Sequence record: OR992645.1
DNA from: Escherichia phage EI-SP-GF
Length of the DNA: 64,000 bases
Strand: one strand, 5' to 3'
In this document: piece after piece, positions 1 through 64,000 of the stretch
Position numbering within the stretch: position 1 is the stretch's first letter
Layout: each line of letters opens with the position of its first letter
The notes under the pieces: generated by a model
What the model saw: only the letters and a program-made list of their open reading frames with translations
Database searches by the model: none
What the model was told of the DNA's origin: nothing
Made by a program: the position numbers and the translations under genes

Positions 1-976
1 ACCAGACGCTTGCGGGTCTTATCTTTAACCTGAACTTCTTCACCTCCGTTCAGGGTGGTTTTCAATTGGGACAAAATGTCCTGAAGCTCTACCACAGAGA
101 ATCGCTGCAGATCTTCCGAGGTAATCTCACCCAGTGCAATCTTAACGGTCTCACCACTCTCCATCTGCAGATTCAGGAACACAGTGTGAACATCACCTTT
201 CATACCATTTGCTTTTGCAGACTCAACAGCGTGAACCAGCTCGTCCAGAGATGTGCATTGGTGAATCTCTGGCAGGCCTGCTTCGCCTAGCACACCTTCT
301 TCATCACTTTTTGCCAAAAGCTTTTTCGGTTTCTGCCCATTCTGAATGCGCTGAATGTTTTCATCGTCCAGAATGATAGCACCAGTTCGAGCTGCCAGCT
401 CTTCTCCATCCAACCACACTTCTCCACCAGCCGTGATGGATGCGATCTCATCTTCTGTCAGAACCCCACCGTAGTATTTTTCGATCAGGCGTTCAAAACG
501 TTTCTTCCAGTAGTTGACCTGAGTATTCATGTTCACACCGTTGCCATAGGTGCCACCTTGATAGTAGTGGAACATAAACTCTGTGTCCGGAGCCACAGTT
601 CGTTCTTTGCAACCCAGCCATAAGATTGTTCCTGCTGAGCAGCACATCCCTTCAGCGTGTACAACAACGCTTGCCTGAGACTCGCGGAATGCCTGCAAAT
701 ACGCCATGGCAATGTGGACGCAACCACCAGGGCTGTTAACAATTACACGGATACTTTCTTCCGGCTGTGCCATACGAATTGTTTGCAAACGGGACATATG
801 ATCCTGCAAATCATCAAGATCGTCAATATAAAGCACGTGGTCAACAACTGGCGTTGGGTAGCTGTATGTTTCCATAATACCACCAGGCATACCAAACATT
901 TTATTACTCATCGGTTCGAAGCCGTTCTGTTTTTCTTTCATGCCGTGTACCATGGTGCTGCGAGGTGTTAAATTCA
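1..976 (-). CDS. ClpP-family serine protease (partial; C-terminus beyond window edge)
   Basis: Minus-strand ORF from ATG at 976, absent from ORF track because truncated; translation shows ClpP-like core IRVIVNSPGGCVHIAMAYL...HAEGMCCSAGTIL. Confidence 0.6.
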
Positions 977-1038
977 TGTGAGGTCCTTAATGTTGGAAAG
1001 TTAAAAGCGATCTATTTAAACCTGATTCTCATTTGCCT

Positions 1039-1350
1039 TTATTTAGCAATTACCATGGAATACTTACAATTGTCAGAAGCATCACAGGTCAACGATTGCC
1101 AGTCTACCACATACCACGTGTCATTGTCAACAATTACTTTATCCCCTGTTCTGTAAAATGTGTTGCTTTCAATAACACGGGACTCAGTGAAGAATCGGTG
1201 TCTTCGCTCACGTAGTAGCGCCAAGTTGATTATGTTACCACCGCTGTCCTTAATCCACACATTCTTGTATCCTTTGTTTGCCAAAATTGTCTCACCGTTA
1301 TAGACAAATAGGCAGTATATCTTATTCAGTCTCTCTTGTATTGTAGCCAT
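1039..1350 (-). CDS. hypothetical protein (103 aa)
   Basis: ORF in tightly packed minus-strand array; no recognisable motif. Confidence 0.35.
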   Translation of the reverse strand: MATIQERLNKIYCLFVYNGETILANKGYKNVWIKDSGGNIINLALLRERRHRFFTESRVIESNTFYRTGDKVIVDNDTWYVVDWQSLTCDASDNCKYSMVIAK

Positions 1351-1448
1351 ACTGTCATTCTCCTTGTTTTGTTCGATAATACCTAAAACTTATCTGTTTG
1401 TCAATAATTGTTTTAGATATTTAAGGGTGGAATAACCACCCTTCTGTA

Positions 1449-2237
1449 TTACTCGGAAACAGGGGTCCAAATATGATTTGCACGATCCTCGATAAGATTG
1501 AGTGCAATCTGACGACCCAACCCGGAACGAACGACATCATCTGGGCTATCAAAGCTAATCATCCCAACCTCAGGATCTGGATGACGAGTAAAGAAATCCG
1601 TTACCCATGCAAGTCCAGACTTACCAGGGATGTCACGTTGGCTATTATCACCCATGATTACAAGTGTGGCCTGATCAGAGATCCTTGTGATAATTGACAA
1701 CATTTCTTCAGGGTTAGTTTGCTGTGCCTCGTCAATTAGGACAAAGCACCGCTCATCGAAACTACGACCACGAATGCTTTCAACTTCACAGATCTCGATA
1801 CGACTGTTCTGACCATCTCCCAGCATTGCGGCAAAAGCACCTTTGCCAACACGACGACAAATCGTGTCCATCATGCTTCGGAGATAGGGCCACAGTTTCT
1901 GCATTGCGTTTCCAGGTTTAAACCCTGAAGTCTTTCCTGTCTGAACGTAAGGGCGTGCAACAATGATCTTATCAATCTCGTTCTTACGCAAAAGATCACC
2001 TGCATATGCGGATGCCATGAATGTCTTACCGGATCCAAACACACCGTTTACAATAATAATCTTACGCGATCCTAGATAATCAAGATACTTTTGCTGCTTT
2101 TTGTTCATTGGTCGGAGAGCTGGAGCTGTGTGCTCTCGTTCGTCAGCAAATTTCTCAGCAGCCTTACGCAGGCGATCAGATTTGCGAGCCTCTCTGGCTT
2201 CATCACGCATGCGTTTTGTTTCTTTAGCTCGACCCAT
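1449..2237 (-). CDS. phoH: PhoH-like ATPase
   Basis: Walker A GVFGSGKTF and Walker B LIDEAQ in a 262-aa protein. Confidence 0.8.
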   Translation of the reverse strand: MGRAKETKRMRDEAREARKSDRLRKAAEKFADEREHTAPALRPMNKKQQKYLDYLGSRKIIIVNGVFGSGKTFMASAYAGDLLRKNEIDKIIVARPYVQTGKTSGFKPGNAMQKLWPYLRSMMDTICRRVGKGAFAAMLGDGQNSRIEICEVESIRGRSFDERCFVLIDEAQQTNPEEMLSIITRISDQATLVIMGDNSQRDIPGKSGLAWVTDFFTRHPDPEVGMISFDSPDDVVRSGLGRQIALNLIEDRANHIWTPVSE

Positions 2238-2275
2238 GTTGGGACTCCTTTCAGATTGAGATGTGTCAAGGACTT

Positions 2276-2626
2276 TTACTGCAACAGTTTTTCAATAGCC
2301 GCTTCCATGCTGCTTGCAACAGCCTGAACTCGGATATTCATCTCTTCTTGGCGGATCAGCTCCTTAAGCTCTTTAACGGTGAATTCTTTAGAGAAACCTT
2401 CCACCATAATCTTGTGCAAGGCTTCTTGCGTGTCTACTTGCAAGAACTTTTCCAGTTTGTTGGCAGAGGCCTCTAAATCGGCCCGAATACGTGGGTCATC
2501 TGTTCGGTTCAGCATTAGGCGTAAGCCATCAAGATTAGTAGAAATAGCGTCTGCATGTTGAGTAACCAACCGTGGCAAAATGAGATCTACAAACTTACTG
2601 GCTAAATCAATACGCTCTTGTGTCAC
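2276..2626 (-). CDS. hypothetical protein (116 aa, GTG start)
   Basis: ORF track; start codon is GTG on inspection; no motif recognised. Confidence 0.35.
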   Translation of the reverse strand: MTQERIDLASKFVDLILPRLVTQHADAISTNLDGLRLMLNRTDDPRIRADLEASANKLEKFLQVDTQEALHKIMVEGFSKEFTVKELKELIRQEEMNIRVQAVASSMEAAIEKLLQ

Positions 2627-2798
2627 TGTTGCACCCCCTCTTCATCTTCATGATATTTCTTTTCACGCTTGTGTTTTTTCTTAAGCTCAAGCGCAATCTC
2701 TTTCTTGTACGCCTTCTTCAAGGCTTTTTTAGCCATTTGGCACCTCCTCTGCTTTCATTACGATAATTATAACCAACTTACCAAAGCTTTGTCAACGA

Positions 2799-3272
2799 TT
2801 AGTCAACCTGAACCCAACTGCCTGCTACCTTTTTAAACATTCTCTGGTTATCACTGCCTCGGAATGGTTTCTTTGTTGGTAAATCTTTTACATACTTGCC
2901 ATCAATGATGATATCAGCCAGCTCAAGAACATCACTAGAGATATGCTCAAATGTGAACCCAGTATACACAAGAATAGTTTTCTTGTCACCAAACTTTTCC
3001 TTAATTCTCCTCATAAGTTTAATAATACCGGGCTCATTATACGTAGCCAAAGGCTCTCCACCAAGCAAAGAAATACCGCATATAGATTCATTGTCCAAAT
3101 CTGACAAAATTCTCTGCAAATCTTCTTCGGTGAATTCTCTTCCCTTATCTTTGGACCAAAATGCTTGATTAAAGCAACCATGACAAGCGTGTGGGCACCC
3201 AGATACCCACAAGGCCGTCCTGAGACCTGGCCCTTCGGTGTAGGATATTTCTGTGTATCCGACAATATTCAT
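2799..3272 (-). CDS. nrdG: anaerobic ribonucleotide reductase activating protein (radical SAM)
   Basis: N-terminal CPHACHGCFN cysteine motif; directly downstream of nrdD. Confidence 0.85.
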   Translation of the reverse strand: MNIVGYTEISYTEGPGLRTALWVSGCPHACHGCFNQAFWSKDKGREFTEEDLQRILSDLDNESICGISLLGGEPLATYNEPGIIKLMRRIKEKFGDKKTILVYTGFTFEHISSDVLELADIIIDGKYVKDLPTKKPFRGSDNQRMFKKVAGSWVQVD

Positions 3273-3385
3273 AAGTACTCCGCATCACATTTAGGACAAT
3301 GCCAAATAAAATCATCCAGTGCCTTGCACCAACGAAGATTGCAATGACAACCACACTTGCAAATTTTATAAATACCTGACGACAT
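3269..3385 (-). CDS. small Cys-rich zinc-ribbon-like protein (38 aa)
   Basis: Hand-translated MSSGIYKICKCGCHCNLRWCKALDDFIWHCPKCDAEYL; stop TGA overlaps nrdG ATG (ATGA); below ORF-track size cutoff. Confidence 0.35.
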   Translation of the reverse strand: MSSGIYKICKCGCHCNLRWCKALDDFIWHCPKCDAEYL

Positions 3386-3448
3386 ACTGCACCTCCTAGT
3401 TTACTGTGTAACAACAATATGCCACATCCTTGTGGCTTTTGTCAAGTA

Positions 3449-4657
3449 TCAGCAACCACAGCTTCCGTAGTGCTTAACCCGTTCTATAACTTCCGCTTGC
3501 TTACCTTTGTTGTAAGGTCGGGAGTTTGGACTGGACAGATACCCAGATACACGTCTAATCACACTGATCGTTCCCTCTTCATGGTTTCCGCACTCTGGGC
3601 ATACAAAGCCTTTAGCTGTTGCACTGAACTCACCAGAGAATCCGCACTTAAGACATTTATCCACAGGTTGGTTAATACCAAAATACATAATGTGTTTATA
3701 CCCGAAATCGACAAGGGATTCCAAAGCATCCAGGTTGTTTTTCAGGTTAGGTGTTTCTATGTATCCAATGTTACCGCCAGAAGAGATCATAGCAAAACCT
3801 TCCTCATACTTCCACTTGTCAAAAGGTGAGCTATTGATCCACACGGGCTGGTGGAAACTGTTGGTAAGGTATTCGTGCTCGTGCTTCAACACTTCAGGAT
3901 ATTCACGATCTAGACATGTTGCAGCCTTATAGCACAAGCTCTCTGAAGGAGTGCCGTACAAGCTGAATGCCAGACCACTTTCTTTTTTGTACCGATCACA
4001 AGCGTCTTTCATGTGCTGAAGGATCCCAAGAGCTAAGGACTTGTCTCCCTCTCTGCCTAAAATCTGGCAGGTTTCATACACACCAATATATCCAATACTT
4101 ATGGAAGCATACCCGTCATAGAAGAGTTTATCAATACTCTCTTCAGGATCCAGGCGAGCAAGAGCTCCTTCACACCACATGATGGGGTTCTGCCCTGCCT
4201 TTGTTCCTTTTAGACGGTTAACCCTTACAAGGTGAGCCTCGTATGCCAGATCCAAGTACTCGTCAAGAACTGCAAAGAAATCAACACCTTCCGTTTTAGC
4301 TTTTGCCGCAATCATTGGTAGGTTAAGGCTAACAACACCTAAGTTAAATCTGCCAAGGTATTTCTCCTCTCCTGTTTCCAAGTCATTGTATTTGCTAAGA
4401 AAACTCCGGCAACCCATGCTTGTGACATTACCTTCTGTTGAACCTGTCACTTTTCTATTCAGTGGTACAGATACGAAGTCAGGATAAATCCGCTCTGCAG
4501 AGCATTCCAGAGCTAATCGTTTCAAATCATAGTTAGGATCCTCGGGGTTCATGTTGATACCCTCCTCCAGGAAGAACAGCACCTTAGGGAACACAGGTGT
4601 GATACGTTCTTCACCAAGACCCATTTTGTGGACTTTCAGGTAGTTTTTGGTAATCAT
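3449..4657 (-). CDS. nrdD: anaerobic ribonucleoside-triphosphate reductase, exon 2 (C-terminal part with glycyl-radical site)
   Basis: C-terminal CPECGN zinc site and RRVSGYL glycyl-radical motif; frame is open up to 4750 so true exon start may lie between 4657 and 4750. Confidence 0.85.
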   Translation of the reverse strand: MITKNYLKVHKMGLGEERITPVFPKVLFFLEEGINMNPEDPNYDLKRLALECSAERIYPDFVSVPLNRKVTGSTEGNVTSMGCRSFLSKYNDLETGEEKYLGRFNLGVVSLNLPMIAAKAKTEGVDFFAVLDEYLDLAYEAHLVRVNRLKGTKAGQNPIMWCEGALARLDPEESIDKLFYDGYASISIGYIGVYETCQILGREGDKSLALGILQHMKDACDRYKKESGLAFSLYGTPSESLCYKAATCLDREYPEVLKHEHEYLTNSFHQPVWINSSPFDKWKYEEGFAMISSGGNIGYIETPNLKNNLDALESLVDFGYKHIMYFGINQPVDKCLKCGFSGEFSATAKGFVCPECGNHEEGTISVIRRVSGYLSSPNSRPYNKGKQAEVIERVKHYGSCGC

Positions 4658-5508
4658 TCTACCAAAGATTGAGGTATCCAGTCCTAAACTTAATGTGATG
4701 AATGGAGTCTGCTGTCTCCTCCCCGTGTTTCCACAGGGCCAGACTATCTCTTACTCTACTTCAATAAGATAATAACCCTTTATTGTGAGATGCTTACCTT
4801 CGGCATTTCCTTCGATAGCCCTATGAACGTTACCTACGTTCAAATTTAAGGCTTTTGCACAGGCATAGAGTGAAGGATATTCACCCACCAAGGTTTTCCC
4901 TTTGTATGCCTGCACTTTCCTATAGCACTTGCCTGGACAAAGTCCTGTTCGGAAAGCATGTCTCTTATTATCTTCCGGCAAAACCCACTCTAGGTTAGAC
5001 GGATGATCATTCAATGTATTGCCATCTTTATGATTCACTTCCCAGTTTTCAGGGTCTTCTGGGACATCTGGCAAACAATACAAGGCAACAATCCTTGAGG
5101 TTTGGATTCGAATCTTTTTACCTTTGTGGTTGAAAGAGTACATATAACGGCGTTTAACATGCTTGTTACCTTTTCCATAACCTCCCCACAATATTGGGTG
5201 TAGCATTCCACGTTTTCCGTATACGTTTCCAACCTCATCAATCACATAGTTTGATTCTTCACCATTAAGAATGATCTTTTTCATAGAGCCTCTCCATTTC
5301 GAAGTTAGTATTTCAACTAACCCCTACACTACTTGGTTCAGAAATGTTTGTCAAGCATCTCTGCCTTTCGTTAGTCGTTACAACCGTTCCAACTCCTGTA
5401 AGAACTAGTCACGGGATTGGCATAGCTTTCGCCTTAGCGTTCCCCGTTAGCCGGATTTACCGACCCCTCTTATGAGGTTAGGAGAGTTTTACAACGGCCA
5501 GTTTGTTA
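4658..5508 (-). mobile_element. group I self-splicing intron interrupting nrdD, carrying an HNH homing endonuclease ORF (boundaries approximate)
   Basis: Sequence between the two nrdD ORFs; minus strand has P7-type elements AACGACTAAC (5' part) and AAGAGATAGTCTGG (3' part) matching group I R/S consensus; free-standing endonuclease ORF between them. Confidence 0.7.
4751..5284 (-). CDS. HNH homing endonuclease (intron-encoded)
   Basis: HNH motif NHKDGNTLNDHPSNLEWV in a 177-aa protein located inside the nrdD intron. Confidence 0.75.
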   Translation of the reverse strand: MKKIILNGEESNYVIDEVGNVYGKRGMLHPILWGGYGKGNKHVKRRYMYSFNHKGKKIRIQTSRIVALYCLPDVPEDPENWEVNHKDGNTLNDHPSNLEWVLPEDNKRHAFRTGLCPGKCYRKVQAYKGKTLVGEYPSLYACAKALNLNVGNVHRAIEGNAEGKHLTIKGYYLIEVE

Positions 5509-6369
5509 ACCGTTGACAGAAGTTAACGTATTGATTTGGTATAGCAAAGTTTGCATACTATCAAACACGTCTTTATCCGTCATTTGCATTGCAACAGTCT
5601 CAGCATCCGGCAACCAATGTTCCTGACAAAATTTAAGATTCTTCTCATAGGTTGCTTCAGCATACTGCGCCAGATAATGATCAATATGGCTCATGGTCTG
5701 ACCACCATACTGAGCACTAGCTACTGCACTAGAGATTTGGCTGAGGATTGTTGTTGCAACCCCTATTGACTTCGGCTTACTGACATGGGCGTTGCCAATG
5801 TTGAATCCGTTTTCCAGCATATCCGGATAATTCACCAAACAGCAGTTTGTTAACGGACTGATCAGATAGTCAAGATCATGCACATGGATGAATCCCTTGT
5901 TGTGCTCTTCGGAGACACGATCTGGCAGTATCTGTGTTGATGCAAGGTGTTTGCTAAGGATACCTGCAAGCAGGTCACGATGAGTATGTACATGATTAGT
6001 GGGCTTATTTGCGTTTTCTTTTGTAAATTCATCACAAGTTCGATCCAAGAAGCCACTAATATCTGCAAGCAGTTTTCCACCTGCCTCTCTGTTATTATCT
6101 CTTGTCTGTCTATACTGGATATATTCTCTGGCTGCACATTTTAAACCCATATCCATAAGAGCATCTTCAACAAGGATATGGATATTTTTTACAGAGATCG
6201 TGCACTGGTCGGTTGGTAGATTGTTGGCAACAACTTCATTAACCGCACAAGCGATCCGGTAAGCTTCTTCTTCAGTATGCCCAGACTCAAGTAAGGCGGA
6301 CTCTGCCGCCTTGATTACCTTAACTCCGTTATAGACCTCTTCTCTACCGTCCCGTTTTACAACTTTCAC
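5506..6369 (-). CDS. nrdD: anaerobic ribonucleoside-triphosphate reductase, exon 1 (N-terminal ATP-cone part)
   Basis: Starts MKVVKRDGREEVY (ATP-cone-like); ORF ends at a stop that lies at the 5' edge of the intron, exon probably ends near 5509. Confidence 0.85.
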   Translation of the reverse strand: MKVVKRDGREEVYNGVKVIKAAESALLESGHTEEEAYRIACAVNEVVANNLPTDQCTISVKNIHILVEDALMDMGLKCAAREYIQYRQTRDNNREAGGKLLADISGFLDRTCDEFTKENANKPTNHVHTHRDLLAGILSKHLASTQILPDRVSEEHNKGFIHVHDLDYLISPLTNCCLVNYPDMLENGFNIGNAHVSKPKSIGVATTILSQISSAVASAQYGGQTMSHIDHYLAQYAEATYEKNLKFCQEHWLPDAETVAMQMTDKDVFDSMQTLLYQINTLTSVNG

Positions 6370-6644
6370 TTTTTCTCTCCAAAACCATTCTTAACAAAAG
6401 AGATGAAATCGTCAGCACCACCTATGTGGACACTATCAAGGTTGCTTTCCAAGAAGATCTGAGGCAACGTTCTGGGAACAAATGGACTACACTTCTCAAT
6501 AAGCTCTTCTTTTGTGTATCCTTCACCGAGCGTCTTGTATACGAAAGGTATACCTTTGCTTGCTGCAAATTCTTTTGCTCTTACACAATGTGGGCAGTTA
6601 TCCTTACCGTAGATGATAATGAAAAAAGATTTTTCACAGCTCAT
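6366..6644 (-). CDS. glutaredoxin/thioredoxin-like redoxin
   Basis: 92 aa with CPHC active-site motif near N-terminus, between nrdB and nrdD. Confidence 0.7.
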   Translation of the reverse strand: MSCEKSFFIIIYGKDNCPHCVRAKEFAASKGIPFVYKTLGEGYTKEELIEKCSPFVPRTLPQIFLESNLDSVHIGGADDFISFVKNGFGEKK

Positions 6645-6647
6645 ATA

Positions 6648-7736
6648 TTAAAACTCCCAAATTTCTTCTTCAGCGTCATTAACAGTTGTGTTGACGCGAT
6701 AGTCGGTGTTAGACATTTCCTGGTTAGCCGTCTGTTGCAGTGAAGGTTTCATCCACACCTGCATAAACGGTAACGGGTCTTTTGTTGGCGGCACAAAGTC
6801 TTTGTCGATGTTATAGTAATCATAAATCGGTGAACAGTTATAGTCAACCCATTCTTTAAGTAATGGTGAGTTAAGCCCTATAATCGCCCTTCCTTCGCTG
6901 AAAATATAGTCACTCCAACCGTACTCCTTGATCCGTACTTCGTCAAGAATCTCTTTTAACTCTCCCTTAATCTCAAGAAAGCTTTGCTCCCATGTAGGAT
7001 CATCAAGCAGGATATCGATGATAGCAAAATCACCTTTCGAATGCAGCATCTCATCAAGCATAATTTTTTGAACGAGTTGTGCAACTTGAACAAAAATACC
7101 TTGCTCAGCTACTGCGAACGTACATGCAAAACTTGCAATAAACTCAATACTCTCTAGAGCTAAAAGTGCAAAAAGTGCTCTAAGGATACATTTCCGTACA
7201 ACATCTTCTTCAACACTGGAAGGATCCAGTCGGTATTTTGCACCAATAACCTCAAGCTCTTGCATATATTTGACAATAACTCCAGACCTGCTTAGCACGT
7301 TCTGGTTTTCCTGAATCTCTTCTATAATCTCACGAGCATTAGGAAGGCATTGTCTAACAATCTCTGAGTAAGTTAGTGCATGAAGAACCTCGATCTCAGA
7401 CTGCTTCATCAACAAGGTGAAAAGTTCACTATTAGTGATAAATGGTGAAAACAGACAAATGATAGATCTTGCTGCAACACTGTCTGCCTCCCATTGCCAC
7501 ATCAGTGTCTGCACCATTACATCGTAAGTTGACTTTGAGCATGTTACGAAATCCGAAATAGACTGTGACAAATCTACTTCGTCCTCTGCCCAATCTTGTT
7601 CTTTTTGTTTTTTGTATAGTTCAAACAGCTGTGGGTACTTTTTGTTAATAGAGTCGTACATCCCCATCTGCTGTCCTAAAAACAGCGGATAATCACCAGT
7701 TTTATGAGCAGTGTTCTCAGTATTAAATACAGCCAT
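6648..7736 (-). CDS. nrdB: ribonucleotide reductase class Ia small subunit
   Basis: Position next to nrdA and size (362 aa from MAVFNTEN) fit the class Ia small subunit; no signature motif was checked. Start moved from ORF-track 7826 to ATG at 7736 (GAGG RBS 8 nt upstream), since 7826 would overlap nrdA. Confidence 0.85.
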   Translation of the reverse strand: MAVFNTENTAHKTGDYPLFLGQQMGMYDSINKKYPQLFELYKKQKEQDWAEDEVDLSQSISDFVTCSKSTYDVMVQTLMWQWEADSVAARSIICLFSPFITNSELFTLLMKQSEIEVLHALTYSEIVRQCLPNAREIIEEIQENQNVLSRSGVIVKYMQELEVIGAKYRLDPSSVEEDVVRKCILRALFALLALESIEFIASFACTFAVAEQGIFVQVAQLVQKIMLDEMLHSKGDFAIIDILLDDPTWEQSFLEIKGELKEILDEVRIKEYGWSDYIFSEGRAIIGLNSPLLKEWVDYNCSPIYDYYNIDKDFVPPTKDPLPFMQVWMKPSLQQTANQEMSNTDYRVNTTVNDAEEEIWEF

Positions 7737-7776
7737 TATTCTACCTCTAAAATGGGGCCGAAGCCCCTTTTTTAAA

Positions 7777-10092
7777 TTACAGTGCACAACTTTCGCAATA
7801 CGGATCTTCAACTGAACTATCTGCAATCAAAGGATAGTTCTTTCTGGTTTCATCTTCAGCCTGTTTCTTCGCGTGAAGCTCCTCTGTCAAAGAGTCACCA
7901 GCACCAACCCGAGAGTTTAAGTAATACCATGTCTTCATCCCGAATTTAGTAGCACGGATAAGATACCCAAGCTGCTCCTTCATTGAAATTTTACCATCTT
8001 TCAACTTGGTGTAATCAATATATAGGTCAGCACTGATTGCCTGTCCTGTGAATTTTTGAATCACAGCATACATATCAATCATGTCGTTAGTATCAACGTC
8101 CCAAGCTGAGGTATAATACTCTTTCAGTTCATCATATTCAGGAACGATAAACAGCACCTGCCCTTGTGGTGACTTTTTAAAGATAATGTGTTCACGGACA
8201 GGATAAACCCCGTTAGTGGTGTTTGTTGCCAGCGAAGAGCTTTCATTAGGCATATATGCTTCAAGAACGCTATTACGTAGCCCACCATTTTCAATGATTT
8301 CTTTACGTAACCCTTCCCAATCCTGCTTAAGAGAAGGATCTTTCACCACACTATCGACCTCTTTGTTATAAGTGTCGATTGGTAACCAACCCTCTGGGTA
8401 TTTTGTTTTATGCATCCACTCGCAGACACCGCGCTCTTTTGCCAATCGTAAACTTGCCTTATGCAAGCTGTAGCTGTGGAGCTCTGCAAGATCGTGAACA
8501 AGCTGTTTACTTTCAGGAGACCCGTAAGCAACCTTGTGGCTGGCAATAAAATGTGCAACATTGGTAAGGCCAACCCCGATGGATCTGCGTTTTTTAACAG
8601 TGCTCTCCATATTTTCATACGGATATGTCATGATTTCCATAACATTGTCAATCATAAGCACAGTGTAGTATGCAACATCCTCATACTCCTCCGGGGTAAC
8701 CCTTCCGGCTACAAGAGATGACAGGAAGCACAATGCAACTTCGCCATCATCAACATCGTACTTGAAGATATTACGCATATCTGAATAGCCTTTTGTCGGG
8801 AGGGCTATTTCTGCACACAGGTTACTTGAATAGATTACATCTTTAAAAGGTGTATGTCTATTCATCTCATCTGTCCAGTATACGTACAGCCTTCCAACCT
8901 CGGTACGCTGCGTGATCAGCTCAACAGCAAGATCTCTAGCTCGGATCCATGTTTTAGGAATACTGTCATCTTTAGCGATACGATCAACCTCTGCATCAAA
9001 CTCCTCCATAGACATGGTGAAGATACCCTCATGCAGTTGAGGCGCGTGCTTATAAGAAACAAGCATCCAATCTAAATTCTTAGCCACACGGTTGATAAAC
9101 GACCTATTAATACCTATAGAGTAGTCCATGGTGTTGATTCTTTTTGAAGCAACAGTCATAGGGTTTCTCAAACGGATTAGCTCATCAATCTGCGGGTCCA
9201 GTGCAAGGAATGATACTGTTGCAGAACCGCCACGTGATTGTTGTCTGTTCTCCTTAACCCCAGCATCAATACCTCGATAATATGGAATCTTGCCCATATG
9301 TTTAATAGTGTTACCACGAACACCATCACCTGCAGATCTTGATGATAAATAGTAGCCAATACCTGCTTGGTTAACCGTCATTGTGTATGCAACTTCACGT
9401 GCCACACCAATAGATTTTGCTGTATCGTCAGCTTTTATTACACAACAAGATGCATACCCTGTCTTGCCTGTGCGCAGCCCGTTTAAGTACGGTGTCGGGG
9501 CATTGATCTTTAAGTCGGACAGATAAGTGTATAATTTTACAACATCGTTGATACGACGTTCTTTCGACATATTCTTCATGACAGCCATTGCTATCCCCAT
9601 AAACATCATCTGGGGAGATTCAAACAAGGTGTCTTTAAGAGTATCCTTGATCCCGTATTTGTCGCGAAACTGTTTAAGGACTGCATAGCCATAACCGAGA
9701 TCTTTACTGTGGTCAATAACAGCGTCTAAAGTGTTTAGCTCGGTAAAGCTATAACCCATATCCTCCCAATACCCTTTCTCAACCATGGTATTGTAAAATG
9801 ATGGTAAGGAAGGGATCTTTGTAAACCCTCCAAAAGCCTCTTTATAAATCTGACCAATAAGAACACGACCAGCCATACGGGAATGTGCTTCGTCTTTACG
9901 GCTAACACAGGAGTCTATAATAGCTTGGTTAACTTCTTTGGTTGTGCATCCATCATACAGCCGTTTGTATGCATCAAGTGCAATATGTGACCAATTGCCG
10001 TTACCGTCGTCACCGAAAATAGCTGCCTTATTTAAACGTTCCGGATCGAATGCTACTTCACATCCGTTGCTTTTAATTACCTTGGTGATCAA
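7777..10092 (-). CDS. nrdA: ribonucleotide reductase class Ia large subunit
   Basis: 771 aa, N-terminal ATP-cone (MITKVIKSNGCEVAFD), active-site NLCAEIALP, C-terminal CESCAL. Confidence 0.9.
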   Translation of the reverse strand: MITKVIKSNGCEVAFDPERLNKAAIFGDDGNGNWSHIALDAYKRLYDGCTTKEVNQAIIDSCVSRKDEAHSRMAGRVLIGQIYKEAFGGFTKIPSLPSFYNTMVEKGYWEDMGYSFTELNTLDAVIDHSKDLGYGYAVLKQFRDKYGIKDTLKDTLFESPQMMFMGIAMAVMKNMSKERRINDVVKLYTYLSDLKINAPTPYLNGLRTGKTGYASCCVIKADDTAKSIGVAREVAYTMTVNQAGIGYYLSSRSAGDGVRGNTIKHMGKIPYYRGIDAGVKENRQQSRGGSATVSFLALDPQIDELIRLRNPMTVASKRINTMDYSIGINRSFINRVAKNLDWMLVSYKHAPQLHEGIFTMSMEEFDAEVDRIAKDDSIPKTWIRARDLAVELITQRTEVGRLYVYWTDEMNRHTPFKDVIYSSNLCAEIALPTKGYSDMRNIFKYDVDDGEVALCFLSSLVAGRVTPEEYEDVAYYTVLMIDNVMEIMTYPYENMESTVKKRRSIGVGLTNVAHFIASHKVAYGSPESKQLVHDLAELHSYSLHKASLRLAKERGVCEWMHKTKYPEGWLPIDTYNKEVDSVVKDPSLKQDWEGLRKEIIENGGLRNSVLEAYMPNESSSLATNTTNGVYPVREHIIFKKSPQGQVLFIVPEYDELKEYYTSAWDVDTNDMIDMYAVIQKFTGQAISADLYIDYTKLKDGKISMKEQLGYLIRATKFGMKTWYYLNSRVGAGDSLTEELHAKKQAEDETRKNYPLIADSSVEDPYCESCAL

Positions 10093-10397
10093 TTTGCTTC
10101 CTCCACTTCATCAACGTATTTATCAAGGCAGGTATCAGTATCTTGTTGGATAAAGGTATCCTCTTCTACAGAGATATTTATAATTTTACCTGTATACTCG
10201 TCATAATAAACATCATCATACATTTTAATATCGTTTGTCAGGCCGTTGAACCAAAGCCAACCAACATACTCTGACCGACTTGCAAAACCAAGATCCTTCC
10301 ACTTGGAGTTATGACTCATCTTCACCACCTTAGCTTTCAATACCGAATAATTTTTCCAGGCGATGCAGATCTTCAAAATTGAAAGGTTCATCAACAA
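10089..10397 (-). CDS. hypothetical protein (102 aa)
   Basis: ORF track; overlaps nrdA start by 4 nt. Confidence 0.35.
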   Translation of the reverse strand: MLMNLSILKICIAWKNYSVLKAKVVKMSHNSKWKDLGFASRSEYVGWLWFNGLTNDIKMYDDVYYDEYTGKIINISVEEDTFIQQDTDTCLDKYVDEVEEAN

Positions 10398-19978: not shown

Positions 19979-20449
19979 TCAATCAAGGACAACACCGCCT
20001 GCCTTTTTAAACACCTCGATCAACTTCTCAATCTTCTGTTCATGCTGACCATATCCAGCACCAGGTAACGAAGCCCAGCGGGAACGGCATTTATGGATAG
20101 CCTCGTGGATACGCCCTTCGTCAATGTCGGCGAGAGCCTTGCACTCACGGATCAGTTGCAACGCAATCTTGTCCTGACTGGCAGGGCCAAAATCTGGCAA
20201 TCCTAACTGTTCCATGTAGTGTTTAGCAAACTTCTCCAAAACCTGGTAACGCCCAGCAGCGGAGGAGGTAAGTTTAGCATTTAGCTTAACGTACACACCT
20301 GGATGCTTGCTGTAATCGCTAAACAGCTTGCCACCAACTATGACATCATAGCCCCGATCCTTGGTGGGTTGTCTACCATTATCTGTGCCTTCTGAATATG
20401 CGATCATATCCAAGAAAGCTTTTCGTTGAACATTTTTATCAAGTTTCAT
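19979..20449 (-). CDS. endolysin, lambda R-type lytic transglycosylase
   Basis: Near-collinear similarity to lambda R: QRKAFLDMIAYSEGTDNGRQ...GYDVIVGG...WASLPGAGYGQ. Confidence 0.85.
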   Translation of the reverse strand: MKLDKNVQRKAFLDMIAYSEGTDNGRQPTKDRGYDVIVGGKLFSDYSKHPGVYVKLNAKLTSSAAGRYQVLEKFAKHYMEQLGLPDFGPASQDKIALQLIRECKALADIDEGRIHEAIHKCRSRWASLPGAGYGQHEQKIEKLIEVFKKAGGVVLD

Positions 20450-20573
20450 TTTTCATACTCTCCAGTTTACTCATAACTAACCAGATCAACAACACTACAC
20501 AGTGTGGTTATGTAGGTGCCAATTGAAAAACCATCATTCGATTGGCTACCGTTACCTACTAAACCTTCCTACA

Positions 20574-21857
20574 TCATTCCAGAACCTCCCAAGTGTCTGG
20601 GTCAACATTTCGGACGCAGATACCGACAGGGAATTGGTAGTTGTTGTCTTCTGTCCTTGATTGATATTTGAAGGTGACAAACTTGCCGATCATTTCCTGC
20701 ATCCTGTCATAGCTACGCTCCTCGTGCGTGCCTTTCATCTTCATTTTAACAATAACACCTTCCTTGTCAACACAGATAAGAACACCTTCATCATTCTTAT
20801 CTTTCTCAACGTCAATAACTTTCACCTCTGCGTCGTTGAACTTTTTCCATTTCAATGCTTCAGATGTTCGCTGACCGTACTCGTATTTACCGCAGAAATT
20901 ACGCATGATAGTACCTTCATATCCTTCGGACATGAATATACCAACAGATTCTTCGCAATGATCAACTGTGTACGCAAGCTCTGCGTCAACAACCTTGATA
21001 TGGTCAAGCATCAGAGTGGTAACAGTATCCTCTGCATCCATAAGATCCTTGCAGCGTCCAGACTCTGTTTCTGGATCCCACCACACCTTGTCGCTAGGAA
21101 TATCAAAAATGTGATACTCCAGATCGTAGCTACAGTACCCACCGTAACGCAAATCATCACGAACAGGCTCAACATCGACAGGAATATCTACCTTGTTGAA
21201 GTTTTTGTATGTTGATAAGCCTGCCTTAATTGCTGCATGACGGCGTTTTTTATCTGCCTCATAGTCTTTATCGATCTCGGCCTGAATCTCTTCCTGTGTG
21301 CGCCACCGTTTAGCAAGAGACACTATTTTCTGCAAAGGAAGACCATGAATGTATAGTTCCCCATCAAGTTGTTTAATCCCAGTGGTAGAATGGAAAGAAC
21401 GAAGTTGCTCTAAAAGCTTTCCTTGAATAGGGTAGGACTTATTACCACGGGAAATAAATTTAGGCTCACCATTTTGGAAAACAACAAGCAGACGAAGGCC
21501 ATCTAACTTACGCAAGATCCAGCAAGGTAATTTAAGTGCCTTGCCACGCTTCAGGTAGTCATGCACCAGCATGGGTAAAAGATCAACACCCTGCTCGCAA
21601 TCTTCCATGTTTTCAACATACCCCAGACGGACTTGTTTTTCCCACTTGCTGATAGCCTCAAGCTCGGCCTGTTGCTCAGCTGTAGTCTCGTTGGCACGAC
21701 CTACGTTCTTAGGTGTGCATACCGTCTCTTTGTACTGCAGTTTACCATCAAGCTTGCCAAACTCTACGATAACCTTATCACCATCCGTGAATACTTTCCA
21801 CTGTTGGTAGCTGCCATCTTTATTCAGTGCGTACAGTGTTGTTTTGATCTGATGCAT
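20574..21857 (-). CDS. ATP-dependent DNA ligase
   Basis: Nucleotidyltransferase motif I KLDGLR and motif IV EGYEGTIMR. Confidence 0.6.
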   Translation of the reverse strand: MHQIKTTLYALNKDGSYQQWKVFTDGDKVIVEFGKLDGKLQYKETVCTPKNVGRANETTAEQQAELEAISKWEKQVRLGYVENMEDCEQGVDLLPMLVHDYLKRGKALKLPCWILRKLDGLRLLVVFQNGEPKFISRGNKSYPIQGKLLEQLRSFHSTTGIKQLDGELYIHGLPLQKIVSLAKRWRTQEEIQAEIDKDYEADKKRRHAAIKAGLSTYKNFNKVDIPVDVEPVRDDLRYGGYCSYDLEYHIFDIPSDKVWWDPETESGRCKDLMDAEDTVTTLMLDHIKVVDAELAYTVDHCEESVGIFMSEGYEGTIMRNFCGKYEYGQRTSEALKWKKFNDAEVKVIDVEKDKNDEGVLICVDKEGVIVKMKMKGTHEERSYDRMQEMIGKFVTFKYQSRTEDNNYQFPVGICVRNVDPDTWEVLE

Positions 21858-22126
21858 TACTCGGCCTCTTCCTTAAAAATTTTAAACATCTCTTCTTTAC
21901 TCATTACCAACCAGTCTCCCATAAAGTCAACTAGCCAATCTCCCTGGTACAAGACAAGGTTACCAAAAGGCTCGACAAGCTCACACATGCGACGAAGATC
22001 TCTGGTCCGAACAGGTGACGATGTAAACACACCTGTATCAATCCACCGTTGCAGATCAGATACTGATGAAGAGCTTCCGTCAAACTGATGTGCTTCTACA
22101 GGTTTAGCAAGATTAAATAACGGCAT
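21857..22126 (-). CDS. hypothetical protein (89 aa)
   Basis: ORF track. Confidence 0.3.
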   Translation of the reverse strand: MPLFNLAKPVEAHQFDGSSSSVSDLQRWIDTGVFTSSPVRTRDLRRMCELVEPFGNLVLYQGDWLVDFMGDWLVMSKEEMFKIFKEEAE

Positions 22127-22421
22127 TGCAGTCCTCCTTCTGTAGTAGGTCTTTTATAGGATAAACAAGTAAGTGTGGGTCGTAATAACGTATAGTCCTA
22201 TTCTGCCACACTATGAACTTTATTACAACCAAATTTACAATATCTTTATCACCATGTAGCCCAACACACACATTTGTCCATATTTTGTGGTTGAAGACCT
22301 TGCTATCGATGTAGATTTTAGTGTCAAACTTATCTTCCATTCTACCAATAAGTTTGATCAGCTCCTTCATCTGGTCGCCAAACACAGCATCTTTTTCAAG
22401 ATCTCTGGAATGCTTGTACAT
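22113..22421 (-). CDS. hypothetical protein (102 aa)
   Basis: ORF track. Confidence 0.3.
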   Translation of the reverse strand: MYKHSRDLEKDAVFGDQMKELIKLIGRMEDKFDTKIYIDSKVFNHKIWTNVCVGLHGDKDIVNLVVIKFIVWQNRTIRYYDPHLLVYPIKDLLQKEDCNAVI

Positions 22422-22449
22422 AACTGACTACCTCACTGCATACTTTCCA

Positions 22450-22477
22450 TAATAAGTAAAGCCGGGTAATCCCGGCT
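22450..22477 (-). terminator. hairpin terminator-like element downstream of 22484-23197 gene
   Basis: Perfect 7-bp stem AGCCGGG/CCCGGCT with TAAT loop, followed on minus strand by T-rich tract. Confidence 0.4.
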
Positions 22478-22483
22478 ATGTTG

Positions 22484-23197
22484 TTAAATATACTCTGTTA
22501 CATCCTTGAAGCTCGAAGGCTTCATAATCTTACCTTTACTGTCAAGGAATATAATAACTTTATTGCCGTTGTAGAACTCCTCTTTAGCAACGAAACCTTC
22601 GTAGCGACCACCAAAACGACGCTCAAGATCTTTAATCTCCAACTCGATGAGTTGTTCAGCAGGCATATCTGCACTGGCACCGTGTGAATGCCGTAGATGG
22701 TTGATCCGTGCAAACTTACTGTCATTAGATTTTAGAACCTTCCGCATCATCCCACACACATCCCCGCTAAGCTGGAACAGCAAAGCTGTTGATAACTCCG
22801 CTAGTCGGTAAGCTGACGCTCTTTGCTTGGATGTGTTTTTCGCAGCGATCAGTGTATCATAGAACTCACCGATCTTGAACTTAAGACCTCGCGGATTATC
22901 AAACAGGTTTGACCACTTTTCGTGGTTATCATTAACAAGATAAGCTGCATAACTTGTGACAACGTGAAGATCGCAGGCCTCTTTTAGCAGGTGATCTCCA
23001 CCAGCACCTTTCTCCAGCTCTTCCAAAACCTCATTGAACTCTTCCTCAATGAAGCTAAGCTGTAATTCGAATGGTGTGTATGATTTTTTCACTTTAGCTG
23101 CCACACGGTTCCAGTTTTCCACCCAGTTAGCAGACCAAAGGTAGTTTTCAGGCTGGGACAGTTTTTCCAGGTTGTCGATCAGTTTAGTATTCAGCAT
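22484..23197 (-). CDS. putative MazG-like nucleotide pyrophosphohydrolase
   Basis: EEEFNEVLEELEKG...DHLLKEACDLHVV resembles MazG EExxE/ExxD helices. Confidence 0.35.
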   Translation of the reverse strand: MLNTKLIDNLEKLSQPENYLWSANWVENWNRVAAKVKKSYTPFELQLSFIEEEFNEVLEELEKGAGGDHLLKEACDLHVVTSYAAYLVNDNHEKWSNLFDNPRGLKFKIGEFYDTLIAAKNTSKQRASAYRLAELSTALLFQLSGDVCGMMRKVLKSNDSKFARINHLRHSHGASADMPAEQLIELEIKDLERRFGGRYEGFVAKEEFYNGNKVIIFLDSKGKIMKPSSFKDVTEYI

Positions 23198-23210
23198 TAA
23201 AGGTCTCCTT

Positions 23211-23972
23211 TTAAAGTTCCATAAAGTTTTCTACAGTTTCAATAAATGCTTTATCAGAGAAAGCGTCAACAGCACCGTTAAACCATACAGGGATCCCGCG
23301 ATCCTCATATTGATAAAGGTCGCTACGTGAAATGCCACTTCCATCTGCACTCTGCGAATCATACTTGTTTACAATCAGCAGTTTTGTGCCTTTACAAGTA
23401 GCAGGAAACAATTCCCAGTTAAAATTAATAACTGTGTTAGAACAACCTACCAGGATCACCATATCATTGCTTGTGAGAGATGTCAACAGGTCATACATGT
23501 CTGTATACTTAGGAGCAACCTCACCGAAGAACACTACATTGGGCTTAACCCAGGTATACTTGCCTGTATCTACCTCCGTGTATCCGATATTTTTAATTAC
23601 ATCATTACCTTCAGCATCTTCGTAGGTGATTTCAGGCAAATACCCGTGGACATGTAAAATATCTTCATGTTTTACACCAGCACGCTCCAGCAAATCATCT
23701 ACATTGGTAGTAAGGTTGATCACACGACCAGACCAGCGGGAATACCACTCAGCGATCCGAAGATGTGCAAGGTTAGGATCAACACTGCCCAGAGCTACAC
23801 GACGTGCATTGTAAAAGTCATGCACCTTATAGTAGTTCTTGGCAAAGGTGTGGATGTTGCACACCTCATCGATGCTGAAATTCTCCCACATTGCAGTGCT
23901 ACCAGATCGGAAAGTGGGAATACCAGATTCAGCGCTCAAACCAGCACCGGAGATAATAATCAGTCGTCGCAT
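23211..23972 (-). CDS. Sir2-family (sirtuin-like) NAD-dependent protein
   Basis: GAGLSAESGIPTFR, TTNVDDL, HVHG, KPNVVFFGE and LVGCS sirtuin motifs; no CxxC zinc ribbon. Confidence 0.75.
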   Translation of the reverse strand: MRRLIIISGAGLSAESGIPTFRSGSTAMWENFSIDEVCNIHTFAKNYYKVHDFYNARRVALGSVDPNLAHLRIAEWYSRWSGRVINLTTNVDDLLERAGVKHEDILHVHGYLPEITYEDAEGNDVIKNIGYTEVDTGKYTWVKPNVVFFGEVAPKYTDMYDLLTSLTSNDMVILVGCSNTVINFNWELFPATCKGTKLLIVNKYDSQSADGSGISRSDLYQYEDRGIPVWFNGAVDAFSDKAFIETVENFMEL

Positions 23973-23980
23973 AAGTGTCC

Positions 23981-24361
23981 TCAGTAGATGTTTTGTTTAA
24001 TCTCTATTCCAAACTTCTTGAATGAGTCAGCAGCAAGCATAAATTTACGAGCTGCCGATGGATTAGAAGTATGCACGAAAATAATCACGTTGTCAATAAG
24101 TGGTGGCTTTCCGAATACAAGTTTCTCCTCTAGCGCAGAGAAGCAGTCGTACCCTTCAAGCACTTCACCTAGATCATTGTCAAAATGCCACTCAGAAACG
24201 CGCCTGTAGAGCTTTCTATTATCGTTAATAAAATCCATGAACTCAGAAGAGTTCTTCAGCCAAAGAGCATCTTGGATTCCGTAATTTGACGGATCTCTCA
24301 AGTCATCTAGCCACACAATCAACTTCTTCATTGCATATAGTCCTCGTTGTGAAAATAGCAA
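23981..24361 (-). CDS. hypothetical protein with receiver-like motif pattern (126 aa)
   Basis: KLIVWLDD...HFDNDLG...VHTSNP pattern reminiscent of a REC-like fold; inference only. Confidence 0.3.
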   Translation of the reverse strand: MLFSQRGLYAMKKLIVWLDDLRDPSNYGIQDALWLKNSSEFMDFINDNRKLYRRVSEWHFDNDLGEVLEGYDCFSALEEKLVFGKPPLIDNVIIFVHTSNPSAARKFMLAADSFKKFGIEIKQNIY

Positions 24362-25263
24362 TCAAGTATCTCACGGCGTTCCTGCTCCAGGAGGCAGTTC
24401 CACACATCTTCTGTGTAATTGCTACGAATGAAGTTTACCATGCCATAAAACTCTTCGTCAATACGTTTAAAGATATCATCATCCCAAATCTTCCAAGCTT
24501 TACCCCTCATTACGGCCTTCCGTGCCAAATAGTATGGAGACTTGATCTTCAGCTGCAGGTCATAAGGGTAGTAAGGCTTACGGATCATATACCCTTCGCC
24601 CCTTGTTTCTGCAGCCAATTCTTTTGCATAGCTGAACGGGATTTCACGCACAGTGTGAGGACGTTTTGCACCAAGGTATTTGGCAATCCCATCTAAAGCT
24701 GCTTCTGGTAGCATTATTCCAGAATCATTATATCTGCAACCTATCAAATATGCGCCATGGTCTTCTTGAACAATATGCGGATCTGAAGGGTGACAAATTT
24801 CAAACATGAATGTCATGTTTTCATTGCCCATAACCTTCTTGATAAGATCTAAATTACCACATTGCTCTTGGATGGTTTCCTTTGCAAGGTTACAATATGG
24901 AGAATCAAGAGACCCGGTTGTTGAGAACAATAGGTCACCTTTATGAGATGATACCACACCAAGGAATCCGTTCTTTTTCTCTACCGCAGTCACAAGCTTA
25001 TTGTCAGGCAGGTTGGTGGAGTTTTCTCCCAAGTTAAACACTTTTGTGAAGGGCCATGCCACAACATTTCCTTCATTACCTACAACAATGCCTCGGCACT
25101 CCAGTAAACGAGGGGACAAATGCCATAAATTGTTGTAAAATACTTTTCTAGCATATTTATAGATCTTTAACCCGAGATCTGGGTAATACCTACTGGTTAC
25201 AAGACCTTTGTCAACTAGGTCGTCTGCATTAAAATACTTCATCATACGTTCCTCATTTGTCAT
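24328..25263 (-). CDS. putative RNA ligase (nucleotidyltransferase)
   Basis: Motif I VEKKNGF (KxNG as in Rnl1/Trl1-type ligases) and motif IV GEGYMIRKP; true start probably ATG at 25242 (GAGGAA RBS). Confidence 0.45.
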   Translation of the reverse strand: MTNEERMMKYFNADDLVDKGLVTSRYYPDLGLKIYKYARKVFYNNLWHLSPRLLECRGIVVGNEGNVVAWPFTKVFNLGENSTNLPDNKLVTAVEKKNGFLGVVSSHKGDLLFSTTGSLDSPYCNLAKETIQEQCGNLDLIKKVMGNENMTFMFEICHPSDPHIVQEDHGAYLIGCRYNDSGIMLPEAALDGIAKYLGAKRPHTVREIPFSYAKELAAETRGEGYMIRKPYYPYDLQLKIKSPYYLARKAVMRGKAWKIWDDDIFKRIDEEFYGMVNFIRSNYTEDVWNCLLEQERREILDCYFHNEDYMQ

Positions 25264-25306
25264 TTTGTCAGTCTATCCTGTCACACAAATAACCTAGTGT
25301 CAACAC

Positions 25307-25335
25307 TTGAAATTAACAAAACAGTTAGATATACT
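25307..25335 (+). promoter_or_regulatory. sigma70-like promoter (TTGAAA-N17-TATACT) for kinase/phosphoesterase operon
   Basis: Hexamers at 25307-25312 and 25330-25335 with 17-nt spacer; back to back with a minus-strand TTGACA at 25298-25303. Confidence 0.45.
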
Positions 25336-25363
25336 ATCGTTGAAATTAAAACGGGGGGTCACT

Positions 25364-25774
25364 ATGTCTAAAATGCTATATATCGTGCGTGGTCTACCAG
25401 GGTCTGGCAAATCAACACTGGCAAATGCGCTATCTTTAGAGGGTCTGTATCCACATTTTGAGAACGACATGTTCTGGTATGACGATGACGGCAATTACAA
25501 CTGGGATGCAAGTAAAGTAACACTCGCAGCGAAATGGTGCAAAGATAACGTAGAAGATATGATGCGTATGGGATACGACCGTATCGTGGTAAGTAATACG
25601 TTTACAAAAGAAAAACATGTGCAGGAATATGTTGACATGGCAATCAGTCATGGGTATAGTTATACCGTGATCGTGGTTGAAAACCGCCACGGTAATAAAA
25701 GCATTCATGATGTTCCAGACAAGGTTGTGGATCGTATGGAACGCCAGCTTAAAAACTGCATTAAACTTAAATGA
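25364..25774 (+). CDS. P-loop polynucleotide-kinase-like protein
   Basis: Walker A VRGLPGSGKSTLA at N-terminus; start moved to ATG 25364 (GGGGGG RBS). Confidence 0.6.
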   Translation: MSKMLYIVRGLPGSGKSTLANALSLEGLYPHFENDMFWYDDDGNYNWDASKVTLAAKWCKDNVEDMMRMGYDRIVVSNTFTKEKHVQEYVDMAISHGYSYTVIVVENRHGNKSIHDVPDKVVDRMERQLKNCIKLK

Positions 25775-25781
25775 GGAATGT

Positions 25782-26336
25782 ATGAAATACTTTGTAACAA
25801 GCGACACACACTTTCTCCACCAGCGGGTCATGGAGTTTGATTCATGTCAAAAACACAGATCTCAGTATGATCACAATCTTGACAGTATGAATGCGGGAAT
25901 CATCGCCGAATGGAACTCTGTTGTGTCACCTGCAGACACTGTGTTCCACTTGGGAGATATTGCGTGCACTAATGATAAGAATATCAACAACTTACTTCCA
26001 GATATTCTAAATATGTTGAACGGACATATTATTCTTGTTCGTGGCAACCATGACACAAGGACGACTGTCAGAATTATGAAAGAGTTCGGTCATGAGGTTG
26101 TAGATTATTACGAGCTTCGCCACAACAAGAATTTGATCTGTATGAGCCATTACCAATTTGCAAAGTGGAACAGAAATCCTCACGGATCAGTCCAACTGTT
26201 CGGTCATGCTCACGGAACCACACAACAGTTGTTTGGCAGGCAGCTTGATGTCGGTTGGGATGTGTGGGGGAGACTCTTACCATTAGAAGAGGCATACCGT
26301 ATTGCAATGAGTTTTGCTATTGACAGCGGGGAGTAA
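25782..26336 (+). CDS. calcineurin-like metallophosphoesterase
   Basis: Motifs SDTHF, LGDIA, VRGNHD; start moved to ATG 25782 (GAGGAA RBS) directly after kinase stop. Confidence 0.65.
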   Translation: MKYFVTSDTHFLHQRVMEFDSCQKHRSQYDHNLDSMNAGIIAEWNSVVSPADTVFHLGDIACTNDKNINNLLPDILNMLNGHIILVRGNHDTRTTVRIMKEFGHEVVDYYELRHNKNLICMSHYQFAKWNRNPHGSVQLFGHAHGTTQQLFGRQLDVGWDVWGRLLPLEEAYRIAMSFAIDSGE

Positions 26337-26383
26337 TCCCTGCTATTTTAAAGAAAATTGCCACACAAGGAGAATCAGGAGAT

Positions 26384-26734
26384 ATGAAAGATGGGGATAA
26401 GCTGCTATATCTTAAAGTCCCCCTTGAAATACTGTCTATGTCAAAAGTTTTGAATGACACAACTGGAGAGGTTGTTGTTCTTGACTTGTATGACAAGATC
26501 GTATACTGCTACCTGCACAACTGGTATAAGCTTGGAGGAAATTCACGCTTCACACCCAGCACAAGGAAAATTGCAGCAGATGTTGGGATAAAGAAAACAA
26601 AAGCAGCAGCGTGCGTTAAAACTTTAGAGTGTGCAGGGGTGGTTGAAACATCCACACAAGGGAGAGGTAAAAGATGCACATTTTCCAAAGTTTTGCCACC
26701 AGAAGAAGTTATTCGGATGTCAACAACTGGTTAG
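26384..26734 (+). CDS. putative HTH DNA-binding protein (116 aa)
   Basis: STRKIAADVGIKKTKAAACVKTLECAGVVE resembles a winged-helix/HTH recognition segment. Confidence 0.4.
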   Translation: MKDGDKLLYLKVPLEILSMSKVLNDTTGEVVVLDLYDKIVYCYLHNWYKLGGNSRFTPSTRKIAADVGIKKTKAAACVKTLECAGVVETSTQGRGKRCTFSKVLPPEEVIRMSTTG

Positions 26735-26809
26735 ACCAGTAAAAACTTAAATATCTGTACTATAAGGATTCGTATGTTTTATGTTCGCTCTAGAATAGAG
26801 GTCAGTAAC

Positions 26810-26890
26810 TGTCCGTGATACGGACACTACTGTCCGTCACGCGGACACATCTGCCCGTAATACGGACACTAACTGTCCGTGATACGGACA
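26810..26890. repeat. four tandem 17-bp palindromic operator-like sites (TGTCCG-N5-CGGACA)
   Basis: Copies at 26810-26826, 26831-26847, 26853-26869, 26874-26890; copies 1 and 4 identical, 2 and 3 slightly degenerate; centre-to-centre spacing 21-22 bp. Confidence 0.65.
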
Positions 26891-27395
26891 CATAAAGAAT
26901 ATAACTAAAATAACTAAATAATAAAAAATAAAAGATCTAGTACTTATGGTACTAAAGTACATATACTTAACTTATGTAGAATATACTAGATCCTAAGTAC
27001 CATGTTTTAAATTTATTACTTACTATAGGTAGTGTCGGCCCTTCATTGGCACTCGCCTACGAGGGGCGAGATGCCGGGCCTCCATAGTGCACACAATAAC
27101 AGAAGTGCATACATGCAGGTCTGTTAACATGTGTGGGAGCGAAGCGATAGCGCAGGCCAAAGGCCGAGCACTAATGTGGACCACCGACGAAAGCTTGCCA
27201 GCGCCGTAAGGGGTCGGTTGAGAGCCTCCCGCGCGAGTTTGGATAAAGTTTATGTGTGGAAACTGACAAGAAGGCCCCTAAATCGCTCCACAGCTATATA
27301 AACTATACCAAGTAAGGCAATCGCACCAGTTTGATAGAAAAGCTCGTTACAAAGCGATACAGTTAGTTTTTCTATAACTTGAAGAGGAGTCTGCT

Positions 27396-27974
27396 ATGAG
27401 TTCACGCAAAGATGCCAGTGAAAAGATTGCAAAACGTTATCAGAATGAAGAACAGATGGAGAAAACTTTCAAGTGGAAGCCAGGTTTCCAGCGTAATCAT
27501 TCTAACGCTCGTGATCGTAAGCATCCTGATAAGTGGCTAACACCGCCAAATGATGGCATGCAGGTTGGTGATGAGAAGGAGCTATCACCTGGAAAAGATG
27601 GCAACTACATTCGCACTAAGGACGCTAGTCCAAAGGATGACAGCTATCTTGTAGATAAGGTTCTTAATGGTATTGATGTAGATGTTGACACTACACGGAA
27701 CTTTTTTCTTGGGTGGTATCGCACAGGTTTTTTCGACATCAAGGCCATTCGTCGTGTTTGTGATATTAAAAAGTCTGCATATGATGACGACTCGTTACAT
27801 CGCACACTGAGACAATATTCAGAAAGATATGGTCATCCGGTTATCACTCTTGACGATGTTAACGAAGTGATGTATCATGCAGAGGTTGTTGCAGGCAGAT
27901 TTGGTGATGCATATCTTGATATCCTTTCTGCAAACGATGAGGTAATGTTGAATAAGATTTACTACGAACGTTGA
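27396..27974 (+). CDS. hypothetical protein (192 aa)
   Basis: ORF track; GAGGAG RBS upstream. Confidence 0.45.
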   Translation: MSSRKDASEKIAKRYQNEEQMEKTFKWKPGFQRNHSNARDRKHPDKWLTPPNDGMQVGDEKELSPGKDGNYIRTKDASPKDDSYLVDKVLNGIDVDVDTTRNFFLGWYRTGFFDIKAIRRVCDIKKSAYDDDSLHRTLRQYSERYGHPVITLDDVNEVMYHAEVVAGRFGDAYLDILSANDEVMLNKIYYER

Positions 27975-27984
27975 GGAGAGCTTA

Positions 27985-28173
27985 ATGAACAATCCGGTAG
28001 CAAAGAATTGTAATAAGTTCAACAAGTCTGCAATTCACACTGACAGGAAAAAGAGCTGGTCACCGGACATTGACGAGGAGCTTGAGAATTACTTTGAAGA
28101 TCTGGTTACCAATGCAGGTGAGGTTGCGATTAAAGAATACGCAGACAGGAGGGATAAGGCCGGAATCTGTTGA
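27985..28173 (+). CDS. hypothetical protein (62 aa)
   Basis: ORF track; GAGGAG RBS. Confidence 0.3.
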   Translation: MNNPVAKNCNKFNKSAIHTDRKKSWSPDIDEELENYFEDLVTNAGEVAIKEYADRRDKAGIC

Positions 28174-28198
28174 CAAAAATAATGTTACCTGATAAGAT
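28170..28198 (+). promoter_or_regulatory. sigma70-like promoter (TTGACA-N17-TAAGAT)
   Basis: Hexamers at 28170-28175 and 28193-28198. Confidence 0.4.
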
Positions 28199-28249
28199 CT
28201 GCAATATGATGTGATACAATTTTAACTTACGAGGTCTACAGGTAATGCT

Positions 28250-28492
28250 ATGTTTAAGGTTAAGCTCGTTTTCCGTTCCATGAATGAGGATTATTTAGAA
28301 GATGAAGGTGAATTTCGTGCACTAGATGATGCAATAGATTTTGCCAACGACTTAGCTTGTATGAATACTGGTTATGGGTTATGCTGTTGGGATGGTGGTG
28401 TTCAGATCGGTGATAGCAAGATCTTCTACTTCTACCCTGAGCCTGATAACAAACAAATTAAGTATGTTTTATTTATTTGTGCTTTACAATGA
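28250..28492 (+). CDS. hypothetical protein (80 aa)
   Basis: ORF track. Confidence 0.4.
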   Translation: MFKVKLVFRSMNEDYLEDEGEFRALDDAIDFANDLACMNTGYGLCCWDGGVQIGDSKIFYFYPEPDNKQIKYVLFICALQ

Positions 28493-28780
28493 GGTTGTTT
28501 TCGTGTATCATGATGAATATCCAATTTAAAGATGAGTTTGATGGCTTTATCTCCGGATGCTTTGAAACAGGGTTTGGAGAAGGCTGAGTTCCCCTTAGAG
28601 GGCTTGATAGTGCACCACACTTAAAATGGTAGGGGCAGCCAGCACATGACGATGTGACCCCAGCCAACCTGTAATAAGGTCGAGCCAGAGCGCGGTAATG
28701 GGTATCTGGTAACCCACTTGTTGGGTCTTGCTGGTCCAGGACGCTGGGCAAGTCGCAGGGAATACCACCCTGCGGCGAAC

Positions 28781-28809
28781 TTGACAATCAGTATTTGCCG
28801 TGATAAAAT
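28781..28809 (+). promoter_or_regulatory. sigma70-like promoter (TTGACA-N17-TAAAAT) overlapped by inverted repeat CGTGATA/TATCACG
   Basis: Hexamers at 28781-28786 and 28804-28809; palindrome arms flank the -10. Confidence 0.45.
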
Positions 28810-28837
28810 CCACCTATCACGTGATAATGGAGGAAAC

Positions 28838-29176
28838 ATGGCGGATACAACTAAAAAGCGTCGCCGTAGAGGCAGACCTCTGAAAGAGGAGTCCAACGCC
28901 ATTCAGCTAGAGAAGAACATTCTTGATATGAAGGAATCTTTTATAGCGATGGTTCCAGAAGCTCACAAAGTTTTAAGAGAGCTGATGTTGGACCCGAAAA
29001 CCAAACAAAATATTCGTCAAAGCATTGCAGAGTATGTTCTTGATAAGGCAGACCGAATGCAGGAAGAATATGATGAGATGTTTGGTGAAGAGGAAGAGGT
29101 GGTAGTGGAAGAGGCTGAAAAACCAGCACCTTTTATGCCATTTACCACAGAAATACAGCCTGTTGGCAATAGTTAA
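28838..29176 (+). CDS. hypothetical protein with basic N-terminus and acidic C-terminus (112 aa)
   Basis: Start moved to ATG 28838 with GGAGGAAA RBS; KKRRRRGRPLK AT-hook-like segment. Confidence 0.45.
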   Translation: MADTTKKRRRRGRPLKEESNAIQLEKNILDMKESFIAMVPEAHKVLRELMLDPKTKQNIRQSIAEYVLDKADRMQEEYDEMFGEEEEVVVEEAEKPAPFMPFTTEIQPVGNS

Positions 29177-29272
29177 AATATTTTCTTGACAAACTTTGCC
29201 TAACAGTGTAATATTATAAACATGGTCTCCCACCTTTTCTGGCGGCTCAGGTGTAAAAGAAAGCCACCCAGT

Positions 29273-29344
29273 GCCCTGTTAGCTTAGTGGATAAAGCAGC
29301 GGCCTTCTAAGCCGTTGACACTGGTTCGAGTCCAGTACGGGGTG
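29273..29344 (+). tRNA. tRNA-Arg(TCT)
   Basis: Hand-folded cloverleaf: acceptor GCCCTGT/ACGGGGT, D-stem GCTT/AAGC, anticodon loop CTTCTAA, T-loop TTCGAGT, encoded CCA. Confidence 0.8.
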
Positions 29345-29477
29345 CCAAGTTCTTTTTAATGTAGCTTACTTTAGCAGAGTAAATCTTCGGCAAGTGGCGG
29401 TAACCACTTTACCGATACCTCATAGTTAGTGGTTAGAACACTAGCTATTTTAAAAAGAATTTAAATATTAGTATTTA

Positions 29478-29562
29478 GGTGAGTTAATTCCGTAGGGGTA
29501 GCGGGGCAGACTGTAAATCTGTTATCATTGCGATTCGGGTGGTTCGACTCCATCACTCACCA
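29478..29562 (+). tRNA. tRNA-Tyr(GTA), type II with long variable arm
   Basis: Acceptor GGTGAGT/ACTCACC, anticodon loop CTGTAAA, T-loop TTCGACT, CCA encoded. Confidence 0.75.
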
Positions 29563-29680
29563 CCAAATTTATATTTTTAAATGCATAAATCATACAGATA
29601 ATGGCATTGATATTTATCGTCGTTTATACTAGTCACTAACTGCTCGAAAATCAGTGTCATTATCAGTATTGTTTATAAAA

Positions 29681-29768
29681 GAGGGTAGGGAGCAATGGTG
29701 CTCAAGCGGTCTTGAAAACCGTCCCGTTGAGGATGACTCGATGATGGTTCGATTCCATTATCCTCTGC
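29681..29768 (+). tRNA. tRNA-Ser(TGA), type II
   Basis: Acceptor AGAGGGT/ATCCTCT, anticodon loop CTTGAAA, long variable arm, T-loop TTCGATT, CCA encoded. Confidence 0.7.
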
Positions 29769-29868
29769 CATATTGTTGACCTTGTAATTAAGCGAAAGCC
29801 GGAAGCAGAACCGGATTATCAAATGTTACAGTCGTCATCGCCGACTAGCAACATGGTCAACATACTGA

Positions 29869-29965
29869 GCTAGGTAAGCCCTTTGGCAAGGGCGAGGATT
29901 TTTAATCCTGAAAATAGACGAGGTAGTCGTTGAATACATAGATGGTTCGATTCCATCACCTAGCA
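29869..29965 (+). pseudogene. aberrant tRNA-like element (possible degenerate tRNA-Lys(TTT)-like)
   Basis: Canonical acceptor GCTAGGT/ACCTAGC, D-arm GCCC/GGGC and T-arm GATGG-TTCGATT-CCATC, but 97 nt long with about 30 nt between anticodon-like hairpin and T-arm. Confidence 0.35.
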
Positions 29966-29971
29966 CCTTTT

Positions 29972-30044
29972 GCTGATGTAGCACAATTGGCAGTGCAATT
30001 GATTTGTAATCAATAGGTTGCAGGTTCAAGTCCTGCCATCAGCA
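29972..30044 (+). tRNA. tRNA-Thr(TGT)
   Basis: Complete 73-nt cloverleaf: acceptor GCTGATG/CATCAGC, anticodon stem ATTGA/TCAAT with loop TTTGTAA, T-loop TTCAAGT, CCA encoded. Confidence 0.85.
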
Positions 30045-30048
30045 CCAT

Positions 30049-30120
30049 GGCCCTGTAGCTGGAAGGTTCAAGCAAGCGACTCATAATCGCCAGACGGTGG
30101 TTCAATTCCACCCAGGGCCA
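30049..30120 (+). tRNA. tRNA-Met(CAT) (elongator or Ile2-type)
   Basis: Acceptor GGCCCTG/CAGGGCC, anticodon loop CTCATAA, T-arm GGTGG-TTCAATT-CCACC; starts 1 nt after tRNA-Thr CCA. Confidence 0.8.
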
Positions 30121-30134
30121 CCAAATAATAAATA

Positions 30135-30208
30135 CTCCGCGTAGCTCAGCTTGGTAGAGCGCCTGATTTGGGATCAGGAGGTCGAGTGTTCGAATCACTC
30201 CGTGGAGA
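30135..30208 (+). tRNA. tRNA-Pro(TGG)
   Basis: Acceptor CTCCGCG/CGTGGAG (C1-G72 as in bacterial tRNA-Pro), D-arm AGCTCAGCTTGGTAGAGC, anticodon loop TTTGGGA, T-loop TTCGAAT. Confidence 0.85.
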
Positions 30209-30257
30209 CCACCTTTAGTTATACTTTAAATATATACACACAAAAGGAACCTTTAAA

Positions 30258-30527
30258 ATGTATACACTTAAAATTGTAGAACGTGTAAATCCAACCCATA
30301 CTTTAGATCTTCGTGAAGATTTCAACCCTCTTGCTGTAAATCTTCGAGAGTCGTATCATGAACTAAGCTGCGATGCAGTTGTGGTCTTCTTTGAAGACAA
30401 CTCTGAAGGGGCAGTAGCTTGTGTTGTTGATAGCGAGCAGAAGTTTTATATTTACAGAGATGTGGATGCTTACTTGATGAATGAGAATGCGGTTACTGTC
30501 AGAATCATCCACCGAGTGCCTCGATAA
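30258..30527 (+). CDS. hypothetical protein (89 aa)
   Basis: ORF track; AAAGGAA RBS. Confidence 0.4.
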   Translation: MYTLKIVERVNPTHTLDLREDFNPLAVNLRESYHELSCDAVVVFFEDNSEGAVACVVDSEQKFYIYRDVDAYLMNENAVTVRIIHRVPR

Positions 30528-30580
30528 GTATTAGTCTCCTTTTAGTTAGTTTCGATCTATTTAGGTTACTCAATTTTAAC

Positions 30581-30616
30581 CCGCCCCGTTAGCTGTATAG
30601 CTGCGGGGTTTTTTCG
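30581..30616 (+). terminator. intrinsic terminator
   Basis: GC-rich hairpin CCCCG...CGGGG followed by TTTTTTCGTTT. Confidence 0.45.
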
Positions 30617-30632
30617 TTTCTGGAGCCTTAAA

Positions 30633-31031
30633 ATGATTTCAGTTTTAACATTGATGAGTAAATACAGAGGGATCATAAAAGGTTTAGTTTTTGCAGCGGC
30701 TATAGGTATGGCTTATCTTGGTGCCGTGTATTGGTTTAACTCTAAGCTCAATGATGCTTATCAGGAAGGTGTGTCAGCAACAGAGTTAAAGTGGGAACGG
30801 ATCCTTGACCAACAACAAAAGCAGGCCGACAAAATTAAAATGGGCCACGCAGAGGAGGTTAAAAACCTTGAAAAATCTCTTTCTGATCTGCAGGATAAAT
30901 TAAATATGGCTGAAAAGGCAGGTAAAGAAAAGCAGATTATCTACCTCCAATCTCCTGAAGGTAAGAAGTCAACACTTCCTGATCAGCTAATAGATATTTA
31001 TAATGAGAGTATCAATCAGGAGGTTCGATGA
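30633..31031 (+). CDS. i-spanin (Rz-like)
   Basis: N-terminal TM segment then coiled-coil periplasmic domain; ATGA overlap with following lipoprotein gene. Confidence 0.6.
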   Translation: MISVLTLMSKYRGIIKGLVFAAAIGMAYLGAVYWFNSKLNDAYQEGVSATELKWERILDQQQKQADKIKMGHAEEVKNLEKSLSDLQDKLNMAEKAGKEKQIIYLQSPEGKKSTLPDQLIDIYNESINQEVR

Positions 31032-31315
31032 GAGTTACTGCACTGGTTGTTTTGTGCTTGTTATTGTGTGGGTGTGCAACCAGCGTTGAGAGAGAATACA
31101 AGATTGACCCTCCGGATGTAGGAAGGTTGATTGTTAAACCTCCCGAGGGTGCTATGAAACCACCTGCTAAAGCTATCCCTTTGAAGAAAGGTGCGCCAGA
31201 TGCGGTGAATTCTGGCATTATGAGGGATAATAACCTGTCTTGTAGTAATGATAGAGCTAAATTAATCATTTTGCAAGACTATATTAGAACACTGTTTCCA
31301 AAGGAGAGAGGTTAA
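31028..31315 (+). CDS. o-spanin (Rz1-like outer-membrane lipoprotein)
   Basis: Signal peptide with lipobox LLLCGC, Pro-rich mature part. Confidence 0.65.
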   Translation: MRVTALVVLCLLLCGCATSVEREYKIDPPDVGRLIVKPPEGAMKPPAKAIPLKKGAPDAVNSGIMRDNNLSCSNDRAKLIILQDYIRTLFPKERG

Positions 31316-31740
31316 TGTCTAAGATTTACGGACCGTGTTCTGAAAAGCAGAAGATGATCCTGGAAAATGATGCAGATATTTTGGTAATTGGCGGGGCTGC
31401 AGGATCTGGCAAGTCATTCCTCTTGCAGCTAATGCCGCTTAAAATTATTGATGACCCGCACAGCTCTGTGGTTATGTTCCGAAGAACAACCCCACAGTTG
31501 GAAGGTGAGGGGGGACTATGGCCTAAAGCAGTAGCTATTTATAGTGATCTGCCAGAAAACATTAAGCCAAAGTTTAGAGAGAAGGATCATAAGTTCATTT
31601 TTCCACGGTTTGATCCGAGCACTGGCAAGTGGGACAGGAGCAAAAAGGGAGCTGTTGTAAAATACTGCCACATGGAATATGTCCAAGATAAGCTTAACCA
31701 TCAGGGTTTGGAATACACCATGGTTTGCTTCGATGAGGGT
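31315..31740 (+). CDS. terminase large subunit, exon 1 (ATPase Walker A and B)
   Basis: Walker A GGAAGSGKS and Walker B MVCFDEG; ORF stops immediately after Walker B at the intron edge. Confidence 0.8.
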
Positions 31741-32092
31741 TAATTTGTAGCTCTCGTAAAACCTCCCTAATTGCGGGGAAATCTTTATTATTGACACCAC
31801 CAACCTGTCATGGTAACATAATAGAGGCTTCGAAGAGAGATCGAAGGTATGGTAACAGTGTGTTAATTTAGATAATCCGCAGCGAAGCATCCGAGAGGAT
31901 GAACGTTCAACGACTAGTCGAAAGACGTAGAATCAAGCGATTCGAAACGGGAGGGTAAGCGGTTGTTGTCGCTTATAAGATATAGTCTGGTCTGCATGGA
32001 GACATGCAGCTGCCTGAAAATGGCGGGGCAAGACTAGCGACCTTGCCCGAACATGAACGACACAATTCGAATGGGAGCAGATAGACTATCTG
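31741..32092 (+). ncRNA. group I intron (ORF-less) interrupting terminase large subunit; 3' boundary approximate (32057-32092)
   Basis: Canonical P/Q/R/S elements: AATTGCGGGGAAA (31769-31781), AATCCGCAGC (31874-31883), GTTCAACGACTAGTCG (31905-31920), AAGATATAGTCTGG (31977-31990); exon 1 ends with U. Confidence 0.7.
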
Positions 32093-33181
32093 ATGTCTCG
32101 TCTGCGATCTCAGTCAAAGTATCCATCAAGAATGGTTATCAGCTGTAACCCCGATTCAGAACACATGCTTGCCAAACTGGTTAGATGGTGGTTGGACGAT
32201 GAAGGGTATCCAGATCCGGAGAAATGCGGTAAGAAAAGATATTTTATCCGACGCGACGGTGAATTTATCTGGGGAGACTCTAAAGAAGAGTTGATAGAGA
32301 AATACACCACGGTTAACGGACTTGGCGTAGAGATCAAGCCAAGACCGTTGTCATTCTCGTTCATAGGCGCAACAATATTCGATAATCCTGTCTGTTTGAG
32401 AGACAACCCAGAATACCTTGCTTTCCTCGAAGGTCTACCAGAGCTGGAAAAAGCTCAGCTTCTCCATGGTAACTGGTTTGCAAAGCCTGAGGGTGCAAAC
32501 TATTTTCAAAGATCTTTCCTTCGTGATGCCGATAGAGTACCTCTTGGGTCAGTATCTTGCAGGGCATGGGATAAGGCAGGAACCGAGAGAACTTCCGGTA
32601 ATAAATTTCCTGACTTTACTGCCAGTATTAAGGTAAGTAAAGATAGCGACGGCTTTTATTACCTGTCCGGTGATTATTGTCCTGAGAACGTGGATGACGG
32701 GAGGTATTCCACAGGTCTGGAAGGCAAGTTCTGTAAAAAGGCTGGTGAACGAGATGTGATCATCAGGAAACAGGCGCAGTTCGATGGTGATGATTGCATA
32801 ATCGTCTTCTCTGTGGACCCAGGGCAGGCAGGTAAGAGTGAGTTCTTAACCTCCTCCAGATCCTTGCTTGCCGAAGGGTTCAGGGTTGAAGAAGACCCAA
32901 TGCCTTCCAACAAGTCTAAACTGACAAGGTTCTCACCTTTTGCCAATCTTGCCCAACAAGGAATGGTGAGGATTGTAAAATCCAGTTTCCATCCTGATAC
33001 TCTGGAAGCATTTCTGACTGAACTTGAAAAATTCAACGGGGAAAGATCAACATTTAACAGAAAAGACGACTGGGCCGACTGTGTAGCTTCTGCGATTAAT
33101 TTCCTAGAGAAAGAGGAGGTAGCACTTCCTTGTGTGATTCCATCAATCTCATCACCTTCTATGTTCAAGCGTTTTATCTAA
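32093..33181 (+). CDS. terminase large subunit, exon 2 (nuclease domain)
   Basis: Continues terminase after the intron in a different frame; frame open from 32057, so exon may start up to 36 nt upstream of ATG 32093. Confidence 0.75.
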   Translation: MSRLRSQSKYPSRMVISCNPDSEHMLAKLVRWWLDDEGYPDPEKCGKKRYFIRRDGEFIWGDSKEELIEKYTTVNGLGVEIKPRPLSFSFIGATIFDNPVCLRDNPEYLAFLEGLPELEKAQLLHGNWFAKPEGANYFQRSFLRDADRVPLGSVSCRAWDKAGTERTSGNKFPDFTASIKVSKDSDGFYYLSGDYCPENVDDGRYSTGLEGKFCKKAGERDVIIRKQAQFDGDDCIIVFSVDPGQAGKSEFLTSSRSLLAEGFRVEEDPMPSNKSKLTRFSPFANLAQQGMVRIVKSSFHPDTLEAFLTELEKFNGERSTFNRKDDWADCVASAINFLEKEEVALPCVIPSISSPSMFKRFI

Positions 33182-33184
33182 GTG

Positions 33185-33213
33185 TTGCCAATCTTAATTA
33201 GATGTGGTACAAT
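33185..33213 (+). promoter_or_regulatory. sigma70-like promoter (TTGCCA-N17-TACAAT) followed by 7-bp hairpin at 33232-33249
   Basis: Hexamers at 33185-33190 and 33208-33213. Confidence 0.35.
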
Positions 33214-33281
33214 AAAGTAATTGGAGATACTAGCCCTCTGACGAGGGCTATTTTGTTATACTGTTTTGAGGGGTAAAGCTT

Positions 33282-34838
33282 GTGTCCAAAAAGAACCGCA
33301 GGAAACACAACGCCACAGCCAAAACTGTGAATAAATCTGGGAACGCAGGCGCACCAACTCATAATGTTCGTATGAGTGAGATCGGTTCTGGCGCACTTTC
33401 CCAAATTATGGCAGAATCGCAATCTATGATGGTTGAGGAATTGCGTTGGCCTCAGCTGATTGCCACAGTGGAGACTATGAAATGTGATTCCACAGTTGCT
33501 ACTGCCTTAGATACAAAATATGTTTTCATCACGAAAGCATTCAATGATTTTAAGATCCTTTATAATGTTAAAAGTGAAGACTCTAAGAAAGCTGCCGAGC
33601 TTATAGAGTATTCTTTGCGTAATTTGGCAAACCAACAAACTCTTCGAGATATTGCAAGAAGCGCAGCTACCTTTAACGAGTATGGTTTTTCACTGTTTGA
33701 GAAAGTATACCGCAGAGAGAAAGAAGGTAAATATGCCGGGATGCTTCTTATCGATAAAATTGCATTCCGACCTCAGGCCAGCCTGTCCAGATCAGAGCCG
33801 TTTGTTTTTGATAAGAATAGCAGAACACTGACAGGTATTTATCAGTCACCTAATGCATTTCTAAACACTCAGAATGCACGCTGGGCTGGACCTCTTGCTG
33901 CAATGCCTTCAAAAGGCTTTAATGAGCCTGAAATTTTCATCCCTGCTAAAAAGCTTATGCTCATGACCCTGTCAGGAACAGAATCTAACCCTGCAGGTGT
34001 GTCACCTATGATAGGTTGCTACAGATCTTTCCGTGAGAAAGTTCTGATTGAAAACCTTGAGGTTGTTGGCTGTTCCAAAGACCTTGGTGGTGTGCTTGAG
34101 CTGAAAATTCCTTCCAATATTTTGAACAAGGCCAGCATTGACCCGAATTCAATGGAAGGGAGAATGGTTGCAGACCTTATGCTTGACGCAGCAAACGCCC
34201 ATAGTGGTGAGCAAAGTTTCTTTATACTTCCGTCTGATAGAGATAAGTCTGGTAAAGAGCTTTACTCCATGACCCTGAAGGGGGTTGACGGTATGGGTAA
34301 GCAGTATTCCACTAAAGATTTGATTGATGCCCGTAAAAAGGCGATTCTTGACCGTTTCGGTGCTGGCTTTATTAACCTAGGTAACGATAACGTTGGATCC
34401 TTCTCTCTGTCTGAGTCAAAACAGTCTATCCATGGTCATTTTGTTCAGCGTGATATAGATATTATCACTGAGGCCTTCAATAAGGATCTTATTCCACAGC
34501 TTCTGGCATTGAATGGTATCATCCTTGAAGATGATGATATGCCTAAACTGAAACCTGGTCTGATTGAAGAAGTGGATATGGAGAGCTTCTCCAAGTTTGT
34601 CCAGAGGATCGGTGCTGTAGGTTACTTGCCAAAAACTCCTGCAGTAATTAATAAGATTCTTGAAGTAGGCGGGTTTGATGAAAGATTTGACGAGGACATG
34701 GATCAGGAAGAGCTGATGAAGCTCTTGGGCCAGGACATCAGTAGAGCTGGTGATGGAATGGCTGCAGGATCCACTGGCAACGGTACTTCTAAGATATCAT
34801 CAACCAGAGATAATTCCATATCCAACATGGAAAATTAA
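33282..34838 (+). CDS. portal protein (GTG start)
   Basis: 518-aa protein immediately after terminase; size and position typical of portal; GAGGGG RBS. Confidence 0.65.
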   Translation: MSKKNRRKHNATAKTVNKSGNAGAPTHNVRMSEIGSGALSQIMAESQSMMVEELRWPQLIATVETMKCDSTVATALDTKYVFITKAFNDFKILYNVKSEDSKKAAELIEYSLRNLANQQTLRDIARSAATFNEYGFSLFEKVYRREKEGKYAGMLLIDKIAFRPQASLSRSEPFVFDKNSRTLTGIYQSPNAFLNTQNARWAGPLAAMPSKGFNEPEIFIPAKKLMLMTLSGTESNPAGVSPMIGCYRSFREKVLIENLEVVGCSKDLGGVLELKIPSNILNKASIDPNSMEGRMVADLMLDAANAHSGEQSFFILPSDRDKSGKELYSMTLKGVDGMGKQYSTKDLIDARKKAILDRFGAGFINLGNDNVGSFSLSESKQSIHGHFVQRDIDIITEAFNKDLIPQLLALNGIILEDDDMPKLKPGLIEEVDMESFSKFVQRIGAVGYLPKTPAVINKILEVGGFDERFDEDMDQEELMKLLGQDISRAGDGMAAGSTGNGTSKISSTRDNSISNMEN

Positions 34839-34905
34839 AAATTATCAACACAGGGGGTTGCAAAACCTCCTTTGGCGTGATAAAATAATCCACATGGGGA
34901 ATAAG

Positions 34906-35325
34906 ATGCCACAGGAAGAAATGATTTCCTACGAAATCATCTACGAGCCTGACACTAAAGATGCTCACGGTGAGTGGATGAGTAAAGACACCATCAAAAA
35001 GGCTAAAGATAACTGGGACGCAGCATACGCTGCAGGCCTAGTTTCTGAAAACCTTTTCCACTTGACCTCTACAGATGCTTTCACTATTGAAAAGACGTGG
35101 ATTCAAGAAGAGTTTGATGTTGTAGTAATTGGCACTGAGCAGGTCATCAAGGCTGGCTCTTGGGTTGCTAAAGTTAAATACAATAATCCTGAATTATGGG
35201 AAGCTAAGAAGGCTGGCATTGTTGGTGGCCTAAGCATTCAGGCAACAGGTAATGTTGATGAAGAAACTGGTGAAATTACCAACGTAAACTTCGGGATCAG
35301 TGTTGTAGAAGAGGGCAATGAATAA
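34906..35325 (+). CDS. hypothetical head-module protein (139 aa)
   Basis: Start moved to ATG 34906 after portal stop (GGGGA RBS); between portal and scaffold. Confidence 0.35.
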   Translation: MPQEEMISYEIIYEPDTKDAHGEWMSKDTIKKAKDNWDAAYAAGLVSENLFHLTSTDAFTIEKTWIQEEFDVVVIGTEQVIKAGSWVAKVKYNNPELWEAKKAGIVGGLSIQATGNVDEETGEITNVNFGISVVEEGNE

Positions 35326-36302
35326 TGTCTGAAAAAACGATTACTATTAAAGAGAAGGGGATTGCCCTGTGCCATAAGGCGCAAGGCTATAGCGCTAACA
35401 ACAGACCTGTATCTCTTTTGATGAAGAGTGATCTTAAGCCTGAGCAGTTAACAGACGATATTGTTAAGGCACTTCGCCAAGTTACTGTGGAGCTTAGTTT
35501 TGAAGAATACCTGCGTCGTTTCTTCGATATGTGGTATGATGATGCTAAAGCACTTGCACACATGCTTGGTTTTGAGATTGAAGAGGAGGCTTGGGCTAAA
35601 GAGCATCCCGATTGGGAATGGGCGCAAGCTGACGCAGAGTCTTGTATTGCATGGCTGGAAGAGCGTTGTGATAACGTGACCATTCATAAGGCTGCAAAAG
35701 AAGGCAAGCAGCTTAGTGTGGTAGATCAGTACAGCCTGTTAAAAACACAACAGATTTTTGAACAAGTAACCGCTGATCTCTTCGATAAAGAAGGGAACCT
35801 GATCAAGGCGGTACAGGAACCTACTGAGGTAGATAAAACTACCGAGGTGGATGATGTTGCAAAATCCGCAAATACCGAGGAGAATCCGGTGGACGTAACC
35901 AAAACTAAAGAGTATCTGGATCTGCTGAAGCAAGTAGAAGAGCTGAAAGCAACCCAGAGTAAAGCTGAAGAGATCATCAAGGCCCAGGTTGAAGTTGAAA
36001 AAGCTAAAATGCTGACTAAGGCTCAAGCTTTAAGCTTTGTTGGTGAAGAAGATCACGCAACCCTGGTTGACTTCATGCTGGAAAAAGCTAACGAACCTAT
36101 CGTAGCTATGCTGGAGAAAGCTCAAGCAAAAATTGAAGAGCTGGAAGCAGAGGTGCATAAAACTAAAGAAGAGTTTGCCACCACTGAACATGGTAATGAT
36201 GGCGAACCTGTTGTGGATGATATTGCAAAATCCGCAGAAGAAATTCTTGCTGAAAACGTTGCAAAAGCACTTGCTCGTGCACGTGCAGAATCTAACAAAT
36301 AA
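35325..36302 (+). CDS. putative scaffolding protein
   Basis: Acidic, Ala/Glu/Lys-rich coiled-coil sequence located just upstream of capsid genes. Confidence 0.5.
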   Translation: MSEKTITIKEKGIALCHKAQGYSANNRPVSLLMKSDLKPEQLTDDIVKALRQVTVELSFEEYLRRFFDMWYDDAKALAHMLGFEIEEEAWAKEHPDWEWAQADAESCIAWLEERCDNVTIHKAAKEGKQLSVVDQYSLLKTQQIFEQVTADLFDKEGNLIKAVQEPTEVDKTTEVDDVAKSANTEENPVDVTKTKEYLDLLKQVEELKATQSKAEEIIKAQVEVEKAKMLTKAQALSFVGEEDHATLVDFMLEKANEPIVAMLEKAQAKIEELEAEVHKTKEEFATTEHGNDGEPVVDDIAKSAEEILAENVAKALARARAESNK

Positions 36303-36322
36303 GACATTAACGGGGGAAATAA

Positions 36323-36712
36323 ATGATTACCGCTCAATATTCTGATATCGTGCTCGGCAAAGTTGATTCTAGCGATGCTGGCTACAATTTTAAAGAGATG
36401 GAAATTACACTGACAGAGCACCATCATGCTGGTACTGTTGTAACAAAAACTGGCACTATCGCTAACGATGATGGCTCAGATGTTTATGGTGTTCTTGTAG
36501 ACCGAGCTCTGGTAAAAGATGCAGGAAAAGTTCATCTTGCTGAGCCTCTGCAAACAGGTCAGAAATATAAACTGGTTGTTGCAGTTCACGGTGTTACCTT
36601 TGCAAAAGATAAGCTGCTGGGGTCTAACGGTGAAGCAGCTAAGCAGGCTGTCCTTGAAAAGCTGGAAGCTCTGGGTAACAAAGTCCACGTCCAGACTCTT
36701 GGTGAAGAGTAA
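36323..36712 (+). CDS. putative head decoration/accessory protein (129 aa)
   Basis: Immediately upstream of major capsid gene; host-optimised codons; GGGGGAAA RBS. Confidence 0.3.
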   Translation: MITAQYSDIVLGKVDSSDAGYNFKEMEITLTEHHHAGTVVTKTGTIANDDGSDVYGVLVDRALVKDAGKVHLAEPLQTGQKYKLVVAVHGVTFAKDKLLGSNGEAAKQAVLEKLEALGNKVHVQTLGEE

Positions 36713-36759
36713 GCCCTAAATTGTTCGGGAAATATTTAAGTTTTACTTTGGAGAAATAA

Positions 36760-37767
36760 ATGATTACTCGTAAAGATGAATTTGGCATTGTTGATTTAGG
36801 TGCTACTCTGGAACTTGTTCCGCGCCAATTCCGACTGATTACTGGTATGGATCTGTTCGAAACCCGTCTCGGCACCTCAACGATTGCTCAGATCGAGCGT
36901 GTTGATGAAGTTGTAACCGACATTCCGGCACGCCGTCGTGGTGGTGAGCGTAACTACGTTGGTAGTGAACGTGCCCAGGTTAAAAACCTGAACATCCCGT
37001 TCTTCCCTCTGGACAAAGGCATCACTGCCGCAGATGTTCAGAACTTCCGTCGTTACTTCACCCCTGATGCTCCGAAAACTGTTCAGGACGTAGTAACCCG
37101 CGTTGTTCGCCGTATCCGTGTTTCTCATGAAGCACTGCGTGAGAAAGCACTGTTCCAGGCTATTCTGGGTAAATCCTATGCACCTGGTGACACCACCTGT
37201 CAGTATGACTACTACACTCTGTGGGGTGTGTCTCAGAAGTCTGTTGAGATCGACCCTGCAAAAGCAGATCAGGATCCTATGGAGGTTCTGGAAGAAGCTC
37301 GTCTGCACATCGCACTGCAAGCTGGTGATAACGCAGCTGGCTATCGTATTGTAGCTCTGTGCTCACCAGAGTTCTTCAGTGCTATTACCCATCACCCGCT
37401 GGTAGAACTGGCATACACCTATTACGGCTCTGCTCAGGAACCTCTGCGTCGCCGTCTGGGTGCTGGCGGTCAAGACAGCGTATACCGTGTGTTTGAACAT
37501 AAAGGTATCACCTTTATCGAAGATATTTCTGGCAATATTCCTAAGAAAGAGGCTCGCATCCTGCCGATGGGTATTGATCAGATGTTCCAGCTGCACTTTG
37601 CTCCGGCAGACGATGTTAACGAAGCAAACACTCCAGCACAGGAACTGTACATGTGGTACAAACACTCTGCATACCTGCGTGAAGAGAAGATTGAATCTGA
37701 AACTTCCATGCTGGCAGTTAACACCCGTCCAGAGCTGGTTGTTAAAGCAACTCTGAAAGGTGAATAA
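36760..37767 (+). CDS. major capsid protein
   Basis: 335 aa; strong RBS GGAGAAATAA; codon usage conspicuously biased to CTG/CGT/GGT; followed by strong terminator. Confidence 0.6.
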   Translation: MITRKDEFGIVDLGATLELVPRQFRLITGMDLFETRLGTSTIAQIERVDEVVTDIPARRRGGERNYVGSERAQVKNLNIPFFPLDKGITAADVQNFRRYFTPDAPKTVQDVVTRVVRRIRVSHEALREKALFQAILGKSYAPGDTTCQYDYYTLWGVSQKSVEIDPAKADQDPMEVLEEARLHIALQAGDNAAGYRIVALCSPEFFSAITHHPLVELAYTYYGSAQEPLRRRLGAGGQDSVYRVFEHKGITFIEDISGNIPKKEARILPMGIDQMFQLHFAPADDVNEANTPAQELYMWYKHSAYLREEKIESETSMLAVNTRPELVVKATLKGE

Positions 37768-37791
37768 TCACTAAGGTGATTCATCCCATAT

Positions 37792-37820
37792 GGGGAGGGG
37801 GTTCTCCCCCTCCCCTTTTT
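37792..37820 (+). terminator. intrinsic terminator after major capsid gene
   Basis: Perfect 10-bp stem GGGGAGGGGG/CCCCCTCCCC, loop TTCT, then TTTTT. Confidence 0.75.
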
Positions 37821-37848
37821 ATTTATTAGGGTTTAACAGGAGTGTCCC

Positions 37849-38676
37849 GTGAATAGAGCCGTGTATCCAGTCGAGTATGATCCTCTATTAAGAGTTTTCA
37901 ACAATCAGTTAAGTTTTTATCAATTTTTAGCACAATACAATCCAGAAATCAATGTTGGTTTATCAGCCCTACTGCCACCAACAGAATTCGTTATTGGCAG
38001 TGTCCACTATCCGTGCAGAACGATTGTAGACTTCTTCGAGAAGATTGCAAAACACACAGGCCTGCCAATTGATACTGGTATTTCAACTATCCGTATGGGT
38101 GTTATTCTTCTGTTCTTCACAGAGAACCTTGATGAAAGCACTTTAACACTGCAAAGCGGTGATGTCAATATCACACTCACCCCGTCAGTGTTTAAAGAGG
38201 TAGATGCGGCTTTCCAAGTTTCCGTGGCAGAGGGCCATCTATGGGACCCTGTAGGGATGCCTAAAAAAGTGACCATAAACGATGAGCAATGCAACATTGT
38301 TTATGAAGAAGATACCCAAACTTTCACCATTGAGTGGCCTAAGAAACGTTCTCAGGTTGTAAATCTTGGACTGGTGTCTACGATAGCTCCACCGCCTGAA
38401 CCAGAGCCGGAGCCGCCTGTAGGTCCTACTGAACCTGGTGGTGACGGTGAAGTTACTGTAGCAGATCCGCAAGATGTGACTGTATCCTCTTCCTCATTTG
38501 TAGCCGTTGAGAATAAGGATGAAATCCTTAAACAGGCCGCAGCTCTTAACAACGAAGATGACAAAAGTGGTTCAAAAGATGCACTCCAAACCTTCGCTAA
38601 AGAGTACGGTGTTACCTTAAGTAAGGCAAAAACTTTCCAAAATATGATGAAAGATTTTGAGGCTGCACTGGCATAA
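37849..38676 (+). CDS. hypothetical structural protein with Pro-rich linker (GTG start)
   Basis: PPPEPEPEPPVGPTEPGG linker in 275-aa protein. Confidence 0.4.
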   Translation: MNRAVYPVEYDPLLRVFNNQLSFYQFLAQYNPEINVGLSALLPPTEFVIGSVHYPCRTIVDFFEKIAKHTGLPIDTGISTIRMGVILLFFTENLDESTLTLQSGDVNITLTPSVFKEVDAAFQVSVAEGHLWDPVGMPKKVTINDEQCNIVYEEDTQTFTIEWPKKRSQVVNLGLVSTIAPPPEPEPEPPVGPTEPGGDGEVTVADPQDVTVSSSSFVAVENKDEILKQAAALNNEDDKSGSKDALQTFAKEYGVTLSKAKTFQNMMKDFEAALA

Positions 38677-38685
38677 TTTTGTTAA

Positions 38686-38720
38686 GGCCCCTTCCAAATC
38701 AGGAATGGGGCTTTATTTTT
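38686..38720 (+). terminator. terminator-like hairpin
   Basis: GGCCCCTTCC...GGAATGGGGC stem with T-tract CTTTATTTTT. Confidence 0.4.
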
Positions 38721-38735
38721 ACGAGGTATTTTCAA

Positions 38736-39356
38736 ATGGCATGGTATGAAGATGAAGAGATTATCCCGTCACCGCCTAACCATGATGGTGTAGTCGATAC
38801 CCCAGAAGAACCACCAAAAGAAGATCCTGTGCCTCCGGAACCTGATCCAGACCAACCTCTTATTGATATTATGAGGTTATTGCTTGGCAATGTTGATGAG
38901 GAAACTCTCCCTGATGAGGTAATTAAAACATTCCTTGACATGGAGAAGTTGAAACTAAATTATCCGGCAGATCCTGATAAGCTACCTCTGCTTAAGTACA
39001 ATGTGCTTGTGCAACTTGTGCGGTGGCTGATGATGCAGGAAGTGTCCAGTGGTAATGCAAGTATAACTTCCCGTCTGGAAAAAATAGGTGATGAGACCAT
39101 AGAGATTCGTGGTGGATCTTCCTACGCCCAATGGAAGGATTTTCTTGATTGGCTGCTGGCACACCCAGACTATGTAGATTCTGAGTTAGATGCTTACAGC
39201 AGAATGATTATCATTGGTGGTGTTCGTGTAGACGAAGGAATTCGGGTTAAATTTAATGAAAACAGCAACGGACCGTTCGATGTCCAGGGGATTACACCTA
39301 TTAGTGGTCTAAATAATCAACCTCCTCGCCACCCAAGACGCAAACGCAGTTTTTAA
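38736..39356 (+). CDS. hypothetical protein (206 aa)
   Basis: Start moved to ATG 38736 (GAGG RBS); acidic Pro-rich N-terminus. Confidence 0.4.
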   Translation: MAWYEDEEIIPSPPNHDGVVDTPEEPPKEDPVPPEPDPDQPLIDIMRLLLGNVDEETLPDEVIKTFLDMEKLKLNYPADPDKLPLLKYNVLVQLVRWLMMQEVSSGNASITSRLEKIGDETIEIRGGSSYAQWKDFLDWLLAHPDYVDSELDAYSRMIIIGGVRVDEGIRVKFNENSNGPFDVQGITPISGLNNQPPRHPRRKRSF

Positions 39357-39362
39357 AAATTG

Positions 39363-39391
39363 TTGCTTTTGATGTATCTTTGTGGTAAAAT
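39363..39391 (+). promoter_or_regulatory. sigma70-like promoter (TTGCTT-N17-TAAAAT, TGGTAAAAT extended -10)
   Basis: Hexamers at 39363-39368 and 39386-39391. Confidence 0.45.
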
Positions 39392-39409
39392 ACATTAGTG
39401 AGGAATATA

Positions 39410-39868
39410 ATGCTAAAGGTTAAATGTCAAACAAGGTTCAACCTAAAGCGTTTAGATCGCTTTTATAAAGACCTTGTGAAACTTGAAAGCAAAACAATAA
39501 CCTACGGCTTTTATGATGAACCTCACCCGTCAGGCTTAAATATGGCAACATTGGCAGCTATTCACAACTTCGGTTGGAACGGGCTGCCTGTTCGCAATTT
39601 CATGGAGACGGCCTTTGCATTTCACAGCACGCAACTACAGACCTTGACAGAAAAATTGTTGAGAGCTATGGCTAGAGGATCAAGTGCAGAGGCTGTTCTT
39701 AGACAGATGGGGGACACAGGGGCCAAAGCTATCCAGTTTGTTATTGAGGCTGGTCAGTTTAGTAACCCTACTGTTAGTGAGCAGTGGGCACAAGAGAAGG
39801 GCTTCAACGAGGCTATGCGGCATTACGATGTGCTGCTTGAATCTGCAACCTTTAAAATTGGACAGTAA
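39410..39868 (+). CDS. hypothetical protein (152 aa)
   Basis: Start moved to ATG 39410 (GTGAGGAA RBS). Confidence 0.4.
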   Translation: MLKVKCQTRFNLKRLDRFYKDLVKLESKTITYGFYDEPHPSGLNMATLAAIHNFGWNGLPVRNFMETAFAFHSTQLQTLTEKLLRAMARGSSAEAVLRQMGDTGAKAIQFVIEAGQFSNPTVSEQWAQEKGFNEAMRHYDVLLESATFKIGQ

Positions 39869-39882
39869 AATAAGGGGGTTGA

Positions 39883-40308
39883 GTGGCAGCAGGTTATAAG
39901 CTGATAGGAAAGAACAGGCTAATACCTCGTAAAACATTCAAAGGTCGCCACAGAGTGTATAACAAAACAGTTGGTGGTCCTTTTGCTAACGAGGGGTTAG
40001 AACTTGAGTATGAAGAGTTTGATGTCTTAGAGTGTGTTGTGCAGCCGTTGACAGGAAGGGCAGCTAAAGATTACTCCTCTCAAATAAATCCTGAGGGTGA
40101 CAGACAGTACGAGGCTTTTACAGTTTACTCCTCAACCAAGTTGTATAGTCCAGACGAAGGAACATATGCAATGGCTGATCAAATTCAACTGCCTGACATC
40201 CGTGGTGACCTGAAGTGGTTTACCGTTTTAAAATGTGATGCTTATGTCACGTCTGGTGGTGGAAGATATAGATTTTTTGTGGTAGAAGAGCCTGAAGGAG
40301 AAAACTGA
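39883..40308 (+). CDS. hypothetical protein (141 aa, GTG start)
   Basis: ORF track; AGGGGG RBS. Confidence 0.4.
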   Translation: MAAGYKLIGKNRLIPRKTFKGRHRVYNKTVGGPFANEGLELEYEEFDVLECVVQPLTGRAAKDYSSQINPEGDRQYEAFTVYSSTKLYSPDEGTYAMADQIQLPDIRGDLKWFTVLKCDAYVTSGGGRYRFFVVEEPEGEN

Positions 40309-40859
40309 TGGAAGCTTTCGAAAAAGTTTTTTCTGATCTTGAAACAACCATCGCTAAGCTTGTCAAGGTTGCCACAGGAAGAACTGTAGTTCTGGCAGAA
40401 AGCTCTACCATACCGAAGCCGGAAGGTGAGTTTGTACTTTTGCAAACCCTGGCGATCAATCCCACCACTTGGGAAGATAATGAGTTTCAAGATGCGGAGG
40501 GTAATGCTTACGTCACCCACAGTTATACTGTTACTTATCTGTTAACAGCTTATCGCGGCAGGGCATATGCTGCACTTAGCAGAGTATTGCAAGCAATAAA
40601 CCTTCCAATGTTTTATGACAAGTATTTCCCTCTGGGATCGTGCTTTGCCTACTCTAACAATTCAACAATTTCACCTCAAAGGGTGCCGTTGAATAAGCAG
40701 ACGTATGAAAATAGAGCCACCGTAATGCTGACATTTAACGTAAGGTTTGTTGAGACAGACATTGGGGCTTTTGAGGATCTTCAGGGAATTAAGGCTGAAA
40801 TAACCACACACTTCCCTTCACCCAATTCTGGTAAAGCGGTTACAGACAGTGGTCAGTAA
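40308..40859 (+). CDS. hypothetical protein (183 aa)
   Basis: ATG overlaps upstream stop (TGATG). Confidence 0.4.
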   Translation: MEAFEKVFSDLETTIAKLVKVATGRTVVLAESSTIPKPEGEFVLLQTLAINPTTWEDNEFQDAEGNAYVTHSYTVTYLLTAYRGRAYAALSRVLQAINLPMFYDKYFPLGSCFAYSNNSTISPQRVPLNKQTYENRATVMLTFNVRFVETDIGAFEDLQGIKAEITTHFPSPNSGKAVTDSGQ

Positions 40860-40931
40860 TCGTTATAATTGTGTAGTGTAATGATTACACTGCGTGTTTG
40901 ATATCCGTGCACAGATATTAAGAGGAAACAA

Positions 40932-42308
40932 ATGCCATATTTAGATAAAGTGGTAGATGTTACAGTTAACCTCGGAACCCAACCTATTGACACTGTAGGT
41001 TTCGAAACTCCCCTGTTCATCGCTATCCACAACAACTTTACTGAGCGAGCTCGCGTATATGCGGAGCTGGATCAGATGGTGGAAGATGGTTTCGCACAAG
41101 GCTCTGCAGCGTATGAGTTTGCAGCAAAAGCTTTTGGTGGTGTATTCCCTCCACAATATGTTATGATCGGCAGACAGGCCAAAGAAAAAACCACTGTAGA
41201 TTTTAAAGGTATTGCTGCCGCAGCTGATACTGATGTCGTAATGACTATTGCAAAAGGTGGCTACAATACCTCTCTGATAGTGCCTATCTCTGGTGGAACA
41301 GGTGCAACTCAGATTGCAGAGTCAATGAAGACTAAAATCGAAGCAGATGATAATTTGGACGGTATCACTGTAGAGGCTGAAGAAGGTGTTATCACCATCA
41401 CTGGTGACTGCACTGTTGGTTATCATACTGGTAACTATACAATCAAAAATATCGCCAATTCTGAAAAACCTTCTACAATAGTTGATAAGATCAATGCTGA
41501 GCGGGACAATTGGTACTTCCTGTGCCATGAAGACCACACCGACATTGAAGCATGTGCTAAGTGGGCTCAGGCCAACTACAAGCTGCACGTCTACTCTACT
41601 GCAGAAGATGTGACTGGCAAAGACAGTAACATCGCTACCAAACTGAAAGCTGCACAATATGACAGTGTTGGCATGTACGATCCTCGTGCAGATAAGGACT
41701 TCCCGGAGGGTGGTATCATAGGTGCTATGGCATCCAACGATCCGTCCTACGGTGACAGCTTGCACTTAAAACAGATGCCAGGTGTGATTGCACCATCTCT
41801 GACTTTAACTCAGCGTATGGCGATTTGGGAAAACCACGTTAACTTCTACAGAATGATTAACGGTGTTGGCGCTTTCTGGGAAGGTAAGTGTGCTTCAGGT
41901 CAGTATGCAGACGCTATTCGTTTTGCACACTGGATCAAGTTCAGATCTGAAGAATCCATGTTTGGGTACATGCATCGCCGCTCCAACATGGGTTTAAGCA
42001 TGAAGATGTCTGATGATGATCTTCCGGTTATCAAGTCTGTTCTGATGAACAACCCGATCAATACTGGCATTAAGAATGGCGCGATCCTGACAGGTTTTGA
42101 CGAAGACAACAATGTGTTCTACGACCCGATCATCACAGTTCCTAAACGTGCAGAGATCCCAACCAATCAGTTGGCTGCTCGTGTTCTGGAAGGTGTGAAA
42201 GTAGAACTGGTGTATAACAACGCCCTGCACTTCGTTCGTATCCGGATCAACGTCCTTCTGGACAAGGTTGGTTCTAAATCCACCAATGCTGTTGCAATGA
42301 CTGAATAA
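40932..42308 (+). CDS. putative major tail protein (tail sheath-like by size and gene order)
   Basis: 458 aa, followed by a 157-aa tube-like gene, chaperone pair and tape measure; order typical of contractile tails. Confidence 0.45.
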   Translation: MPYLDKVVDVTVNLGTQPIDTVGFETPLFIAIHNNFTERARVYAELDQMVEDGFAQGSAAYEFAAKAFGGVFPPQYVMIGRQAKEKTTVDFKGIAAAADTDVVMTIAKGGYNTSLIVPISGGTGATQIAESMKTKIEADDNLDGITVEAEEGVITITGDCTVGYHTGNYTIKNIANSEKPSTIVDKINAERDNWYFLCHEDHTDIEACAKWAQANYKLHVYSTAEDVTGKDSNIATKLKAAQYDSVGMYDPRADKDFPEGGIIGAMASNDPSYGDSLHLKQMPGVIAPSLTLTQRMAIWENHVNFYRMINGVGAFWEGKCASGQYADAIRFAHWIKFRSEESMFGYMHRRSNMGLSMKMSDDDLPVIKSVLMNNPINTGIKNGAILTGFDEDNNVFYDPIITVPKRAEIPTNQLAARVLEGVKVELVYNNALHFVRIRINVLLDKVGSKSTNAVAMTE

Positions 42309-42318
42309 GGAAGACTAG

Positions 42319-42792
42319 ATGGAAACTCAAATTTTAACTCCTTATGCTTATGACCCTAAAAAGGTCAAACTGTATCTGATGCAGCAGCGTGTCACTGGCT
42401 TCGCTGCTGACACCAAGATCGTTGTTTCAAGAAATGAAGACAACATCTACCCTCACGTTGGTGTGGATGGCGAAATGTCTGCGGCTCTGTCTCGTAACCA
42501 ATCTGGTGTTATGACTGTATCTTTGCAGAACACTTCTGTATGGAACGCCTACCTTTCCGACTGGCAGAAACAGGCATCAATTACTGGTCTGGTATTCTTC
42601 CCTGTTCTGCTGGAAGGTAGCCAGGGCCCTGGTATTGCCACAATCGGTTGGATCCAGAAACAGCCTGACCTGACTTATGGAACCGAAGTAGGTCAGCTGG
42701 ATTGGGATATCGGTATCCTGGATGCATGGCTCAACCGTGACAACATCACTGGTGCTCTCACTGGCCTCGCAGGTCTTGCAGGTATTATCTAA
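42319..42792 (+). CDS. putative tail tube protein
   Basis: 157 aa between sheath-like gene and chaperones; followed by strong terminator. Confidence 0.4.
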   Translation: METQILTPYAYDPKKVKLYLMQQRVTGFAADTKIVVSRNEDNIYPHVGVDGEMSAALSRNQSGVMTVSLQNTSVWNAYLSDWQKQASITGLVFFPVLLEGSQGPGIATIGWIQKQPDLTYGTEVGQLDWDIGILDAWLNRDNITGALTGLAGLAGII

Positions 42793-42810
42793 GAGCACAC
42801 TTCAGCATAA

Positions 42811-42841
42811 GCCTCACCTTCTGGTGGGGCTTTTTGCTTTT
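42811..42841 (+). terminator. intrinsic terminator
   Basis: 8-bp stem GCCTCACC/GGTGGGGC, loop TTCT, then TTTTTGCTTTT. Confidence 0.7.
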
Positions 42842-42882
42842 ATGGTTCTGACACACGTTCTTGAATTGCTTGAAAGGTTAAA

Positions 42883-42911
42883 TTGACAATGCACCATAAT
42901 CATGGTAAAAT
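42883..42911 (+). promoter_or_regulatory. sigma70-like promoter (TTGACA-N17-TAAAAT)
   Basis: Consensus -35 at 42883-42888, -10 at 42906-42911, TGGTAAAAT extended -10. Confidence 0.55.
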
Positions 42912-42954
42912 ACACAAATATGGTGCACAACATGACTAATAAGGATGCTATAAA

Positions 42955-43428
42955 ATGGCTATAAACTTTAGACCTACAACAGAGATTGACTTAGCAGGGC
43001 ACAACTTCGTGATCACCCACTGGGGGCCGATGAAGGCAATGAAAAATATGCCTAAGATTGGCAAGATTGTGGCTGTCCCGTTAGGTGCTATCGGTGGATC
43101 TATTATCTCAGGTGGTCAGAATATGGCTGAGGTTCTTCCTACTGCTCTGGCCTACCTGTTCCAGGAGCTTGATGACAACTCTATTGAAGAGTTGTTTAAA
43201 ATCTTGTTCGAAGATATTACTGTAGACGGTGTGGATAGGCTTAATCCAGATGTTGTGTTTGCAGGGCATCTGCTGGAGATGATTAAACTGGCAGGTAAGG
43301 TTCTGGAGGTTAACTACGGCTGTTTTTTCACACAAGACGGTTTAGGAAGCCTTCTGGAGATGTTACAGCAGATGGGTATGATTCAGCAGGTGAACAATCT
43401 GGATCAGACTCCGGAAGAGCAGGAATAA
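42955..43428 (+). CDS. tail assembly chaperone
   Basis: 157-aa acidic protein immediately upstream of tape measure gene. Confidence 0.5.
   Translation: MAINFRPTTEIDLAGHNFVITHWGPMKAMKNMPKIGKIVAVPLGAIGGSIISGGQNMAEVLPTALAYLFQELDDNSIEELFKILFEDITVDGVDRLNPDVVFAGHLLEMIKLAGKVLEVNYGCFFTQDGLGSLLEMLQQMGMIQQVNNLDQTPEEQE
43323..43329 (+). other. candidate -1 ribosomal frameshift slippery heptamer T_TTT_TTC
   Basis: X_XXY_YYZ heptamer in frame of chaperone ORF; -1 frame is open from here to stop at 43688. Confidence 0.4.
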
Positions 43429-43439
43429 GCAAAGTTGTT

Positions 43440-43688
43440 GTGAGAGCCAGTGAGTGGGCAGCTAAGAACAGCTCACTTAACTGGTTCGACTTTCTTTGGT
43501 GTAGGGTGCTCAAGAACTTTAAAGGGGAAAATTTTGAATCGCTTAATCTTGCAGATATGGCGTATTTCCTCAAGCTGTGTGAGTATCTTGATATCGAAGA
43601 ATTCCTAGATACCGTCCAAAACAGGGAAATGGAGCGGGAGCAGAAGGCTGCCGCAGCTGCTGCGAAAGCTAAGCGCAGGAGAGGATAA
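43440..43688 (+). CDS. tail assembly chaperone frameshift extension
   Basis: ORF in -1 frame relative to 42955-43428, contiguous open frame back to slippery site. Confidence 0.4.
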   Translation: MRASEWAAKNSSLNWFDFLWCRVLKNFKGENFESLNLADMAYFLKLCEYLDIEEFLDTVQNREMEREQKAAAAAAKAKRRRG

Positions 43689-43742
43689 TCTAAGGGCCGG
43701 ATTCCTTTTCTGGGATCTGGCCCTTTTTATTATGAGGAAAAC

Positions 43743-46082
43743 ATGGCTACAAATAAGATAGTTGCCACAACAGTCAACAAGATTGGCTTTGAGATAGAGA
43801 ACTCCTCCTACAAAAAAGCTGTAGAGAAAATTCGCAGTATCGGGAAGGAGTTCAGGAAACTGGGCGAGGATTTTAACTCAGCCAACCCTATGAGCAGATG
43901 GCAGGCAGTGGCTGTTAAAACTCAGCAGACAATGCAACGTGTTGCCAGACAGCAATCCCAAGCAAATGCTAAACTGCACAGGGAGAGCGTTGCTCAGGCC
44001 AAGAAAGAGGCTGCAGTAAAGGCTGCAATAGAGCGCAGGGAGAATGCAAGACGTAAGCAAGCTGTAGGCAATATTACCGCCAAAAACCCAGAGATGGCTA
44101 GGATGCGTAAGTTCTACCAGCAGCAAGCTAAAGAGGCCAAAAAAGCTGCCAAATCTGCACCAGTATCCTATGGTGGTTATAAGGCACCTAAGGCAAGAGT
44201 TCTTGCTAACGCCAAGTCTTTCAGATATATCCCAGGCAACCCTAACATGGGTGGGGTGGCTTCAGATCCTAATCTTGTGAAAGCCCAGACTGCTGCCATG
44301 AACCGTTATCACAGACAGTTAAGAAGGGACAGCAAAGCTGGGATGGATAATAGGCTTATGGCAGATCGTGAGGCAAGGAGAACCCACCTCTACAACTCTG
44401 CGATAAGACTTTCTGCCAAATATGGTGCCGGATTCCGTGGTAGTCTGTCTGGATATTCGGAGTTGGAGTCCAGATTTGCTCGCGGGGAAATGAGTAAGTC
44501 AACCTTTAACGCCCACCTGTCTGCGTTGCAGTCTGGGTTTAAAAGTGCCACCAGCCAAACTCTGACCCTCGGTGATGCTATGAGGGATTTGCGTAGATCT
44601 GTAATCAACGCTACAGCTGCGTATACCGCTTTTTCTGGATTTGCTGCAGTTAACAGATCCGGTCATATGATGGAGGGGGCAAGTGCTGCTCTTACTGCTG
44701 TTACTGGAGATCCAAACAAAGCCAACAGTGAAGTTGCGTTTGTCCAGCAGGAGGCTATGCGTCTTGGTTTTGACCTCAAGTCTGGTCTTCAGGGTTATTC
44801 TCAGATGGCGGTGAACGCCAAAAATCAGATGACAAACCAAGAGGTGCATGAGCTATTCTCTGCATACTCGCAGTATGCTGCTGCTTACGGTGCCGATGAG
44901 GTAAAATACCAGCGCGGTATTATGGCAATCCAGCAAATGCTCGGTAAAGGGCAAGTAATGTCCGAAGAACTGAAGCAACAACTTGCTGAAGCATTACCTG
45001 GTGCATACGAACCTTTTATCAAAGCTACCCAAGAGGCTTTTGGTCTTGCTGAGCTCTCCATGGATCAGTTCATGGATATGATGAAAAAAGGTGAAGTTAA
45101 AACAGCCAAGATCATGAAGTATGTGGCTAAGTACATGAATGAGGCATCTGCAGCTGGTTATGAAAGAATGCAGAAGTCTAACGTACTGGCAGAAAACAGA
45201 CTGAAAACCTTTATTGAACTGTCCCGTCAGAAACTGTTCACACGTTGGGCAGATGAGCTGACAGAGTTCTACTACACCTTAATCCGCACAGGTGAGACCC
45301 TGCAATTTGTGTGGGATGCCGCTGGTGATTTTGTTAGCGGGTTTGTGAGAGGTTTGAACTGGGTTGTTGGTGAACTAAACAACACTATAGTTAAGATCCG
45401 TTTGTTTTTCCTTGAATGGGGAATTAAATGGGGTATCATAACTGCTAAGACGAAGGAATATTCCGAAGAGATACATGACACCTTTAGCATGGCTAAATGG
45501 GCAGGGTATGCTGCTGCAATCATGCTGGTAGTGAACGCCCTTACCAAAGGGTTTGTTATGGCATCCATGCTTGTAAAAACATTTAAGTTCCTCAGCAACC
45601 TGAGAGGTGCAGCTGGAGCTGCAGGTGCTGGTGCAGTAACCGCAGACGGCTCTGGAGGAGGAGCAGCCGGAAAAGGTGGTGGAGGCATTAAGACGCCTGG
45701 CGGTAAAGTTGGCATTCTTGGCAAACTAGGTATCATTGGCACAATACTGAGTGCCGGAGAACTATTTAATGACCGTTTCAACCCGCTGAGTGAAAGAAAT
45801 CAACAGCTGGATACCATCAGCGATATGATTCGTAAAGACATCATATCTGGAGGTAACGGGTTTGTTGATCCTCTAAGCACCTTGCCGGGAGGTACTCTTC
45901 CGTTACCAGGTGGTCCTGGTTTTGCTTCTCAATTAAGAACCATGGAAATGCTACCTTTAGAGATCAGTGATGGTAAAATCACGATTTCAATAGATGAGGG
46001 TGAGTTTAGCAAAATATTTGATGCAAAACTTGAGTGGGAGAACAGTAAAGATATCAACTTTATGTCCACAGACCTTTGGTAA
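43743..46082 (+). CDS. tail tape measure protein
   Basis: 779 aa, Ala/Gln/Lys-rich helical sequence with Gly-rich segment, downstream of chaperones. Confidence 0.8.
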   Translation: MATNKIVATTVNKIGFEIENSSYKKAVEKIRSIGKEFRKLGEDFNSANPMSRWQAVAVKTQQTMQRVARQQSQANAKLHRESVAQAKKEAAVKAAIERRENARRKQAVGNITAKNPEMARMRKFYQQQAKEAKKAAKSAPVSYGGYKAPKARVLANAKSFRYIPGNPNMGGVASDPNLVKAQTAAMNRYHRQLRRDSKAGMDNRLMADREARRTHLYNSAIRLSAKYGAGFRGSLSGYSELESRFARGEMSKSTFNAHLSALQSGFKSATSQTLTLGDAMRDLRRSVINATAAYTAFSGFAAVNRSGHMMEGASAALTAVTGDPNKANSEVAFVQQEAMRLGFDLKSGLQGYSQMAVNAKNQMTNQEVHELFSAYSQYAAAYGADEVKYQRGIMAIQQMLGKGQVMSEELKQQLAEALPGAYEPFIKATQEAFGLAELSMDQFMDMMKKGEVKTAKIMKYVAKYMNEASAAGYERMQKSNVLAENRLKTFIELSRQKLFTRWADELTEFYYTLIRTGETLQFVWDAAGDFVSGFVRGLNWVVGELNNTIVKIRLFFLEWGIKWGIITAKTKEYSEEIHDTFSMAKWAGYAAAIMLVVNALTKGFVMASMLVKTFKFLSNLRGAAGAAGAGAVTADGSGGGAAGKGGGGIKTPGGKVGILGKLGIIGTILSAGELFNDRFNPLSERNQQLDTISDMIRKDIISGGNGFVDPLSTLPGGTLPLPGGPGFASQLRTMEMLPLEISDGKITISIDEGEFSKIFDAKLEWENSKDINFMSTDLW

Positions 46083-46093
46083 TTAAACTATGT

Positions 46094-46119
46094 GGGGGCT
46101 TCTGGCCCCCTTTATTTTA
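46094..46119 (+). terminator. intrinsic terminator
   Basis: GGGGGC/GCCCCC stem, loop TTCTG, then TTTATTTTAT. Confidence 0.6.
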
Positions 46120-46125
46120 TCAGTG

Positions 46126-46154
46126 TTGTAAAAACGGCTATTTTATGATACAAT
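46126..46154 (+). promoter_or_regulatory. sigma70-like promoter (TTGTAA-N17-TACAAT)
   Basis: Hexamers at 46126-46131 and 46149-46154; implies start near 46161 so gene start taken as ATG 46188. Confidence 0.4.
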
Positions 46155-46187
46155 ATCTAAATGGTATCGGAGTGTCCTGGAGAGGTT

Positions 46188-47072
46188 ATGCCAAGTAATA
46201 TAGTTGATGAAAAAGACCTGTACAAGCCTCAAGAGGTTAAATCTCCAAAGGCTGAAAAGGCAGAGCAGCAAACTGAAAGTGATGTAAAGTATACTATGTT
46301 TGTCAGCGGTCTTAACTACGGCGGTCGCAATATAGAGATGAAGGGTAAAAACTTCACTAACGACCTTGCCATTATCTTCGATCAGGTTGAGAATTATTCT
46401 TTTAAACAAACGGTCGATAAGTCAGATTTTGCAGTAGAAGATAAGTCTACCCTGTCAGACCATGCGGTGGTTAAGGATGGGGTATTTTCTTTCACTGGTC
46501 GGGTAAATACATCTCCTCATATAATTTATGAGCAAAACTACATTGATAGAAATACTGACTCCAAAAACCCTGCAGCGTCTATGCGACCTGGTGCGGCATT
46601 AGAAGCTTTGACAGAGATCATTAATAAGCGACAGTTGGTTTCTTTAGTTACCGAGGAGAGACTCCTTGAAAACTACATTATAACCAGTCTTTCTGCCAAC
46701 AAGTCTGTTGGTGAAGGTGCTGCAATGGTGTTTGATGTGGAACTTACAGAATTCCGCACATTCTACTTGAACAAGGTTGTTAATGCAACTGTATACAGCA
46801 ATCCTAAGAAGGTCGGTAAGACTCAACAAAAAGGTGCTGTCAACGATTGCAAGAATGGTAGTAACGTAGGTAACAAGAGAGACACAGGGGCATTTGCAGA
46901 CACCGCGTCCACAAATGCTGCAGAAGAGTGGCAGCCATACAAATCCATGATGTGGACAGATGAAAACGGTGTTACCCAATCAGCTGCAGATTGGTACTAT
47001 CAGGAATATGGAAGACCTTCCACCATAGTCCCATCTGAGCAGGGGAACTACAACAAAGTTAACGGAAAATAA
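46188..47072 (+). CDS. hypothetical tail/baseplate protein
   Basis: ATG 46188 with GGAGAGG RBS; first gene after tape measure. Confidence 0.45.
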   Translation: MPSNIVDEKDLYKPQEVKSPKAEKAEQQTESDVKYTMFVSGLNYGGRNIEMKGKNFTNDLAIIFDQVENYSFKQTVDKSDFAVEDKSTLSDHAVVKDGVFSFTGRVNTSPHIIYEQNYIDRNTDSKNPAASMRPGAALEALTEIINKRQLVSLVTEERLLENYIITSLSANKSVGEGAAMVFDVELTEFRTFYLNKVVNATVYSNPKKVGKTQQKGAVNDCKNGSNVGNKRDTGAFADTASTNAAEEWQPYKSMMWTDENGVTQSAADWYYQEYGRPSTIVPSEQGNYNKVNGK

Positions 47073-47084
47073 GGGGAGCGTGTA

Positions 47085-47465
47085 ATGGAGCTTAAAGATT
47101 GGTGCATAATCACCTTTGTGTGGGACATTGACGGCTTTCCTGATCAGACCATGCGTGTGGTTTTAGATAATGAAACCTATGAAATGCGTATGCAATGGAA
47201 CGAGAGGGATGAGTCCTGGTGGTTATCTCTTGGTCCAGTAGGCGACAGTCCTTTAGTAACCAGAAAAGTAACAGCTTGTCAAGACATTTTAGACGGACTG
47301 CATTACAGAGACGATTTACCGAAGGGTAGGCTGATGGCCCTGTCGTTTAAAGACGATCAATATTGGGGCAGGGTTGGAAGATACAACCTTGGGGCCAGAT
47401 CTGAGCTACAACTTGTATACGGCACCCCAGTTGATCTTTACAAGGAACAGCAAGGGTTAGCATAA
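47085..47465 (+). CDS. hypothetical tail/baseplate protein (126 aa)
   Basis: ORF track; AAGGGGAG RBS. Confidence 0.4.
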   Translation: MELKDWCIITFVWDIDGFPDQTMRVVLDNETYEMRMQWNERDESWWLSLGPVGDSPLVTRKVTACQDILDGLHYRDDLPKGRLMALSFKDDQYWGRVGRYNLGARSELQLVYGTPVDLYKEQQGLA

Positions 47466-48469
47466 TGGCAGAGTATAGACGTAGAACATGGCGATTATTG
47501 TTTGGTCGCCCTGTAGAACATGGCGGAAAATCAAAAACCAATATCCCAAAATCTGTTGAAAAGAAAGGAGAAAGTGATTCTGGCGTTTATGAGATTAGCT
47601 CAGACACAGGTGCTGCCAATATAGAGTTCGACATACAAAAGGATAACACCAAAGAGCCAAACAAAGGCTATGTGATAGTTTACAACCTGTCTGACGATAC
47701 GGTTAACTATCTGGACATGCACCAGGCTGATGCTCTTGCGGTGATGTTTGAGGCTGGCTATGATAATGAGAACCAGTTGATATTCTCCGGAACTGTAGAG
47801 TTTGTTGAAGACAGGTGGGAAGGTCCGACTAGGAAAACTAAGTTCATCTTTGGAGATGGCACTGAGAACATCATTAAGTGCCAAAGCACCAGATCTTATC
47901 AGAAAGGTACACCTCTGGACTCTGTGCTTAATGACCTCCTGAAGGATATGAACTTACCAAAAGGTAGGGTTGTTGGTTTTGGAAACCAAACTTTGCAATA
48001 CTCCATGGCTTTCTCGGGGAATACTGCAGAGAACCTCCGCAGATTTGCAAGACTGACCAACTCAACATTTAGCGTTCAGGATGGGGCTTTATATTGGACC
48101 AAGGTTGGAAAAAGGTTCAAGGACTCTGTGTTTGAAATTAGTGCAGAGTCTGGGATGCACGGATCGCCCACCCCTAAAAACCCAGAGCCTGCGAGAAAAC
48201 GGAAAGCTAAAGCTGCTGCAAAAGGCGGTTCAACATCTAAAAAGAAAAAGAAAAACCCGAAAGAGGACGTTGGTCTTACCGTGACCACATGCCTTAACGG
48301 GGCTATCCTCCCAGAGTCAACCATCTATCTTAAGAGCAGACAATATACAGGCTTCTACAAGGTGATCACAGTGCACCACAAAGGCACCATCGAAGGAGGT
48401 GATTACATTACAGAGCTTGGACTTGGGGAAGCTGTTGGTGGGATTGTTGACAAAACTGAGGAGGTATAA
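47465..48469 (+). CDS. hypothetical baseplate-module protein with Lys-rich insert
   Basis: 334 aa; TAATG overlap with upstream gene; KRKAKAAAKGGSTSKKKKK segment. Confidence 0.4.
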   Translation: MAEYRRRTWRLLFGRPVEHGGKSKTNIPKSVEKKGESDSGVYEISSDTGAANIEFDIQKDNTKEPNKGYVIVYNLSDDTVNYLDMHQADALAVMFEAGYDNENQLIFSGTVEFVEDRWEGPTRKTKFIFGDGTENIIKCQSTRSYQKGTPLDSVLNDLLKDMNLPKGRVVGFGNQTLQYSMAFSGNTAENLRRFARLTNSTFSVQDGALYWTKVGKRFKDSVFEISAESGMHGSPTPKNPEPARKRKAKAAAKGGSTSKKKKKNPKEDVGLTVTTCLNGAILPESTIYLKSRQYTGFYKVITVHHKGTIEGGDYITELGLGEAVGGIVDKTEEV

Positions 48470-49146
48470 TGGCAATAAACAGGAAAGATGCTGCTGTAAG
48501 ATCCTTTATAGAAAAAATAATGAGGGACTACCACACCAGTATTAGAGCCAGAGTTGTCAGTGTAGATTACAGTATCCCCTCTGCAGCCGTGCAGCCAATA
48601 GCCGAAACCATGTTTGACGATGGGGATGTAGAAAGGTACCCTCTTATCTATGATGTTCCAATCCAGGTGATGTCTGCAAACGGTGGGAAGGCAAGGTTAA
48701 CGCTTCCTATTAAAGCTGGTGATGTTGTAGGGCTGCAATTTTCAGAGAGAAATGAAAACAATAACGATGACCAGCAAACCCACGGCCTGTTTCCAGGATG
48801 GGCTATCACCTCTGTTCATTCAGACTCGAATGCTTTGCAGATCGATCCTGATAATGTAGAGTTATGGAATGATAGGGTTTATTTTAAGCTAACACCTTCT
48901 GGTGATTTTGAGCTTCAAACACCTGGTGGGACATTACGGTGCGACAGTAGCGGGGAGTTTTCTTTCACCAACGGGGCTGCCAATTTACGAGCTGCTGTGG
49001 ATGGAAATATCAGAATGAATGGTGCCACAATAGACCCATCAGGTAGAATTATAACGGCTGCTGGTGTGGATTTGGACTCATTCTATGCAGAATATAAAGG
49101 TCATACCCACTCTTGCCCTGATGGCGAGACAAGTGGACCGCACTAA
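48469..49146 (+). CDS. putative baseplate spike/central protein
   Basis: 225 aa; position in baseplate cluster; weak resemblance to gpV-type N-terminal domain. Confidence 0.3.
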   Translation: MAINRKDAAVRSFIEKIMRDYHTSIRARVVSVDYSIPSAAVQPIAETMFDDGDVERYPLIYDVPIQVMSANGGKARLTLPIKAGDVVGLQFSERNENNNDDQQTHGLFPGWAITSVHSDSNALQIDPDNVELWNDRVYFKLTPSGDFELQTPGGTLRCDSSGEFSFTNGAANLRAAVDGNIRMNGATIDPSGRIITAAGVDLDSFYAEYKGHTHSCPDGETSGPH

Positions 49147-49158
49147 TAGAGGGCTTGA

Positions 49159-49875
49159 ATGGCTACGCTTTATAGTGATATATTGATGGACCCACAGACA
49201 GGTGATTTGGCGATAGACAAAGGTCTTGAGTTGATAGATTCAAACCAAGTAAGTCTGCGCCAGCGCCTGTGGATGAGGTTTAATACATGGAAGGGGAGCT
49301 GGTACTTTGATGAGTTGTTTGGCTTCCCTTATATGGACTTTCTCAGTAAGAAGGTCATGAAGACTGTTCTTGATAACAAGATTATGGAAGTGGCAAGACA
49401 AGAGCCAGATGTGCTAAACATCATAAACTTCCAGTCTACTATGGATCGAAGATCGAGAACATACCAAGCGTTCTTTGAGGTTGTTACCAAGGAGAACGAG
49501 ATTGTAAGGCTGGCTTTCGTAGGTCTTGATCAGTTTACCTACCCACAGCCTGATGACGGGGCAACCTCTCTTTGTGATGATGAAGGTTGGATTAAGTGGG
49601 CTAATAAACTGTACTACCTGATCAACTTCAGATTGCCTAGAACTGGAGATGCTACGTGGTGGAACCAGTATGCTGGTCCTGAGATGGAAAACCCGATTCC
49701 TGTAGGTTCTCTGTTGACTCAGAATAAAGATCTGTTGATGACTGATGCAGAACAAACCATTAACCGCAATACCTGGACGCTTGCTCCAGATGAGCGCGAA
49801 TATTCTGGTGTTATTGCTACCTCTAATGATGAGGCTATTGCCAACCAGTCTGGTCGTGCTATCGATGTTAACTAA
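49159..49875 (+). CDS. putative baseplate wedge protein (gp25/GpW-like N-terminal domain)
   Basis: LELIDSNQVSLRQRLWMRFNTWKGSWYFDELFGFPY resembles the gp25/GpW family signature. Confidence 0.4.
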   Translation: MATLYSDILMDPQTGDLAIDKGLELIDSNQVSLRQRLWMRFNTWKGSWYFDELFGFPYMDFLSKKVMKTVLDNKIMEVARQEPDVLNIINFQSTMDRRSRTYQAFFEVVTKENEIVRLAFVGLDQFTYPQPDDGATSLCDDEGWIKWANKLYYLINFRLPRTGDATWWNQYAGPEMENPIPVGSLLTQNKDLLMTDAEQTINRNTWTLAPDEREYSGVIATSNDEAIANQSGRAIDVN

Positions 49876-49884
49876 GGAGAAATC

Positions 49885-50553
49885 ATGGCTGTAGCTTATC
49901 CTACAATACCAATCCCAGATCTTGAAGATGCAGAAACAGTCTTGAGTGATGACTTCTTGGTTGTCAACCAGACTGACGGGACAAGAAAGGCTAAGATTGA
50001 TGATGTTGTCAATGATCTTAGCATTACTAAAATAGTTTATTTCACAGAGGGCGGTTATCTTAAGAGCAAGAAGGATTTTGCTTATGATCCGGAAACTAAG
50101 CGCTACTACACATGGAATGGAGATTATCCTAAAATAATCCTCCCAGATTCTACTGTAGAGGGTGCCGGAGGTGTGTCTGCAAAAGCATGGTCTGTTTTTG
50201 GAGAGCTTGCTGCAACTTCTTCAGGTAGGATAGTTGATTACGGCTCTATTGGTGGTCAACTTGACATGGATCTTGACGTTGCAGACACGTTTAAAGTTCG
50301 GCTCACTTCAAACACTACAATCTCTTTTGAAAATCAAACAGAAGGGCTCGACGGAGTGGCAAGAACTATAACTGTATGCATAACGCAGACCTCGGGTGGT
50401 AACAAAGTTTATTGGCCTGACAATGTTAAATGGGCCTACGGGAGAGATCCTATCCTAACATTTACAGCTGGTGCAACAGACATTTTCAAGTTGGAAACAT
50501 ATGATAATGGACTAACTTGGTACGGGGCACTGATCATCGCAGGAGCTATCTAA
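49885..50553 (+). CDS. tail fibre-related protein sharing N-terminal domain with 53188 fibre
   Basis: N-terminus ETVLSDDFLVVNQTDGTRKAKIDDVV parallels DDYLVVQQPDLTRRVKIGDVV of the 1268-aa fibre. Confidence 0.4.
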   Translation: MAVAYPTIPIPDLEDAETVLSDDFLVVNQTDGTRKAKIDDVVNDLSITKIVYFTEGGYLKSKKDFAYDPETKRYYTWNGDYPKIILPDSTVEGAGGVSAKAWSVFGELAATSSGRIVDYGSIGGQLDMDLDVADTFKVRLTSNTTISFENQTEGLDGVARTITVCITQTSGGNKVYWPDNVKWAYGRDPILTFTAGATDIFKLETYDNGLTWYGALIIAGAI

Positions 50554-50554
50554 G

Positions 50555-53152
50555 ATGCGTATTCAACACAACATTGATAACGTATTTCAGATGATCGAGG
50601 GGCACAGGAAGTGCCTCGATAACAACACAGGTATTACCAATCTCCCTACACAGAACAAACTGGTAAACCAGGATGGACTTATAGCGTCAGGTTGGTCAGG
50701 AAGTAAGATAAATAATGATTGGGCAATGCATGAGTCCCAAGCCGTGTTGATTCTGGGATACATTGAGGCATACAGGGCATCAAAAAGCGATTTTTATCTA
50801 GACAGGGCCAAAGAGGCTTGGGAAGCCTACAACAGTCATCTTCTGGGAGTATATGCAGTAGAAAGTAAAATGCAAAGATTGTCCCACTACCCGTTATCCA
50901 CAGATGGAGTTCCATCACATGGTGGGTTTAAAGATGTGGTTGTGTCTTTTAACAAAGGTAGAGGAAAAATCCCAGCAGGATCCCCGACATGGGGAGAATA
51001 CTTGGACAAGGCTTTTCAGGCGTATAACGGTGTTTTAGGAAGAAACACTGTAGACTCTGATGTTTACGGCGGCACAGATGCTAATCCTAATTGGACAACT
51101 TCCGGATTAAGTTGGTGGGTTGAGTGGTATATAGCATGGGATGGTAACCGCTATTGGGCCAACGGTAGCATAGCCGACAGTGGTCATACGTCTGCAGAGT
51201 TCGGCACAATCCAACTGCAAGATAAGGGTGTTACAGGCAACCACAAGGTTACCTATTGTGTGAGATTGCCTAAAGAGCAGGGAGGATCGGTGATACCTGC
51301 TGGATCCCCTGTAATTGTAAATCCTATAAACGTGGTTGCAGACAATCAAGCCCCAGAGTTAGACGGGGAAGAGATGTGGTGTGACGCTTGTTATCAACTC
51401 TACACCTTGACAGGTGAGGAAAAGTATTACACCGCGTTTAAGCAGTCTTACAATAAGTTGCTTAATTTTAGTGATATAAATGCCTACGACAAGCTGTTCA
51501 GAAAGACCACGTTGATTAAGGCCCCGTTCACAGATGGCACTTGTCTAGTTGCAGGAACAGTACCTGTCATGAGTAGGGATAGTGACGGATATATCAATTT
51601 TAGAATGAACGCACGCCAGCCTTGCGAAATAATCCAAAAAGGGACTACATACAAAATAGGCAGAGATGCTGAAATTGTTATGAATTTCGGAGGAGAAGGG
51701 GTTCTGTTCCAGCCACATTTCATCCTTAATGATGGCAACAATAACAAAAAACAGTACAGAATAGGTGTACCTTTTGGAGGGGCAGAGGTAACAGAAACAG
51801 TTGCCAAGGTTACTGATTTTGTAGAGGTGGTTGGTAAAGACGGTAACCCGTATCTCTTGCCAAAAGAGGAAAACATTGCCGTAAGCGGTGGCGCTAGTGT
51901 TAGTATGCAGTATGATACCGACATTTACAACCACTCTGACAACTTCACCCGTTGCAACATAGTAAGAGGCAAGGTAACTTTCAATTTTGGAAGAGAGATT
52001 TCTTTAAACTCAGTGACTTATCGGTCAGATGATGAGATGGTAAGGGTCAAATTTCTTGACAAAGACCGTTGGTTATGGTATGCTGATCTATATGCTACTA
52101 ACGGGCAATGGATAACAGAAACTCTTACCCTGGGCGATTTTAAACTAGACCCAACACAACCTCATCACACAGAAGATGAGATTAAACCTTTCTTTGCTAA
52201 CCCTAAAGGAATTACCTCTGTAGATTTCAGTCTGAGCGACAGGCAGATAGGCAATGGCTTGTTCGATCTGTATTGCGTCAACACGCTGCCGCAATTTTAT
52301 GTTGCAGATAGGGATGCTTATCTGATCTGGTTTAGTGTATGGATGGCAAGCAAGACAGAATCAACCGCCAAGGTTGGTGATTGCTATGTCAGAAACTACA
52401 AGCAAGGAGCATACAGACACACTCCTGGTGTGTTCCCTGCTGGGAAGGTGATAGATAAGGAAAACTATCTCTTAGAGGAAAAGCCAAATTGGCCCTATCC
52501 TGGCATGCAATACCCAGCAGTCTACTGCATGGGTGCAGAAAACATAGATCGCCATAGATTGTCAAATACAATAGGCTTTCTGTACGACTCTCAAGTCTGG
52601 TATAATAATACATTTAAGACAGAGGGTCCAGTTGCCTCACGTTATGTATGGCAAAGAGGTAATGAAGGGTTGACTGGTTGGTGGGAGATGGTAGATAACT
52701 CTAAGCTCCAGTCAAGATCTTTTGTTGCTGCGTGCCGCACAATATATGAGCTCAAGAAACATAAAGAACCTGTTGATGAAAGACTGTTCCTGTTCTGCCA
52801 GAAATGGGCATGGTTCCTCAACAGATTCCAGTCATCTCATTCAGGAAATCTACCTACAGACTTTAACACCTCTGGAGGATACTCTTATCAGGACAGAGGA
52901 GACAGGATGTGGGTGGTAGGTGAATGGCTTGCAGGTTGCTGCTGGCTAGGTCTTTGCGGGTATTCAGAGACAATACCTCAAATAGATATTGTTGTAGAGG
53001 CCTGTATGAAGTTACTGCAAAAGCACCACTTCATTAACGGGGATAATGTTTTAAACGGCTGCTGGGCAGTTTCTGATCCGGTAGGCTATCACTCTGGCGA
53101 AATCCTTCGCGGTCTGGGACTTTATGCTCAATACCGTGGATTGTACCTTTAA
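50555..53152 (+). CDS. large tail fibre/tailspike-like protein (865 aa)
   Basis: Large ORF within tail fibre cluster; no catalytic motif recognised. Confidence 0.4.
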   Translation: MRIQHNIDNVFQMIEGHRKCLDNNTGITNLPTQNKLVNQDGLIASGWSGSKINNDWAMHESQAVLILGYIEAYRASKSDFYLDRAKEAWEAYNSHLLGVYAVESKMQRLSHYPLSTDGVPSHGGFKDVVVSFNKGRGKIPAGSPTWGEYLDKAFQAYNGVLGRNTVDSDVYGGTDANPNWTTSGLSWWVEWYIAWDGNRYWANGSIADSGHTSAEFGTIQLQDKGVTGNHKVTYCVRLPKEQGGSVIPAGSPVIVNPINVVADNQAPELDGEEMWCDACYQLYTLTGEEKYYTAFKQSYNKLLNFSDINAYDKLFRKTTLIKAPFTDGTCLVAGTVPVMSRDSDGYINFRMNARQPCEIIQKGTTYKIGRDAEIVMNFGGEGVLFQPHFILNDGNNNKKQYRIGVPFGGAEVTETVAKVTDFVEVVGKDGNPYLLPKEENIAVSGGASVSMQYDTDIYNHSDNFTRCNIVRGKVTFNFGREISLNSVTYRSDDEMVRVKFLDKDRWLWYADLYATNGQWITETLTLGDFKLDPTQPHHTEDEIKPFFANPKGITSVDFSLSDRQIGNGLFDLYCVNTLPQFYVADRDAYLIWFSVWMASKTESTAKVGDCYVRNYKQGAYRHTPGVFPAGKVIDKENYLLEEKPNWPYPGMQYPAVYCMGAENIDRHRLSNTIGFLYDSQVWYNNTFKTEGPVASRYVWQRGNEGLTGWWEMVDNSKLQSRSFVAACRTIYELKKHKEPVDERLFLFCQKWAWFLNRFQSSHSGNLPTDFNTSGGYSYQDRGDRMWVVGEWLAGCCWLGLCGYSETIPQIDIVVEACMKLLQKHHFINGDNVLNGCWAVSDPVGYHSGEILRGLGLYAQYRGLYL

Positions 53153-53187
53153 CATAGGGGGCTGTTTGCCCCCTTTCAGGAGAAAGA

Positions 53188-56100
53188 ATGGCTGATATTA
53201 AAGTTGTCAGAATTGAATCTCTTCCTGCCACTACCGCAGTGACAGAGGATGATTACCTGGTTGTTCAACAACCAGACCTGACCCGTCGTGTAAAAATTGG
53301 CGATGTTGTCCATGTGGATGGGACTGTTTCTCATGTAATCTCCTTTAAGGAAGGTGGTAAGTTAAACGGCCCAATGGATTTTGCCTACTTCGAAGAGGAA
53401 GATCTATACCTGCGTTGGAAAGGCGAATTTCCACACACTGTCCCTGCACTGTCTTCACCATATTCTGACGGTGGTATTACTGACGCTGCGTGGATGGTAT
53501 ATACAGATCCGTCCTTAAGGGAGGAGCTGGAGTCTACCATTGGCGCATCTATGATCATGACAGCCGAAGGGCAGTCTGTCCAAGATGTAATGGATGTTAC
53601 TGTTCAGACAGCCAACGATGCTAAAGCACTTGCACAGCGGGTAGATTTTGGCACAGTGCATACTGTAGGCGATGTTATTCACCTTGTCAACTTTGTTGGT
53701 CCTGCAGTTATTGAAGAGGGAAGAACTACTAACTACCCTTCTGAAGCGGCGGGTGAAAAATTTCTGAACGGTGTGGTATCTCGTCGTGATACTACAACTG
53801 TTGATGGCATTTTCCGTGGCGCTACCTCCGGAGCCATGTATACCATTGCAGTAACCAACGGTGTAGCAACAACAAAAAGAATAGCACTTCGTGACGAATT
53901 TAAACGCCTGGAGGCAAACAACCCAACAAGAACAGTTATCCGTGCCGGAGATGATTTAAACACAGCAGGGTACTTGCAGCTTGATGCAACAGGCCGTTGG
54001 GGTATGTGGAACCAACAAACAGCTTCGTGGCAACCTCTTGCTATAGAGCAAGGCGGCACAGGGGCCAGAGATGCCGCAGGTGCACGCATTAATTTAGGGG
54101 CTTTCTATAAGCAACGTGCAGCCCTTGAGTCAAATTTTAATATCAATAACTTGACTGGTAATCAGGATGGTATATACTACCAGCCGATGACTGCTTATGC
54201 AACTGAGGCAAATGGTTACCCTGCAGGTTCTGGTGCTGGTCACTTGATTGTCTGGCAGAACAATGCTAACGGCGGTACAGGTTGTCGTCAGGAATACTAT
54301 CCATTCTCTAACGTAGATGTTTGGTATTTGAGAACCTATCAGGCCAACACAAATCAGTGGACTGCATGGCAGCCAATGGTCAGACCCCGTAACGATGAGA
54401 CCTTTAGATCGCACATCGGTCTTGGGTCTAGGAATTCTCCTACCTTCGGGCACCTTTACCTGTCTCAAAGCTCGGCTGATGTTAAGTCGGCATCAGGTAT
54501 TGTTAACGGGGACAAATACAGCGCTGACGGTGTCCTTGAGCATGGGTATAGGATCTACTCTGAGGTAAGAAACGACAATAAGGCTTGGTTGACAATCCAC
54601 CTGCACAAAGGCGCAAAAGGATCTGAAACTCATAGATATTTAGGCTTCCGCGAGGATGGGGTCTTAGATTGTCCTAAATATATGCAGGTTGGTGATCTGA
54701 ACGGTCAGCTGGCAAACTGGGGACTTGGAGAATGGATCCGCAGTTCAGGAGCAGAAAGAGGTTTCTGGGGATCTAAGAAAGCCGCCAAGATGGTTATCTG
54801 GGATGGCGGTATGGACGAGCAAGGTGAAGGAACGCTTGAGTGGGGTGTTTATAACAACCGGAAAGCCAAATGGGAACCACTACCGATAGCTTGTGGTGGT
54901 ACCAGTGCCAGGACTGTAGGGGATGCTCAAGCACAATTCAGAATCCCTCTGGCATCAGGCGCTAGACCATATGTAAACCTGCCTAGAACTGCAGCTATGC
55001 AGGACGGTAAGTATTATCCTATTATCGTCAGAACTGACCCCAACTTTGCAGCAACTATCGGGACAGATTTAACCATTGTCACCAGATCTTCTTCTGGCGG
55101 CGACCCAATGAACTGTGCTACACTACAGTGTCACTACAGAACTGGTGGCTGGACAGACAGAGGTGATTCTTTCCAAGGGGTTATTAATTTCTACCAAAAC
55201 GAGAGAGCAATCCTCGGATGTGTATCTCCAACCAGAGGTAAGCAGGAGTATGTTGCATTCTATGTAGAGGCACGTGCATTCCCTGTTACAGTATATGCTG
55301 GCGCTACTGTAATAGAAGTGTCAACCAGGGAGGCTGATTGGCAAGTAGGCAACGTGACAGGTAACCAAGATGGTGTCAAGTTCTGTGCTCCTCTGGAATC
55401 TGCAGATTTGAGTCTTGCAATCAAAGGTGATGATGTAACAAACACCAGACCTCTGGTTGAGTTCAAAGGAACATCAGGTTTCTACACTGGTGGTGGAACT
55501 ATGTGGCACTACCTGGGGACTCCTGAACGCTATGCAGTGATGAGCAAAACGAACATGCCTAAAGTCGAGCTGTGGGCAGACGGTCTTGACTATTTGTGCT
55601 ACGGCGGTCCTAGAAAGGCATTATTCTCTAACGCGGGATTCCAGTGTGCATCTGACGGAACAGAGGATCTAACTAACGGCACGTTTACCTCTAAATGTGG
55701 TAATGGTGCTGGCCTTAAAGGCCAAGCAGAGTTCAGGTCTACTCCAGAAGCTGGTCAAGTTATTGTTCGAGATGTTGTGGGAACAGCTCATAGATTCTAC
55801 AACTTCAACAAAGATGGTACTTTCTCAGCCCCAGGTGGTTTTGTATGTCATACTGGTGGAGACTGGAACAACCAGTTCGGGCCTAATAACCCGTCAAAAA
55901 TAATGGCTGGCAACGTCAACGGACCAGAAGGTTCGATGGTTGTTGGTGGGTTGTCTGTGGCGTTTTCTGGAAACTATGCCTTCCAAATGGCTGGTCGCCT
56001 TGATCAGTTATACACCAGATCTATTGAGGGTGGTAACCACAGGGCGTGGAACAAAGTTATTCAGCACCGTGGTCAAGGTCTGGGGACAGAAGACCTTAAT

Positions 56101-56994
56101 GCCTACGATGGTAGCCGTGAAGGTTTCTATCACCAAGGTTCAAACGCTGACGCACTTGTAATAGATCGCCACTACCCTGCTCCGTACGCTGGTACACTGC
56201 TTGTTTACAAAAACACAGCTAACAGACCTCAAGGTTGTGTGCAGGAATATATCACCTATTTTGGTGACAGATATACTCGTGCTGGTAACTACGTTGGCGA
56301 TGTCTTTACTTGGGAAGAATGGAGACACGATGCTGGTAAAGGCATTCAGTTAAGACCTAATTACACTTTTGGTGAAACCAGTAATCAACTGGAAATTCAT
56401 GTCGGTGCTAATAGTCTTTCTAGCAACGCCGATAACTTACCTACCAATACAGGTAGAATGTTCTATTGGGGTAACGCAGACAGGAAGAACGTGCTTGAGT
56501 TTCAGGTAAACGACAACGCTGCATCTGCTAGCTGGGTATTCCACTGTGGCACTAGGTCAGACGAGGCTAAGTCAAGATATTTTGCTGTCAACGGTGTAGT
56601 AGAGTGCACCACTGTGAGCCAGAGCTCTGATAGAGACCTGAAGGACAATATAGAGGTTATTCCTAACGCGCTGGAAGCTATCCGTAAGATGAAGGGCTAT
56701 ACCTACACTTTAAAAGAGAATGGTATGCCTCACGCGGGGGTAATTGCTCAAGAGGTCATGGAAGCATTGCCAGAGGCAGTAGGGTCTTTCGTGAAAAGGA
56801 AGGAAATCCCAAACCCTGATCAAGATGGAACTCCTTTGATAACAGAAGAAAGGTTCTATAACGTTGACTACGCAGCTGTAACAGGCTTGCTTGTCCAGGT
56901 TTGCAGGGAACAGGACGATAAAATAACCGCCCTTGAGGAGCAGGTTAAAAAATTGACAGAGGTTGTTACTGGGTTGCAAGAGAAACTGAAGTAA
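53188..56994 (+). CDS. tail fibre with C-terminal intramolecular chaperone (S74-like) domain
   Basis: C-terminal SDRDLKDNIEVIPNALEAIRKMKGYTYTLKE...GVIAQEV matches the autoproteolytic fibre chaperone signature; Gly-rich repetitive shaft. Confidence 0.75.
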   Translation: MADIKVVRIESLPATTAVTEDDYLVVQQPDLTRRVKIGDVVHVDGTVSHVISFKEGGKLNGPMDFAYFEEEDLYLRWKGEFPHTVPALSSPYSDGGITDAAWMVYTDPSLREELESTIGASMIMTAEGQSVQDVMDVTVQTANDAKALAQRVDFGTVHTVGDVIHLVNFVGPAVIEEGRTTNYPSEAAGEKFLNGVVSRRDTTTVDGIFRGATSGAMYTIAVTNGVATTKRIALRDEFKRLEANNPTRTVIRAGDDLNTAGYLQLDATGRWGMWNQQTASWQPLAIEQGGTGARDAAGARINLGAFYKQRAALESNFNINNLTGNQDGIYYQPMTAYATEANGYPAGSGAGHLIVWQNNANGGTGCRQEYYPFSNVDVWYLRTYQANTNQWTAWQPMVRPRNDETFRSHIGLGSRNSPTFGHLYLSQSSADVKSASGIVNGDKYSADGVLEHGYRIYSEVRNDNKAWLTIHLHKGAKGSETHRYLGFREDGVLDCPKYMQVGDLNGQLANWGLGEWIRSSGAERGFWGSKKAAKMVIWDGGMDEQGEGTLEWGVYNNRKAKWEPLPIACGGTSARTVGDAQAQFRIPLASGARPYVNLPRTAAMQDGKYYPIIVRTDPNFAATIGTDLTIVTRSSSGGDPMNCATLQCHYRTGGWTDRGDSFQGVINFYQNERAILGCVSPTRGKQEYVAFYVEARAFPVTVYAGATVIEVSTREADWQVGNVTGNQDGVKFCAPLESADLSLAIKGDDVTNTRPLVEFKGTSGFYTGGGTMWHYLGTPERYAVMSKTNMPKVELWADGLDYLCYGGPRKALFSNAGFQCASDGTEDLTNGTFTSKCGNGAGLKGQAEFRSTPEAGQVIVRDVVGTAHRFYNFNKDGTFSAPGGFVCHTGGDWNNQFGPNNPSKIMAGNVNGPEGSMVVGGLSVAFSGNYAFQMAGRLDQLYTRSIEGGNHRAWNKVIQHRGQGLGTEDLNAYDGSREGFYHQGSNADALVIDRHYPAPYAGTLLVYKNTANRPQGCVQEYITYFGDRYTRAGNYVGDVFTWEEWRHDAGKGIQLRPNYTFGETSNQLEIHVGANSLSSNADNLPTNTGRMFYWGNADRKNVLEFQVNDNAASASWVFHCGTRSDEAKSRYFAVNGVVECTTVSQSSDRDLKDNIEVIPNALEAIRKMKGYTYTLKENGMPHAGVIAQEVMEALPEAVGSFVKRKEIPNPDQDGTPLITEERFYNVDYAAVTGLLVQVCREQDDKITALEEQVKKLTEVVTGLQEKLK

Positions 56995-57002
56995 CTGTTT
57001 TG

Positions 57003-57030
57003 CCCTCGCTTCGGCGGGGGCTTTTTGTTT
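57003..57030 (+). terminator. intrinsic terminator
   Basis: Stem CCCTCGC/GCGGGGG with UUCG tetraloop, then CTTTTTGTTT. Confidence 0.7.
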
Positions 57031-57033
57031 GTA

Positions 57034-57062
57034 TTGCGTATTAACTCAAAATCTGGTAAAAT
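57034..57062 (+). promoter_or_regulatory. sigma70-like promoter (TTGCGT-N17-TAAAAT)
   Basis: Hexamers at 57034-57039 and 57057-57062; TGGTAAAAT extended -10. Confidence 0.5.
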
Positions 57063-57093
57063 AACTATCATGATTGTTTAACCTGGAGGCACA

Positions 57094-57684
57094 ATGTTTT
57101 TATGGGAAAGGCCTAGATACCTTCCAGATATTAGATTGGAGCTGCTGGCAGATATTGTTACGTTTAAAAGTCCGTTTACAGGTAAAACGCAAAAAGTGAC
57201 CTATGCCACACCTAACTGGAAAGGCACTTTGACGGTTTCCAATATCAGCGAGTCACAGTTGCTAGAGCTTAAGAGCTTTGTTGATCAGGTGTATAAAGAC
57301 GGGAACATTTTTCTTATTAAAACGTACGGTCACTCAGTAACAGCTAATGAGCCAATCGCCCTTGGGCCTACCGGTAACGACGATTTTTTGAAGACGGTCG
57401 GATGGGAGCCAAACAGAGACATAGCCAGAGCTGGGGATAAAATATCTGTTAACGATGAATTGAAAGTGGTAACAGCTCCAGTGCGCAGCGATGGTGTTGG
57501 GTCTGCTGTTATAAGCATATCTCCAAGACTTAGAAAACCTATTGCCGCAGGGGACACTATGAAGATAATAACTCAATCCCCAAAGGGTAGGTTTCATATC
57601 AGAGATATTTATAAAATTAAGCAAAAAGTCGATGCTATGCAAAAAGGTGATAATATAGTTATCAACTTCTTTGAGGATTTCTAA
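57094..57684 (+). CDS. hypothetical tail tip protein (196 aa)
   Basis: First gene of cluster ending with J-like protein; GGAGG RBS. Confidence 0.35.
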   Translation: MFLWERPRYLPDIRLELLADIVTFKSPFTGKTQKVTYATPNWKGTLTVSNISESQLLELKSFVDQVYKDGNIFLIKTYGHSVTANEPIALGPTGNDDFLKTVGWEPNRDIARAGDKISVNDELKVVTAPVRSDGVGSAVISISPRLRKPIAAGDTMKIITQSPKGRFHIRDIYKIKQKVDAMQKGDNIVINFFEDF

Positions 57685-57685
57685 G

Positions 57686-58237
57686 ATGATTAGAGCGCCA
57701 TTAGATAATTTATTTCTTGAAAAGCTGGAGCTTGATAGTGTTGAGATCTTAATTGCTGCAAAGCTAGAGCTACCAACAGGGACTGTCAGGGTGTGCTCAG
57801 GAACTGGTGTTGTGGTGATTGAGGGGCAACATTTTATAGGGATAGGTGGATCAGCAACATTGACTGCTGTGTCTGAGAAAGATGCTACCAACTTCGGATC
57901 TGTGGTAGCAACATTGAACGGATTTGATCCCAAGTATGTAGGTGATCTGCTGAAGACAGAGTATTCGGGTTGTCGTGCCACGTTGTATATCACAGCTATG
58001 GAGAATGGTTTACCTGTTACAACCAATGGCTTGTTTGACGGCCTTATAACAGACATGGCTATTCAGACAGGGGAGAATAGTGCTTTGTCCATATCCATAT
58101 CTTCCATCTTCAACAGCTGGTTAAGAGGTTTTCCTTATCGATACACAGAGGAGAGCCATAGCTCAAGAAACGATAATGACAGATTTTTTAAATATGTGGA
58201 TCAGGTGGCAAGCCGCCCGATCATTTGGGAGGTTTAA
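57686..58237 (+). CDS. hypothetical tail tip protein (183 aa)
   Basis: Start moved to ATG 57686 just after upstream stop. Confidence 0.35.
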   Translation: MIRAPLDNLFLEKLELDSVEILIAAKLELPTGTVRVCSGTGVVVIEGQHFIGIGGSATLTAVSEKDATNFGSVVATLNGFDPKYVGDLLKTEYSGCRATLYITAMENGLPVTTNGLFDGLITDMAIQTGENSALSISISSIFNSWLRGFPYRYTEESHSSRNDNDRFFKYVDQVASRPIIWEV

Positions 58238-58662
58238 TGAGCACACACCCTCGTTTAGTAGACTGGCAAGAAAGATTGTGGAAAGTGTTTGACGAAGAAG
58301 CTACCGTCCAGTTTGAATGGGGATTCCACGATTGTTGCACTTTTGCGGCTAAATGTGTTGATGCCCAATATGGAACAGATTTTCTTTCTAACTTTGAAGG
58401 AACGTATAAAACAGAGTTGGAAAGCAAGAGATGGTGCATGCTCCGTTTCAAAACCACCCACCTGCCTACTATTTTTGATCTCTTTTTGACTCGACTGGAT
58501 ACTCCTAAACAGGTTCAGCGTGGCGATATTGTTATTTTCGAAGGTCTGAACGGGCTCACCGCTGGTGTGTTCTGGAACAACCAGATTTGGGCGAAAGGTG
58601 ATAAGGGGATCTTTATGTTCGACATGAAAGATTCTATCGTTGTTGATGTCTGGAGGTATTAA
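58237..58662 (+). CDS. hypothetical tail tip protein with Cys/His motif (141 aa)
   Basis: Start moved to ATG 58237 (GGGAGG RBS, TAATG overlap); WGFHDCCTFAAKC could be a peptidase-like site. Confidence 0.35.
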   Translation: MSTHPRLVDWQERLWKVFDEEATVQFEWGFHDCCTFAAKCVDAQYGTDFLSNFEGTYKTELESKRWCMLRFKTTHLPTIFDLFLTRLDTPKQVQRGDIVIFEGLNGLTAGVFWNNQIWAKGDKGIFMFDMKDSIVVDVWRY

Positions 58663-61600
58663 TGCCAATTGCAATGATTGATAACATCGTTGCTTCTGCA
58701 AGATCTTCGAGCTATGACTGGAACGCATCCAAGGCAGCTCTGGCTGACAGCCTGAACACTGTTACCACCAGAACCCTGGATAAGATTTTCGAAGGTAACA
58801 AATCTTACAGAAGTCAGCAAGATAGACAAAAGCTTCTCAGATCTTCTGCTGCACCTTGCTCTGTAGTGTATGGGAAGACACGCACATCTGGATTGCTTGC
58901 GTTTTTGGAGCAGGACAGGGACAGAACCCTTCATTGTGCTATTGTTCTTGCCAATCATCCCTTGGAAGGTATAGAAGATATACTTATCGACGGTAATCCT
59001 ATTTCCTCGTATGGGGATTTGGTATCGTGGGAGTTACATAACGACAGGAAAACCTCTGATCCTTTCATGGGTACACACTGCCCTTCGTGGTCACCAGACA
59101 TGATAGGTAGAGGGATCAGTTGGCTACGTGCCAGCTTTAAGTTTGACCCTAACAAGTTTCCTTTTGGGTTGCCAAACGTTACACTCGTCAAGGTTGGTAA
59201 AAAATGTTATGATCCTCGTATCAGTAAAGAGGTGTATACCAATAACGCTGCCTTGGTGATTCTGGACTACCTAAGAACGTACCTTAAATGTCCTGACGAA
59301 ACCATCAACTGGGAGTCCTTCAAGGAAGCTGCCAACATATGCGATGAGGCTGTAAAAAACGCGGACGGAACCAGTGAGCGCCGTTACACCATTAATGGCG
59401 AGTTCGACATGGATGAAGCACCAGCAAGCATTATGGCAGAGATGCTGAAAGCTTGTGGTGCAGACCTTAGCTATGTAGCTGGCAAATATGGTCTGCTGGT
59501 AGGTGCATACTATGGCCCGGCAACAATGACACTTAGCGAGAACTGTGTTTGCGGTGAGGTTAAGATCTATCCTGAAGCCTCCTTCGACAAAAGATCCAAC
59601 ACAATAACTGGCAGATTCACTAGTCCGGCCAAAGGGTATTCTGAAACAGATTTTCCATCAGTGTTTGTCCCAGAGTGGGTAGAGAAGGATGGAGAAAGAA
59701 AGATAATCGATATAGATTATCGCTTTGTTACCAGTCCTTATCAAGCTCAGCGTGTTTCTGCAATCTTCTTAAGACGTGCCAGAGCTGGTAGGATTATTGA
59801 AGTAACCTGCAATATGCGGGGTTTTAAATTTAAGCCTGGGCGTTACGTTACGATGGACCTCCCAAGTATTGGTATAGTGGGCCAAGAAATGAGGGTTCTT
59901 GAATGGGAGTTCACCAAAAAGGGCGGTGTCAAGGTAAAACTCCGTCAAGATGCTAAAGAGTGGAATGATGCCACAGGGCAACTTCCGGATTCTGGAGATG
60001 TGGATATTCCGATATCCCCGTCCGGCGTAGCTCAACCGCAAAACTTCAGATACTCTGTTCTTCAAGCTGGGGAAGTAACTCATGGTGTTTTGGCTTGGGA
60101 CAACGTTGGAACTTATGCTCAAAATATTGTGCAGGTAAGAAAGAACGGAGAGATTATTTGGACAGCACAGACAGTTGAGCAGTTTGTCCGCGTAGAAGGA
60201 TTGACCAAAGGGTCATACACAGCAACCGTGGTTGCAACATCTTATAAAGGTGGTGTATCTCCAGAAGCTTACTGCGAGTTTAACATTCAAGCACCTGAAG
60301 CTCCTGTTTCTGTAGAAGTTAAGCAGGGATACTTTGCTATCACCTTGATTCCGCACAGCAGGGACTTAGCAAGTGTAAGCACCCAGTATGATTTTTGGAC
60401 ATCTGGTATGACAAGGTTGCCGGACACAAGTGATGCAACCGTTACTTCAAAAGCCACCCGTATGGGTGTTGGTTCAACTTGGACATCTGAAGGTCTGCAG
60501 AACGATAAGATTTATTATTGGTATATTCGAACCACAAACGCTTTTGGTAGTTCTCAGTTTGTAGAATGCGCTGCACGCTGCTACACCTCTATTGAAGATT
60601 TGATGCCTCAGATAGATGCTGAATTTAAAAAGACAGAAACTTATAAAGAGTTGATGAGCACTTTAGATTCCTCTATCGAGGAGGTTGAAAATCGTGTCAC
60701 AGAGCTTAACAAGTACATGGACGGAAGGGTAGATGAGGCATTCCAACAACTTGGAGATAGGATAGGTGCGGTAGTTGCAGAGACAACTCAGAAGTTTGAG
60801 GATGTCAATGGTAATATCACAGCTCTGGATAGGAAACTTGTTGCTGCACAGAACAAGTTCACCAACGATCTGAACACTGAAAGTGGAAGACTGGCATCCC
60901 TGATCGAGACAACCAATAAAGCAACCACTGATCTTCTGAACAAAAAGACAGAGGCTTTAGACGAGAAATTGGTTGCAGCCAAAGGGGAGTTGGTAGAACA
61001 AATAAGTGGTGTGGAGAGCGGATACCTTGCCGGAGATAAAACTCTAGATGGCAAGATCAATACCCAGAGAACGGAACTTGATGCAAGCATCTTAAGCACC
61101 AACCAGGCGACAGTGGATCTTCTCAACAGGACATCTGAAACTTTGGATCAAAAGATCAGTCAGACAAACGCGACGGTATCTAAGAACTATACCACCCTTG
61201 ATGGTAAGATAACTACCGCAAAAACTGATCTCAATACCTTGATTGCCAATACCAACAAGGCCACCACAGATTTGTTGAATCAGAAAACCTCTGCACTGTC
61301 GGAGCAGATAACTTCTGCACGTGGAGAAATTTCTACCAACAAACAGGCGATTAAGGATTTGGATGGTAAGCTGACCTCCACAAAAACAGCACTGGACGCT
61401 ACAATCTCCGATACCAACAAAGCAACCGTGGATCTTATTAACGGCACAGCGTCAGCTATTCGTCAAGAACTTGCTGTTGCTAAGCAGGAGATCATTGATG
61501 ATGTCGGTGATGTGTCAGAGCTTAGAGCTGCAGTAGCTACAACATCTAAGGCTGTGACAGACTTAGAGGGCAAAGTAACTGCTCAATGGGGCACAAAAAT

Positions 61601-62501
61601 ACAGGTAGACTCCGCAGGGAATAAGTATGTGGCAGGTATCCAATTGGGCATGGAAGGCTCTGGAGGCCAAGTTCAATCATACTTCATGGTTAGTGCAAAC
61701 AACTTTGCGGTATACAACCCCGGAAATGGAACAGCAACCCTTGCTTTCGCAATCAAGAACAACCAAGCATTCTTGAAAGATGCTTTTATAGAGAACGGGA
61801 CGATCTCTTCTGCCAAGATTGCACAAGAAATTTCGTCTAACAACTACGATGGCAACGGGTACCATAAATACGGTTGGTATATTAACAAGAACGGACACGC
61901 CCAGTTTATGGATGTGTGGGTGAAAGGTAACATCAACGCTAGTGCAGGTAACTTCACAGGGGCAGTTAACGCTACCAGTGGCACTTTCCGTGGGGATGTT
62001 TATGCCAATAATGGTAGCTTTAGAGGCACCATAGATGCAACAGGAGGTACATTCCGTGGACGTGTAGAAGCTTCCGTTATCCGTGCTAACCAGTTCGAAG
62101 GTGCAATCGTTGCACATAGGACCTATGGTGACTGTCCTCCGGTATATAACTCGCAGCAGAGGGTTTGCCGTTGGAGGTGGAGATATGTGGACAACGTTTC
62201 AGGGCAAGGTAAGAACGTAACATTCTTCTTTAAACTAAACGGAACCTTGTCTGGCTCCCAGCTCAACGTTTGGATAGCCGGACATCAAATCCTTGCAGGT
62301 AAGAAGTACGGAAACGACAACAACGGCATGTGTGCGGTAGGGATAACTGGTCTCGGTGAACAAACCATAGACATTATCGTCGAGATATACACACCATGGT
62401 CAACGTCAAGCGTGACAGGAGTTACAATATCTTGTCCAACCGTAATAGTTAGTCGTTCAAACTCTAGCTTCCAGGGACCTTGGAACGAGTCTCATGACTA
62501 A
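58662..62501 (+). CDS. lambda gpJ-like tail tip / host specificity protein
   Basis: Segments APEAPVSVEVKQGYFAITLIPH, YYWYIRTTNAFGSSQFVE and KYVAGIQLGMEG...FMVSANNFAV parallel lambda J; internal 30-aa coiled-coil repeats. Confidence 0.7.
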   Translation: MPIAMIDNIVASARSSSYDWNASKAALADSLNTVTTRTLDKIFEGNKSYRSQQDRQKLLRSSAAPCSVVYGKTRTSGLLAFLEQDRDRTLHCAIVLANHPLEGIEDILIDGNPISSYGDLVSWELHNDRKTSDPFMGTHCPSWSPDMIGRGISWLRASFKFDPNKFPFGLPNVTLVKVGKKCYDPRISKEVYTNNAALVILDYLRTYLKCPDETINWESFKEAANICDEAVKNADGTSERRYTINGEFDMDEAPASIMAEMLKACGADLSYVAGKYGLLVGAYYGPATMTLSENCVCGEVKIYPEASFDKRSNTITGRFTSPAKGYSETDFPSVFVPEWVEKDGERKIIDIDYRFVTSPYQAQRVSAIFLRRARAGRIIEVTCNMRGFKFKPGRYVTMDLPSIGIVGQEMRVLEWEFTKKGGVKVKLRQDAKEWNDATGQLPDSGDVDIPISPSGVAQPQNFRYSVLQAGEVTHGVLAWDNVGTYAQNIVQVRKNGEIIWTAQTVEQFVRVEGLTKGSYTATVVATSYKGGVSPEAYCEFNIQAPEAPVSVEVKQGYFAITLIPHSRDLASVSTQYDFWTSGMTRLPDTSDATVTSKATRMGVGSTWTSEGLQNDKIYYWYIRTTNAFGSSQFVECAARCYTSIEDLMPQIDAEFKKTETYKELMSTLDSSIEEVENRVTELNKYMDGRVDEAFQQLGDRIGAVVAETTQKFEDVNGNITALDRKLVAAQNKFTNDLNTESGRLASLIETTNKATTDLLNKKTEALDEKLVAAKGELVEQISGVESGYLAGDKTLDGKINTQRTELDASILSTNQATVDLLNRTSETLDQKISQTNATVSKNYTTLDGKITTAKTDLNTLIANTNKATTDLLNQKTSALSEQITSARGEISTNKQAIKDLDGKLTSTKTALDATISDTNKATVDLINGTASAIRQELAVAKQEIIDDVGDVSELRAAVATTSKAVTDLEGKVTAQWGTKIQVDSAGNKYVAGIQLGMEGSGGQVQSYFMVSANNFAVYNPGNGTATLAFAIKNNQAFLKDAFIENGTISSAKIAQEISSNNYDGNGYHKYGWYINKNGHAQFMDVWVKGNINASAGNFTGAVNATSGTFRGDVYANNGSFRGTIDATGGTFRGRVEASVIRANQFEGAIVAHRTYGDCPPVYNSQQRVCRWRWRYVDNVSGQGKNVTFFFKLNGTLSGSQLNVWIAGHQILAGKKYGNDNNGMCAVGITGLGEQTIDIIVEIYTPWSTSSVTGVTISCPTVIVSRSNSSFQGPWNESHD

Positions 62502-62509
62502 CAGTAAAG

Positions 62510-62534
62510 CCCCGCTTCGGCGGGGTTTATTTTT
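62510..62534 (+). terminator. intrinsic terminator
   Basis: Stem CCCCGC/GCGGGG with UUCG tetraloop, then TTTATTTTT. Confidence 0.7.
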
Positions 62535-62543
62535 ATGCTCAGA

Positions 62544-62572
62544 TTGACTATTGTTACAAAATTTGGTAAAAT
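62544..62572 (+). promoter_or_regulatory. sigma70-like promoter (TTGACT-N17-TAAAAT)
   Basis: Hexamers at 62544-62549 and 62567-62572; TGGTAAAAT extended -10. Confidence 0.5.
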
Positions 62573-62605
62573 ACCTTGTAGAGATTTTCATACCGGAGGA
62601 GTGAC

Positions 62606-64000
62606 GTGGCTAAGTATGGATTGACAGAGGCTGGTTTCGTTATACCAACCCTAAATGACCTAATCGTTGAAACTAAGCAAAGCCTGATCCGTGCTTTTGG
62701 CGAAAACTTCAACGTACAGAGTAACTCCGTTGCAGATAAGCTGACCACTATCTTCAACGAGCGAGAGTATCAACTTATTCTTATGGCAGCATCTGTATAC
62801 GCATCGCAGACGCTGTATGGGGCAGAAGGTATTTACCTGGATGAGCTTCTTGGAAGACAGGGTATTTACCGAAGAGGCCGTTCTAAATCATCAGGTACCT
62901 GCCAGTTGACAATCAACACAACTGTGCCGTACAATATGATTTATGATTCCAAAACTTATACGCTGGACAGTGGCAACTTTGTTCTTAGCAACGATGTGCA
63001 GGTGGCGGGAAATCTTATTGCTCACAGAATAAACGCTCCAGACCTAAGAATTGGGAAATACAACTTTCAAATTACCAACCAGACAGACGGAAGTATCAAA
63101 ACAAAAAGTCTGGTTTTAACAGATAAGGCTCTGGACTCTTCTGATTTGCCAAGCTTTTACGGCGAGATTAAGCAATTCATTGTCGATAATACAACCCTGC
63201 TGAATGATGATTTAATTCAGATAGATATGTTGACAGGGACGTTGTGGATAGGGTACAATTCGAATCTTGATCAAGTTGGACTTAATAGCAGGGTAGATTT
63301 CAGAGTATCCCCGATTGTAGGGGAAAGAACTATCACCCTAGATGTTATCGCTAACGAGGCTGGTGAGCTGTCAAGAGAGGCAGAAACCGTGACAACAATG
63401 TCACCTACTCCCAGTGGATTTATCAAGCTTACCAACCGAGAAAGATTCAATGAGGGTAGGGATGTTGAGAAAGACTCTGAGTATCGCTTAAGAGCTTCCA
63501 GCACTAAACAGCTGACATCTAAAGCTACCCGTCCTGCAATCCTTAGCGCTGTAAGCGAGGTGAAAGGTGTTGAGAAAGTAAGAGTGTTCTCCAACAACAC
63601 CGATAAAACGGATGCGAAAGGTATACCACCTTATAAGTTTCAAGTGGTGGTGTTTGGTGGTGCAACAGAGGATATCTGTCAGGCGCTGTATCAAACCATA
63701 GCTTGCACAAACAGAACTTATGGGAATATCTTCTACGATATTACCACATCAGACGGTCAGACTGAAAGGATTTATTACTCCAAGGCAAATACCTACCGCC
63801 TAGATGTAAGAATTACCTACTCAGGTGCTGCGCTTTCCACAACCGAAAAAGATGCCATTGTAGAGGCTCTTTTACAGGTTGTTAACGGACTGGATGTTGC
63901 AGATACGTTGTACAATATCCAATTGGTTGGTGCTGCATCAGCTGCTGTGTCAATAGGCAGATTTAACAGACTTGTGATTCAAGTAAAACCTGTGGGAGCC
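62606..64000 (+). CDS. putative baseplate/tail protein (partial; continues beyond window end)
   Basis: GTG start with GGAGGAG RBS; open frame to window end (465 codons); not in ORF track because incomplete. Confidence 0.45.
   Translation, partial: MAKYGLTEAGFVIPTLNDLIVETKQSLIRAFGENFNVQSNSVADKLTTIFNEREYQLILMAASVYASQTLYGAEGIYLDELLGRQGIYRRGRSKSSGTCQLTINTTVPYNMIYDSKTYTLDSGNFVLSNDVQVAGNLIAHRINAPDLRIGKYNFQITNQTDGSIKTKSLVLTDKALDSSDLPSFYGEIKQFIVDNTTLLNDDLIQIDMLTGTLWIGYNSNLDQVGLNSRVDFRVSPIVGERTITLDVIANEAGELSREAETVTTMSPTPSGFIKLTNRERFNEGRDVEKDSEYRLRASSTKQLTSKATRPAILSAVSEVKGVEKVRVFSNNTDKTDAKGIPPYKFQVVVFGGATEDICQALYQTIACTNRTYGNIFYDITTSDGQTERIYYSKANTYRLDVRITYSGAALSTTEKDAIVEALLQVVNGLDVADTLYNIQLVGAASAAVSIGRFNRLVIQVKPVGA

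Follow-up and report, generated by a model that had tools for sequence, protein, structure and literature searches.

A candidate iteron-type replication origin and an adjoining conserved hairpin array in an intergenic gap of an rV5-like Escherichia phage

The intergenic gap at 26735-27395 (661 bp) of Escherichia phage EI-SP-GF holds a real, composite feature. We analysed a stretch of 64,000 nucleotides of this phage (sequence record OR992645.1; called the window throughout). The left half of the gap is best read as a further example of an iteron origin, and the right half as a conserved hairpin array that matches no described family. Our leading explanation, held with about even confidence, is that the gap combines an iteron origin with a cis-acting accessory element that folds when single-stranded. 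The window belongs to an rV5-like Vequintavirus, an E. coli myovirus of ~137 kb. Phage vB_EcoM_10C2_SA_NWU shares 99.8% identity with positions 26300-27500, a region that is matched at ≥90% identity by 118 phage records. Both genes flanking the gap lie in a rightward transcription unit that runs from ~25300 to the tRNA cluster. In the genome paper of rV5, skew analysis could not define an origin, and no signals were predicted in the gap (PMC3606486). Our search of the literature on rV5-like phages found no report of an origin, a non-coding RNA, a transcriptome or a satellite. No origin has so far been defined in these phages, which have found wide use in the biocontrol of E. coli O157 and in therapy collections, and the locus provides a precise, testable candidate. 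The features are listed in Table 1.

Table 1. Features of the gap and its flanking genes (positions in the window)
Feature	Position	Strand	Basis or description
116-aa gene, left of gap	26384-26734	+	winged-helix, initiator-like
Iterons, four 17-bp palindromes TGTCCGTnnnnCGGACA	26810-26826, 26831-26847, 26852-26868, 26874-26890		repeat search
AT-rich block, candidate DNA-unwinding element	26892-27025		134 bp, GC 0.194
GC-rich non-coding hairpin array (whole element)	27034-27300		composition, homology, no codon periodicity
Hairpin 1, 5 + 4 + 7 bp, conserved TTCA(T/A)T bulge	27037-27080		folding and compensation
Hairpin 2, CACACA/TGTGTG, AACAGA/TCTGTT, TGCA/TGCA	27090-27135		z = -3.9
Core hairpin, 6-bp stem 27183-27188/27213-27218	27183-27218		compensation
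Conserved motif GAGAG(C/T)CTCCCGCGC	27220-27234		3' of core hairpin; phages and all plasmid types
Conserved motif GGCC(C/T)CTAAATCGC	27273-27286		near 3' edge of element; aligns with plasmid CCCCTAAATGGC
Leader, ordinary composition	27301-27395	+	95 bp, GC 0.379
Ribosome-binding site GAGGAG	27384-27389	+	for the 192-aa gene
192-aa gene, right of gap	27396-27974	+	start codon at 27396

An earlier note, made from the sequence of the window, had described an AT-rich block with short AGTAC/GTACT inverted repeats, followed by a GC-rich stretch free of long ORFs, and had suggested a replication origin, a small RNA or a leader for the downstream gene. The AT-rich block was borne out: its GC content, compared to 0.436 for the window, is the lowest of all 134-bp windows in the 64 kb, the next locus being at 0.261. 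The inverted repeats were also confirmed, with four GTAC motifs (26940, 26949, 26957 and 26997) falling within 61 bp, against a window rate of 1.5 per kb, and a perfect 9-bp inverted repeat formed by GATCTAGTA (26934-26942) and TACTAGATC (26984-26992). Absent from the earlier note were the four iterons, which end one base before the position at which it began, and the upstream initiator-like gene. The iterons have a period of 21-22 bp and are the sole such sites in the 64 kb, where 0.66 would be expected by chance at two or fewer mismatches. At least three direct repeats of 17-22 bp in helical phase and an adjoining AT-rich element mark an iteron origin, and both were found here. DnaA boxes occur in many, not all, iteron-type (theta) origins; a search of the gap with TTWTNCACA found none, the nearest being a site with one mismatch at 27238-27246. 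Iteron copy number was 2 in navn, 3 in nomine and FFH2, and 4 in the other relatives, and the number (2, 3 or 4) varies even between nearly identical phages (L003, L005 and L006). Three metagenome contigs stop 113-168 bp past the upstream gene, at the repeats; assemblies often break at repeats.

Conservation was measured in an alignment of 14 relatives, reaching down to 89.6% identity. Variable columns made up 9% of the AT block, 11% of the iterons and 17% of the GC-rich part, compared to 6-11% of codon positions 1+2 and 26-31% of third codon positions in the flanking genes. The AT block and the iterons are therefore constrained like protein-coding positions, and by this measure the conservation of the AT block appears equal to that of first and second codon positions. 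Constraint on the GC-rich part, as judged from the same columns, is moderate and patchy.

The 116-aa protein encoded immediately upstream matched PHROG 12838, 'replication initiation protein', at 5e-80 and, less strongly, the segments of longer initiator families that bind DNA (phrog_8102, 428 and 270). Scores against Pfam HTH_36 and DUF6945 were just under the cut-offs (27.4 compared to 28, and 24.5 compared to 25), and a weak resemblance to the N-terminal domains of staphylococcal RepA was seen in the PDB. The protein corresponds to a DNA-binding domain alone, and its family is limited to Vequintavirus. We consider the 116-aa protein a putative origin-binding protein. Many records, however, annotate it as a transcriptional regulator, and its other weak profile matches are to the helix-turn-helix domains of CodY, LexA and TrmB. 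The region could then be purely regulatory, with the 116-aa protein as a repressor, the palindromes as its operators and the AT/GC-rich stretch as a promoter or leader of the downstream operon. Phage operator arrays, of which lambda OR/OL is an example, resemble the 17-bp palindromes at a period of ~21 bp, and it must be said against an origin that palindromes with such a spacing also fit an operator array. We nevertheless find a purely regulatory region improbable: no sigma-70-like promoter was detected at 26735-27395, and none is predicted there in rV5 either, the palindromes come after the gene for the regulator itself, with 500 bp left before the next start codon, and the best profile matches of the protein are to replication initiators, its plasmid counterpart (described below) matching O-like initiators.

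Evidence for an origin also came from a divergent relative, L119, an IMG/VR contig of 137 kb with the same neighbourhood. All of the L119 sequence between the phosphoesterase gene and the equivalent of 27034 differs from the window. The counterpart protein in L119 has 143 aa and 28% identity to the 116-aa protein, and matches the same segment of the initiator profile. At the same position as the iterons, L119 carries repeats of the ATCTGATGCA type in at least five copies and in both orientations, and its AT-rich or pyrimidine-rich stretch is different and shorter. Homology restarts exactly at GTCGGCCC (27034), with 82% identity, and continues on into the 192-aa gene. Initiator and repeats thus co-vary, L119 providing a second pair and the plasmids a third. 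Such a joint exchange of initiator, iterons and AT block would show the behaviour of a cognate initiator/origin module, and because the swap stops at 27034, the edge of the GC-rich element, that element is a separate unit. The origin that the earlier note had suggested among other options has in this way gained strong circumstantial support from the iterons, the initiator-like gene and the cassette swap.

The arrangement is similar to that of lambda ori, in which four dyad-symmetric iterons lie about two helical turns apart with an AT-rich block on one side, and where O, the cognate winged-helix initiator, is encoded at the same locus; in lambda relatives the initiator and the iterons change together. 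Four palindromic iterons, a flanking AT block, a winged-helix initiator (here a putative one) at the locus and their co-change are common to both. Unlike lambda, the origin proposed here is downstream of the initiator gene and not inside it, the protein has a mere 116 aa and lacks a recognisable helicase-recruiting domain, and the AT block is about three times longer and is followed by the 270-bp hairpin array.

The GC-rich stretch of the earlier note was found to be the most GC-rich 275-bp window of the 64 kb (27026-27300, 54.5-54.9%), while its length is ~270 bp rather than the 350 bp proposed. Homology of the window element with L119 and with the plasmid L021 begins at GTCGGCCC in both cases. 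The longest ORFs in the gap are of 56 aa (+) and 53 aa (-), in agreement with the statement that none exceeds 60 aa. Variable sites in the element are spread evenly over the three phases (15/15/16, total 46; p = 0.98), compared to 7/12/36 and 21/11/51 in the flanking genes (p about 1e-6). A small gene in the element was ruled out by the lack of codon periodicity and by open frames that differ between clades; in the short ORFs that are present, the implied amino-acid changes are as frequent as nucleotide changes. The conserved small coding frame by which the earlier note would have been refuted was not found in the GC-rich element. Sister genera carry many tRNAs in the corresponding region, and a decayed tRNA gene was considered and ruled out, as there was no similarity to the tRNA clusters of the sister genera and no tRNA-like match; ARAGORN and the Rfam tRNA model detected no tRNA or tRNA-like gene at 26700-27450. 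Three single-base homopolymer indels in the element, together with a split downstream gene, were seen in phage Alma (L007), and suggest sequencing errors in the OV101294.1 record. The motif TGTGTGG showed no more than a mild enrichment (8 copies in the window, with 2.7 expected) and serves as a helix arm in differing ways.

The covariance-model scan that had been proposed as a check placed the element in no described family. Rfam 15 searched at gathering thresholds over the whole window gave no match in the gap, and at E up to 10 the gap showed a single, spurious match to rli43 over the AT-rich block (26 bits compared to 100). Rfam searches of two plasmids carrying the element also gave no match. 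A plain leader for the 192-aa gene, the third suggestion of the earlier note, is unlikely, since the plasmid copies of the element lack that gene, and since a distant homologue of the gene occurs in a different setting that lacks the element. This homologue, with 50% identity, lies among DNA ligase genes in another phage. The 192-aa protein had no Pfam, NCBIfam or PDB match, its AlphaFold model was poor (pLDDT 55), and a fold search returned nothing significant. A second GC-rich, ORF-poor stretch is present at 28493-28837, containing the third most GC-rich 275-bp window and lying upstream of a strong promoter-like site at 28781-28809. This stretch is 95-98% conserved even in a clade that is ~90% identical overall, shows moderate folding (z about -2.5), has no Rfam match and is absent from the plasmids.

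Folding of the 296 nt from 27025 was better than that of shuffled sequences on both strands (z = -3.1 and -3.6). Copies of the element in plasmids supplied the divergence that is missing among phages, and were used together with L119 to ask which helices are maintained. Compensatory base changes, which the earlier note had asked for in relatives, were found at six pairs changed on both sides and distributed over three hairpins: two in hairpin 1, three in the core hairpin and one in hairpin 2. No pair is broken between phage and plasmid in the supported hairpins, and slid controls dropped to 20-57% paired.

Hairpin 1 contains the nested stem of the earlier note, GGCCC (27037-27041) and GGGCC (27076-27080) enclosing GGCA/TGCC and CTCGCC(T)/(G)GGCGAG. 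As RNA it folds at -28.1 kcal/mol (z = -3.0), and as DNA with z values of -3.1 and -3.3 on the two strands. Of seven differences between plasmid L021 and the phage, four constitute two G-C to U-A exchanges and the rest are in the bulge or loop; 99% of cells are paired. Hairpin 2 is the most variable part of the element. Its pair A27105-T27120 is replaced by C-G in L119, and its internal loop is remodelled in the Aya clade. The core hairpin has a nearly invariant loop of 24 nt, GAAAGCTTGCCAGCGCCG(T/G)AAGG(G/A). Eleven differences separate phage and plasmid cores, and three of the changes are double-sided (A-U to G-C, C-G to U-A and A-U to C-G), such that 98.5% of cells are paired, a score reached by none of 500 shuffles (0/500) and higher than that of all slid controls. 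In plasmids L122 and L125 the core stem is wholly replaced by TCCGGAT/ATCCGGA and the loop also differs, and the flanks AATGTGGA and GAGTCTCCCGCGC are kept. The core segment folds worse than its shuffles (z = +1.6) and its loop is near-invariant; the loop therefore seems to be kept open. Three further helices were rejected: a long-range helix of 27136-27142 with 27283-27289 and a helix at 27227-27260, both from RNAalifold, are not kept in L119 or the plasmids, and 4 of 11 sequences cannot form the inner helix predicted within the core loop.

These properties may indicate that either the element acts as DNA when single-stranded, or it is a structured non-coding RNA. In the latter case the + strand would be transcribed within the early operon and perhaps processed, the conserved loops would act on a partner, either protein or RNA, and might serve in regulation, in antitermination or to sequester a factor, and the proximity to an origin would be historical. 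We regard this as possible rather than probable. The element is co-oriented with its flanking genes in phages and plasmids, and a promoter is predicted upstream at 26320-26349 with no terminator predicted between it and the element; lying inside a + strand unit without a predicted terminator, the element would be made as part of a longer RNA. Helices that are compensated around invariant loops and junctions, and a core loop kept unpaired, would also be expected of an RNA, and loops that are conserved and open would serve equally well for recognition between RNA and protein, which weighs against a signal acting at the level of DNA. A few G-U pairs are present on the + strand at three helix ends, where the other strand would give A-C mismatches, and this is a weak hint in favour of the + strand as far as the sequences go. 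On the other hand, the well-supported helices are nearly all Watson-Crick, and the folding of hairpins 1 and 2 favours neither RNA over DNA nor one strand over the other (z = -3.1 to -3.4 as DNA on both strands). Four of the six compensatory exchanges are double transversions with no possible G-U intermediate, which is unusual and atypical for RNA, yet compatible with it. No Rfam family was matched even at E = 10, and no conserved promoter or terminator that would bound an element transcript was predicted. An attempt to choose the strand by consensus folding failed, with plus and minus scoring alike. Of the small RNA suggested by the earlier note, therefore, what stood was a structured, non-coding element with compensatory changes; no Rfam family was matched, and the folding fits RNA and DNA alike, on either strand.

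Outside Vequintavirus, the element was not found by blastn in 50,697 phage genomes. With a covariance model of the core, each phage genome and each plasmid gave a single copy, and no copy was found in 10-kb loci of four other Vequintavirinae genera; that these phages replicate without a recognisable copy is a point against the accessory role proposed below. An apparent second matching place in most phage records was traced to the palindromic iterons matching themselves. Exact-pattern scans of genome, viral and metagenome collections gave mostly chance matches, the true extras being L119, L124, L125, L130 and L131. In blastn against E. coli genomes and plasmids, circular plasmids with a length of 13.2-13.7 kb matched the element at 82-89% identity (NZ_CP020521.1, which is L021; NZ_CP035869.1; CP148565.1; CP134895.1; and NZ_CP178698.1), and two metagenome contigs of 13.9 kb also carry it. 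No paper describing this family of ~13-kb, head/tail-encoding E. coli plasmids was found in the literature, and the family appears to be previously undescribed. Its members (~13.2-13.9 kb; L021, L120-L125 and L022) come from human, pig, chicken and metagenome sources. The 39.6-kb record NZ_CP043822.1, part of which is L022, has three copies of the element, is ~3x the 13.2-kb unit and may be a trimer, either natural or a product of assembly.

Each plasmid has an ORF-free region of 2.2-2.9 kb. Here it carries iterons of its own, placed upstream of the element and with the orientation seen in the phage. The iterons of L021 are CGGAAATATTTACCG, in five copies with a period of ~23 bp, and other plasmids have other types. 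A helix-turn-helix protein of the plasmids, initiator-like, matches O-like initiator profiles. The plasmids also encode a major head protein, for which tblastn found no match in the 50,697 phage genomes, a tape measure protein, a Neck1-like neck/tail-completion protein, and a protein 51-57% identical to the tail-tube-initiator/baseplate protein of Vequintavirus. No terminase or portal gene was recognised in them. At the nucleotide level, nothing in the plasmids matches the complete phage genome more strongly than the element, at 87-89% compared to 70-72% for the shared tail gene. The plasmids look like satellites of rV5-like phages, and we tentatively propose that the hairpin array is a cis signal common to these phages and to plasmid satellites, kept for amplification or packaging by the helper. 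Satellite and helper pairs with a common cis signal are known, as in P4, which has the cos site of P2, and in cos-type PICIs. The likeness lies in a small element with partial virion genes and a non-coding sequence highly similar to that of a large phage. Unlike P4 and the PICIs, the common sequence here is at origins and not at packaging genes, and consists of a hairpin array; moreover, the small partners are autonomous plasmids and the large one is a virulent phage, and the link to a helper is a candidate one. The sharing suggests that a virulent myovirus may have a satellite system; were this true, the element would be a handle on how the plasmids exploit the phage.

A more specific form of sharing would be a pac signal for the phage terminase, the plasmid copy allowing packaging by a helper phage. 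Head and tail parts are encoded by the plasmids but neither a terminase nor a portal could be recognised, no other DNA common to them and the whole phage genome is as well conserved as the element, and rV5 is circularly permuted, which implies headful packaging from a pac site (PMC3606486). We give this a slim chance. Compensation that preserves hairpins is not expected of a site bound by protein as duplex, and the neighbours of the element, in phage and plasmids alike, are iterons and not packaging genes. The gene for the large subunit of the terminase (31315-33181) is 4 kb downstream of the element, with tRNA and other genes between, and no terminase small-subunit gene was recognised. A group I intron at 31731-32009 (Rfam, 84 bits) interrupts this large-subunit gene, and the ORFs on either side of the intron match the N-terminal and C-terminal parts of Terminase_6.

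The reading that we prefer, an iteron origin with an accessory hairpin element, would operate in two parts. In the first, the iteron-type origin at 26810-27025, the winged-helix protein from the upstream gene would bind the four palindromic iterons, probably as dimers, with the iterons placed about two helical turns apart. Binding would open the adjoining AT-rich block, the least stable DNA of the window, and the opened block would permit entry of the phage's own DnaB-type helicase/primase; rV5 encodes its own helicase/primase (PMC3606486). The second part, the GC-rich sequence with its three or more hairpins, would fold when single-stranded and, next to the opened origin, serve as a cis-acting signal for priming or for entry of the replisome, one that the replication machinery of the phage reads and the initiator does not. 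This proposed reading by the machinery would account both for survival of the array through the exchange of initiator and iterons, and for its retention in plasmids that have their own initiators and iterons. We infer iteron binding, AT-block unwinding and the priming role of the hairpins from this arrangement. Persistence of the array through the exchange separates an initiator-specific from a machinery-specific half of the origin.

In plasmid RK2, oriV consists of iterons, then an AT-rich and then a GC-rich region, the order that is seen here. The GC-rich parts of origins of the RK2 and pMOL98 type are short and are not known to form conserved hairpins; the GC part here, in contrast, is of 270 bp, has compensated helices and is common to replicons with unrelated iterons. 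Single-strand initiation (ssi) sites are clusters of hairpins of 100-300 nt beside an origin that are active when single-stranded and are read by primase or primosome and not by the initiator, and include the G-site downstream of R1 oriR, the hairpins of the phage G4 complementary-strand origin and the primosome assembly sites of ColE1. The array resembles them in layout: stable hairpins of single-stranded DNA are predicted beside the candidate origin, with the array adjoining the AT block. It would differ from ssi sites in that the relevant primase would be the phage's own. The iteron origin of pMOL98 follows the same order as RK2 oriV, with an AT-rich region adjoining a GC-rich region of 29 bp (as cited in PMC9499019).

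Several minor observations were made in the surroundings of the locus. Beside the origin region, 24328-26336 encodes an RNA-repair-like set comprising a T4 Rnl1-type RNA ligase, an AAA_33 kinase-like protein and a metallophosphoesterase, and in relatives Sir2 and cREC_REC genes are present further to the left. Two members of the tRNA cluster are odd. To a tRNA-like gene of 97-99 nt at 29869-29967 ARAGORN assigned a four-base anticodon (atcc), while its label in the records is tRNA-Lys or tRNA-OTHER. The other, at 29478-29562, is a weak tRNA (39 bits) annotated as Tyr or as a pseudogene. Finally, 18-20 'Campylobacter phage' records (MG0656xx) are 97-98% identical to E. coli rV5-like phages at the locus, and their host labels look doubtful.

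Follow-up and report, generated by a model that had tools for sequence, protein, structure and literature searches.

What, if anything, is encoded in the gap between ORF75/gp071 and ORF74 of Escherichia phage EI-SP-GF, an rV5-like Vequintavirus? In the window that we analysed, a 64,000-nt stretch of sequence record OR992645.1, the gap occupies positions 28493-28837, and the original prediction described it as a GC-rich non-coding segment whose perfect 7-bp hairpin might point to a structured RNA or to a processing or attenuation signal. Our analysis supports the proposal of a structured RNA: the segment contains one representative of an RNA family that is widely conserved and whose helices covary, and a covariance model recognizes it at E=2.5e-19. 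The hairpin from which the prediction started is peripheral to this case, and the conservation and covariation, both of which exceed chance, are centred about 80 nt upstream of it.

The intergenic segment and its hairpin

The predicted enrichment in GC is real, with values of 0.47-0.55 across 28500-28899, compared with 0.37-0.42 on one flank (200-nt windows, 27900-28599) and 0.39-0.44 on the other (200-nt windows, 28800-29299). The inverted repeat CGCAGGG-AATACCA-CCCTGCG is present and perfect, as described, but it lies at 28754-28774 and not at 28763-28783; nor does it abut the -35 hexamer TTGACA, from which it is separated by 6 nt (GCGAAC). The hexamer itself had been placed correctly (28781-28786) and is part of a strong sigma70-like site, TTGACA-17-TAAAAT. 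Since the sequence after the hairpin, GCGAACUUGACA, contains no U-run, the hairpin is neither an intrinsic terminator nor an attenuator. Perfect hairpins with a stem of 7 bp or more number 51 in the window, versus 24 +/- 6 in composition-preserving shuffles, and the 7-bp hairpin is, on its own, unremarkable. For the region as a whole the folding z-score is -1.87 on the + strand and -1.27 on the - strand.

The segment had also been said to hold only ORF fragments lacking a start; the ORF listing contains start-codon ORFs of 30-104 aa on both strands. A possible ORF of 32 aa (28489..28587, + strand) overlaps the gp071 stop codon (ATGA) and lies upstream of the RNA, of which it is not a part. It is annotated in phage NHEP1, matches PHROG 6828 (E=5.5e-9) and is identical in the divergent rV5-like locus L242; in rV5-B, a sister lineage, it is cut to MKDEFDGF and a stop.

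The RNA family and the fold of its core

A stretch of 45 nt (28660-28704) is 91-93% identical in about 850 T4-like phage records. The core to which it belongs occurs, without annotation, in T4 itself, in the gap between denV and vs.8, and likewise in a Klebsiella N4-like phage (Schitoviridae) and in uncultured phages (IMG/VR and metagenome contigs). Covariance model R1, which we built from 28 non-rV5 sequences, matches 28659-28706 with 66.6 bits (E=2.5e-19), and this is its sole strong match in the 64 kb, the second-best having E=0.089; across the fetched loci it yields 82 matches at 37-73 bits and rejects coding look-alikes. From these observations, we conclude that rV5-like, T4-like, N4-like and uncultured phages have an RNA family in common.

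The Rfam scan that had been suggested as a check was negative for the element because the family is absent from Rfam: neither at gathering thresholds nor at E up to 10 did Rfam 15 give a match to the element in the window, in RB18 or in KpCHEMY26 (for the scan at E up to 10, the spans were 28150-29300 of the window and 2380-2680 of RB18). At gathering thresholds the window returned tRNAs and one group I intron, all away from the element, and ARAGORN together with the Rfam tRNA model placed tRNAs from 29273 onward and no tRNA or tmRNA domain at the element. Chromosomal copies in bacteria were considered and rejected; the core pattern has 23 matches in 185,579 genomes, about the number expected by chance by our own estimate, and none passes the model. 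We found no description of the RNA in the papers covered by our searches, which dealt with vs.8, denV and non-coding RNAs of T4 and rV5.

The core comprises 79 nt on the + strand (28632-28710), in which a helix P1 encloses a hairpin P2 and is followed by a three-way junction of P4, P3 and P5, with a probable pseudoknot. P1, which as elsewhere in the family stands immediately 5' of the junction and here carries P2 as an insertion, pairs GGGG (28632-35) with CCCC (28658-61); inside it lie J1/2 (28636-42) and P2, the latter made up of CACAU (28643-47), a GACG loop (28648-51) and AUGUG (28652-56). The junction (28664..28701) is closed by P4, where the linker 5' of P3 (CCA, 28664-66) pairs with the nucleotides 3' of GGUAA (UGG, 28699-701). 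P3 consists of ACCU (28667-70), the loop GUAAUA and AGGU (28677-80), with CGA (28681-83) directly 3' of it; the sequence of this part, ACCUGUAAUAAGGUCGA (28667-28683), has the family pattern ACCU-(6 nt, G-U-R-A-N-A)-AGGU followed by CGA, and in alignment A3 its columns either do not vary or are conserved at 90% or above. P5 is formed by GCC (28684-86), AGA, G (28690), a bulged C (28691) and GC (28692-93), and GGUAA (28694-98) follows directly; here too the sequence, GCCAGAGCGCGGUAA (28684-28698), has the family pattern, G-C-C/nnn/G-(n)-G-C and then GGUAA. The near-invariant junction thus reads ACCU-GUAAUA-AGGU-CGA-[GCC nnn G n GC]-GGUAA. The pseudoknot pairs GCCAG of the P1 internal loop (28638..28642) with CUGGU of the 3' tail (28706..28710), a complementarity that is lineage-specific; CUGG is intact in every rV5-type variant despite indels just upstream.

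Thermodynamic z-scores of the core are no better than those of shuffles (window -0.54, T4 +0.40, N4-like phage -0.72), and we therefore relied on covariation instead. P1, P2, P4, P5 and the pseudoknot all covary. The strands of P1/P2 are replaced in other lineages by GGAAC/GUUCC, GGGAA/UUCCC, GGGAG/CUCCC, AAAGG/CCUUU, AAAGC/GCUUU, AAAGA/UCUUU or UGAGUG/CACUCA, all of them complementary, and a self-versus-other-lineage test of P1 gave p=5e-5 over 22 distinct helices. Pseudoknot pairs, too, differ by lineage (GCCAG/CUGGU, UGAGG/CCUCA, AAACCA/UGGUUU, AAACCG/CGGUUU, CACAC/GUGUG, CGGAA/UUCCG; self-versus-cross p=4e-5 over 20 lineages), and the pseudoknot is weak, at 3 bp, in T4-type A. On A3 the innermost P4 pair is AU 15 times, UA five times, UG four times and CG three times; toward its outer end P4 is often open, and overall 74-75% of the helix is paired. 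The middle pair of P5 is CG in 26 sequences and GC in two on A3, and CG in 45 and GC in three on alignment A5, with compensatory changes to G-C in L242, L275 and L282 and to U-A in L138b. None of 500 shuffles reached the covariation score on A3, and the same was true on A5. G-U pairs put the RNA on the + strand.

Manual fitting produced the full alignment, A2, and its 99.8% pairing is therefore by construction. This bias was countered by unfitted controls, namely the self-versus-cross tests and A3, which is sequence-anchored; A5 is model-aligned. A2 was used after plain MAFFT with RNAalifold on the whole element had misaligned the variable 5' domain and recovered only P3. A check by conservation had also been proposed, and it gave the mosaic that is expected for an RNA: compared with rV5-B, well and poorly conserved parts alternate (93%, 53%, 93% and 47% identity), against 68-69% for the genes on either side, and the junctions are 93% identical while the stems, at 53%, are still paired. 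No reading frame here is conserved among relatives.

Lineage-specific modules and transcription

The candidate full-length rV5-type ncRNA would span about 195 nt (28586..28780, + strand), with inferred ends, and would be laid out as a 5' module, the conserved core and three 3' hairpins. This block recurs, with an identity of at least 95%, in 118 records of rV5-like phages, and it is also kept in L242. The 5' module (28591..28631, + strand; folding z-score +1.23) is specific to Vequintavirus and consists of CCCC-U-UAGAGGGCUUGAUAGUGC followed by a putative ACCA...UGGU hairpin. It is conserved in rV5-B, at 93% identity between the two lineages against the 68-69% of the flanking genes. Its motif occurs once in the window, and rV5-B has a second copy 3' of the core; the idea of a mobile motif was rejected, as matches outside rV5-like contigs fall in coding sequence.

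The 3' module (28717-28780) has a folding z-score of -2.34. The first of the + strand hairpins, Ha (ACCCA-CUUGU-UGGGU, 28712..28726), is specific to the rV5 lineage; its outer pair changes from A-U to U-A in L242 (UCCCA...UGGGA), and its deletion in L223 indicates that it is dispensable for the core. Hb (28734..28749) pairs GUCCAG with CUGGGC around a GACG tetraloop like that of P2, and reads GCUCAG/CUGAGC in L242, where a C-G pair has become U-A and a U.G pair C-G. Hairpins with a GACG tetraloop are not enriched genome-wide (five versus about four expected). The third, Hc (28752..28776), is the hairpin that had originally been flagged, with 7 perfect bp at 28754-28774 and 9 bp when G-U is counted. 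It is absent from rV5-B and is thus a lineage-specific 3' appendage; because its stem is invariant among rV5-type variants, which differ in the loop alone (AAUACCA, AACACCA, AAUGCCA), it gives no covariation signal.

Transcripts through the RNA could be fed by promoter P75 (28170-28198) and by a candidate promoter TTTACA-17-TATCAT (28483..28511, + strand), which comes from a consensus scan only (10/12 matches) and is not conserved in rV5-B. At the syntenic rV5-B locus, TTGACA-16-TATACT immediately precedes the 5' module. Downstream of the RNA, the TTGACA-17-TAAAAT site (28781..28809, + strand) is a sigma70-type promoter for ORF74 (28838-29176), here P74, with 11/12 matches and TG before the -10; it is annotated in the rV5 record NC_011041, and its -35 is conserved in rV5-B, its activity being predicted. 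The P74 region also contains operator-like GTGATA/TATCAC half-sites. No terminator-like site was found on the + strand in 27900-29400, so that transcripts may simply read into ORF74. Other loci have ends of their own: in L070 an intrinsic terminator lies ~35 nt past the pseudoknot and is followed by a gene, L146 has a terminator-like end after the RNA, and a long stem of their own, suited to excision, surrounds the N4-like copies.

Genomic neighbourhood and possible function

At 12 non-T4 loci the RNA shares its strand with tRNA genes that are no farther than about 1.2 kb away, and in most cases no farther than 400 nt; in the window it stands ~430 nt upstream of tRNA-Arg, and at L199 and L232 it is inside or immediately after a tRNA array. 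Many family copies are part of tRNA arrays or adjoin them, and no coding gene follows. Outside the T4-likes, the genes downstream of the RNA are unrelated, and no common neighbouring gene was found for the environmental members. We hypothesize, at a probability of about 0.6, that the segment is the gene for a structured + strand ncRNA that is stable, acts in trans and is made with the phage tRNAs. A stable trans-acting RNA is the most likely mechanism given the dedicated promoter of the sister lineage, the terminators of L070 and L146, the N4-like stem, the unrelated downstream genes and the proximity of tRNAs. Host RNA polymerase would transcribe the RNA early, from P75 or the 28483 site, and in rV5-B from the TTGACA/TATACT promoter; a discrete, stable RNA would then accumulate alongside the phage tRNAs, and the invariant junction would serve to bind a cellular partner that is conserved widely, either a component of the machinery for translation or RNA processing or a factor directed against that machinery. 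ORF74 would not be regulated by the RNA, because there is no + strand terminator and P74 lies after the RNA.

About 30 nucleotides are nearly invariant across T4-like, rV5-like, N4-like and uncultured phages while vs.8 falls to 37% identity, and the RNA must therefore be under strong selection, which points to a partner or a chemistry common to many hosts. Neighbouring proteins were rejected as obligate partners: homologs of vs.8 are restricted to T4-like loci and Av-05, with none in the window, and ORF74 and gp071 are both restricted to rV5-likes, ORF74 being unrelated to vs.8. T4 species 1 and 2 (rnaC and rnaD; NC_000866) are likewise small structured phage RNAs encoded with tRNA genes, presumably cut out of tRNA transcripts. 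However, they are not homologous, the denV-vs.8 gap being the sole R1 match in T4, and they have tRNA-like 3' parts where the family RNA has a three-way junction with a pseudoknot. The large ornate RNAs ROOL and GOLLD of phages and prophages are structured as well and often adjoin tRNA genes; these are 500-800 nt long and present in Rfam, whereas the new core has ~80 nt and no Rfam match at E up to 10. The recurrent placement in or beside tRNA clusters bears on why phages carry such clusters and orphan stable RNAs.

A somewhat unlikely reading makes the RNA the first member of a functional class of its own: a molecular mimic or decoy that the phage encodes and produces along with its tRNAs, or else a new class of ribozyme or riboswitch. 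As a mimic, the RNA would use the invariant junction and the P3 loop to resemble some part of the translation apparatus that is conserved universally, and would sequester or inhibit a host factor, such as a defence nuclease directed at RNA or a modification enzyme. Candidate models would be the 16S rRNA 530 loop and the U-G-U anticodon loop of queuosine-family tRNAs (the N4-like copies read CUGUAAA). With the 530 loop (helix 18) the RNA has in common the motif C-N-A-[G-C...G-C]-G-G-U-A-A-U, a small hairpin followed by GGUAAU, and local alignment of the rV5 element to the E. coli rrn operon scored highest at this loop; the flanking helices of helix 18 and its internal 505-507/524-526 pseudoknot are not reproduced. 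Alignment does not support rRNA mimicry, the 530-loop score being 23 against a shuffle maximum of 25, which makes it a lead only; a resemblance to GGUCGAG...GCGCGG in 23S is likewise unsupported.

Two points count against a trans-acting RNA: transcripts in the window may run on into ORF74, and the arrangement in T4-like phages looks cis-regulatory. Throughout the T4-like lineages vs.8 comes directly after the RNA, even where the vs.8 proteins are only 37-45% identical, and there it has an extra conserved 3' module, AUGGA..GCCAnGGAAnGGCCC, which reaches the ribosome-binding site. A cis-acting leader or riboswitch-like aptamer would control the gene downstream, vs.8 in T4-likes and ORF74 here via read-through; the order of RNA, terminator and gene in L070 is that of a transcriptional switch, and a compact pseudoknotted junction with invariant unpaired nucleotides is what riboswitch aptamers have. 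We nevertheless consider a leader unlikely. A single downstream gene family, as a riboswitch would have, is seen in the T4-likes and not elsewhere; other copies are free-standing or embedded in tRNA clusters, and many, in or beside tRNA arrays, precede no coding gene; the N4-like copies carry their own enclosing stem; a strong promoter separates the RNA from ORF74 in the window; and no riboswitch class in Rfam matches.

A self-cleaving ribozyme, or another RNA-processing module that would cut polycistronic tRNA or mRNA transcripts, is quite unlikely, even though the order of the helices (P1 5', pseudoknot 5', hairpin, P1 3', further hairpin domain, pseudoknot 3') is the nested double pseudoknot of HDV-like ribozymes. 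The core is unpaired and invariant, the position in T4 is intercistronic, and the RNA adjoins tRNAs, as do the phage 'theta' HDV-like ribozymes. Topology aside, an HDV-like identity fails on L3/P1.1, on the catalytic C and on the obligatory P3 hairpin. The P2 loop has just 4 nt, where HDV-like ribozymes form P1.1 from an L3 of 6-8 nt, so that a P1.1 helix cannot form; the J4/2 equivalent, which is GUAU, GUAAAUA, UUUACAUA or AGU, has no conserved C; the equivalent of the HDV P3 hairpin is missing in the N4-like members, in L232 and in L146; and the ribozyme families of Rfam give no match at E up to 10.

Were the segment an ordinary promoter region, with a GC-rich hairpin beside P74 by chance or as a DNA-level site, the invariant stem without covariation, the ~24 such hairpins expected by chance in the window and the operator-like half-sites near P74 would all be accounted for. 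Such a reading is very improbable and, for the core, already contradicted, as it leaves unexplained the cross-family identity of 28660-28704, the R1 match, the covariation and the strand-specific G-U pairs. That the 72-aa minus-strand ORF (28595-28813) or other annotated small frames are real genes is extremely improbable, in spite of start codons on both strands and of the three or four hypothetical proteins annotated here in NHEP1 and other GenBank records, because the frames are broken into pieces of at most 44 aa in rV5-B and shifted or fused by indels in L242 (the minus-strand frames break or shift in L204 as well as in L242), conservation peaks in the helix junctions while the helices covary, T4-like and N4-like phages have the core in gaps that are non-coding, and the G-U pairs are compatible with a + strand RNA alone.

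The model and coordinates given here would correct the annotation of several hundred phage records. T4 is among the best-studied genomes, yet its denV-vs.8 element is unannotated: the T4 reference record draws the vs.8 reading frame across it, and in 15 of 16 T4-likes that frame meets a stop codon within the core or past it.

Relatives of the segment across phages

The window is that of an rV5-like Vequintavirus; over 28200-28900 it shares 99.9% identity with Escherichia phage ECP26 and 95% or more with 118 records. Eighteen GenBank records (MG0656xx) labelled 'Campylobacter phage', with C. jejuni or Campylobacter as host, match this region of an rV5-like coliphage at 96-98% identity and are probably mislabelled or contaminant assemblies. 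In the rV5 reference, 28493-28837 is an unannotated gap between ORF75/gp071 (28250-28492) and ORF74 (28838-29176), in which the σ70 promoter P74 is the sole annotated feature; the tRNA cluster begins ~430 nt further on.

Using window 28480-28840 as query in a sensitive blastn search, we retrieved 118 rV5-like records and ~850 others, nearly all T4-like phages, the latter sharing only 28660-28704 at 91-93% identity. RB18 and WG01 have this match on the coding strand, in a non-coding gap of ~150 nt that immediately precedes vs.8. T4 itself carries the element, and in its record the vs.8 ORF is extended by 40 codons across it: the reference (NC_000866) annotates a vs.8 of 219 aa whose first 40 codons overlie the RNA (64793-64912, minus strand). 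Since vs.8 begins at a downstream ATG in other T4-likes, 15 of 16 of which have an in-frame stop inside or after the core, the start in the T4 reference is probably mis-called.

Further lineages came from pattern scans in IMG/VR and metagenomes: three T4-type variants (one with two tandem copies), a sister lineage of rV5 that shares its gene order (rV5-B), the divergent rV5-like contig L242, contigs of N4-like type and a number of unclassified ones (L070, L136, L146, L232, L263, L275, L282). Klebsiella phage KpCHEMY26 carries the N4-like version, in a stretch of 1 kb without annotation that follows a cluster of 11 tRNAs. In this stretch (3335-4337) a long stem encloses the RNA, and there are more units whose stem sequences are similar, as well as a segment resembling tmRNA, with the tag ANDDVVLMAA*; its score against Rfam tmRNA_permuted, 33.7 bits, is below threshold, and ARAGORN makes no call there. 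Among 185,579 bacterial and archaeal genomes, the core pattern matched about as often as our own estimate of chance, and no match passed the covariance model described below. Escherichia phage Av-05 (Vequintavirinae) has at 2588-3120 both the T4-type version and a vs.8 homolog; therefore, the RNA-vs.8 module has moved between T4-likes and rV5 relatives.

The region thus encodes a member of a widespread phage RNA family that includes T4. The family is apparently undescribed: we found no description in the searchable literature, although the element may be among the unnamed candidates of large surveys.

Architecture of the RNA core

Comparison of the lineages gives one consistent architecture, with the following positions on the plus strand of the window. 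Helix P1, of 4-7 bp (28632-35 with 28658-61), supplies from its internal loop the 5' strand of a pseudoknot (28638-42 with 28706-10) and may enclose an optional hairpin, P2 (28643-56). The short helix P4 (28664-66 with 28699-701) closes a three-way junction containing P3 (28667-80), with an invariant ACCU/AGGU stem and a G-U-R-A-N-A loop, and the mini-hairpin P5 (28684-93), of the form G-C-C/nnn/G-(n)-G-C. The junction strands are CGA and GGUAA (28694-98), and a spacer of 3-10 nt precedes the 3' strand of the pseudoknot.

In our full alignment the pairing reaches 99.8%, a figure that proves nothing alone because the alignment was fitted by hand; we therefore relied on tests independent of it. 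In a second alignment of 28 non-rV5 members over 48-49 columns, anchored on sequence identity alone, the innermost P4 pair is AU in 15, UA in 5, UG in 4 and CG in 3, and the middle P5 pair is CG in 26 and GC in 2; the observed covariation score was reached by none of 500 shuffles and by no slid register, and an 82-sequence model alignment gave the same result. For P1, the best helix between the two strands of one sequence beats those formed with strands of other lineages (22 distinct helices; p=5e-5, Wilcoxon), and the same holds for the pseudoknot (p=4e-5, 20 lineages), whose pairs vary between, for example, GCCAG/CUGGU, UGAGG/CCUCA, AAACCA/UGGUUU, AAACCG/CGGUUU and CACAC/GUGUG. P5 shows independent compensatory changes, from C-G to G-C in L242, L275 and L282 and to U-A in L138b, and the G-U pairs are compatible with the plus strand only. 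The folding energies of the core are not better than those of shuffles (z=-0.54, +0.40 and -0.72), the pseudoknot has just 3 bp in T4-type A, and the outer pairs of P4 are frequently open.

A covariance model built from the sequence-anchored alignment, and hence including no rV5-like sequence, found one strong match in the 64-kb window, at 28659-28706 on the plus strand (66.6 bits, E=2.5e-19); over the fetched loci it gave 82 matches of 37-73 bits and rejected coding look-alikes. The structure is well supported by comparative evidence. The next match in the window (32434-32480, 13.3 bits, E=0.089) is probably due to chance. It falls in the same region as a group I intron (31731-32009; Rfam, 84 bits) in the terminase large-subunit gene, which is joined from three pieces in the rV5 record.

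Parts specific to rV5-like phages

Between the window and rV5-B, identity along the segment forms a mosaic that speaks for a non-coding element: 93% in a 5' module, 53% in the P1-P2 domain (where pairing is retained), 93% in the junction core, 47% in a 3' module and 68-69% in the flanking genes. The 5' module (28591-28631), conserved in both rV5 lineages and present in a second copy 3' of the core in rV5-B, yielded no established structure on folding analysis. The 3' module consists of three hairpins: Ha, deleted in L223, and Hb, both with compensatory changes in L242, and Hc.

Hc is the inverted repeat CGCAGGG-AATACCA-CCCTGCG of the original prediction, which does exist, at 28754-28774, nine bases to the left of where it had been placed; rather than abutting the -35 element, it is separated by 6 nt from TTGACA (28781-28786). 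A 7-bp hairpin alone means little, because composition leads one to expect 24 ± 6 perfect hairpins of at least 7 bp in the window (51 were observed), and the folding of the segment as a whole is only slightly better than that of shuffles. Since Hc varies in its loop but not in its stem, and since it is absent from rV5-B and followed by no U-run, it is plausibly a 3' stabilising stem of the RNA and is neither a terminator nor an attenuator. The original prediction was partly right: GC content is indeed raised (0.47-0.55 in 28500-28899, the flanks having 0.37-0.44), no other site of the region resembles a promoter as closely as TTGACA-17-TAAAAT, and, of the proposed structured RNA or processing/attenuation signal, the former is correct on comparative grounds that the single sequence could not reveal, the attenuator being discarded. 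Contrary to the claim made there, the ORFs do not lack starts, and small CDSs are annotated here in some records; the minus-strand frames, a 72-aa CDS of some records included, are broken in rV5-B and shifted by indels in L242.

A 32-aa ORF (28489-28587) with a PHROG 6828 match overlaps the stop codon of gp071 (ATGA); L242 keeps this ORF whole, whereas in rV5-B it is cut to 8 aa and only a KDEFDGF piece is retained. ORF74 encodes 112 aa of unknown function (PHROG 3330), with an arginine-rich, AT-hook-like start (KKRRRRGRP) and an acidic end; it is restricted to rV5-like lineages and always lies just 3' of the RNA. Operator-like half-sites GTGATA (28800-05), TATCAC (28815-20) and GTGATA (28821-26) overlap the -10 element and leader of P74, which suggests that ORF74 is under repressor control.

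Genomic context and possible mode of action

Outside the T4-likes the element is on the tRNA strand, within ~1.2 kb and mostly within 400 nt of tRNA genes (L070, L131, L133, L134, L140, L144, L173, L183, L199, L232, L263, L282), inside or immediately after the tRNA array in L199 and L232, and ~430 nt upstream of tRNA-Arg in the window. A consensus TTGACA-16-TATACT promoter directly precedes the RNA in rV5-B, an intrinsic terminator lies ~35 nt behind it in L070, L146 has a terminator-like end, and N4-like copies are enclosed in a ~20-bp stem of the type cut by RNase III, which we infer is cut; these features point to a discrete RNA. Because, in addition, the genes downstream are unrelated between lineages, we hypothesize that the element is most likely a discrete, stable RNA made together with the tRNAs and acting in trans. 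The near-invariance of the unpaired junction across phage families suggests a conserved partner or chemistry.

A serious rival, ranked second, is a cis-regulatory leader in T4-likes, where the RNA is always immediately 5' of vs.8, a terminase-ATPase-like protein according to a 2026 preprint (10.64898/2026.04.30.721860), and where a conserved 3' module extends to the ribosome-binding site; however, the Rfam scan that the original prediction had proposed matched no riboswitch family. A ribozyme ranks third: the order of helices equals that of HDV-like ribozymes, but the defining features of these are absent and no Rfam ribozyme family was matched.

The functionally nearest analogues, though unrelated to the element, are T4 rnaC and rnaD and the ROOL and GOLLD RNAs, orphan phage RNAs beside tRNAs; ROOL and GOLLD are phage-borne and often lie beside tRNA genes. 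Two likenesses serve as leads only: the heart C-N-A-[GC..GC]-GGUAAU is common to the element and the 16S 530 loop, whose local alignment with it is not above shuffles, and the P3 loop, which reads CUGUAAA in N4-likes, keeps U-G-U as queuosine-family anticodon loops do.

Elsewhere in the window, the interval 26790-27300, just after a 'replication initiation protein' gene (26384-26734), contains an inverted-repeat unit (CTGTCCGTGATACGGACAC-like) four times, with an AT-rich tract and a GC-rich stretch behind it. This interval, conserved only in rV5-likes, has the look of an iteron or origin region and probably corresponds to the first GC-rich segment of the original prediction. Within 29273-30211 the tRNA calls differ between tools: one at 29478-29562, given as Tyr in the rV5 record, is called by Rfam and missed by ARAGORN, and ARAGORN calls a 99-nt tRNA with a 4-base anticodon at 29869-29967.

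Follow-up and report, generated by a model that had tools for sequence, protein, structure and literature searches.

Introduction

Among the rules of tRNA architecture are the pairing of U8 with A14 and an anticodon arm with a stem that is 'consistently 5 bp' and a loop of 7 nt (PMC7609411). Class II tRNAs (Ser, Leu, Tyr) have 7/5 helices, an elbow and an extra variable hairpin, which is attached through linkers of 1-2 nt. tRNA-Sec (RF01852) is marked by a 13-bp acceptor plus T domain (8/5 in bacteria), by UCA and by G73, and allo-tRNAs (Mukai et al. 2017, as reviewed in PMC7609411) carry diverse anticodons on one scaffold. Some tRNA-shaped RNAs have non-decoding roles, for example tRNA-Other of B. 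cereus, a non-translating tRNA-like regulator (PMC3399842).

Phages encode small RNAs among their tRNA genes as well. The rnaC and rnaD genes of T4 (species 1 and 2), annotated as 'small, stable RNA', measure 139 and 119 nt and have no complete cloverleaf, although a T arm of tRNA type (CCGGGTTCGAATCCCGG) lies close to the 3' end of rnaC. Cleavage of tRNA has become a prominent topic in anti-phage defence. Host tRNA-cleaving systems and phage tRNAs that counter them have been documented (PMC10264068, PMC11464382, PMC11555353); in one of these cases tRNA-Lys of phage T5 neutralises PARIS (PMC11464382). Other documented cases are T5 tRNA-Tyr against retron-Eco7 and anticodon-loop variants in phage tRNAs.

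Here we analyse a 97-nt element in the tRNA cluster of Escherichia phage EI-SP-GF (OR992645.1), a Vequintavirus (rV5-like coliphage); "the window" denotes the whole 64,000-nt stretch of this genome that was studied. Unlike T4 rnaC and rnaD, the element keeps every tRNA arm. Sequence comparison makes it a member of a conserved and hitherto undescribed family of tRNA-shaped RNAs located among the tRNA genes of rV5-like phages.

Results

The cluster contains six ordinary tRNA genes, all on the same strand as the element and all encoding CCA. It is 100% identical to that of Escherichia phage vB_EcoM_10C2_SA_NWU, and near-identical phages are classified in Vequintavirus. ARAGORN found no other tRNA-Lys gene in the window. 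The surroundings of the element are as follows.

24328-25245, - strand: T4 Rnl1-type RNA ligase (tblastn against annotated Bas59 genes; Pfam RNA_lig_T4_1)
25364-25774, + strand: P-loop kinase, annotated as polynucleotide kinase (tblastn against Bas59; Pfam AAA_33)
25782-26336, + strand: metallophosphoesterase (tblastn against Bas59; Pfam Metallophos)
29186-29214, + strand: sigma-70-type promoter-like site TTGACA-17-TAATAT (consensus scan, 10/12 matches)
29273-29347, + strand: tRNA-Arg(TCT) (ARAGORN, Rfam tRNA model)
29478-29562, + strand: tRNA-Tyr(GTA) (found by Rfam, missed by ARAGORN, annotated in relatives)
29680-29770, + strand: tRNA-Ser(TGA) (ARAGORN, Rfam tRNA model)
29972-30211, + strand: tRNA-Thr(TGT), starting at 29972, tRNA-Met/Ile2(CAT) and tRNA-Pro(TGG) (ARAGORN, Rfam)

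The strong promoter-like site, given its position 59 nt before tRNA-Arg, is the probable operon promoter of the cluster. Taken together, the ligase, kinase and phosphoesterase look like a tRNA healing-and-sealing set; they lie 3.5-5.5 kb upstream of the element and form its context, not part of the RNA. Hena1 has a matching set and, in addition, a gene labelled tRNA nucleotidyltransferase. BLAST detected no copy of the element in many phage groups that have the ligase (phAPEC8-like, Pseudomonas, Vibrio), and the ligase is therefore not specifically linked to it.

The element itself has the following parts.

29869-29965, + strand: tRNA-shaped RNA gene, 97 nt to the discriminator (ARAGORN tRNA-???; Rfam tRNA 37.5 bits; family covariance model R1 99.2 bits)
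29869-29875, + strand: 5' strand of the acceptor stem, GCTAGGT, 7 pairs with ACCTAGC at 29958-29964
29876-29877, + strand: positions 8-9, AA (A8, A9), placed by the family alignments
29878-29893, + strand: D arm GCCC-TTTGGCAA-GGGC, 4 pairs, followed by G at 29894
29895-29909, + strand: anticodon-like hairpin AGGAT-TTTTA-ATCCT, 15 nt, stem covarying
29910-29916, + strand: 5' linker GAAAATA, apparently single-stranded (family consensus GAAAA plus 1-2 nt)
29917-29931, + strand: variable-region hairpin GACGA-GGTAG-TCGTT, predicted in all members
29932-29940, + strand: 3' linker G-AATACATA, abutting the T stem, the same in all 31 family sequences
29941-29957, + strand: T arm GATGG-TTCGATT-CCATC, 5 pairs, canonical T loop
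29958-29965, + strand: the acceptor stem's 3' strand, ACCTAGC, pairing with 29869-29875, and discriminator A (29965)
29966-29971, + strand: spacer CCTTTT, 6 nt, to tRNA-Thr

The initial annotation had described a canonical acceptor stem, D-arm and T-arm, a perfect AGGAT-TTTTA-ATCCT hairpin, about 30 nt between this hairpin and the T-arm, and a distance of 6 nt to tRNA-Thr. The sequence is as described, with the interval before the T arm measuring 31 nt (29910-29940). The second G of the D loop is G19. RNAfold and RNAalifold also draw the D arm as a 6-bp stem with a 4-nt TGGC loop (GCCCUU-UGGC-AAGGGC); the two extra U-A pairs are invariant, so covariation is uninformative on them. The central hairpin can be read as 5 bp with a 5-nt loop or as 4 bp with a 7-nt loop, UUUUUAA, and folds on its own into 6 bp with a UUU triloop. 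CC at 29966-29967 is followed by TTTT, and since the terminal A is not encoded, the CCA end of the window copy is incomplete; in most genera CCA is encoded. The only ORFs overlapping the element are short and unconserved, with no notable coding potential.

ARAGORN reports the element as tRNA-??? with a four-base 'atcc' anticodon. The underlying fold (stem ATTTT/AAAAT, 8-nt loop) was rejected, because its pairing is absent in other genera, where an AGGAT/ATCCT-type stem covaries instead. With permissive filters, the Rfam tRNA model (RF00005) matches 29869-29965 with 37.5 bits (E 9.8e-6, gathering score 29), in an alignment that deletes one anticodon-stem position, leaves a non-standard pair and inserts 26 nt in the variable region. 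This is exactly the UUU anticodon with a mismatched stem that had been proposed from the sequence, although UUU (Lys) turned out to be confined to Vequintavirus, orthologues having UAU, UCC, GCC or UCA. The minimum free energy fold of the window copy is a five-helix cloverleaf of -34.8 kcal/mol, compared with -20.8 +/- 3.3 for shuffled sequences (z -4.2), and none of 200 shuffles folded as well; the five-helix form is predicted for every family member. A standard cloverleaf that might have been overlooked was sought with ARAGORN, Rfam and folding, and none was found.

Comparison with orthologous loci revealed a conserved family with the same architecture in other genera. Homologues are present in the tRNA clusters of Vequintavirus, TH18-like phages, Seunavirus, Mydovirus and Henunavirus and in viral and metagenomic contigs, and well over 100 public phage genomes carry the gene. 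Identity is 97-100% across Vequintavirus and approximately 70-93% in the other four groups. The family alignment comprises 31 distinct sequences. With a covariance model, R1, members score 93-115 bits and ordinary tRNAs stay at or below 23.4 bits; the model finds one copy per genome or locus (one per genome in five lineages). Loose pattern scans of viral contigs returned about 240 mostly chance loci, among which R1 confirmed only locus L113. Pattern matches in a Bdellovibrionales MAG and in locus L281 have no acceptor stem and are false, and the odd loop (CATCA) and tail (TCAA) of GE_vB_MG, both CC-to-C contractions in an 'UNVERIFIED' record, are probable sequencing errors.

Among the copies run against Rfam, that of Vequintavirus is the only one to reach a gathering score, with permissive filters; at gathering settings the Rfam tRNA model leaves the copies in seven other loci unreported, and ARAGORN makes no calls on copies outside Vequintavirus. 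For the copies of PVP-SE1 and Hena1 the best Rfam family is tRNA-Sec (27 and 39 bits, gathering score 47), ahead of the tRNA model. GenBank labels range over tRNA-Lys (in BASEL and other records), tRNA-OTHER, tRNA-TERM/sup(tca), tRNA-???, hypothetical protein and no label at all, some being marked pseudo. One family stands behind all of them, and the labels 'tRNA-Lys' and 'suppressor' are unsafe. Our search of the literature found no published description of the element; the six tRNAs listed for rV5 in its genome paper do not include it.

Across the 31 sequences the predicted pairs are kept in 99.4% of cells, and two-sided compensatory changes occur in 12 of the 22. Covariation scores 0.488, versus 0.181 +/- 0.013 in shuffles, and slid controls pair in 30-45% of cells. 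An alignment not fitted to the structure recovered the same helices, with nine compensated pairs. All seven acceptor pairs are kept in 100% of the 31 sequences, four of them with two-sided changes (pair 3:70 is U-A, C-G or A-U), as are all five T-arm pairs (pair 50-64 is A50-U64 in the window and G50-U64 in most relatives), while three of the four D-arm pairs have two-sided changes. The anticodon-like stem occurs as AGGAU/AUCCU, AGGUC/GACCU and GGGC/GCCC. The tertiary pair 19:56 (alignment columns 18 and 90) is G:C in 22 sequences, U:A in nine and broken in none, the switch from G19:C56 to U19:A56 probably being a single evolutionary event. The elbow pairing of G18-G19 with the T loop (G19:C56) is thus found across the family, and the element has a 12-bp 7/5 acceptor/T domain with a TTCRANY T loop. 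Its conservation in other phage genera, accompanied by compensatory changes, places the element far beyond chance.

Departures from tRNA rules include the anticodon-like arm, which measures 15-16 nt compared with 17 in tRNA and does not combine 5 bp, a 7-nt loop and U33. U, A or C occupies position 33, and in Seunavirus and Mydovirus most copies have loops of 6 or 8 nt with A or C there. The triplet varies by lineage (UUU, UAU, UCC, GCC, UCA) and no isotype is constant: UUU is limited to the Vequintavirus lineage, and UCA to Henunavirus-like members plus one Seunavirus copy (NINP13076). As the orthologues carry other triplets, 'tRNA-Lys' is not a property of the family. In Seunavirus and Mydovirus the loop is the site that differs between otherwise identical or near-identical copies, and the copies L268, L272 and L260 differ from one another at loop positions 33-34 only. 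A37 is constant across the family, and divergent members of the UCA type (Henunavirus, L274, L280, L113) retain an interior AUCAA. The U8-A14 pair is replaced throughout by A8 and U14. Vequintavirus copies have A as discriminator, those of TH18-like phages C or U, and all others U; G does not occur.

UCC and GCC are Gly anticodons, UUU is a Lys anticodon, and UCA is that of the classic Gly-derived opal suppressor. UUU with A73, as in this phage, is the Lys identity pair (E. coli LysRS). In other genera UCC or GCC is accompanied by G1-C72, C2-G71 and U73, which match the identity elements of E. coli GlyRS. TH18-like copies combine UAU with C73 or U73, which is not Ile identity, and phages with a UCC-type element also have a canonical tRNA-Gly(UCC). 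Opal suppression by UCA-type members was considered and set aside: in Hena1, whose element is of this type, TGA ends 42% of long ORFs, and an efficient UCA suppressor is therefore unlikely.

In the variable region, a hairpin whose kind depends on the lineage sits between two nearly invariant A-rich linkers of 7-10 nt. No other unpaired segments of the family are as strongly conserved as these linkers. Five of six columns of the 5' linker are invariant in the 31 sequences (L113 reads GTAAAAC). The 3' linker is present in every BLAST-found copy (L113 reads ACATACATA), and its invariance is partly ascertainment, since the pattern scans required it. The hairpin shows A-U to G-C changes inside the Vequintavirus/TH18 clade and is a different one in other lineages, with at least three unrelated types and no family-wide sequence conservation. 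A conserved type-2 hairpin loop, GAAYUAACAGUA, on a covarying stem, is shared by Henunavirus, part of Mydovirus, L274/L284 and L113.

Three further roles for these segments were examined and rejected. A repeated promoter or DNA motif does not fit the linkers, AATACATAG occurring exactly once in the 64-kb window and near-matches being below expectation. Linker-linker pairing (AUGUG or AUGUA with UACAU) is possible only in the Henunavirus/L274 group, not in the window. Kissing of the central loop with the variable-hairpin loop (UCCA/UGGA in PVP-SE1, GCCA/UGGC in L021) is absent in other hairpin types.

The element resembles class II tRNAs in its 7/5 helices, elbow, extra variable hairpin and tRNA-operon location, and in most genera it has the NCCA-type 3' end of canonical tRNAs. 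It differs from them in an anticodon arm that is 1-2 nt short, in the lack of a fixed U33 or triplet, in A8/U14 for U8/A14 and in linkers of 7-10 nt instead of 1-2 nt. With tRNA-Sec and allo-tRNAs it shares a long variable arm and, in some members, UCA, and possibly also a D stem of 6 bp with a loop of 4 nt; the variety of triplets on one scaffold recalls allo-tRNAs in particular. However, its 12-bp domain is 7/5, not 8/5, 9/4, 8/4 or 9/3, G73 is lacking and the anticodon stem is shorter. When alignment to the 13-bp tRNA-Sec domain was forced in Infernal, non-standard terminal pairs appeared. The combination of UCA, G73 and a tRNA-Sec score of at least 47 bits was not seen in the window copy, which has UUU and A73, nor in those of PVP-SE1 and Hena1, which score 27 and 39 bits.

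Homology to T4 rnaC and rnaD was rejected: R1 had no match in T4 70908-71171, its only hit in that region of T4 being tRNA-Thr (23.4 bits), and the folds differ. B. cereus tRNA-Other and the tRNA-like domain of YrlA/Y-RNA (RF02553) are tRNA-shaped RNAs with non-decoding roles whose sequences are unrelated to the element. A search with the RF02553 model gave no match at the element, and YrlA ends in a Ro-binding stem, not in a 7-bp acceptor stem. Neither an ARAGORN tmRNA, nor the G3:U70 of tRNA-Ala-like ends, nor a notable tag ORF was found. Like the anti-defence phage tRNAs, the element is a gene of a phage tRNA cluster; it has, in a coliphage, a Lys-type loop, its anticodon-like loop changes fast, and it shares its genome with a tRNA repair set. 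Those tRNAs are canonical decoders, whereas the element has a non-canonical arm and a large insert.

Discussion

We tentatively favour the view that the element is a tRNA mimic, processed like a tRNA and exempt from normal decoding, which goes beyond the statement that it folds like a tRNA. It would be co-transcribed with the cluster tRNAs, excised by RNase P and 3' trimming, given a complete CCA end by the CCA-adding enzyme, as for its neighbours, and would take the tRNA L shape. It would be no ordinary decoder and therefore not a tRNA-Lys gene in the usual sense. The tRNA body may supply processing, stability and access to tRNA-binding partners, and the specific function may reside in the fast-changing loop and the conserved linkers. 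The most likely setting would be a phage-host conflict over tRNAs, in which the element would serve to distract or soak up a nuclease or enzyme that targets tRNA, as a decoy or sponge. Two considerations count against a mimic: the loop is not free to drift (A37 and AUCAA are kept) and its triplets are real anticodons, and known phage counters to tRNA nucleases are canonical tRNAs, not mimics.

A more specific version strikes us as rather unlikely. It holds that Vequintavirinae keep an L-shaped tRNA mimic whose loop is re-tuned per host lineage and whose hairpin is exchanged like a module, serving as a decoy or inhibitor of tRNA-targeting immunity or as a sensor or substrate of phage tRNA repair. 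The loop would then be Lys-like in coliphages, Gly-like in phages of Salmonella, Klebsiella and Cronobacter, and UCA in Erwinia phages. Because the loop changes fast in genomes with a ligase, kinase and phosphoesterase, the element is a concrete and testable candidate in phage-host conflict, and Vequintavirinae isolates, including the BASEL-collection phages used in the comparison, are available for genetics. If this more specific version holds, the element would be the first RNA-based counter-defence by tRNA mimicry, as opposed to a replacement tRNA. For tRNA biology, the family presents an L-shaped body that would tolerate at once a shortened anticodon arm, swapped positions 8 and 14, and a five-way junction with long conserved linkers, which is of interest for what processing and quality control let pass and for designing orthogonal tRNA scaffolds.

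The main rival, a working if unusual decoder, is somewhat unlikely. The Vequintavirus copy would be a tRNA-Lys(UUU), charged by LysRS via U34-U36 and A73, that replaces host tRNA-Lys depleted by anticodon nucleases, for example PrrC or PARIS; in other lineages it would be a Gly tRNA (UCC/GCC, U73) or an opal suppressor (UCA), and the odd arm and large variable region would make it a poor tRNase substrate. Opening the closing U-A pair of the central hairpin gives the loop U32 U33 U34 U35 U36 A37 A38, together with discriminator A. The tRNA-Lys labels of GenBank records, including BASEL, the lack of another tRNA-Lys gene in the window, the CCA encoded in most genera and the Rnl1/kinase repair set all fit such a decoder, and so does the association of UCC/GCC with U73, G1-C72 and C2-G71, which match GlyRS identity elements. 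A precedent is the neutralisation of PARIS by T5 tRNA-Lys (PMC11464382). However, the arm has 15-16 nt and not the 17 of a 5-bp stem with a 7-nt loop (PMC7609411), the isolated hairpin of the window prefers 6 bp with a triloop, U33 gives way to A or C in most lineages, and Seunavirus and Mydovirus loops are mostly of 6 or 8 nt. A Gly decoder would duplicate the normal tRNA-Gly(UCC) of UCC-type phages, a suppressor is at odds with Hena1, which does not avoid TGA stops, and the TH18-like combination of UAU with C73/U73 lacks Ile identity. The exchange of U8/A14 for A8/U14 also speaks against decoding.

We regard as improbable a regulatory RNA in a tRNA scaffold, in which the body would serve excision and stability, and the linkers GAAAAUA and AAUACAUA together with lineage-specific hairpin loops such as GAACUAACAGUA would pair with mRNA or bind a protein. 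The strong conservation of the unpaired linkers, and of the type-2 loop on a covarying stem, suggests activity in these segments. The complement of AAUACAUAG, CUAUGUAUU, contains AUG, and B. cereus tRNA-Other offers a precedent (PMC3399842). Yet the window shows no excess of that complement (at one mismatch or none, both strands together give 10 matches, versus 16.9 expected), the hairpins fall into at least three unrelated types without family-wide sequence conservation, and the kept elbow pair, CCA end and anticodon-like arm would be left unexplained.

A divergent selenocysteine-type or allo-tRNA-type tRNA is highly improbable. The long D stem, the long variable arm and the UCA of some members recall such tRNAs: tRNA-Sec is the best Rfam family for PVP-SE1 (27 bits) and Hena1 (39), the 6-bp/4-nt D arm aligns, as does CAUCAAA with CUUCAAA, and allo-tRNAs have diverse anticodons and in some cases five-stem junctions (PMC7609411). 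These scores stay below the gathering score of 47, the acceptor/T domain is 7/5 (12 bp) and not 8/5 or 9/4, nor the 8/4 or 9/3 of allo-tRNAs (PMC7609411), G does not occur as discriminator, the anticodon stem is reduced in length, not extended, and linkers of 7-10 nt are unlike those of class II tRNAs.

Least probable of all is a tRNA pseudogene undergoing decay, or a neutral relic left by an insertion into a tRNA gene, to which inconsistent or absent gene-finder calls, the incomplete CCA of the Vequintavirus lineage and the pseudo/OTHER labels might point, but which is countered by 99.4% of pairs kept across genera with no sign of relaxed constraint, compensation in every helix and in the tertiary pair, one copy per genome in five lineages, nearly invariant linkers, and a combination of about 70% identity with covariation that argues against recent horizontal copies. 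The initial annotation had offered 'decayed tRNA' as one possibility; this is contradicted by an element that is conserved, at 97-100% identity in Vequintavirus and about 70% elsewhere with the same architecture, and whose helices are maintained by compensatory substitutions. Its other suggestions, a tRNA with an insertion or a tRNA-derived RNA, agree with the enlarged variable region and the shortened anticodon-like arm.

The element and its fold

The 97-nt tRNA-shaped gene lies inside the tRNA cluster and shares its strand with tRNA-Arg, Tyr, Ser, Thr, Met/Ile2 and Pro; the window sequence at 29869-29965 agrees exactly with the layout described in the initial annotation. The stretch of about 30 nt noted ahead of the T arm measures 31 nt, and the 6-nt gap to tRNA-Thr is the spacer CCTTTT.

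Parts of the element, read from the sequence (window coordinates, + strand)
29869-29875 / 29958-29964, acceptor stem GCTAGGT / ACCTAGC
29876-29877, positions 8-9, AA
29878-29893, D arm GCCC-TTTGGCAA-GGGC
29894, position 26, G
29895-29909, central hairpin AGGAT-TTTTA-ATCCT
29910-29940, variable region, 31 nt
29941-29957, T arm GATGG-TTCGATT-CCATC
29965, discriminator A
29966-29971, spacer CCTTTT
29972, start of tRNA-Thr

None of the programs run on the element returned a standard cloverleaf overlooked in the first reading. The ARAGORN call is tRNA-???, with 'atcc' as a four-base anticodon; the Rfam tRNA model scores 37.5 bits (gathering score 29), a fit that needs one anticodon-stem position deleted and 26 nt inserted in the variable region; and folding the element alone gives a five-helix cloverleaf of -34.8 kcal/mol (z -4.2 versus shuffles). 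According to ARAGORN and Rfam runs on the window, it is neither a tmRNA nor YrlA. An intrinsic-terminator-like site is scored inside the element of this lineage (29878-29904), made up of the D-arm hairpin and the GAGGATTTTT after it; the T run of this site is missing from other genera.

A conserved family in Vequintavirinae

BLAST searches with the element alone identified full-length matches of similar length and ~70% identity in other Vequintavirinae genera: Seunavirus (PVP-SE1, GAP31, Salmonella and Cronobacter phages), Mydovirus (KB57, Mydo, Ro1, Klebsiella phages) and Henunavirus (Hena1, pEa_SNUABM_55), as well as a 93%-identical copy in a TH18-like unclassified Escherichia phage. Viral and metagenomic contigs, scanned with exact patterns, yielded further copies, bringing the family to 31 distinct sequences; the same approach applied to one genome per bacterial species gave no true copies. 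This census of BLAST hits and exact patterns bounds the measured taxonomic range and the measured conservation of the 3' linker.

In the structural alignment of all 31 sequences, which was fitted to the structure, standard pairs occupy 99.4% of 682 pair cells and two-sided changes occur at 12 of the 22 pairs; many sequences are closely related, so that cell counts overstate independent events. The covariation score is 0.488 versus 0.181 +/- 0.013 for shuffles, and sliding the partners by 1-3 columns lowers pairing to 30-45%. A plain MAFFT alignment analyzed with RNAalifold reproduced the four helices and showed compensation at 9 pairs. In nine sequences D-loop G19 and T-loop C56 are jointly replaced by U and A, without exception, probably through a single event; this is the change expected from an RNA forming the tRNA elbow. 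With the covariance model built for the family, its members score 93-115 bits and ordinary tRNAs no more than 23.4 bits; the model detects one copy per genome or locus. Comparison of orthologous loci thus replaces the decayed tRNA considered initially with a conserved, structured, tRNA-shaped gene, whose body and linkers are under purifying selection.

Departures from tRNA

The anticodon-like arm of the family is 15-16 nt long versus 17 in tRNA. The UUU (Lys) reading initially suggested is confined to Vequintavirus and gives way to UAU, UCC, GCC or UCA in other lineages.

Anticodon-like arms by lineage
Vequintavirus: AGGA-U-UUUUA-A-UCCU; triplet UUU
TH18-like: loop interior UUAUA; triplet UAU
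Seunavirus, Mydovirus: AGGU-C-CAUCCA-G-ACCU, with variants CCUCCA, CUUCCA, CAGCCA, CCGCCA and CCUCAA; triplet UCC, GCC or UCA
Henunavirus-like: GGGC-[C/U/A]AUCAA[A/G]-GCCC; triplet UCA

Position 33 varies among U, A and C, and position 37 is always A. Three Mydovirus-type loci (L268, L272, L260) are identical over 109 nt save loop positions 33-34, and the NINP13076 and KE22 copies differ mainly in the loop; the loop is therefore the fastest-changing part in Seunavirus and Mydovirus, though under some constraint. A at position 8 and U at position 14 reverse the U8:A14 arrangement found almost universally. The D arm also permits a 6-bp drawing with a 4-nt loop, like tRNA-Sec; the two extra pairs are invariant and so give no covariation signal.

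In the variable region a hairpin stands between a 5' linker (GAAAA followed by 1-2 nt) and a 3' linker, AAUACAUA, which adjoins the T stem. Both linkers are nearly invariant, which is partly built in for the 3' linker, as the pattern scans required it; all copies found by BLAST have AAUACAUA. The sole copy obtained with a different pattern (locus L113) has linkers GUAAAAC and ACAUACAUA. The hairpin belongs to unrelated types across lineages.

Hairpin types of the variable region
Vequintavirus: short GACGA-GGUAG-UCGUU, with A-U to G-C compensation in TH18-like phages
Seunavirus: 6-7 bp, G+C-rich
Henunavirus, part of Mydovirus, loci L274/L284 and L113: 3-4-bp stem, conserved loop GAAYUAACAGUA
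Locus L280: 7 bp

The stem below the GAAYUAACAGUA loop covaries (GCC/GGC, GUC/GAC, AGCG/CGCU, UUCC/GGAA). Different hairpin types within one genus suggest that the hairpin has been exchanged between lineages. A U-CCA 3' end is encoded outside the Vequintavirus/TH18 clade; inside it the end is A-CCU, A-CAU, C-ACA or U-ACA, and CCA is present in the genes of all six ordinary tRNAs in the window.

Genomic context

Features near the element (window coordinates)
24328-26336, Rnl1-type RNA ligase (T4 Rnl1-type, minus strand), P-loop kinase annotated as polynucleotide kinase, and metallophosphoesterase
29186-29214, strong promoter-like site TTGACA-17-TAATAT upstream of the element

In other genera the element follows a tRNA-Ile, tRNA-Thr or tRNA-Leu gene and begins 1-3 nt past the CCA of that gene, a spacing that would fit excision by tRNA-processing enzymes. 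The protein-coding trio, 3.5-5.5 kb upstream, looks like a tRNA healing-and-sealing set, and Erwinia phage Hena1 has this trio too, as well as a gene with the annotation tRNA nucleotidyltransferase. The RNA ligase was rejected as a specific partner of the element, being also common in phages without a detected copy. Vequintavirus has another translation-related accessory gene, whose product is annotated as ribosome hibernation factor (48010-48327 in L289, the genome of phage EduardKellenberger, Bas59).

Directly after tRNA-Ser(TGA) and immediately 5' of the element lies a conserved stretch of ~60-85 nt (29786-29868), 83-88% identical to unannotated DNA of phage lambda (44866-44952, between orf-64 and S) and of P7/D6. 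The P7 copy also follows an unannotated tRNA-Ser(TGA) (691-777 of P7 locus L292). The stretch contains two hairpins, CCGG-N8-CCGG and AGTCG-TCATCGC-CGACT; lambda and P7 have GGCG...CGCC in the latter, a compensatory change. It gave no Rfam match, and other genera lack it beside the element; it could be either a mobile tRNA-Ser-plus-tail module or an uncharacterised structured RNA.

ARAGORN misses tRNA-Tyr(GTA) at 29478-29562, which scores 39 bits with the Rfam tRNA model and is annotated in relatives. The spacer between tRNA-Arg and tRNA-Tyr (29348-29477) is 130 nt here versus 4 nt in EduardKellenberger and rV5_ev146, and the alignments of many further relatives with the cluster break into two pieces at 88-89% coverage, which fits the same ~127-nt indel; we therefore consider it an insertion common to about a dozen phages. 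The CAT-anticodon tRNA at 30049-30123 is tRNA-Met according to ARAGORN and the rV5 paper, while BASEL records have it as tRNA-Ile (ATA); a lysidine-dependent tRNA-Ile2 is possible.

Possible role

The anticodon-like arm breaks the rules for decoding. It is too short, U33 is missing in most lineages, and loops have 6 or 8 nt; UCC-type phages also carry a canonical tRNA-Gly(UCC), and UCA-type phage Hena1 shows no TGA avoidance (42% of long-ORF stops versus 23% in the window). These features favour a tRNA mimic, possibly a decoy or sponge in the phage-host conflict over tRNAs, a proposal that we hold tentatively, giving it as a whole somewhat less than an even chance. Such an RNA would be produced and processed as tRNAs are, and tRNA-binding factors would recognise it by its acceptor end and elbow, yet it would not serve as a normal adaptor. 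What points to this conflict is a loop that is lineage-specific and changes fast, in genomes equipped with tRNA repair genes as well; the relevant systems in it are PrrC, PARIS, retron-Eco7 and Old (PMC10264068, PMC11464382, PMC11555353, PMC12445682).

The main rival, that the element does decode, strikes us as less likely, though several features speak for it: in this phage, opening of the loop can give U-U-UUU-A-A, A is the discriminator, and further tRNA-Lys genes are lacking; in other lineages UCC or GCC goes with U73, G1-C72 and C2-G71. The two combinations agree with the identity rules for Lys and Gly, respectively. A tRNA-scaffolded regulatory RNA, with the insert as its active part, is a third option of distinctly lower probability. 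Class II tRNAs, tRNA-Sec and allo-tRNAs have single features in common with the element and their defining ones fail (7/5 helices, no G73, short anticodon arm, long linkers), and a relative of tRNA-Sec or allo-tRNAs is poorly supported and very improbable; a pseudogene, set against the conserved pairing, is slightly more so.

The closest analogues in concept are T4 species 1 and 2 RNAs, stable RNAs of a phage tRNA cluster, one with a T arm; they have no homology to the element. We place it among the non-canonical tRNA-like RNAs of phages.

Annotation in related phages

The tRNA cluster is 100% identical to that of Escherichia phage vB_EcoM_10C2_SA_NWU and 97-99% identical to those of many rV5-like phages (those checked are Vequintavirus). 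In their records the element is labelled tRNA-Lys, tRNA-OTHER, tRNA-TERM, tRNA-???(atcc), tRNA-Pseudo or not at all; the rV5 genome paper lists six tRNAs without mentioning it (PMC3606486), and we found no description of it in the literature. Copies outside Vequintavirus receive no call from ARAGORN or from Rfam at gathering settings; with permissive Rfam settings, tRNA-Sec is the top family for the PVP-SE1 and Hena1 copies (27 and 39 bits, threshold 47). The family is already visible to annotation pipelines, yet it was never recognised as one family.

Small 'hypothetical protein' CDSs annotated over the element (1499-1700 in L263, Proteus phage Mydo, and in loci L005, L267 and L260) are most likely spurious calls on an RNA gene. 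About 18-19 'Campylobacter phage' records (MG0656xx; C12, C14, A147 and others) are 97-100% identical to rV5-like coliphages here and look mislabelled or contaminated. The record of Salmonella phage GE_vB_MG (L004, flagged UNVERIFIED) differs from the PVP-SE1 copy by two CC-to-C contractions, in the loop and in CCA, and has a second place matching the element, probably reflecting homopolymer errors and an assembly duplication.

What the first reader, a model, noticed from the sequence alone, without database searches (positions are those of the whole stretch)
31741..32092. Terminase large subunit gene interrupted by a compact ORF-less group I intron
The terminase ORF stops right after Walker B (MVCFDEG) and resumes in another frame about 350 nt later. 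The intervening sequence carries near-consensus P, Q, R and S elements and exon 1 ends in U. It shares the P7 core (ACGACTA/TAGTC) with the nrdD intron, suggesting related introns in one genome.
Basis: partly seen in the sequence, partly recalled or inferred. Interest (0 to 1): 0.6.

Follow-up and report, generated by a model that had tools for sequence, protein, structure and literature searches.

The report
Known group I intron in terminase
A 319-base group I (self-splicing type) intron does interrupt the DNA-packaging terminase gene of this rV5-like coliphage, but the same intron is already annotated and published for phage rV5 and its relatives, so the finding is correct and ordinary.

Summary
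The window is a Vequintavirus (rV5-like) genome. The terL reading frame stops at TAA 31741-31743 right after ...MVCFDEG and resumes in another frame. Rfam RF00028 matches 31731-32009 over its full length (84 bits, E 6e-20).

An intron-less terL allele in a sister phage (bov22_2) fixes the boundaries at 31741..32059. That is 319 nt, not 352 as reported. U31740 pairs with G31750 in P1 at the 5' splice site, and G32059 is the terminal G. Joining the exons gives a 515-aa TerL that matches the uninterrupted homologs through the invariant FDEG|TQFEW motif.

The intron has no ORF. About two thirds of intron-bearing relatives carry an Endo VII-type endonuclease gene in the P8 loop. The intron is polymorphic: 52 records have the site occupied and 53 have it empty.

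This is the rV5 "ORF64ABC" intron. It was described by Kropinski et al. 2013, noted for LL12, and annotated as a join in the BASEL phages. Splicing has been shown only in relatives (CB7, ICP1), not in Vequintavirus.

The two share only the family-wide R/S consensus. The nrdD intron itself is real (5508..4712, minus strand, with an HNH ORF).

Novelty: already known. Interest is low.

The parts
31315..31740 (+). terL exon 1 (142 codons: Walker A GAAGSGKS through Walker B ...MVCFDEG). The last base, U31740, is the 5' splice-site U.
   Evidence: ORF. Pfam Terminase_6N profile positions 2-104. Junction fixed by the intron-less allele.
31741..32059 (+). Group I intron, 319 nt, ORF-less, subgroup IA-like. 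It starts with an in-frame UAA and ends with the terminal G.
   Evidence: RF00028, 84 bits, E 6.4e-20. Alignment to intron-less bov22_2. No + strand ORF of 40 aa or more.
31733..31757 (+). P1 hairpin: 31733-31742 pairs with 31748-31757 (10/10 bp). U31740.G31750 wobble at the 5' splice site. The internal guide sequence lies at about 31745-31757.
   Evidence: also in the MFE fold and the Rfam alignment
31762..31767 (+). P3 5' strand (CCUCCC), pairs with 31949-31954. There is no P2 between P1 and P3; only AAAA (31758-31761) separates them.
31772..31881 (+). P4 (31772-31777 / 31876-31881; the P and Q elements) enclosing P5 (31781-31784 / 31870-31873) and an 85-nt three-way P5 extension (31785-31869).
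   Evidence: Most natural variation falls in the extension and preserves pairing.
31888..31901 (+). P6 hairpin (CAUCC GAGA GGAUG)
31912..31916 (+). P7 5' strand (GACUA, within the R element GUUCAACGACUA), pairs with 31983-31987. It forms a pseudoknot with P3.
31917..31943 (+). P7.1 (31917-31926, GUC-GAAA-GAC) and P7.2 (31930-31943, GAAUC-AAGC-GAUUC). These are extra hairpins between P7 and P3', the hallmark of subgroup IA.
   Evidence: They appear as an insertion relative to the RF00028 consensus.
31949..31954 (+). P3 3' strand (GGGAGG)
31956..31975 (+). P8 hairpin (7 bp, 6-nt loop). In about two thirds of intron-bearing relatives this hairpin is replaced by a different stem whose loop carries a 196-aa Endo VII-domain endonuclease ORF.
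31983..31987 (+). P7 3' strand (UAGUC, within the S element AAGAUAUAGUCU)
31992..32009 (+). P9 hairpin (CUGCAUG GAGA CAUGCAG). The stem is shared with terL intron 2 of rV5 and RudolfGeigy.
32013..32048 (+). 3' peripheral hairpins: a small stem 32013-32025 (MFE fold only) and P9.2 32026-32048 (7/7 bp).
32059..32059 (+). Terminal G (omega G), the last intron nucleotide
   Evidence: The junction is unambiguous because no bases are shared across the boundaries.
32060..33181 (+). terL exon 2 (373 codons plus stop), beginning ACA CAA UUC = TQFEWEQIDYL...
32376..32377 (+). Empty insertion site for a second terL group I intron. That intron is 268 nt and ORF-less in RudolfGeigy, and 979 nt with an HNH ORF in rV5. 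This window lacks it.

Best explanation
Window 31741..32059 is a 319-nt, ORF-less group I intron of the phage IA (T4-like) type. It is inserted in phase 0 between the Gly and Thr codons of the invariant Walker B/coupling motif FDEG|TQFEW of the large terminase gene of an rV5-like coliphage (Vequintavirus).

Inferred mechanism (textbook group I chemistry, not measured here): the terL transcript folds into P1-P9. An exogenous guanosine bound at P7 attacks after U31740, which sits in the U.G wobble of P1. The freed exon-1 3'-OH then attacks after G32059. This ligates the exons into one mRNA for the 515-aa TerL.

Shown directly here: the RNA family match, the helices, the splice-site geometry, the exact match to an empty site in sister phages, and the continuity of the joined protein.

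The element is the same intron annotated as the first of two terL introns in phage rV5. This copy has lost, or never had, the Endo VII-type homing endonuclease gene that most copies carry in P8. It therefore cannot home on its own and would need the endonuclease supplied by a co-infecting relative (inference).
For: - RF00028 full-length match, 84 bits, E 6.4e-20, + strand only.
- All core helices are fully canonical: P1 10/10 with U31740.G31750, P3 6/6, P4 6/6, P5 4/4, P6 5/5, P7 5/5, P7.1 3/3, P7.2 5/5, P8 7/7, P9 7/7, P9.2 7/7.
- Intron-less phage bov22_2 reads ...GATGAGGGC|ACGCAGTTC... exactly where the window has ...GATGAGGGT[319 nt]ACACAATTC....
- The joined protein is 99.8% identical to the one-piece bov22_2 TerL. 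It aligns without a gap across the junction with TerL of Seunavirus and Barbavirus phages, where F139-W147 are invariant.
- Pfam Terminase_6N: exon 1 covers profile positions 2-104 and exon 2 covers 111-211. The joined protein covers 2-211 in one stretch at 72.6 bits.
- Same site and near-identical sequence in rV5, where the CDS is a 3-piece join 'ORF64ABC', and in BASEL phages annotated as joins.
- Published as 'Introns in terminase' (PMC3606486) and for LL12 (PMC6658697).
- Presence/absence polymorphism at one site: 52 occupied and 53 empty records.
- Variable intron positions that lie in helices all keep pairing.
- Related terL introns splice in vivo: CB7 by RT-PCR and sequencing (PMC7344957); ICP1 by RNA-seq and RT-PCR (PMC10448857).
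Against: - I found no RNA-level evidence for any Vequintavirus. Splicing here is inferred.
- The thermodynamic signal is not strand-specific (z -4.2 sense, -3.8 antisense), so it adds little.
- Relatives of this intron are more than 95% identical. Only one-sided pair changes were seen, with no compensatory double changes.
- P10 is weak, 3-4 bp.
- At least one intron in the same subfamily (CB7 NAPRT) did not splice by RT-PCR, so an intron-like insertion does not guarantee splicing.
Confidence: 0.93

Rival explanations
1. Genes-in-pieces: the insertion is intron-like but is not spliced. TerL is made as two polypeptides (exon 1 product 142 aa; exon 2 product from ATG 32093, 362 aa) that assemble after translation, as reported for Aeromonas phage Aeh1 NrdA.
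For: Both pieces are ORFs with ATG starts, and several GenBank records annotate them as two CDS. CB7's NAPRT insertion did not splice in RT-PCR, and the Aeh1 precedent is cited in PMC7344957.
Against: - Starting at ATG 32093 would drop TQFEWEQIDYL, which is invariant or nearly so in homologs.
- The nearest GGAG lies about 16 nt upstream of that ATG, which is poor spacing for a ribosome-binding site.
- The RNA has a complete catalytic core that is invariant outside peripheral loops. Such conservation is unexpected for a non-functional spacer.
- The U.G pair and terminal G sit exactly at the boundaries of the empty site.
Confidence: 0.04
2. A decaying intron relic or a defective allele. Having lost its endonuclease ORF, the ribozyme is accumulating damage and this phage's terL is impaired or a pseudogene.
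For: The copy has no ORF. The window carries a private G at 32055, four bases before the 3' splice site, where the four aligned relatives have A.
Against: - TerL is essential for packaging.
- Nineteen database records from independently isolated, plaque-forming phages (for example LL12 and JohannBauhin) carry the same ORF-less form.
- Core helices are intact.
- The intron outside P8 varies at 10 of 297 sites, against 82 of 1548 in the exons, where change is almost all at third codon positions.
Confidence: 0.02
3. Translational recoding (ribosomal bypass or frameshift, as in T4 gene 60) joins the two frames without RNA splicing.
For: A stop codon sits immediately after a Gly codon and the downstream frame differs.
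Against: The gap is 319 nt, far beyond the 50-nt T4 gene 60 bypass (established knowledge). The gap is a textbook group I fold. No take-off and landing codon match exists: GGU at the exon 1 end, ACG/ACA at the landing region.
Confidence: 0.005

Closest known systems
Phage rV5 terL intron 1 (GenBank DQ832317 / NC_011041, CDS 'ORF64ABC'; Kropinski et al. 2013, Virol J 10:76, section 'Introns in terminase')
   Same: Same gene and same insertion site (FDEG|TQF). The intron sequence differs at 5 of 319 positions. It is ORF-less in rV5 too.
   Different: rV5 also has a second terL intron of 979 nt with an HNH ORF, 317 nt into exon 2. In this window that site (32376|32377) is empty.
ORF-less single-intron terL configuration of LL12 (MH491969; PMC6658697), BASEL phage JohannBauhin (MZ501083, CDS join of 2), slur16, magaca
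   Same: Identical architecture: one ORF-less intron, gene span 1867 nt, 96.7-98.7% identity.
   Different: None of substance. Some of these records (magaca, slur16) still annotate two separate CDS instead of a join.
ORF-containing version of the same intron (MaxBurger, DrSchubert, rV5_ev146, nomo, JES-2013 and others)
   Same: Same site and same ribozyme core.
   Different: The P8 stem is replaced, and its loop holds a 196-aa ORF with a Pfam Endonuclease_7 domain (76 bits). Intron-encoded Endo VII-motif proteins of this group (phage JES-2013) are listed as homing endonucleases in PMC6083498.
T4 introns (td, nrdB, nrdD/sunY), the classic subgroup IA2 phage introns
   Same: Phage-borne and located in a conserved motif of an essential or metabolic gene. 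Both have P7.1/P7.2 extra helices. The P7-P8-P7' region is 71.6% identical to the T4 nrdB intron over 109 nt, and T4 holds three matching places. An in-frame stop follows the 5' splice site.
   Different: The host gene differs. This intron has a large P5 extension, no P2, and no ORF. The T4 introns carry I-TevI, I-TevII or I-TevIII, which are GIY-YIG or HNH enzymes rather than the Endo VII type.
Certrevirus terL intron (Pectobacterium phages CB7 and phiTE)
   Same: Same phage subfamily (Vequintavirinae), orthologous TerL, and a group I intron in the Walker B motif. Splicing of the CB7 copy was shown by RT-PCR and sequencing (PMC7344957).
   Different: It is inserted two codons upstream (GVD|EGTQF). 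It is a different intron: RF00028 35 bits across a 934-nt span, with an HNH_3 ORF.
Vibrio phage ICP1 terL intron (Barth et al. 2023, PMC10448857)
   Same: An ORF-less intron in a homologous terL (34% identity). Splicing was confirmed by RNA-seq and RT-PCR. The short N-terminal exon is commonly missed by annotation pipelines.
   Different: The associated homing endonuclease (T5orf172) is free-standing next to the gene. I did not compare the insertion sites.
Lactobacillus phage LL-H terL group I intron (Mikkonen and Alatossava 1995)
   Same: The first terL group I intron reported, cited as the only precedent by Kropinski 2013.
   Different: It is in a siphovirus of a Gram-positive host. I examined neither its sequence nor its site.

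Membership tests
Group I catalytic intron (Rfam RF00028) | Covariance-model score above the curated gathering threshold over the full model | tested here: met
   84 bits against a threshold of 50, E 6.4e-20, model positions 1-253 of 253, + strand
Group I catalytic intron (Rfam RF00028) | P1 helix formed by the exon 1 end and the internal guide sequence, with a U.G wobble at the 5' splice site | tested here: met
   P1 is 10/10 bp. U31740.G31750 lies exactly at the boundary defined independently by the intron-less allele.
Group I catalytic intron (Rfam RF00028) | Terminal guanosine (omega G) as the last intron nucleotide | tested here: met
   G32059 immediately precedes exon 2
Group I catalytic intron (Rfam RF00028) | Conserved core P3-P8, with the P3/P7 pseudoknot and the P, Q, R and S elements | tested here: met
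   All helices are canonical. The P, Q, R and S elements are near-identical to the consensus in the CM alignment.
Group I catalytic intron (Rfam RF00028) | P10 pairing between the guide sequence and the start of exon 2 | tested here: inconclusive
   Only 3-4 bp are possible (UGU/ACA or UUGU/ACAA)
Group I catalytic intron (Rfam RF00028) | Removal restores an intact, homologous reading frame | tested here: met
   The joined 515-aa TerL is 99.8% identical to the one-piece bov22_2 TerL and collinear with distant TerLs. Pfam Terminase_6N is continuous across the junction.
Group I catalytic intron (Rfam RF00028) | Guanosine-dependent self-splicing or in vivo exon ligation | not testable with these tools
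   No Vequintavirus RNA data found. Shown only for the related terL introns of CB7 and ICP1.
Subgroup IA (T4-like phage introns) | Extra helices P7.1/P7.2 between the P7 5' strand and the P3 3' strand | tested here: met
   Hairpins 31917-31926 and 31930-31943 appear as an insertion at that point of the RF00028 alignment. That these helices define subgroup IA rests on my knowledge of the Michel and Westhof classification.
Subgroup IA (T4-like phage introns) | Sequence similarity of the core to T4 introns | tested here: met
   71.6% over 109 nt to the T4 nrdB intron, with three places in T4. 72.6% over 190 nt to a phiKZ intron.
Mobile (homing) group I intron | The intron encodes a homing endonuclease | tested here: not met
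   No ORF of 40 aa or more on the + strand in 31741-32059. Nineteen records share this ORF-less P8. Sister copies carry an Endonuclease_7-domain ORF in P8.
Mobile (homing) group I intron | Presence/absence polymorphism at one identical site among close relatives | tested here: met
   52 occupied and 53 empty records in the phage collection. The 3' junction occurs in 48 records.
Mobile (homing) group I intron | Endonuclease-dependent transfer to intron-less alleles in mixed infection | not testable with these tools
   Requires phage crosses
rV5 terL intron 1 (same element as in DQ832317) | Same insertion site and near-identical sequence | tested here: met
   5 differences in 319 nt and an identical junction
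   The best local alignment is the R element only, z = 1.3 against shuffles. The positive control (terL intron 1 against terL intron 2) gives z = 11.7.

The most novel reading that the evidence does not exclude
The roughly 50:50 intron polymorphism in Vequintavirus may be a stable stand-off rather than an ongoing sweep.

Every intron-less terL allele I inspected carries three synonymous differences at -1, +3 and +6 of the insertion site (GGC|ACGCAG). Every intron-bearing allele I inspected carries GGU|ACACAA.

If these changes make the empty site resistant to the Endo VII-type intron endonuclease, and the -1 C also makes it unfit for the U.G splice-site pair, then intron-less phages are immune alleles. 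ORF-less copies such as this one would then persist as passengers that rely on endonuclease from co-infecting ORF-bearing relatives.
Probability: 0.3. Interest if true: 0.3.

Novelty: already known. Interest (0 to 1): 0.12.

Why it matters
The main value is for annotation and method. The first-stage reader recognised a real ribozyme from raw sequence. The correct CDS is join(31315..31740, 32060..33181). Many public records of this genus still list two "terminase" fragments, or call the N-terminal exon hypothetical.

Biologically it is one more case of a mobile group I intron sitting in the most conserved motif of an essential phage gene. The genus-wide picture assembled here could make Vequintavirus terL a convenient natural system for studying intron gain, endonuclease loss and target-site immunity. 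That picture has two independent intron sites, each in empty, ORF-less and ORF-bearing states, plus a third intron two codons away in Certrevirus. None of it is conceptually new.

Tried and rejected
- **Thermodynamic stability as evidence.** The sense strand folds at z = -4.2, but the antisense strand reaches -3.8. It is not discriminating, so I did not rely on it.
- **Covariation among relatives.** All copies of this intron are more than 95% identical. Only one-sided pair changes were seen, so this is no independent proof of structure. I did not build a custom covariance model, because a model of about 320 positions would exceed the calibration limit and Rfam already gives E 6e-20.
- **Relatedness of the terL and nrdD introns.** Tested by local alignment against shuffles and rejected.
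- **P10 pairing as the reason for the +3/+6 synonymous differences.** Rejected. ACG/GCAG can still pair with the guide sequence through G.U wobbles (reasoned). Co-conversion or endonuclease target-site variation is more likely. Only the -1 U/C difference has a clear splicing rationale.
- **Orthology with the RT-PCR-validated CB7/phiTE terL intron.** Rejected. That intron is inserted 6 nt upstream and is a different intron.
- **Other introns in the window.** Rfam at E up to 1 finds only the nrdD one, at 24 bits, weakened by its 534-nt ORF.
- **Literature search for splicing experiments in Vequintavirus.** Nothing found.
- **Technical limit.** Loci fetched in parallel calls were not all exported to the Python sandbox, so cross-locus comparisons were done with DNA alignment instead.

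Full report
**Source of the window.** A megablast of the terL region finds 142 phage records. Of these, 116 cover at least 80% of the query, nearly all at 95-99% identity. They are all rV5-like coliphages (Vequintavirus); the best match is Escherichia phage magaca at 98.7%. The surrounding genes fit: a tRNA cluster, i-spanin, o-spanin, terL and portal.

**Checking the observation.** ORF 31315..31743 encodes MSKIYG...GAAGSGKS...YTMVCFDEG and stops at TAA 31741-31743. A second terminase ORF runs to 33181 in a different frame. Its first ATG is at 32093, but the frame is open from 32057. Rfam's group I intron model RF00028 matches 31731-32009 on the + strand over the whole model: 84 bits, gathering score 50, E 6.4e-20. 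The P, Q, R and S elements are near-consensus.

**Exact boundaries.** tblastn with the conceptually spliced protein found a Vequintavirus, vb_EcoM_bov22_2, whose terL is a single uninterrupted 1545-nt match at 99.8% identity. Aligning it to the window gives ...TTCGATGAGGGC|ACGCAGTTCGAATGG... against ...TTCGATGAGGGT[319 nt]ACACAATTCGAATGG.... No bases are shared across either boundary, so the junction is unambiguous: the intron is 31741..32059.

Exon 1 ends with a complete Gly codon, so the intron is in phase 0. Its length of 319 = 3 x 106 + 1 explains the frame change.

**The joined protein.** The joined protein is 515 aa.
- Pfam Terminase_6N covers profile positions 2-104 in exon 1 alone and 111-211 in exon 2 alone. 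In the joined protein it covers 2-211 in one stretch (72.6 bits), followed by the Terminase_6C nuclease domain.
- In an alignment with one-piece TerLs from Vequintavirus, Seunavirus and Barbavirus, the residues around the junction (F139 D E G T Q F E W147) are invariant.

The intron sits in the most conserved motif of the ATPase, which is the usual location for homing introns.

**RNA anatomy.** Base-by-base checks give:
- P1: 31733-42 / 31748-57, 10/10 bp, with U31740.G31750 at the 5' splice site
- no P2
- P3: 31762-67 / 31949-54
- P4: 31772-77 / 31876-81
- P5: 31781-84 / 31870-73, carrying an 85-nt three-way extension
- P6: 31888-31901
- P7: 31912-16 / 31983-87, pseudoknotted with P3
- P7.1 (31917-26) and P7.2 (31930-43), two small hairpins between P7 and P3'
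- P8: 31956-75
- P9: 31992-32009
- P9.2: 32026-48
- terminal G: 32059

P7.1 and P7.2 are the signature of subgroup IA, the T4-like group (classification from my own knowledge). In agreement, the core is about 72% identical to the T4 nrdB intron and to a phiKZ intron.

P10 is weak, at 3-4 bp. The MFE fold recovers most helices (z = -4.2), but the antisense strand also folds well (z = -3.8), so I give thermodynamics no weight.

No + strand ORF of 40 aa or more lies in the intron. The 124-aa minus-strand ORF 31516..31890 overlaps exon 1 antisense and is an artefact of ORF listing.

**Comparative picture.** An alignment of terL from the window, JohannBauhin, RudolfGeigy, MaxBurger and rV5 shows two independent intron sites.

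*Site 1* (this finding) is occupied in all five. In MaxBurger the P8 hairpin is replaced by another stem, whose loop holds a 196-aa ORF with a Pfam Endonuclease_7 domain (76 bits).

*Site 2* (window 32376|32377) is empty in the window, JohannBauhin and MaxBurger. It holds a 268-nt ORF-less intron in RudolfGeigy (RF00028, 95.6 bits) and a 979-nt intron with an HNH_3 ORF in rV5.

Junction-spanning 50-nt probes, which cannot seed across an occupied or empty site, give a census of the phage collection:

| State | Records |
|---|---|
| Site 1 empty | 53 |
| Site 1, 5' junction present | 52 |
| Site 1, 3' junction present | 48 |
| ORF-less P8 | 19 |
| Site 2 empty | 69 |

These counts include some GenBank/RefSeq duplicates. 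The intron is a common polymorphism, and the ORF-less state seen here accounts for roughly a third of occupied sites.

**Conservation.** Outside P8 the intron varies at 10 of 297 positions among the five phages. The exons vary at 82 of 1548, almost all at third codon positions. Variable intron positions lie in the P5 extension, in loops, or change G.U to A-U or C-G to U.G, and pairing is always kept. There are no double compensatory changes because the copies are too similar.

**Flanking exon signature.** All five aligned intron-bearing alleles read GGT|ACACAA. The intron-less alleles read GGC|ACGCAG. Forty-nine of the 53 empty-site records match the bov22_2 probe exactly, and Phage 203 and V18 also carry C/ACGCAG. 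U at -1 is required for the U.G pair. The +3 and +6 changes would still allow wobble pairing in P10, so they more likely reflect co-conversion or endonuclease target-site variation. This is inference.

**The nrdD claim.** A second intron does exist in the window, on the minus strand, at 5508..4712 (797 nt).
- Exon 1 ends ...SVNG with GGU, followed by an in-frame UAA.
- Its P1 is AACGGU/GCCGUU.
- It carries a 177-aa HNH_3 ORF (5284..4751).
- Exon 2 starts with QTPF.
- The spliced NrdD matches the NCBIfam equivalog NF006732 in one stretch, 1-702, at 828 bits.
- Rfam sees the intron only weakly (24 bits) because of the ORF insertion.

It does contain ACGACUA and UAGUC. These are essentially the family-wide R/S consensus. 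The best local alignment between the two introns scores no better than shuffles (z = 1.3). terL intron 1 against terL intron 2 scores z = 11.7 through a shared P7'-P9 block. The inference of a specific relationship is not supported.

**Comparison with what is known.** The element is already on record.
- The rV5 GenBank entry annotates terL as a three-piece join ('ORF64ABC') with an HNH homing endonuclease in the second intron.
- Kropinski et al. 2013 devote a section to 'Introns in terminase' and thank D. Shub for defining the intron location.
- The LL12 announcement states that terL and the DNA polymerase gene are interrupted by introns.
- The BASEL collection annotates joins in its Vequintavirus genomes.
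- Intron-encoded Endo VII-motif endonucleases, including that of the rV5-like phage JES-2013, are discussed in the F-CphI paper.

Splicing has been demonstrated for terL introns in the sister genus Certrevirus (CB7, RT-PCR and sequencing) and in ICP1 (RNA-seq and RT-PCR). The Certrevirus intron is a different element, inserted two codons upstream at GVD|EGTQF. I found no RNA-level test in Vequintavirus itself.

**Verdict.** The finding is real and correctly interpreted, with a corrected 3' boundary (32059) and one unsupported side claim. It is the ORF-less form of the known rV5 terL intron 1, a mobile IA-type group I intron. Novelty: already known. Interest is low. Its value lies in correct annotation, join(31315..31740, 32060..33181), and in a tidy natural polymorphism that could serve studies of intron and endonuclease dynamics.

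Noticed in passing
window 4712..5508 (minus strand); ORF 4751..5284 (minus strand): A second group I intron (797 nt) splits nrdD (exon 1 5509..6369, exon 2 3449..4711). It carries a 177-aa HNH_3/NUMOD-like endonuclease ORF between P7 and P7'. Exon 1 ends GGU and is followed by an in-frame UAA, as in terL. The spliced NrdD matches NF006732 end to end (828 bits). Rfam scores the intron at only 24 bits because of the ORF insertion.
   Followed up: yes
window 32376|32377: This is the empty target site of a second terL intron. That intron is present in rV5 (979 nt, HNH ORF) and RudolfGeigy (268 nt, ORF-less; RF00028 95.6 bits). Occupied alleles read GCAACCAT at the site, and the window reads GCAACAAT. 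Sixty-nine records share the empty site.
   Followed up: partly
window 31740 and 32062, 32065 (exon positions -1, +3, +6 around the intron): Three synonymous differences are strictly linked to intron presence in every allele inspected: GGT|ACACAA with the intron, GGC|ACGCAG without it. This may be a co-conversion tract or an endonuclease-immune empty site. The -1 U is needed for the U.G splice-site pair.
   Followed up: partly
L004:1327-1917 (MaxBurger), corresponding to window P8 31956..31975: In about two thirds of intron-bearing relatives the P8 stem is replaced and its loop holds a 196-aa ORF with a Pfam Endonuclease_7 (T4 Endo VII-like) domain. This is a less common type of intron-encoded homing endonuclease, already noted in the literature for JES-2013.
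   Followed up: partly
L008:685-1653 (Pectobacterium phage phiTE): The Certrevirus terL intron is inserted at GVD|EGTQF, only 6 nt upstream of the Vequintavirus site (FDEG|TQF). The Walker B motif of this TerL family is therefore a hot spot hit by at least two different introns.
   Followed up: yes
window 32055: The window has a private G four bases before the 3' splice site (ACATGAACG). All four aligned relatives have A (ACATAAACG). The position is unpaired in the MFE fold, and its effect on 3' splice-site choice is unknown.
   Followed up: no
window 29273..30211: The tRNA cluster upstream of the lysis and terL genes holds Arg-TCT, Ser-TGA, Thr-TGT, Met-CAT and Pro-TGG. It also has a 99-nt tRNA-like gene (29869..29967) for which ARAGORN calls a 4-base anticodon (labelled 'tRNA-OTHER' in magaca). 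Rfam additionally calls an 85-nt tRNA at 29478..29562 (39 bits) that ARAGORN does not report.
   Followed up: no
phage collection records MG0656xx ('Campylobacter phage C2, C12, A147 ...'): About 18 records named Campylobacter phages are 97% or more identical to rV5-like coliphages across terL, with both intron-bearing and intron-less forms. The host labels look doubtful, or the phages were propagated on contaminating E. coli.
   Followed up: no
L001 (magaca MN850612) and L011 (V18 KY683736): Annotation and assembly problems in relatives. magaca labels the o-spanin as 'putative large terminase subunit' and lists the terL exons as two separate CDS. V18 has a short duplication and a 1-nt deletion just upstream of the empty intron site, which splits terL into two 'hypothetical proteins'. 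This is probably a sequencing or assembly error.
   Followed up: partly
window 31516..31890 (minus strand): A 124-aa antisense ORF overlaps exon 1 and the 5' half of the intron. I did not search it for homologs and treat it as an artefact of ORF listing.
   Followed up: no

Follow-up and report, generated by a model that had tools for sequence, protein, structure and literature searches.

Likely sigma-70-type extended −10 promoters ahead of successive late units in an rV5-like Vequintavirus

Results and Discussion

Promoter sites and terminators of the morphogenesis region

The 64,000-nt stretch of DNA analyzed here (the window) comes from an rV5-like myovirus of the genus Vequintavirus that shares 94-97% identity with many E. 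coli phages. Its genome has a high A+T content (57%), and 8.8% of the window is non-coding. Four sites with the nonamer TGGTAAAAT lie within the morphogenesis region, 5' of the neck, tail-assembly-chaperone, distal-tail, and baseplate-J genes (Table 1), the distal tail protein gene being the first of a genus-specific tail-fibre block. In each of the four, a −35 hexamer beginning with TTG is separated from the nonamer by a spacer of exactly 17 nt, just as the original prediction had described them, and all four stand ahead of virion-gene units, as it had also proposed. Its description of the sites as near-consensus suits only 42883 (11/12 matches) and 62544 (10/12), the sites at 39363 and 57034 having 8/12 plus the TG. 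Family promoters are intergenic and share the orientation of the gene 3' of each, with 18-43 nt from the −10 element to the start codon and a Shine-Dalgarno sequence before each start.

Table 1. Promoter sites, further exact nonamer copies, and intrinsic terminators in the window
Feature	Coordinates	Strand	−35, spacer, extended −10	Context
Late promoter, rV5 P056	39363..39391	+	TTGCTT-17-TGGTAAAAT	Predicted to drive neck1/tail-completion gene 39410-39868
Late promoter, rV5 P051	42883..42911	+	TTGACA-17-TGGTAAAAT	Predicted to drive tail assembly chaperone gene 42955-43428
Late promoter, rV5 P040	57034..57062	+	TTGCGT-17-TGGTAAAAT	Predicted to drive distal tail protein gene 57094-57684
Late promoter, rV5 P036	62544..62572	+	TTGACT-17-TGGTAAAAT	Predicted to drive Baseplate_J gene, GTG start at 62606
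Added family member	34858..34886	+	TTGCAA-17-TGATAAAAT	5' of prohead protease gene (about 34906); absent from rV5 Table S4
Added member, rV5 P064	33185..33213	+	TTGCCA-17-TGGTACAAT	5' of portal gene
Added member	46126..46154	+	TTGTAA-17-TGATACAAT	5' of tail tube initiator gene (ATG at 46188)
Composite-pattern site, rV5 P074	28781..28809	+	TTGACA-17-TGATAAAAT	Outside structural block, 5' of tRNA cluster
Exact nonamer in tape-measure ORF	45971..45979	+	TGGTAAAAT, without −35 TTG	Codes DGKIT; probably not a family member
Exact nonamer in RNR large-subunit ORF	7988..7996	-	TGGTAAAAT, without −35 TTG	Probably a chance copy
Intrinsic terminator	42809..42832	+		3' of tail tube gene, 50 nt before 42883 promoter
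Intrinsic terminator	57002..57021	+		Immediately before 57034 promoter
Intrinsic terminator	62507..62528	+		Immediately before 62544 promoter
Intrinsic terminator	46094..46110	+		3' of tape-measure gene, immediately before 46126 promoter

A strong intrinsic terminator had been described just before each of the four promoters, and one does precede those at 42883, 57034, and 62544. No hairpin or terminator lies upstream of the 39363 promoter, because the preceding ORF, which stops at 39356, ends 7 nt before its −35 element. Among the further sites, that at 46126 follows a terminator, and the hairpin at 33231-33250 comes after the 33185 promoter, not before it. The minus-strand half, when scanned against Rfam, gave no match.

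These four sites are already known: they were predicted in 2013 as late promoters of Escherichia phage rV5, with the motif TggTAaAAtA (Kropinski et al. 2013, Virol J 10:76, Additional file 4, Table S4C), and P036 and P051 are also listed as sigma-70 promoters in Table S4A of the same paper. The rV5 counterparts have the same sequences as the sites of the window except for one or two single-base differences, none of them within a −35 or an extended −10 element, and share their context, upstream of late genes and beside the same terminators (t052 and t041). The finding is therefore correct but ordinary, and mainly confirms, and slightly corrects, that in-silico annotation.

The family is larger than four sites and non-random

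Across the whole window the exact nonamer occurs six times against an expectation of 1.0, a count reached in 0/100 shuffles, and four of the six copies (39383, 42903, 57054, and 62564, all on the + strand) are intergenic (P = 8e-4, given the non-coding share). We set aside the remaining two, at 45971 (+) and 7988 (−), which lie in ORFs and have no −35 TTG; since two exact copies fall in coding DNA, the nonamer alone is not enough to call a promoter. The composite pattern TTG-N17-TGnTAnAAT is far more selective, with eight matches in the whole window against 0.25 expected, all of them intergenic and on the + strand, and this count too was reached in 0/100 shuffles. As the composite pattern also picks up 28781 and, within the late region, 33185, 34858, and 46126, the family is larger than originally listed. 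TGnTA(A/C)AAT is present in every one of the seven late-region sites, four of which have exact copies of TGGTAAAAT. Outside the genus, in 628 kb of relatives, the composite pattern has 76 sense-strand vs 8 antisense-strand matches.

Compared with the published rV5 list, the site at 34858 is new. The MEME match reported as P048 sat on the −35 region of the 46126 promoter rather than on its −10, and we have re-registered it to 46126-46154. The predicted P055 (window position 40279) is likely a MEME false positive, lying within an ORF and having TAGAAG in the −10 position.

The motif might in principle be a non-functional repeat that arose by chance, by compositional bias, or by duplication of intergenic cassettes, and the two exact copies in coding sequence and the A+T-rich genome count in favour of such an origin. 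The shuffles do not reproduce the observed counts, however, and neither the strict strand and intergenic bias nor the retention of the core elements across genera while the spacers diverge fits this explanation. Nor are the sites duplicated cassettes, because the sequence outside the core elements differs from site to site. We consider a non-functional origin extremely improbable, and the conservation described below effectively refutes it.

Core elements are conserved across genera

At the 39363 site, TTG, the 17-bp spacing, and TG(G/C)TA(A/T)AAT are kept in six GenBank genera and in 28/28 metagenomic relatives (Vequintavirinae-like loci with protein identities of 40-100%), while the remaining −35 positions, the spacer, and the flanks vary. 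In an alignment of this site from eight phages, the only invariant positions are TGTGGTA-AAT, the TTG, two Ts in the spacer, and a single T just after the −10 element. The 34858 site is kept as TTGCAA-17-TG(C/T)TAAAATA in five other genera, the positions in protease orthologues being taken from regex matches and annotation (tblastn pointed inside longer orthologues). TGnTAAAAT is found at the same position, after the tape-measure terminator, in five genera for the 46126 site, and the 62544 site has orthologues in five genera that carry TG(A/G)TAAAATA while their −35 decays. The site at 42883 is present with a different spacer in a sister clade (L011) and absent in Certrevirus, Seunavirus, and Klebsiella relatives, and the gene downstream of 57034 is limited to close relatives, a search of related loci with the 57094 protein returning same-genus contigs only.

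Within the genus, 0/84 fixed core positions are variable vs 27/609 other positions, one of these 27 being a degenerate n of the core. At the free positions of 72 unique sites, which are partly orthologous and so not independent, T (48/72) and R (66/72) precede the TG, and A follows the −10 element in 54/72; T and R before TG are the signature of the TRTGn extended −10 promoters of E. coli. The positions conserved across genera are the sigma-70 contacts, namely the −35 TTG, TRTG, and TAnAAT. This conservation across genera supports a function for the sites, and its subfamily-wide reach makes the promoters credible parts for annotation and phage engineering in a group of phages much used both for the biocontrol of E. 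coli O157 and in the BASEL collection.

Probable membership of the sigma-70 extended −10 class

The family consensus, TTG(A/C)n(A/T)-17 bp spacing-T-R-TG-G-TAAAAT-A, has the traits of sigma-70 extended −10 promoters: TAnnnT with TG one base upstream, a −35-like element at 17 bp (in this class such an element is optional and stands at 17 ± 1 bp), and an intergenic, co-oriented placement. It resembles the extended −10 promoters of E. coli (TGn/TRTGn) in the TG one base before TAnnnT, the T and R at −17/−16, the 17-bp spacer, and a −35 starting with TTG, and differs from them in that the sites are phage-borne, occur solely within one temporal or functional module, and carry a −10, TAAAAT-A, that is unusually invariant.

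The rV5 paper likened the motif instead to T4 late promoters, which would make TggTAaAAtA a −10-only element like TATAAATA, read by a phage gp55-like sigma with gp33/gp45-like co-factors. TAAAATA does partly resemble TATAAATA, and the motif is confined to upstream regions of late genes, but no site matches TATAAATA exactly, TTG is conserved upstream at exactly 17 bp, and so is TRTG directly before the −10. In T4 late transcription, the region 4.2 and region 3.0 contacts are not used by the gp55-type factor. Because the −35 TTG and the TRTG are conserved, we reject the T4-type reading as very unlikely; the comparison is not supported, and homologues of gp33, gp45, and gp55 are also absent according to the rV5 authors (Kropinski et al. 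2013).

We also considered a T4 middle promoter (MotA/AsiA), which is marked by a MotA box with the consensus (a/t)(a/t)(a/t)TGCTT(t/c)A centred at −30. The TTGCTT at 39363 recalls such a box and was rejected as one, its orthologues reading TTGATT, TTGAAA, or TTGCGT and the other sites having no TGCTT.

The analysis shows directly how the sites are built, that they occur non-randomly, on which strand and where with respect to genes they lie, and that exactly the positions contacted by sigma are conserved across genera; with these observations we regard the sites as likely to be genuine sigma-70-type extended −10 promoters heading successive late units of this rV5-like Vequintavirus. Initiation at the sites, their recognition by E-sigma70, and its timing are inferred from sequence and conservation, since the literature searched gave no TSS, RNA-seq, or in vitro transcription data on Vequintavirinae. 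The host RNA polymerase holoenzyme would read the sites mainly via sigma regions 2.4 (TAAAAT) and 3.0 (TRTG), with a smaller contribution from the conserved −35 TTG, touched by region 4.2. Several sites lie directly 3' of intrinsic terminators and would therefore restart transcription for the next block, the blocks restarted being protease/scaffold/capsid, neck/sheath/tube, chaperone/tape measure, tube initiator/baseplate hub, tail fibres, and baseplate J. The original proposal that structural genes are transcribed by host RNA polymerase thus finds support in the sigma-70 extended −10 anatomy, in the conserved contacts, and in the literature, no phage RNA polymerase having been reported for rV5 (Kropinski et al. 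2013) or for Certrevirus (Buttimer et al. 2020, PMC7344957). Its further characterization of the promoters as strong and constitutive-looking is not supported, because the late sites differ as a class from early/middle promoters.

Late sites form a class apart from early/middle promoters

We compared both classes under one uniform scan. TTGACA is found in 10/11 intergenic promoters of the replication module and of the 25.6-31.7 kb region, whose −10 hexamers vary. In the late region, TG, TA(A/C)AAT, and a following A are present in 7/7 sites, their −35 elements are degenerate beyond the TTG, and TTGACA is found in only 1/7 (Fisher P = 0.002 vs the other class). The early region (70-90 kb) of the relative EduardKellenberger, in a scan that covered 90 of about 131 kb of its genome, contains about 20 promoters with TTGACA, most of which lack TG, and only one late-type site. 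The late sites are thus a class apart, and this dichotomy points to class-specific, rather than constitutive, use. So clean a separation also makes the temporal control of rV5-like phages directly testable.

One refinement of the sigma-70 assignment is that a phage factor disables recognition of the −35 element by sigma region 4, as T4 AsiA and gp39 of Thermus phage P23-45 do, so that the TTGACA early/middle promoters are shut off while those with TGnTAAAATA keep firing, in a temporal rather than constitutive regime. Besides the separation of the two classes in the uniform scan, other genera keep the extended −10 and lose the −35 at the baseplate-J and tube-initiator sites (TTTTAA, TTTATA, and TTTTTT), the documented action of AsiA and gp39 spares extended −10 promoters (PMC3950348), and the annotation of the genus includes a Srd-like "anti-sigma factor". 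However, the −35 TTG is present at 17 bp in every late site of the genus and in 28/28 orthologues of the 39363 site, and this conservation argues that the region 4 contact is still in use; these phages are not known to encode an AsiA- or gp39-like protein; and the pairing of a strong −10 and a weak −35 also occurs as a normal form of compensation in ordinary promoters. The annotated anti-sigma protein of EduardKellenberger has an HNH endonuclease as its best PHROG (3e-110), with Srd/sigma-decoy PHROGs at 1e-9 to 1e-12, and no Pfam match, and lends weak support to any switch. On balance we consider this refinement rather unlikely.

Extended to the subfamily, the proposal would be that Vequintavirinae time their expression by two sigma-70 classes, a −35-driven TTGACA class for early/middle genes and an extended −10 class (TRTGnTAAAATA) for late genes, with an AsiA/gp39-like phage protein hampering region 4 and −35 recognition and so switching host RNA polymerase without a phage sigma factor or a phage RNA polymerase. 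This generalization is speculative, and in our judgment unlikely. The likeness to the extended −10 middle/late promoters of Thermus phage P23-45 (gp39) and to the AsiA-resistant extended −10 promoters of T4 infection is that the late module here is extended −10-based and the other class is based on a consensus −35. The P23-45 promoters, however, have no discernible −35, whereas here the TTG is conserved in the genus and the −35 is otherwise degenerate; furthermore, a sigma-4-displacing phage protein that binds the beta-flap/sigma-4 is part of the P23-45 switch, and membership of the present late class in such a system would be hypothetical.

Closer to the present phage, a sigma-70-like early promoter, AAAA(N3)TGTTGAC(N19)TATAAT, has been described in Certrevirus (Buttimer et al. 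2020, PMC7344957), which belongs to the same subfamily, has the same reliance on host RNA polymerase, and was approached by the same MEME-type prediction. That motif represents the early/middle class, with a consensus −35 and a concentration in the small-ORF region, whereas the family described here is a late-region class.

A family of predicted extended -10 promoters in the late region

The extended -10 nonamer TGGTAAAAT occurs six times in the window, against 1.0 copy expected (0/100 shuffles reach six), and four of these copies lie in the 8.8% of the window that is non-coding (P = 8e-4). The four sites of the original prediction, named by the first base of the -35, are intergenic and on the plus strand and, as described there, have TTGnnn exactly 17 nt before the nonamer. 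The remaining two copies, at 45971 (+) and 7988 (-), are within ORFs and have no -35 TTG. A relaxed composite pattern, TTG-N17(ending TGn)-TAnAAT, gives eight matches in the window where 0.25 would be expected. All eight are intergenic and on the plus strand, and A directly follows the -10 at all seven late-region sites (TGnTAnAATA). The observed family of sites is real and statistically robust.

The sequence is that of an rV5-like myovirus (Vequintavirus), and its positions 39000-47000 share 94-97% identity with over 100 records of E. coli phages. About 18-23 GenBank records under the name "Campylobacter phage" (with C. jejuni as host; e.g., MG065652.1 and MG065677.1) are also 94-98% identical to this E. 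coli Vequintavirus, which suggests mislabelled or contaminating phages. All genes are on the plus strand from 25.6 kb onward; late-gene names were transferred from phage EduardKellenberger (sheath 100% identical), with additional Pfam and PHROG matches.

Promoters, terminators, and gene layout of the window, with one gene of phage EduardKellenberger
Feature	Position	Strand	Remarks
Nucleotide-metabolism and replication genes	1-25.6 kb	-	PhoH, NrdD, NrdAB, ThyX, DNA ligase, RNA ligase
Short region	from 25.6 kb	+	Replication-initiator-like gene, small ORFs, tRNAs
Late genes	from ~30.6 kb	+	Spanins, terminase, portal, protease, capsid, neck, sheath, tube, tape-measure, baseplate, tail-fibre
Composite-pattern member	28781	+	Upstream of tRNA cluster
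Large terminase exon 1	31315-31743	+	
Large terminase exon 2	32093-33181	+	
Composite-pattern member	33185	+	Portal
Composite-pattern member	34858	+	Prohead protease
Terminator	37792-37815		Strong, intrinsic; after major capsid gene; no promoter before next gene
Promoter	39363	+	TTGCTT, 17 nt, TGGTAAAAT; intergenic
Promoter	42883	+	TTGACA, 17 nt, TGGTAAAAT; intergenic
Terminator	43692-43725		Strong, intrinsic; just before tape-measure gene; no promoter before next gene
Composite-pattern member	46126	+	Tube initiator
Promoter	57034	+	TTGCGT, 17 nt, TGGTAAAAT; intergenic
Promoter	62544	+	TTGACT, 17 nt, TGGTAAAAT; intergenic
bas59_0055, "anti-sigma factor"	12796-13773 of the EduardKellenberger record (L051)		Homologue of Srd-like rV5 gp11; outside the window

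Several other features accompany this layout. The large terminase gene, uninterrupted in the close relative EduardKellenberger, is split here by a group I intron at 31731-32009 (Rfam RF00028, 84 bits); a promoter-like TTGACA-17-TGGTAACAT lies within the intron at 31791-31819. On the minus strand, the anaerobic ribonucleotide reductase NrdD is in two parts (N-terminal, 5506-6369; C-terminal, 3449-4657) with an HNH_3 endonuclease ORF between them (4751-5284), and Rfam detected no intron at this split. The region 26384-27130 is a candidate replication origin: a small HTH protein matching the PHROG "replication initiation protein" (5e-80) precedes four iteron-like repeats of ~21 bp (CTGTCCGTGATACGGACAC, 26800-26891) and non-coding DNA rich in A+T. 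In the tRNA cluster, ARAGORN reports an unusually long tRNA at 29869-29967 with a 4-nt anticodon and no identity called, and its Rfam score is weak (37.5 bits).

Conservation across the subfamily

The case for these sites as putative functional promoters rests on conservation, assessed in the late regions of six genus-level relatives (CR8, EC152, TH18, Iguana_ER37, LTH01, and KLEP7), in IMG/VR contigs, and in 32 metagenomic loci with the neck protein as anchor. Within an eight-phage alignment of 39363, the only invariant positions are the -35 TTG, two Ts of the spacer, TGTGGTA-AAT, and a single T just past the -10. The form TTGnnn-17-TG(G/C)TA(A/T)AAT is kept in 28/28 Vequintavirinae-like loci (neck protein 40-100% identical), with -35 positions 4-6, spacer, and flanks variable, and the site is absent in relatives at 30-33% identity. 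Five other genera have TTGCAA-17-TGnTAAAATA as the protease site. At the baseplate-J site (62544), TG(A/G)TAAAATA is retained across five genera at 52-61% protein identity while the -35 drifts from TTGACT to TTGCAA to TTTATA and TTTTAA. The sister-clade orthologue of 42883 (76% neck identity) is TTGACA-17-TGTTAAAATA with a completely different spacer; at this locus in Certrevirus, Seunavirus, and Klebsiella relatives only a hairpin was found, and no promoter. A genus-specific tail-fibre insert lies downstream of 57034.

Outside the genus, the composite pattern has 76 sense-strand matches vs. 8 antisense-strand matches in 628 kb. At unconstrained positions the 72 unique sites show T and R ahead of the TG, a TRTGn extended -10 signature, together with G at -13 and A after the -10. 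Within the genus, 0/84 fixed core positions vary vs. 27/609 others (one of the 27 being the degenerate n of the core).

Terminators, read-through, and the probable recognizing polymerase

Strong hairpins with T-tracts lie immediately upstream of 42883, 46126, 57034, and 62544. Upstream regions of 39363 (preceding ORF stops at 39356), 34858, and 33185 contain no terminator, so that the predicted placement of each promoter just after a strong terminator holds for 42883, 57034, and 62544 but fails for 39363. No promoter separates the terminators at 37792 and 43692 from the genes behind them; partial read-through must also occur to express these genes, which may tune stoichiometry. A terminator-like hairpin and T-tract at 33231-33250 follows the portal promoter (33185-33213), ahead of the portal start (region 33185-33282), and is a possible attenuator or 5' stabiliser.

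In the best-supported model, host E-sigma70 would recognise the late promoters via regions 2.4 and 3.0, with the partial -35 helping, and re-initiation after terminators would divide the late region into six or more units. The sigma-70, host-polymerase reading originally proposed is well supported by sequence and phylogenetic footprinting, and neither rV5 (PMC3606486) nor Certrevirus (PMC7344957) has been reported to encode its own RNA polymerase. A phage factor might enforce a switch to the late class. Extended -10 promoters are documented to be spared by AsiA and P23-45 gp39 (PMC3950348); conservation of the -35 TTG argues that the region 4 contact would still be used here. The sole switch-factor candidate annotated in the genus, the Srd-like "anti-sigma factor" bas59_0055, has its strong match to an HNH endonuclease PHROG (3e-110); its matches to Srd and sigma-70-decoy PHROGs reach only 1e-9 to 1e-12, and it has no Pfam match.

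Relation to published rV5 promoters

Kropinski et al. (2013) listed 33 sigma-70-like promoters in rV5, 11 with extended -10 regions, and by MEME analysis of late-gene upstream regions obtained eight copies of TggTAaAAtA, which they likened to the T4 late promoter TATAAATA (PMC3606486). Their P056, P051, P040, and P036 (Table S4C; P051 and P036 also in the sigma-70 table) are the four window sites, differing at one or two single bases, none of which falls within the -35 or extended -10. These sites are therefore known as published predictions and have no novelty in themselves. The present analysis does not support the T4-late analogy: TTG and TRTG are conserved, TATAAATA is found at none of the sites, and homologues of gp33, gp45, and gp55 were not found in rV5 (PMC3606486). 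Compared with the published list, 34858 is an extra family member, and P048 had been placed over the -35 of the true site (46126-46154); P055 (window 40279) is probably spurious as a promoter. The literature searched yielded no transcriptomic or transcription-start-site study of the subfamily.

Two promoter architectures

In one uniform scan the promoters fall into two architectures. In the replication module and at 25.6-31.7 kb, intergenic promoters have TTGACA in 10/11 cases and variable -10 hexamers; in the late region, TG, TA(A/C)AAT, and A are present without exception, and TTGACA in only 1/7 (Fisher P = 0.002). The EduardKellenberger early region has ~20 TTGACA-16/17-TATAAT-like promoters, mostly lacking TG, and one late-type site. 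The family is therefore sigma-70-like but not simply "constitutive-looking," as had been proposed; it is a late-module class with the extended -10 as its defining determinant. The added value is modest: subfamily-wide conservation and a two-class architecture, which together make a temporal switch testable.

Directly downstream of the -35 hexamer, positions -29 and -28 both carry A or T in 8/8 late-type promoters, 8/10 replication-module promoters, and all 72 unique sites from relatives. Of the early-region TTGACA promoters of EduardKellenberger (70-90 kb), only 3/20 do so.
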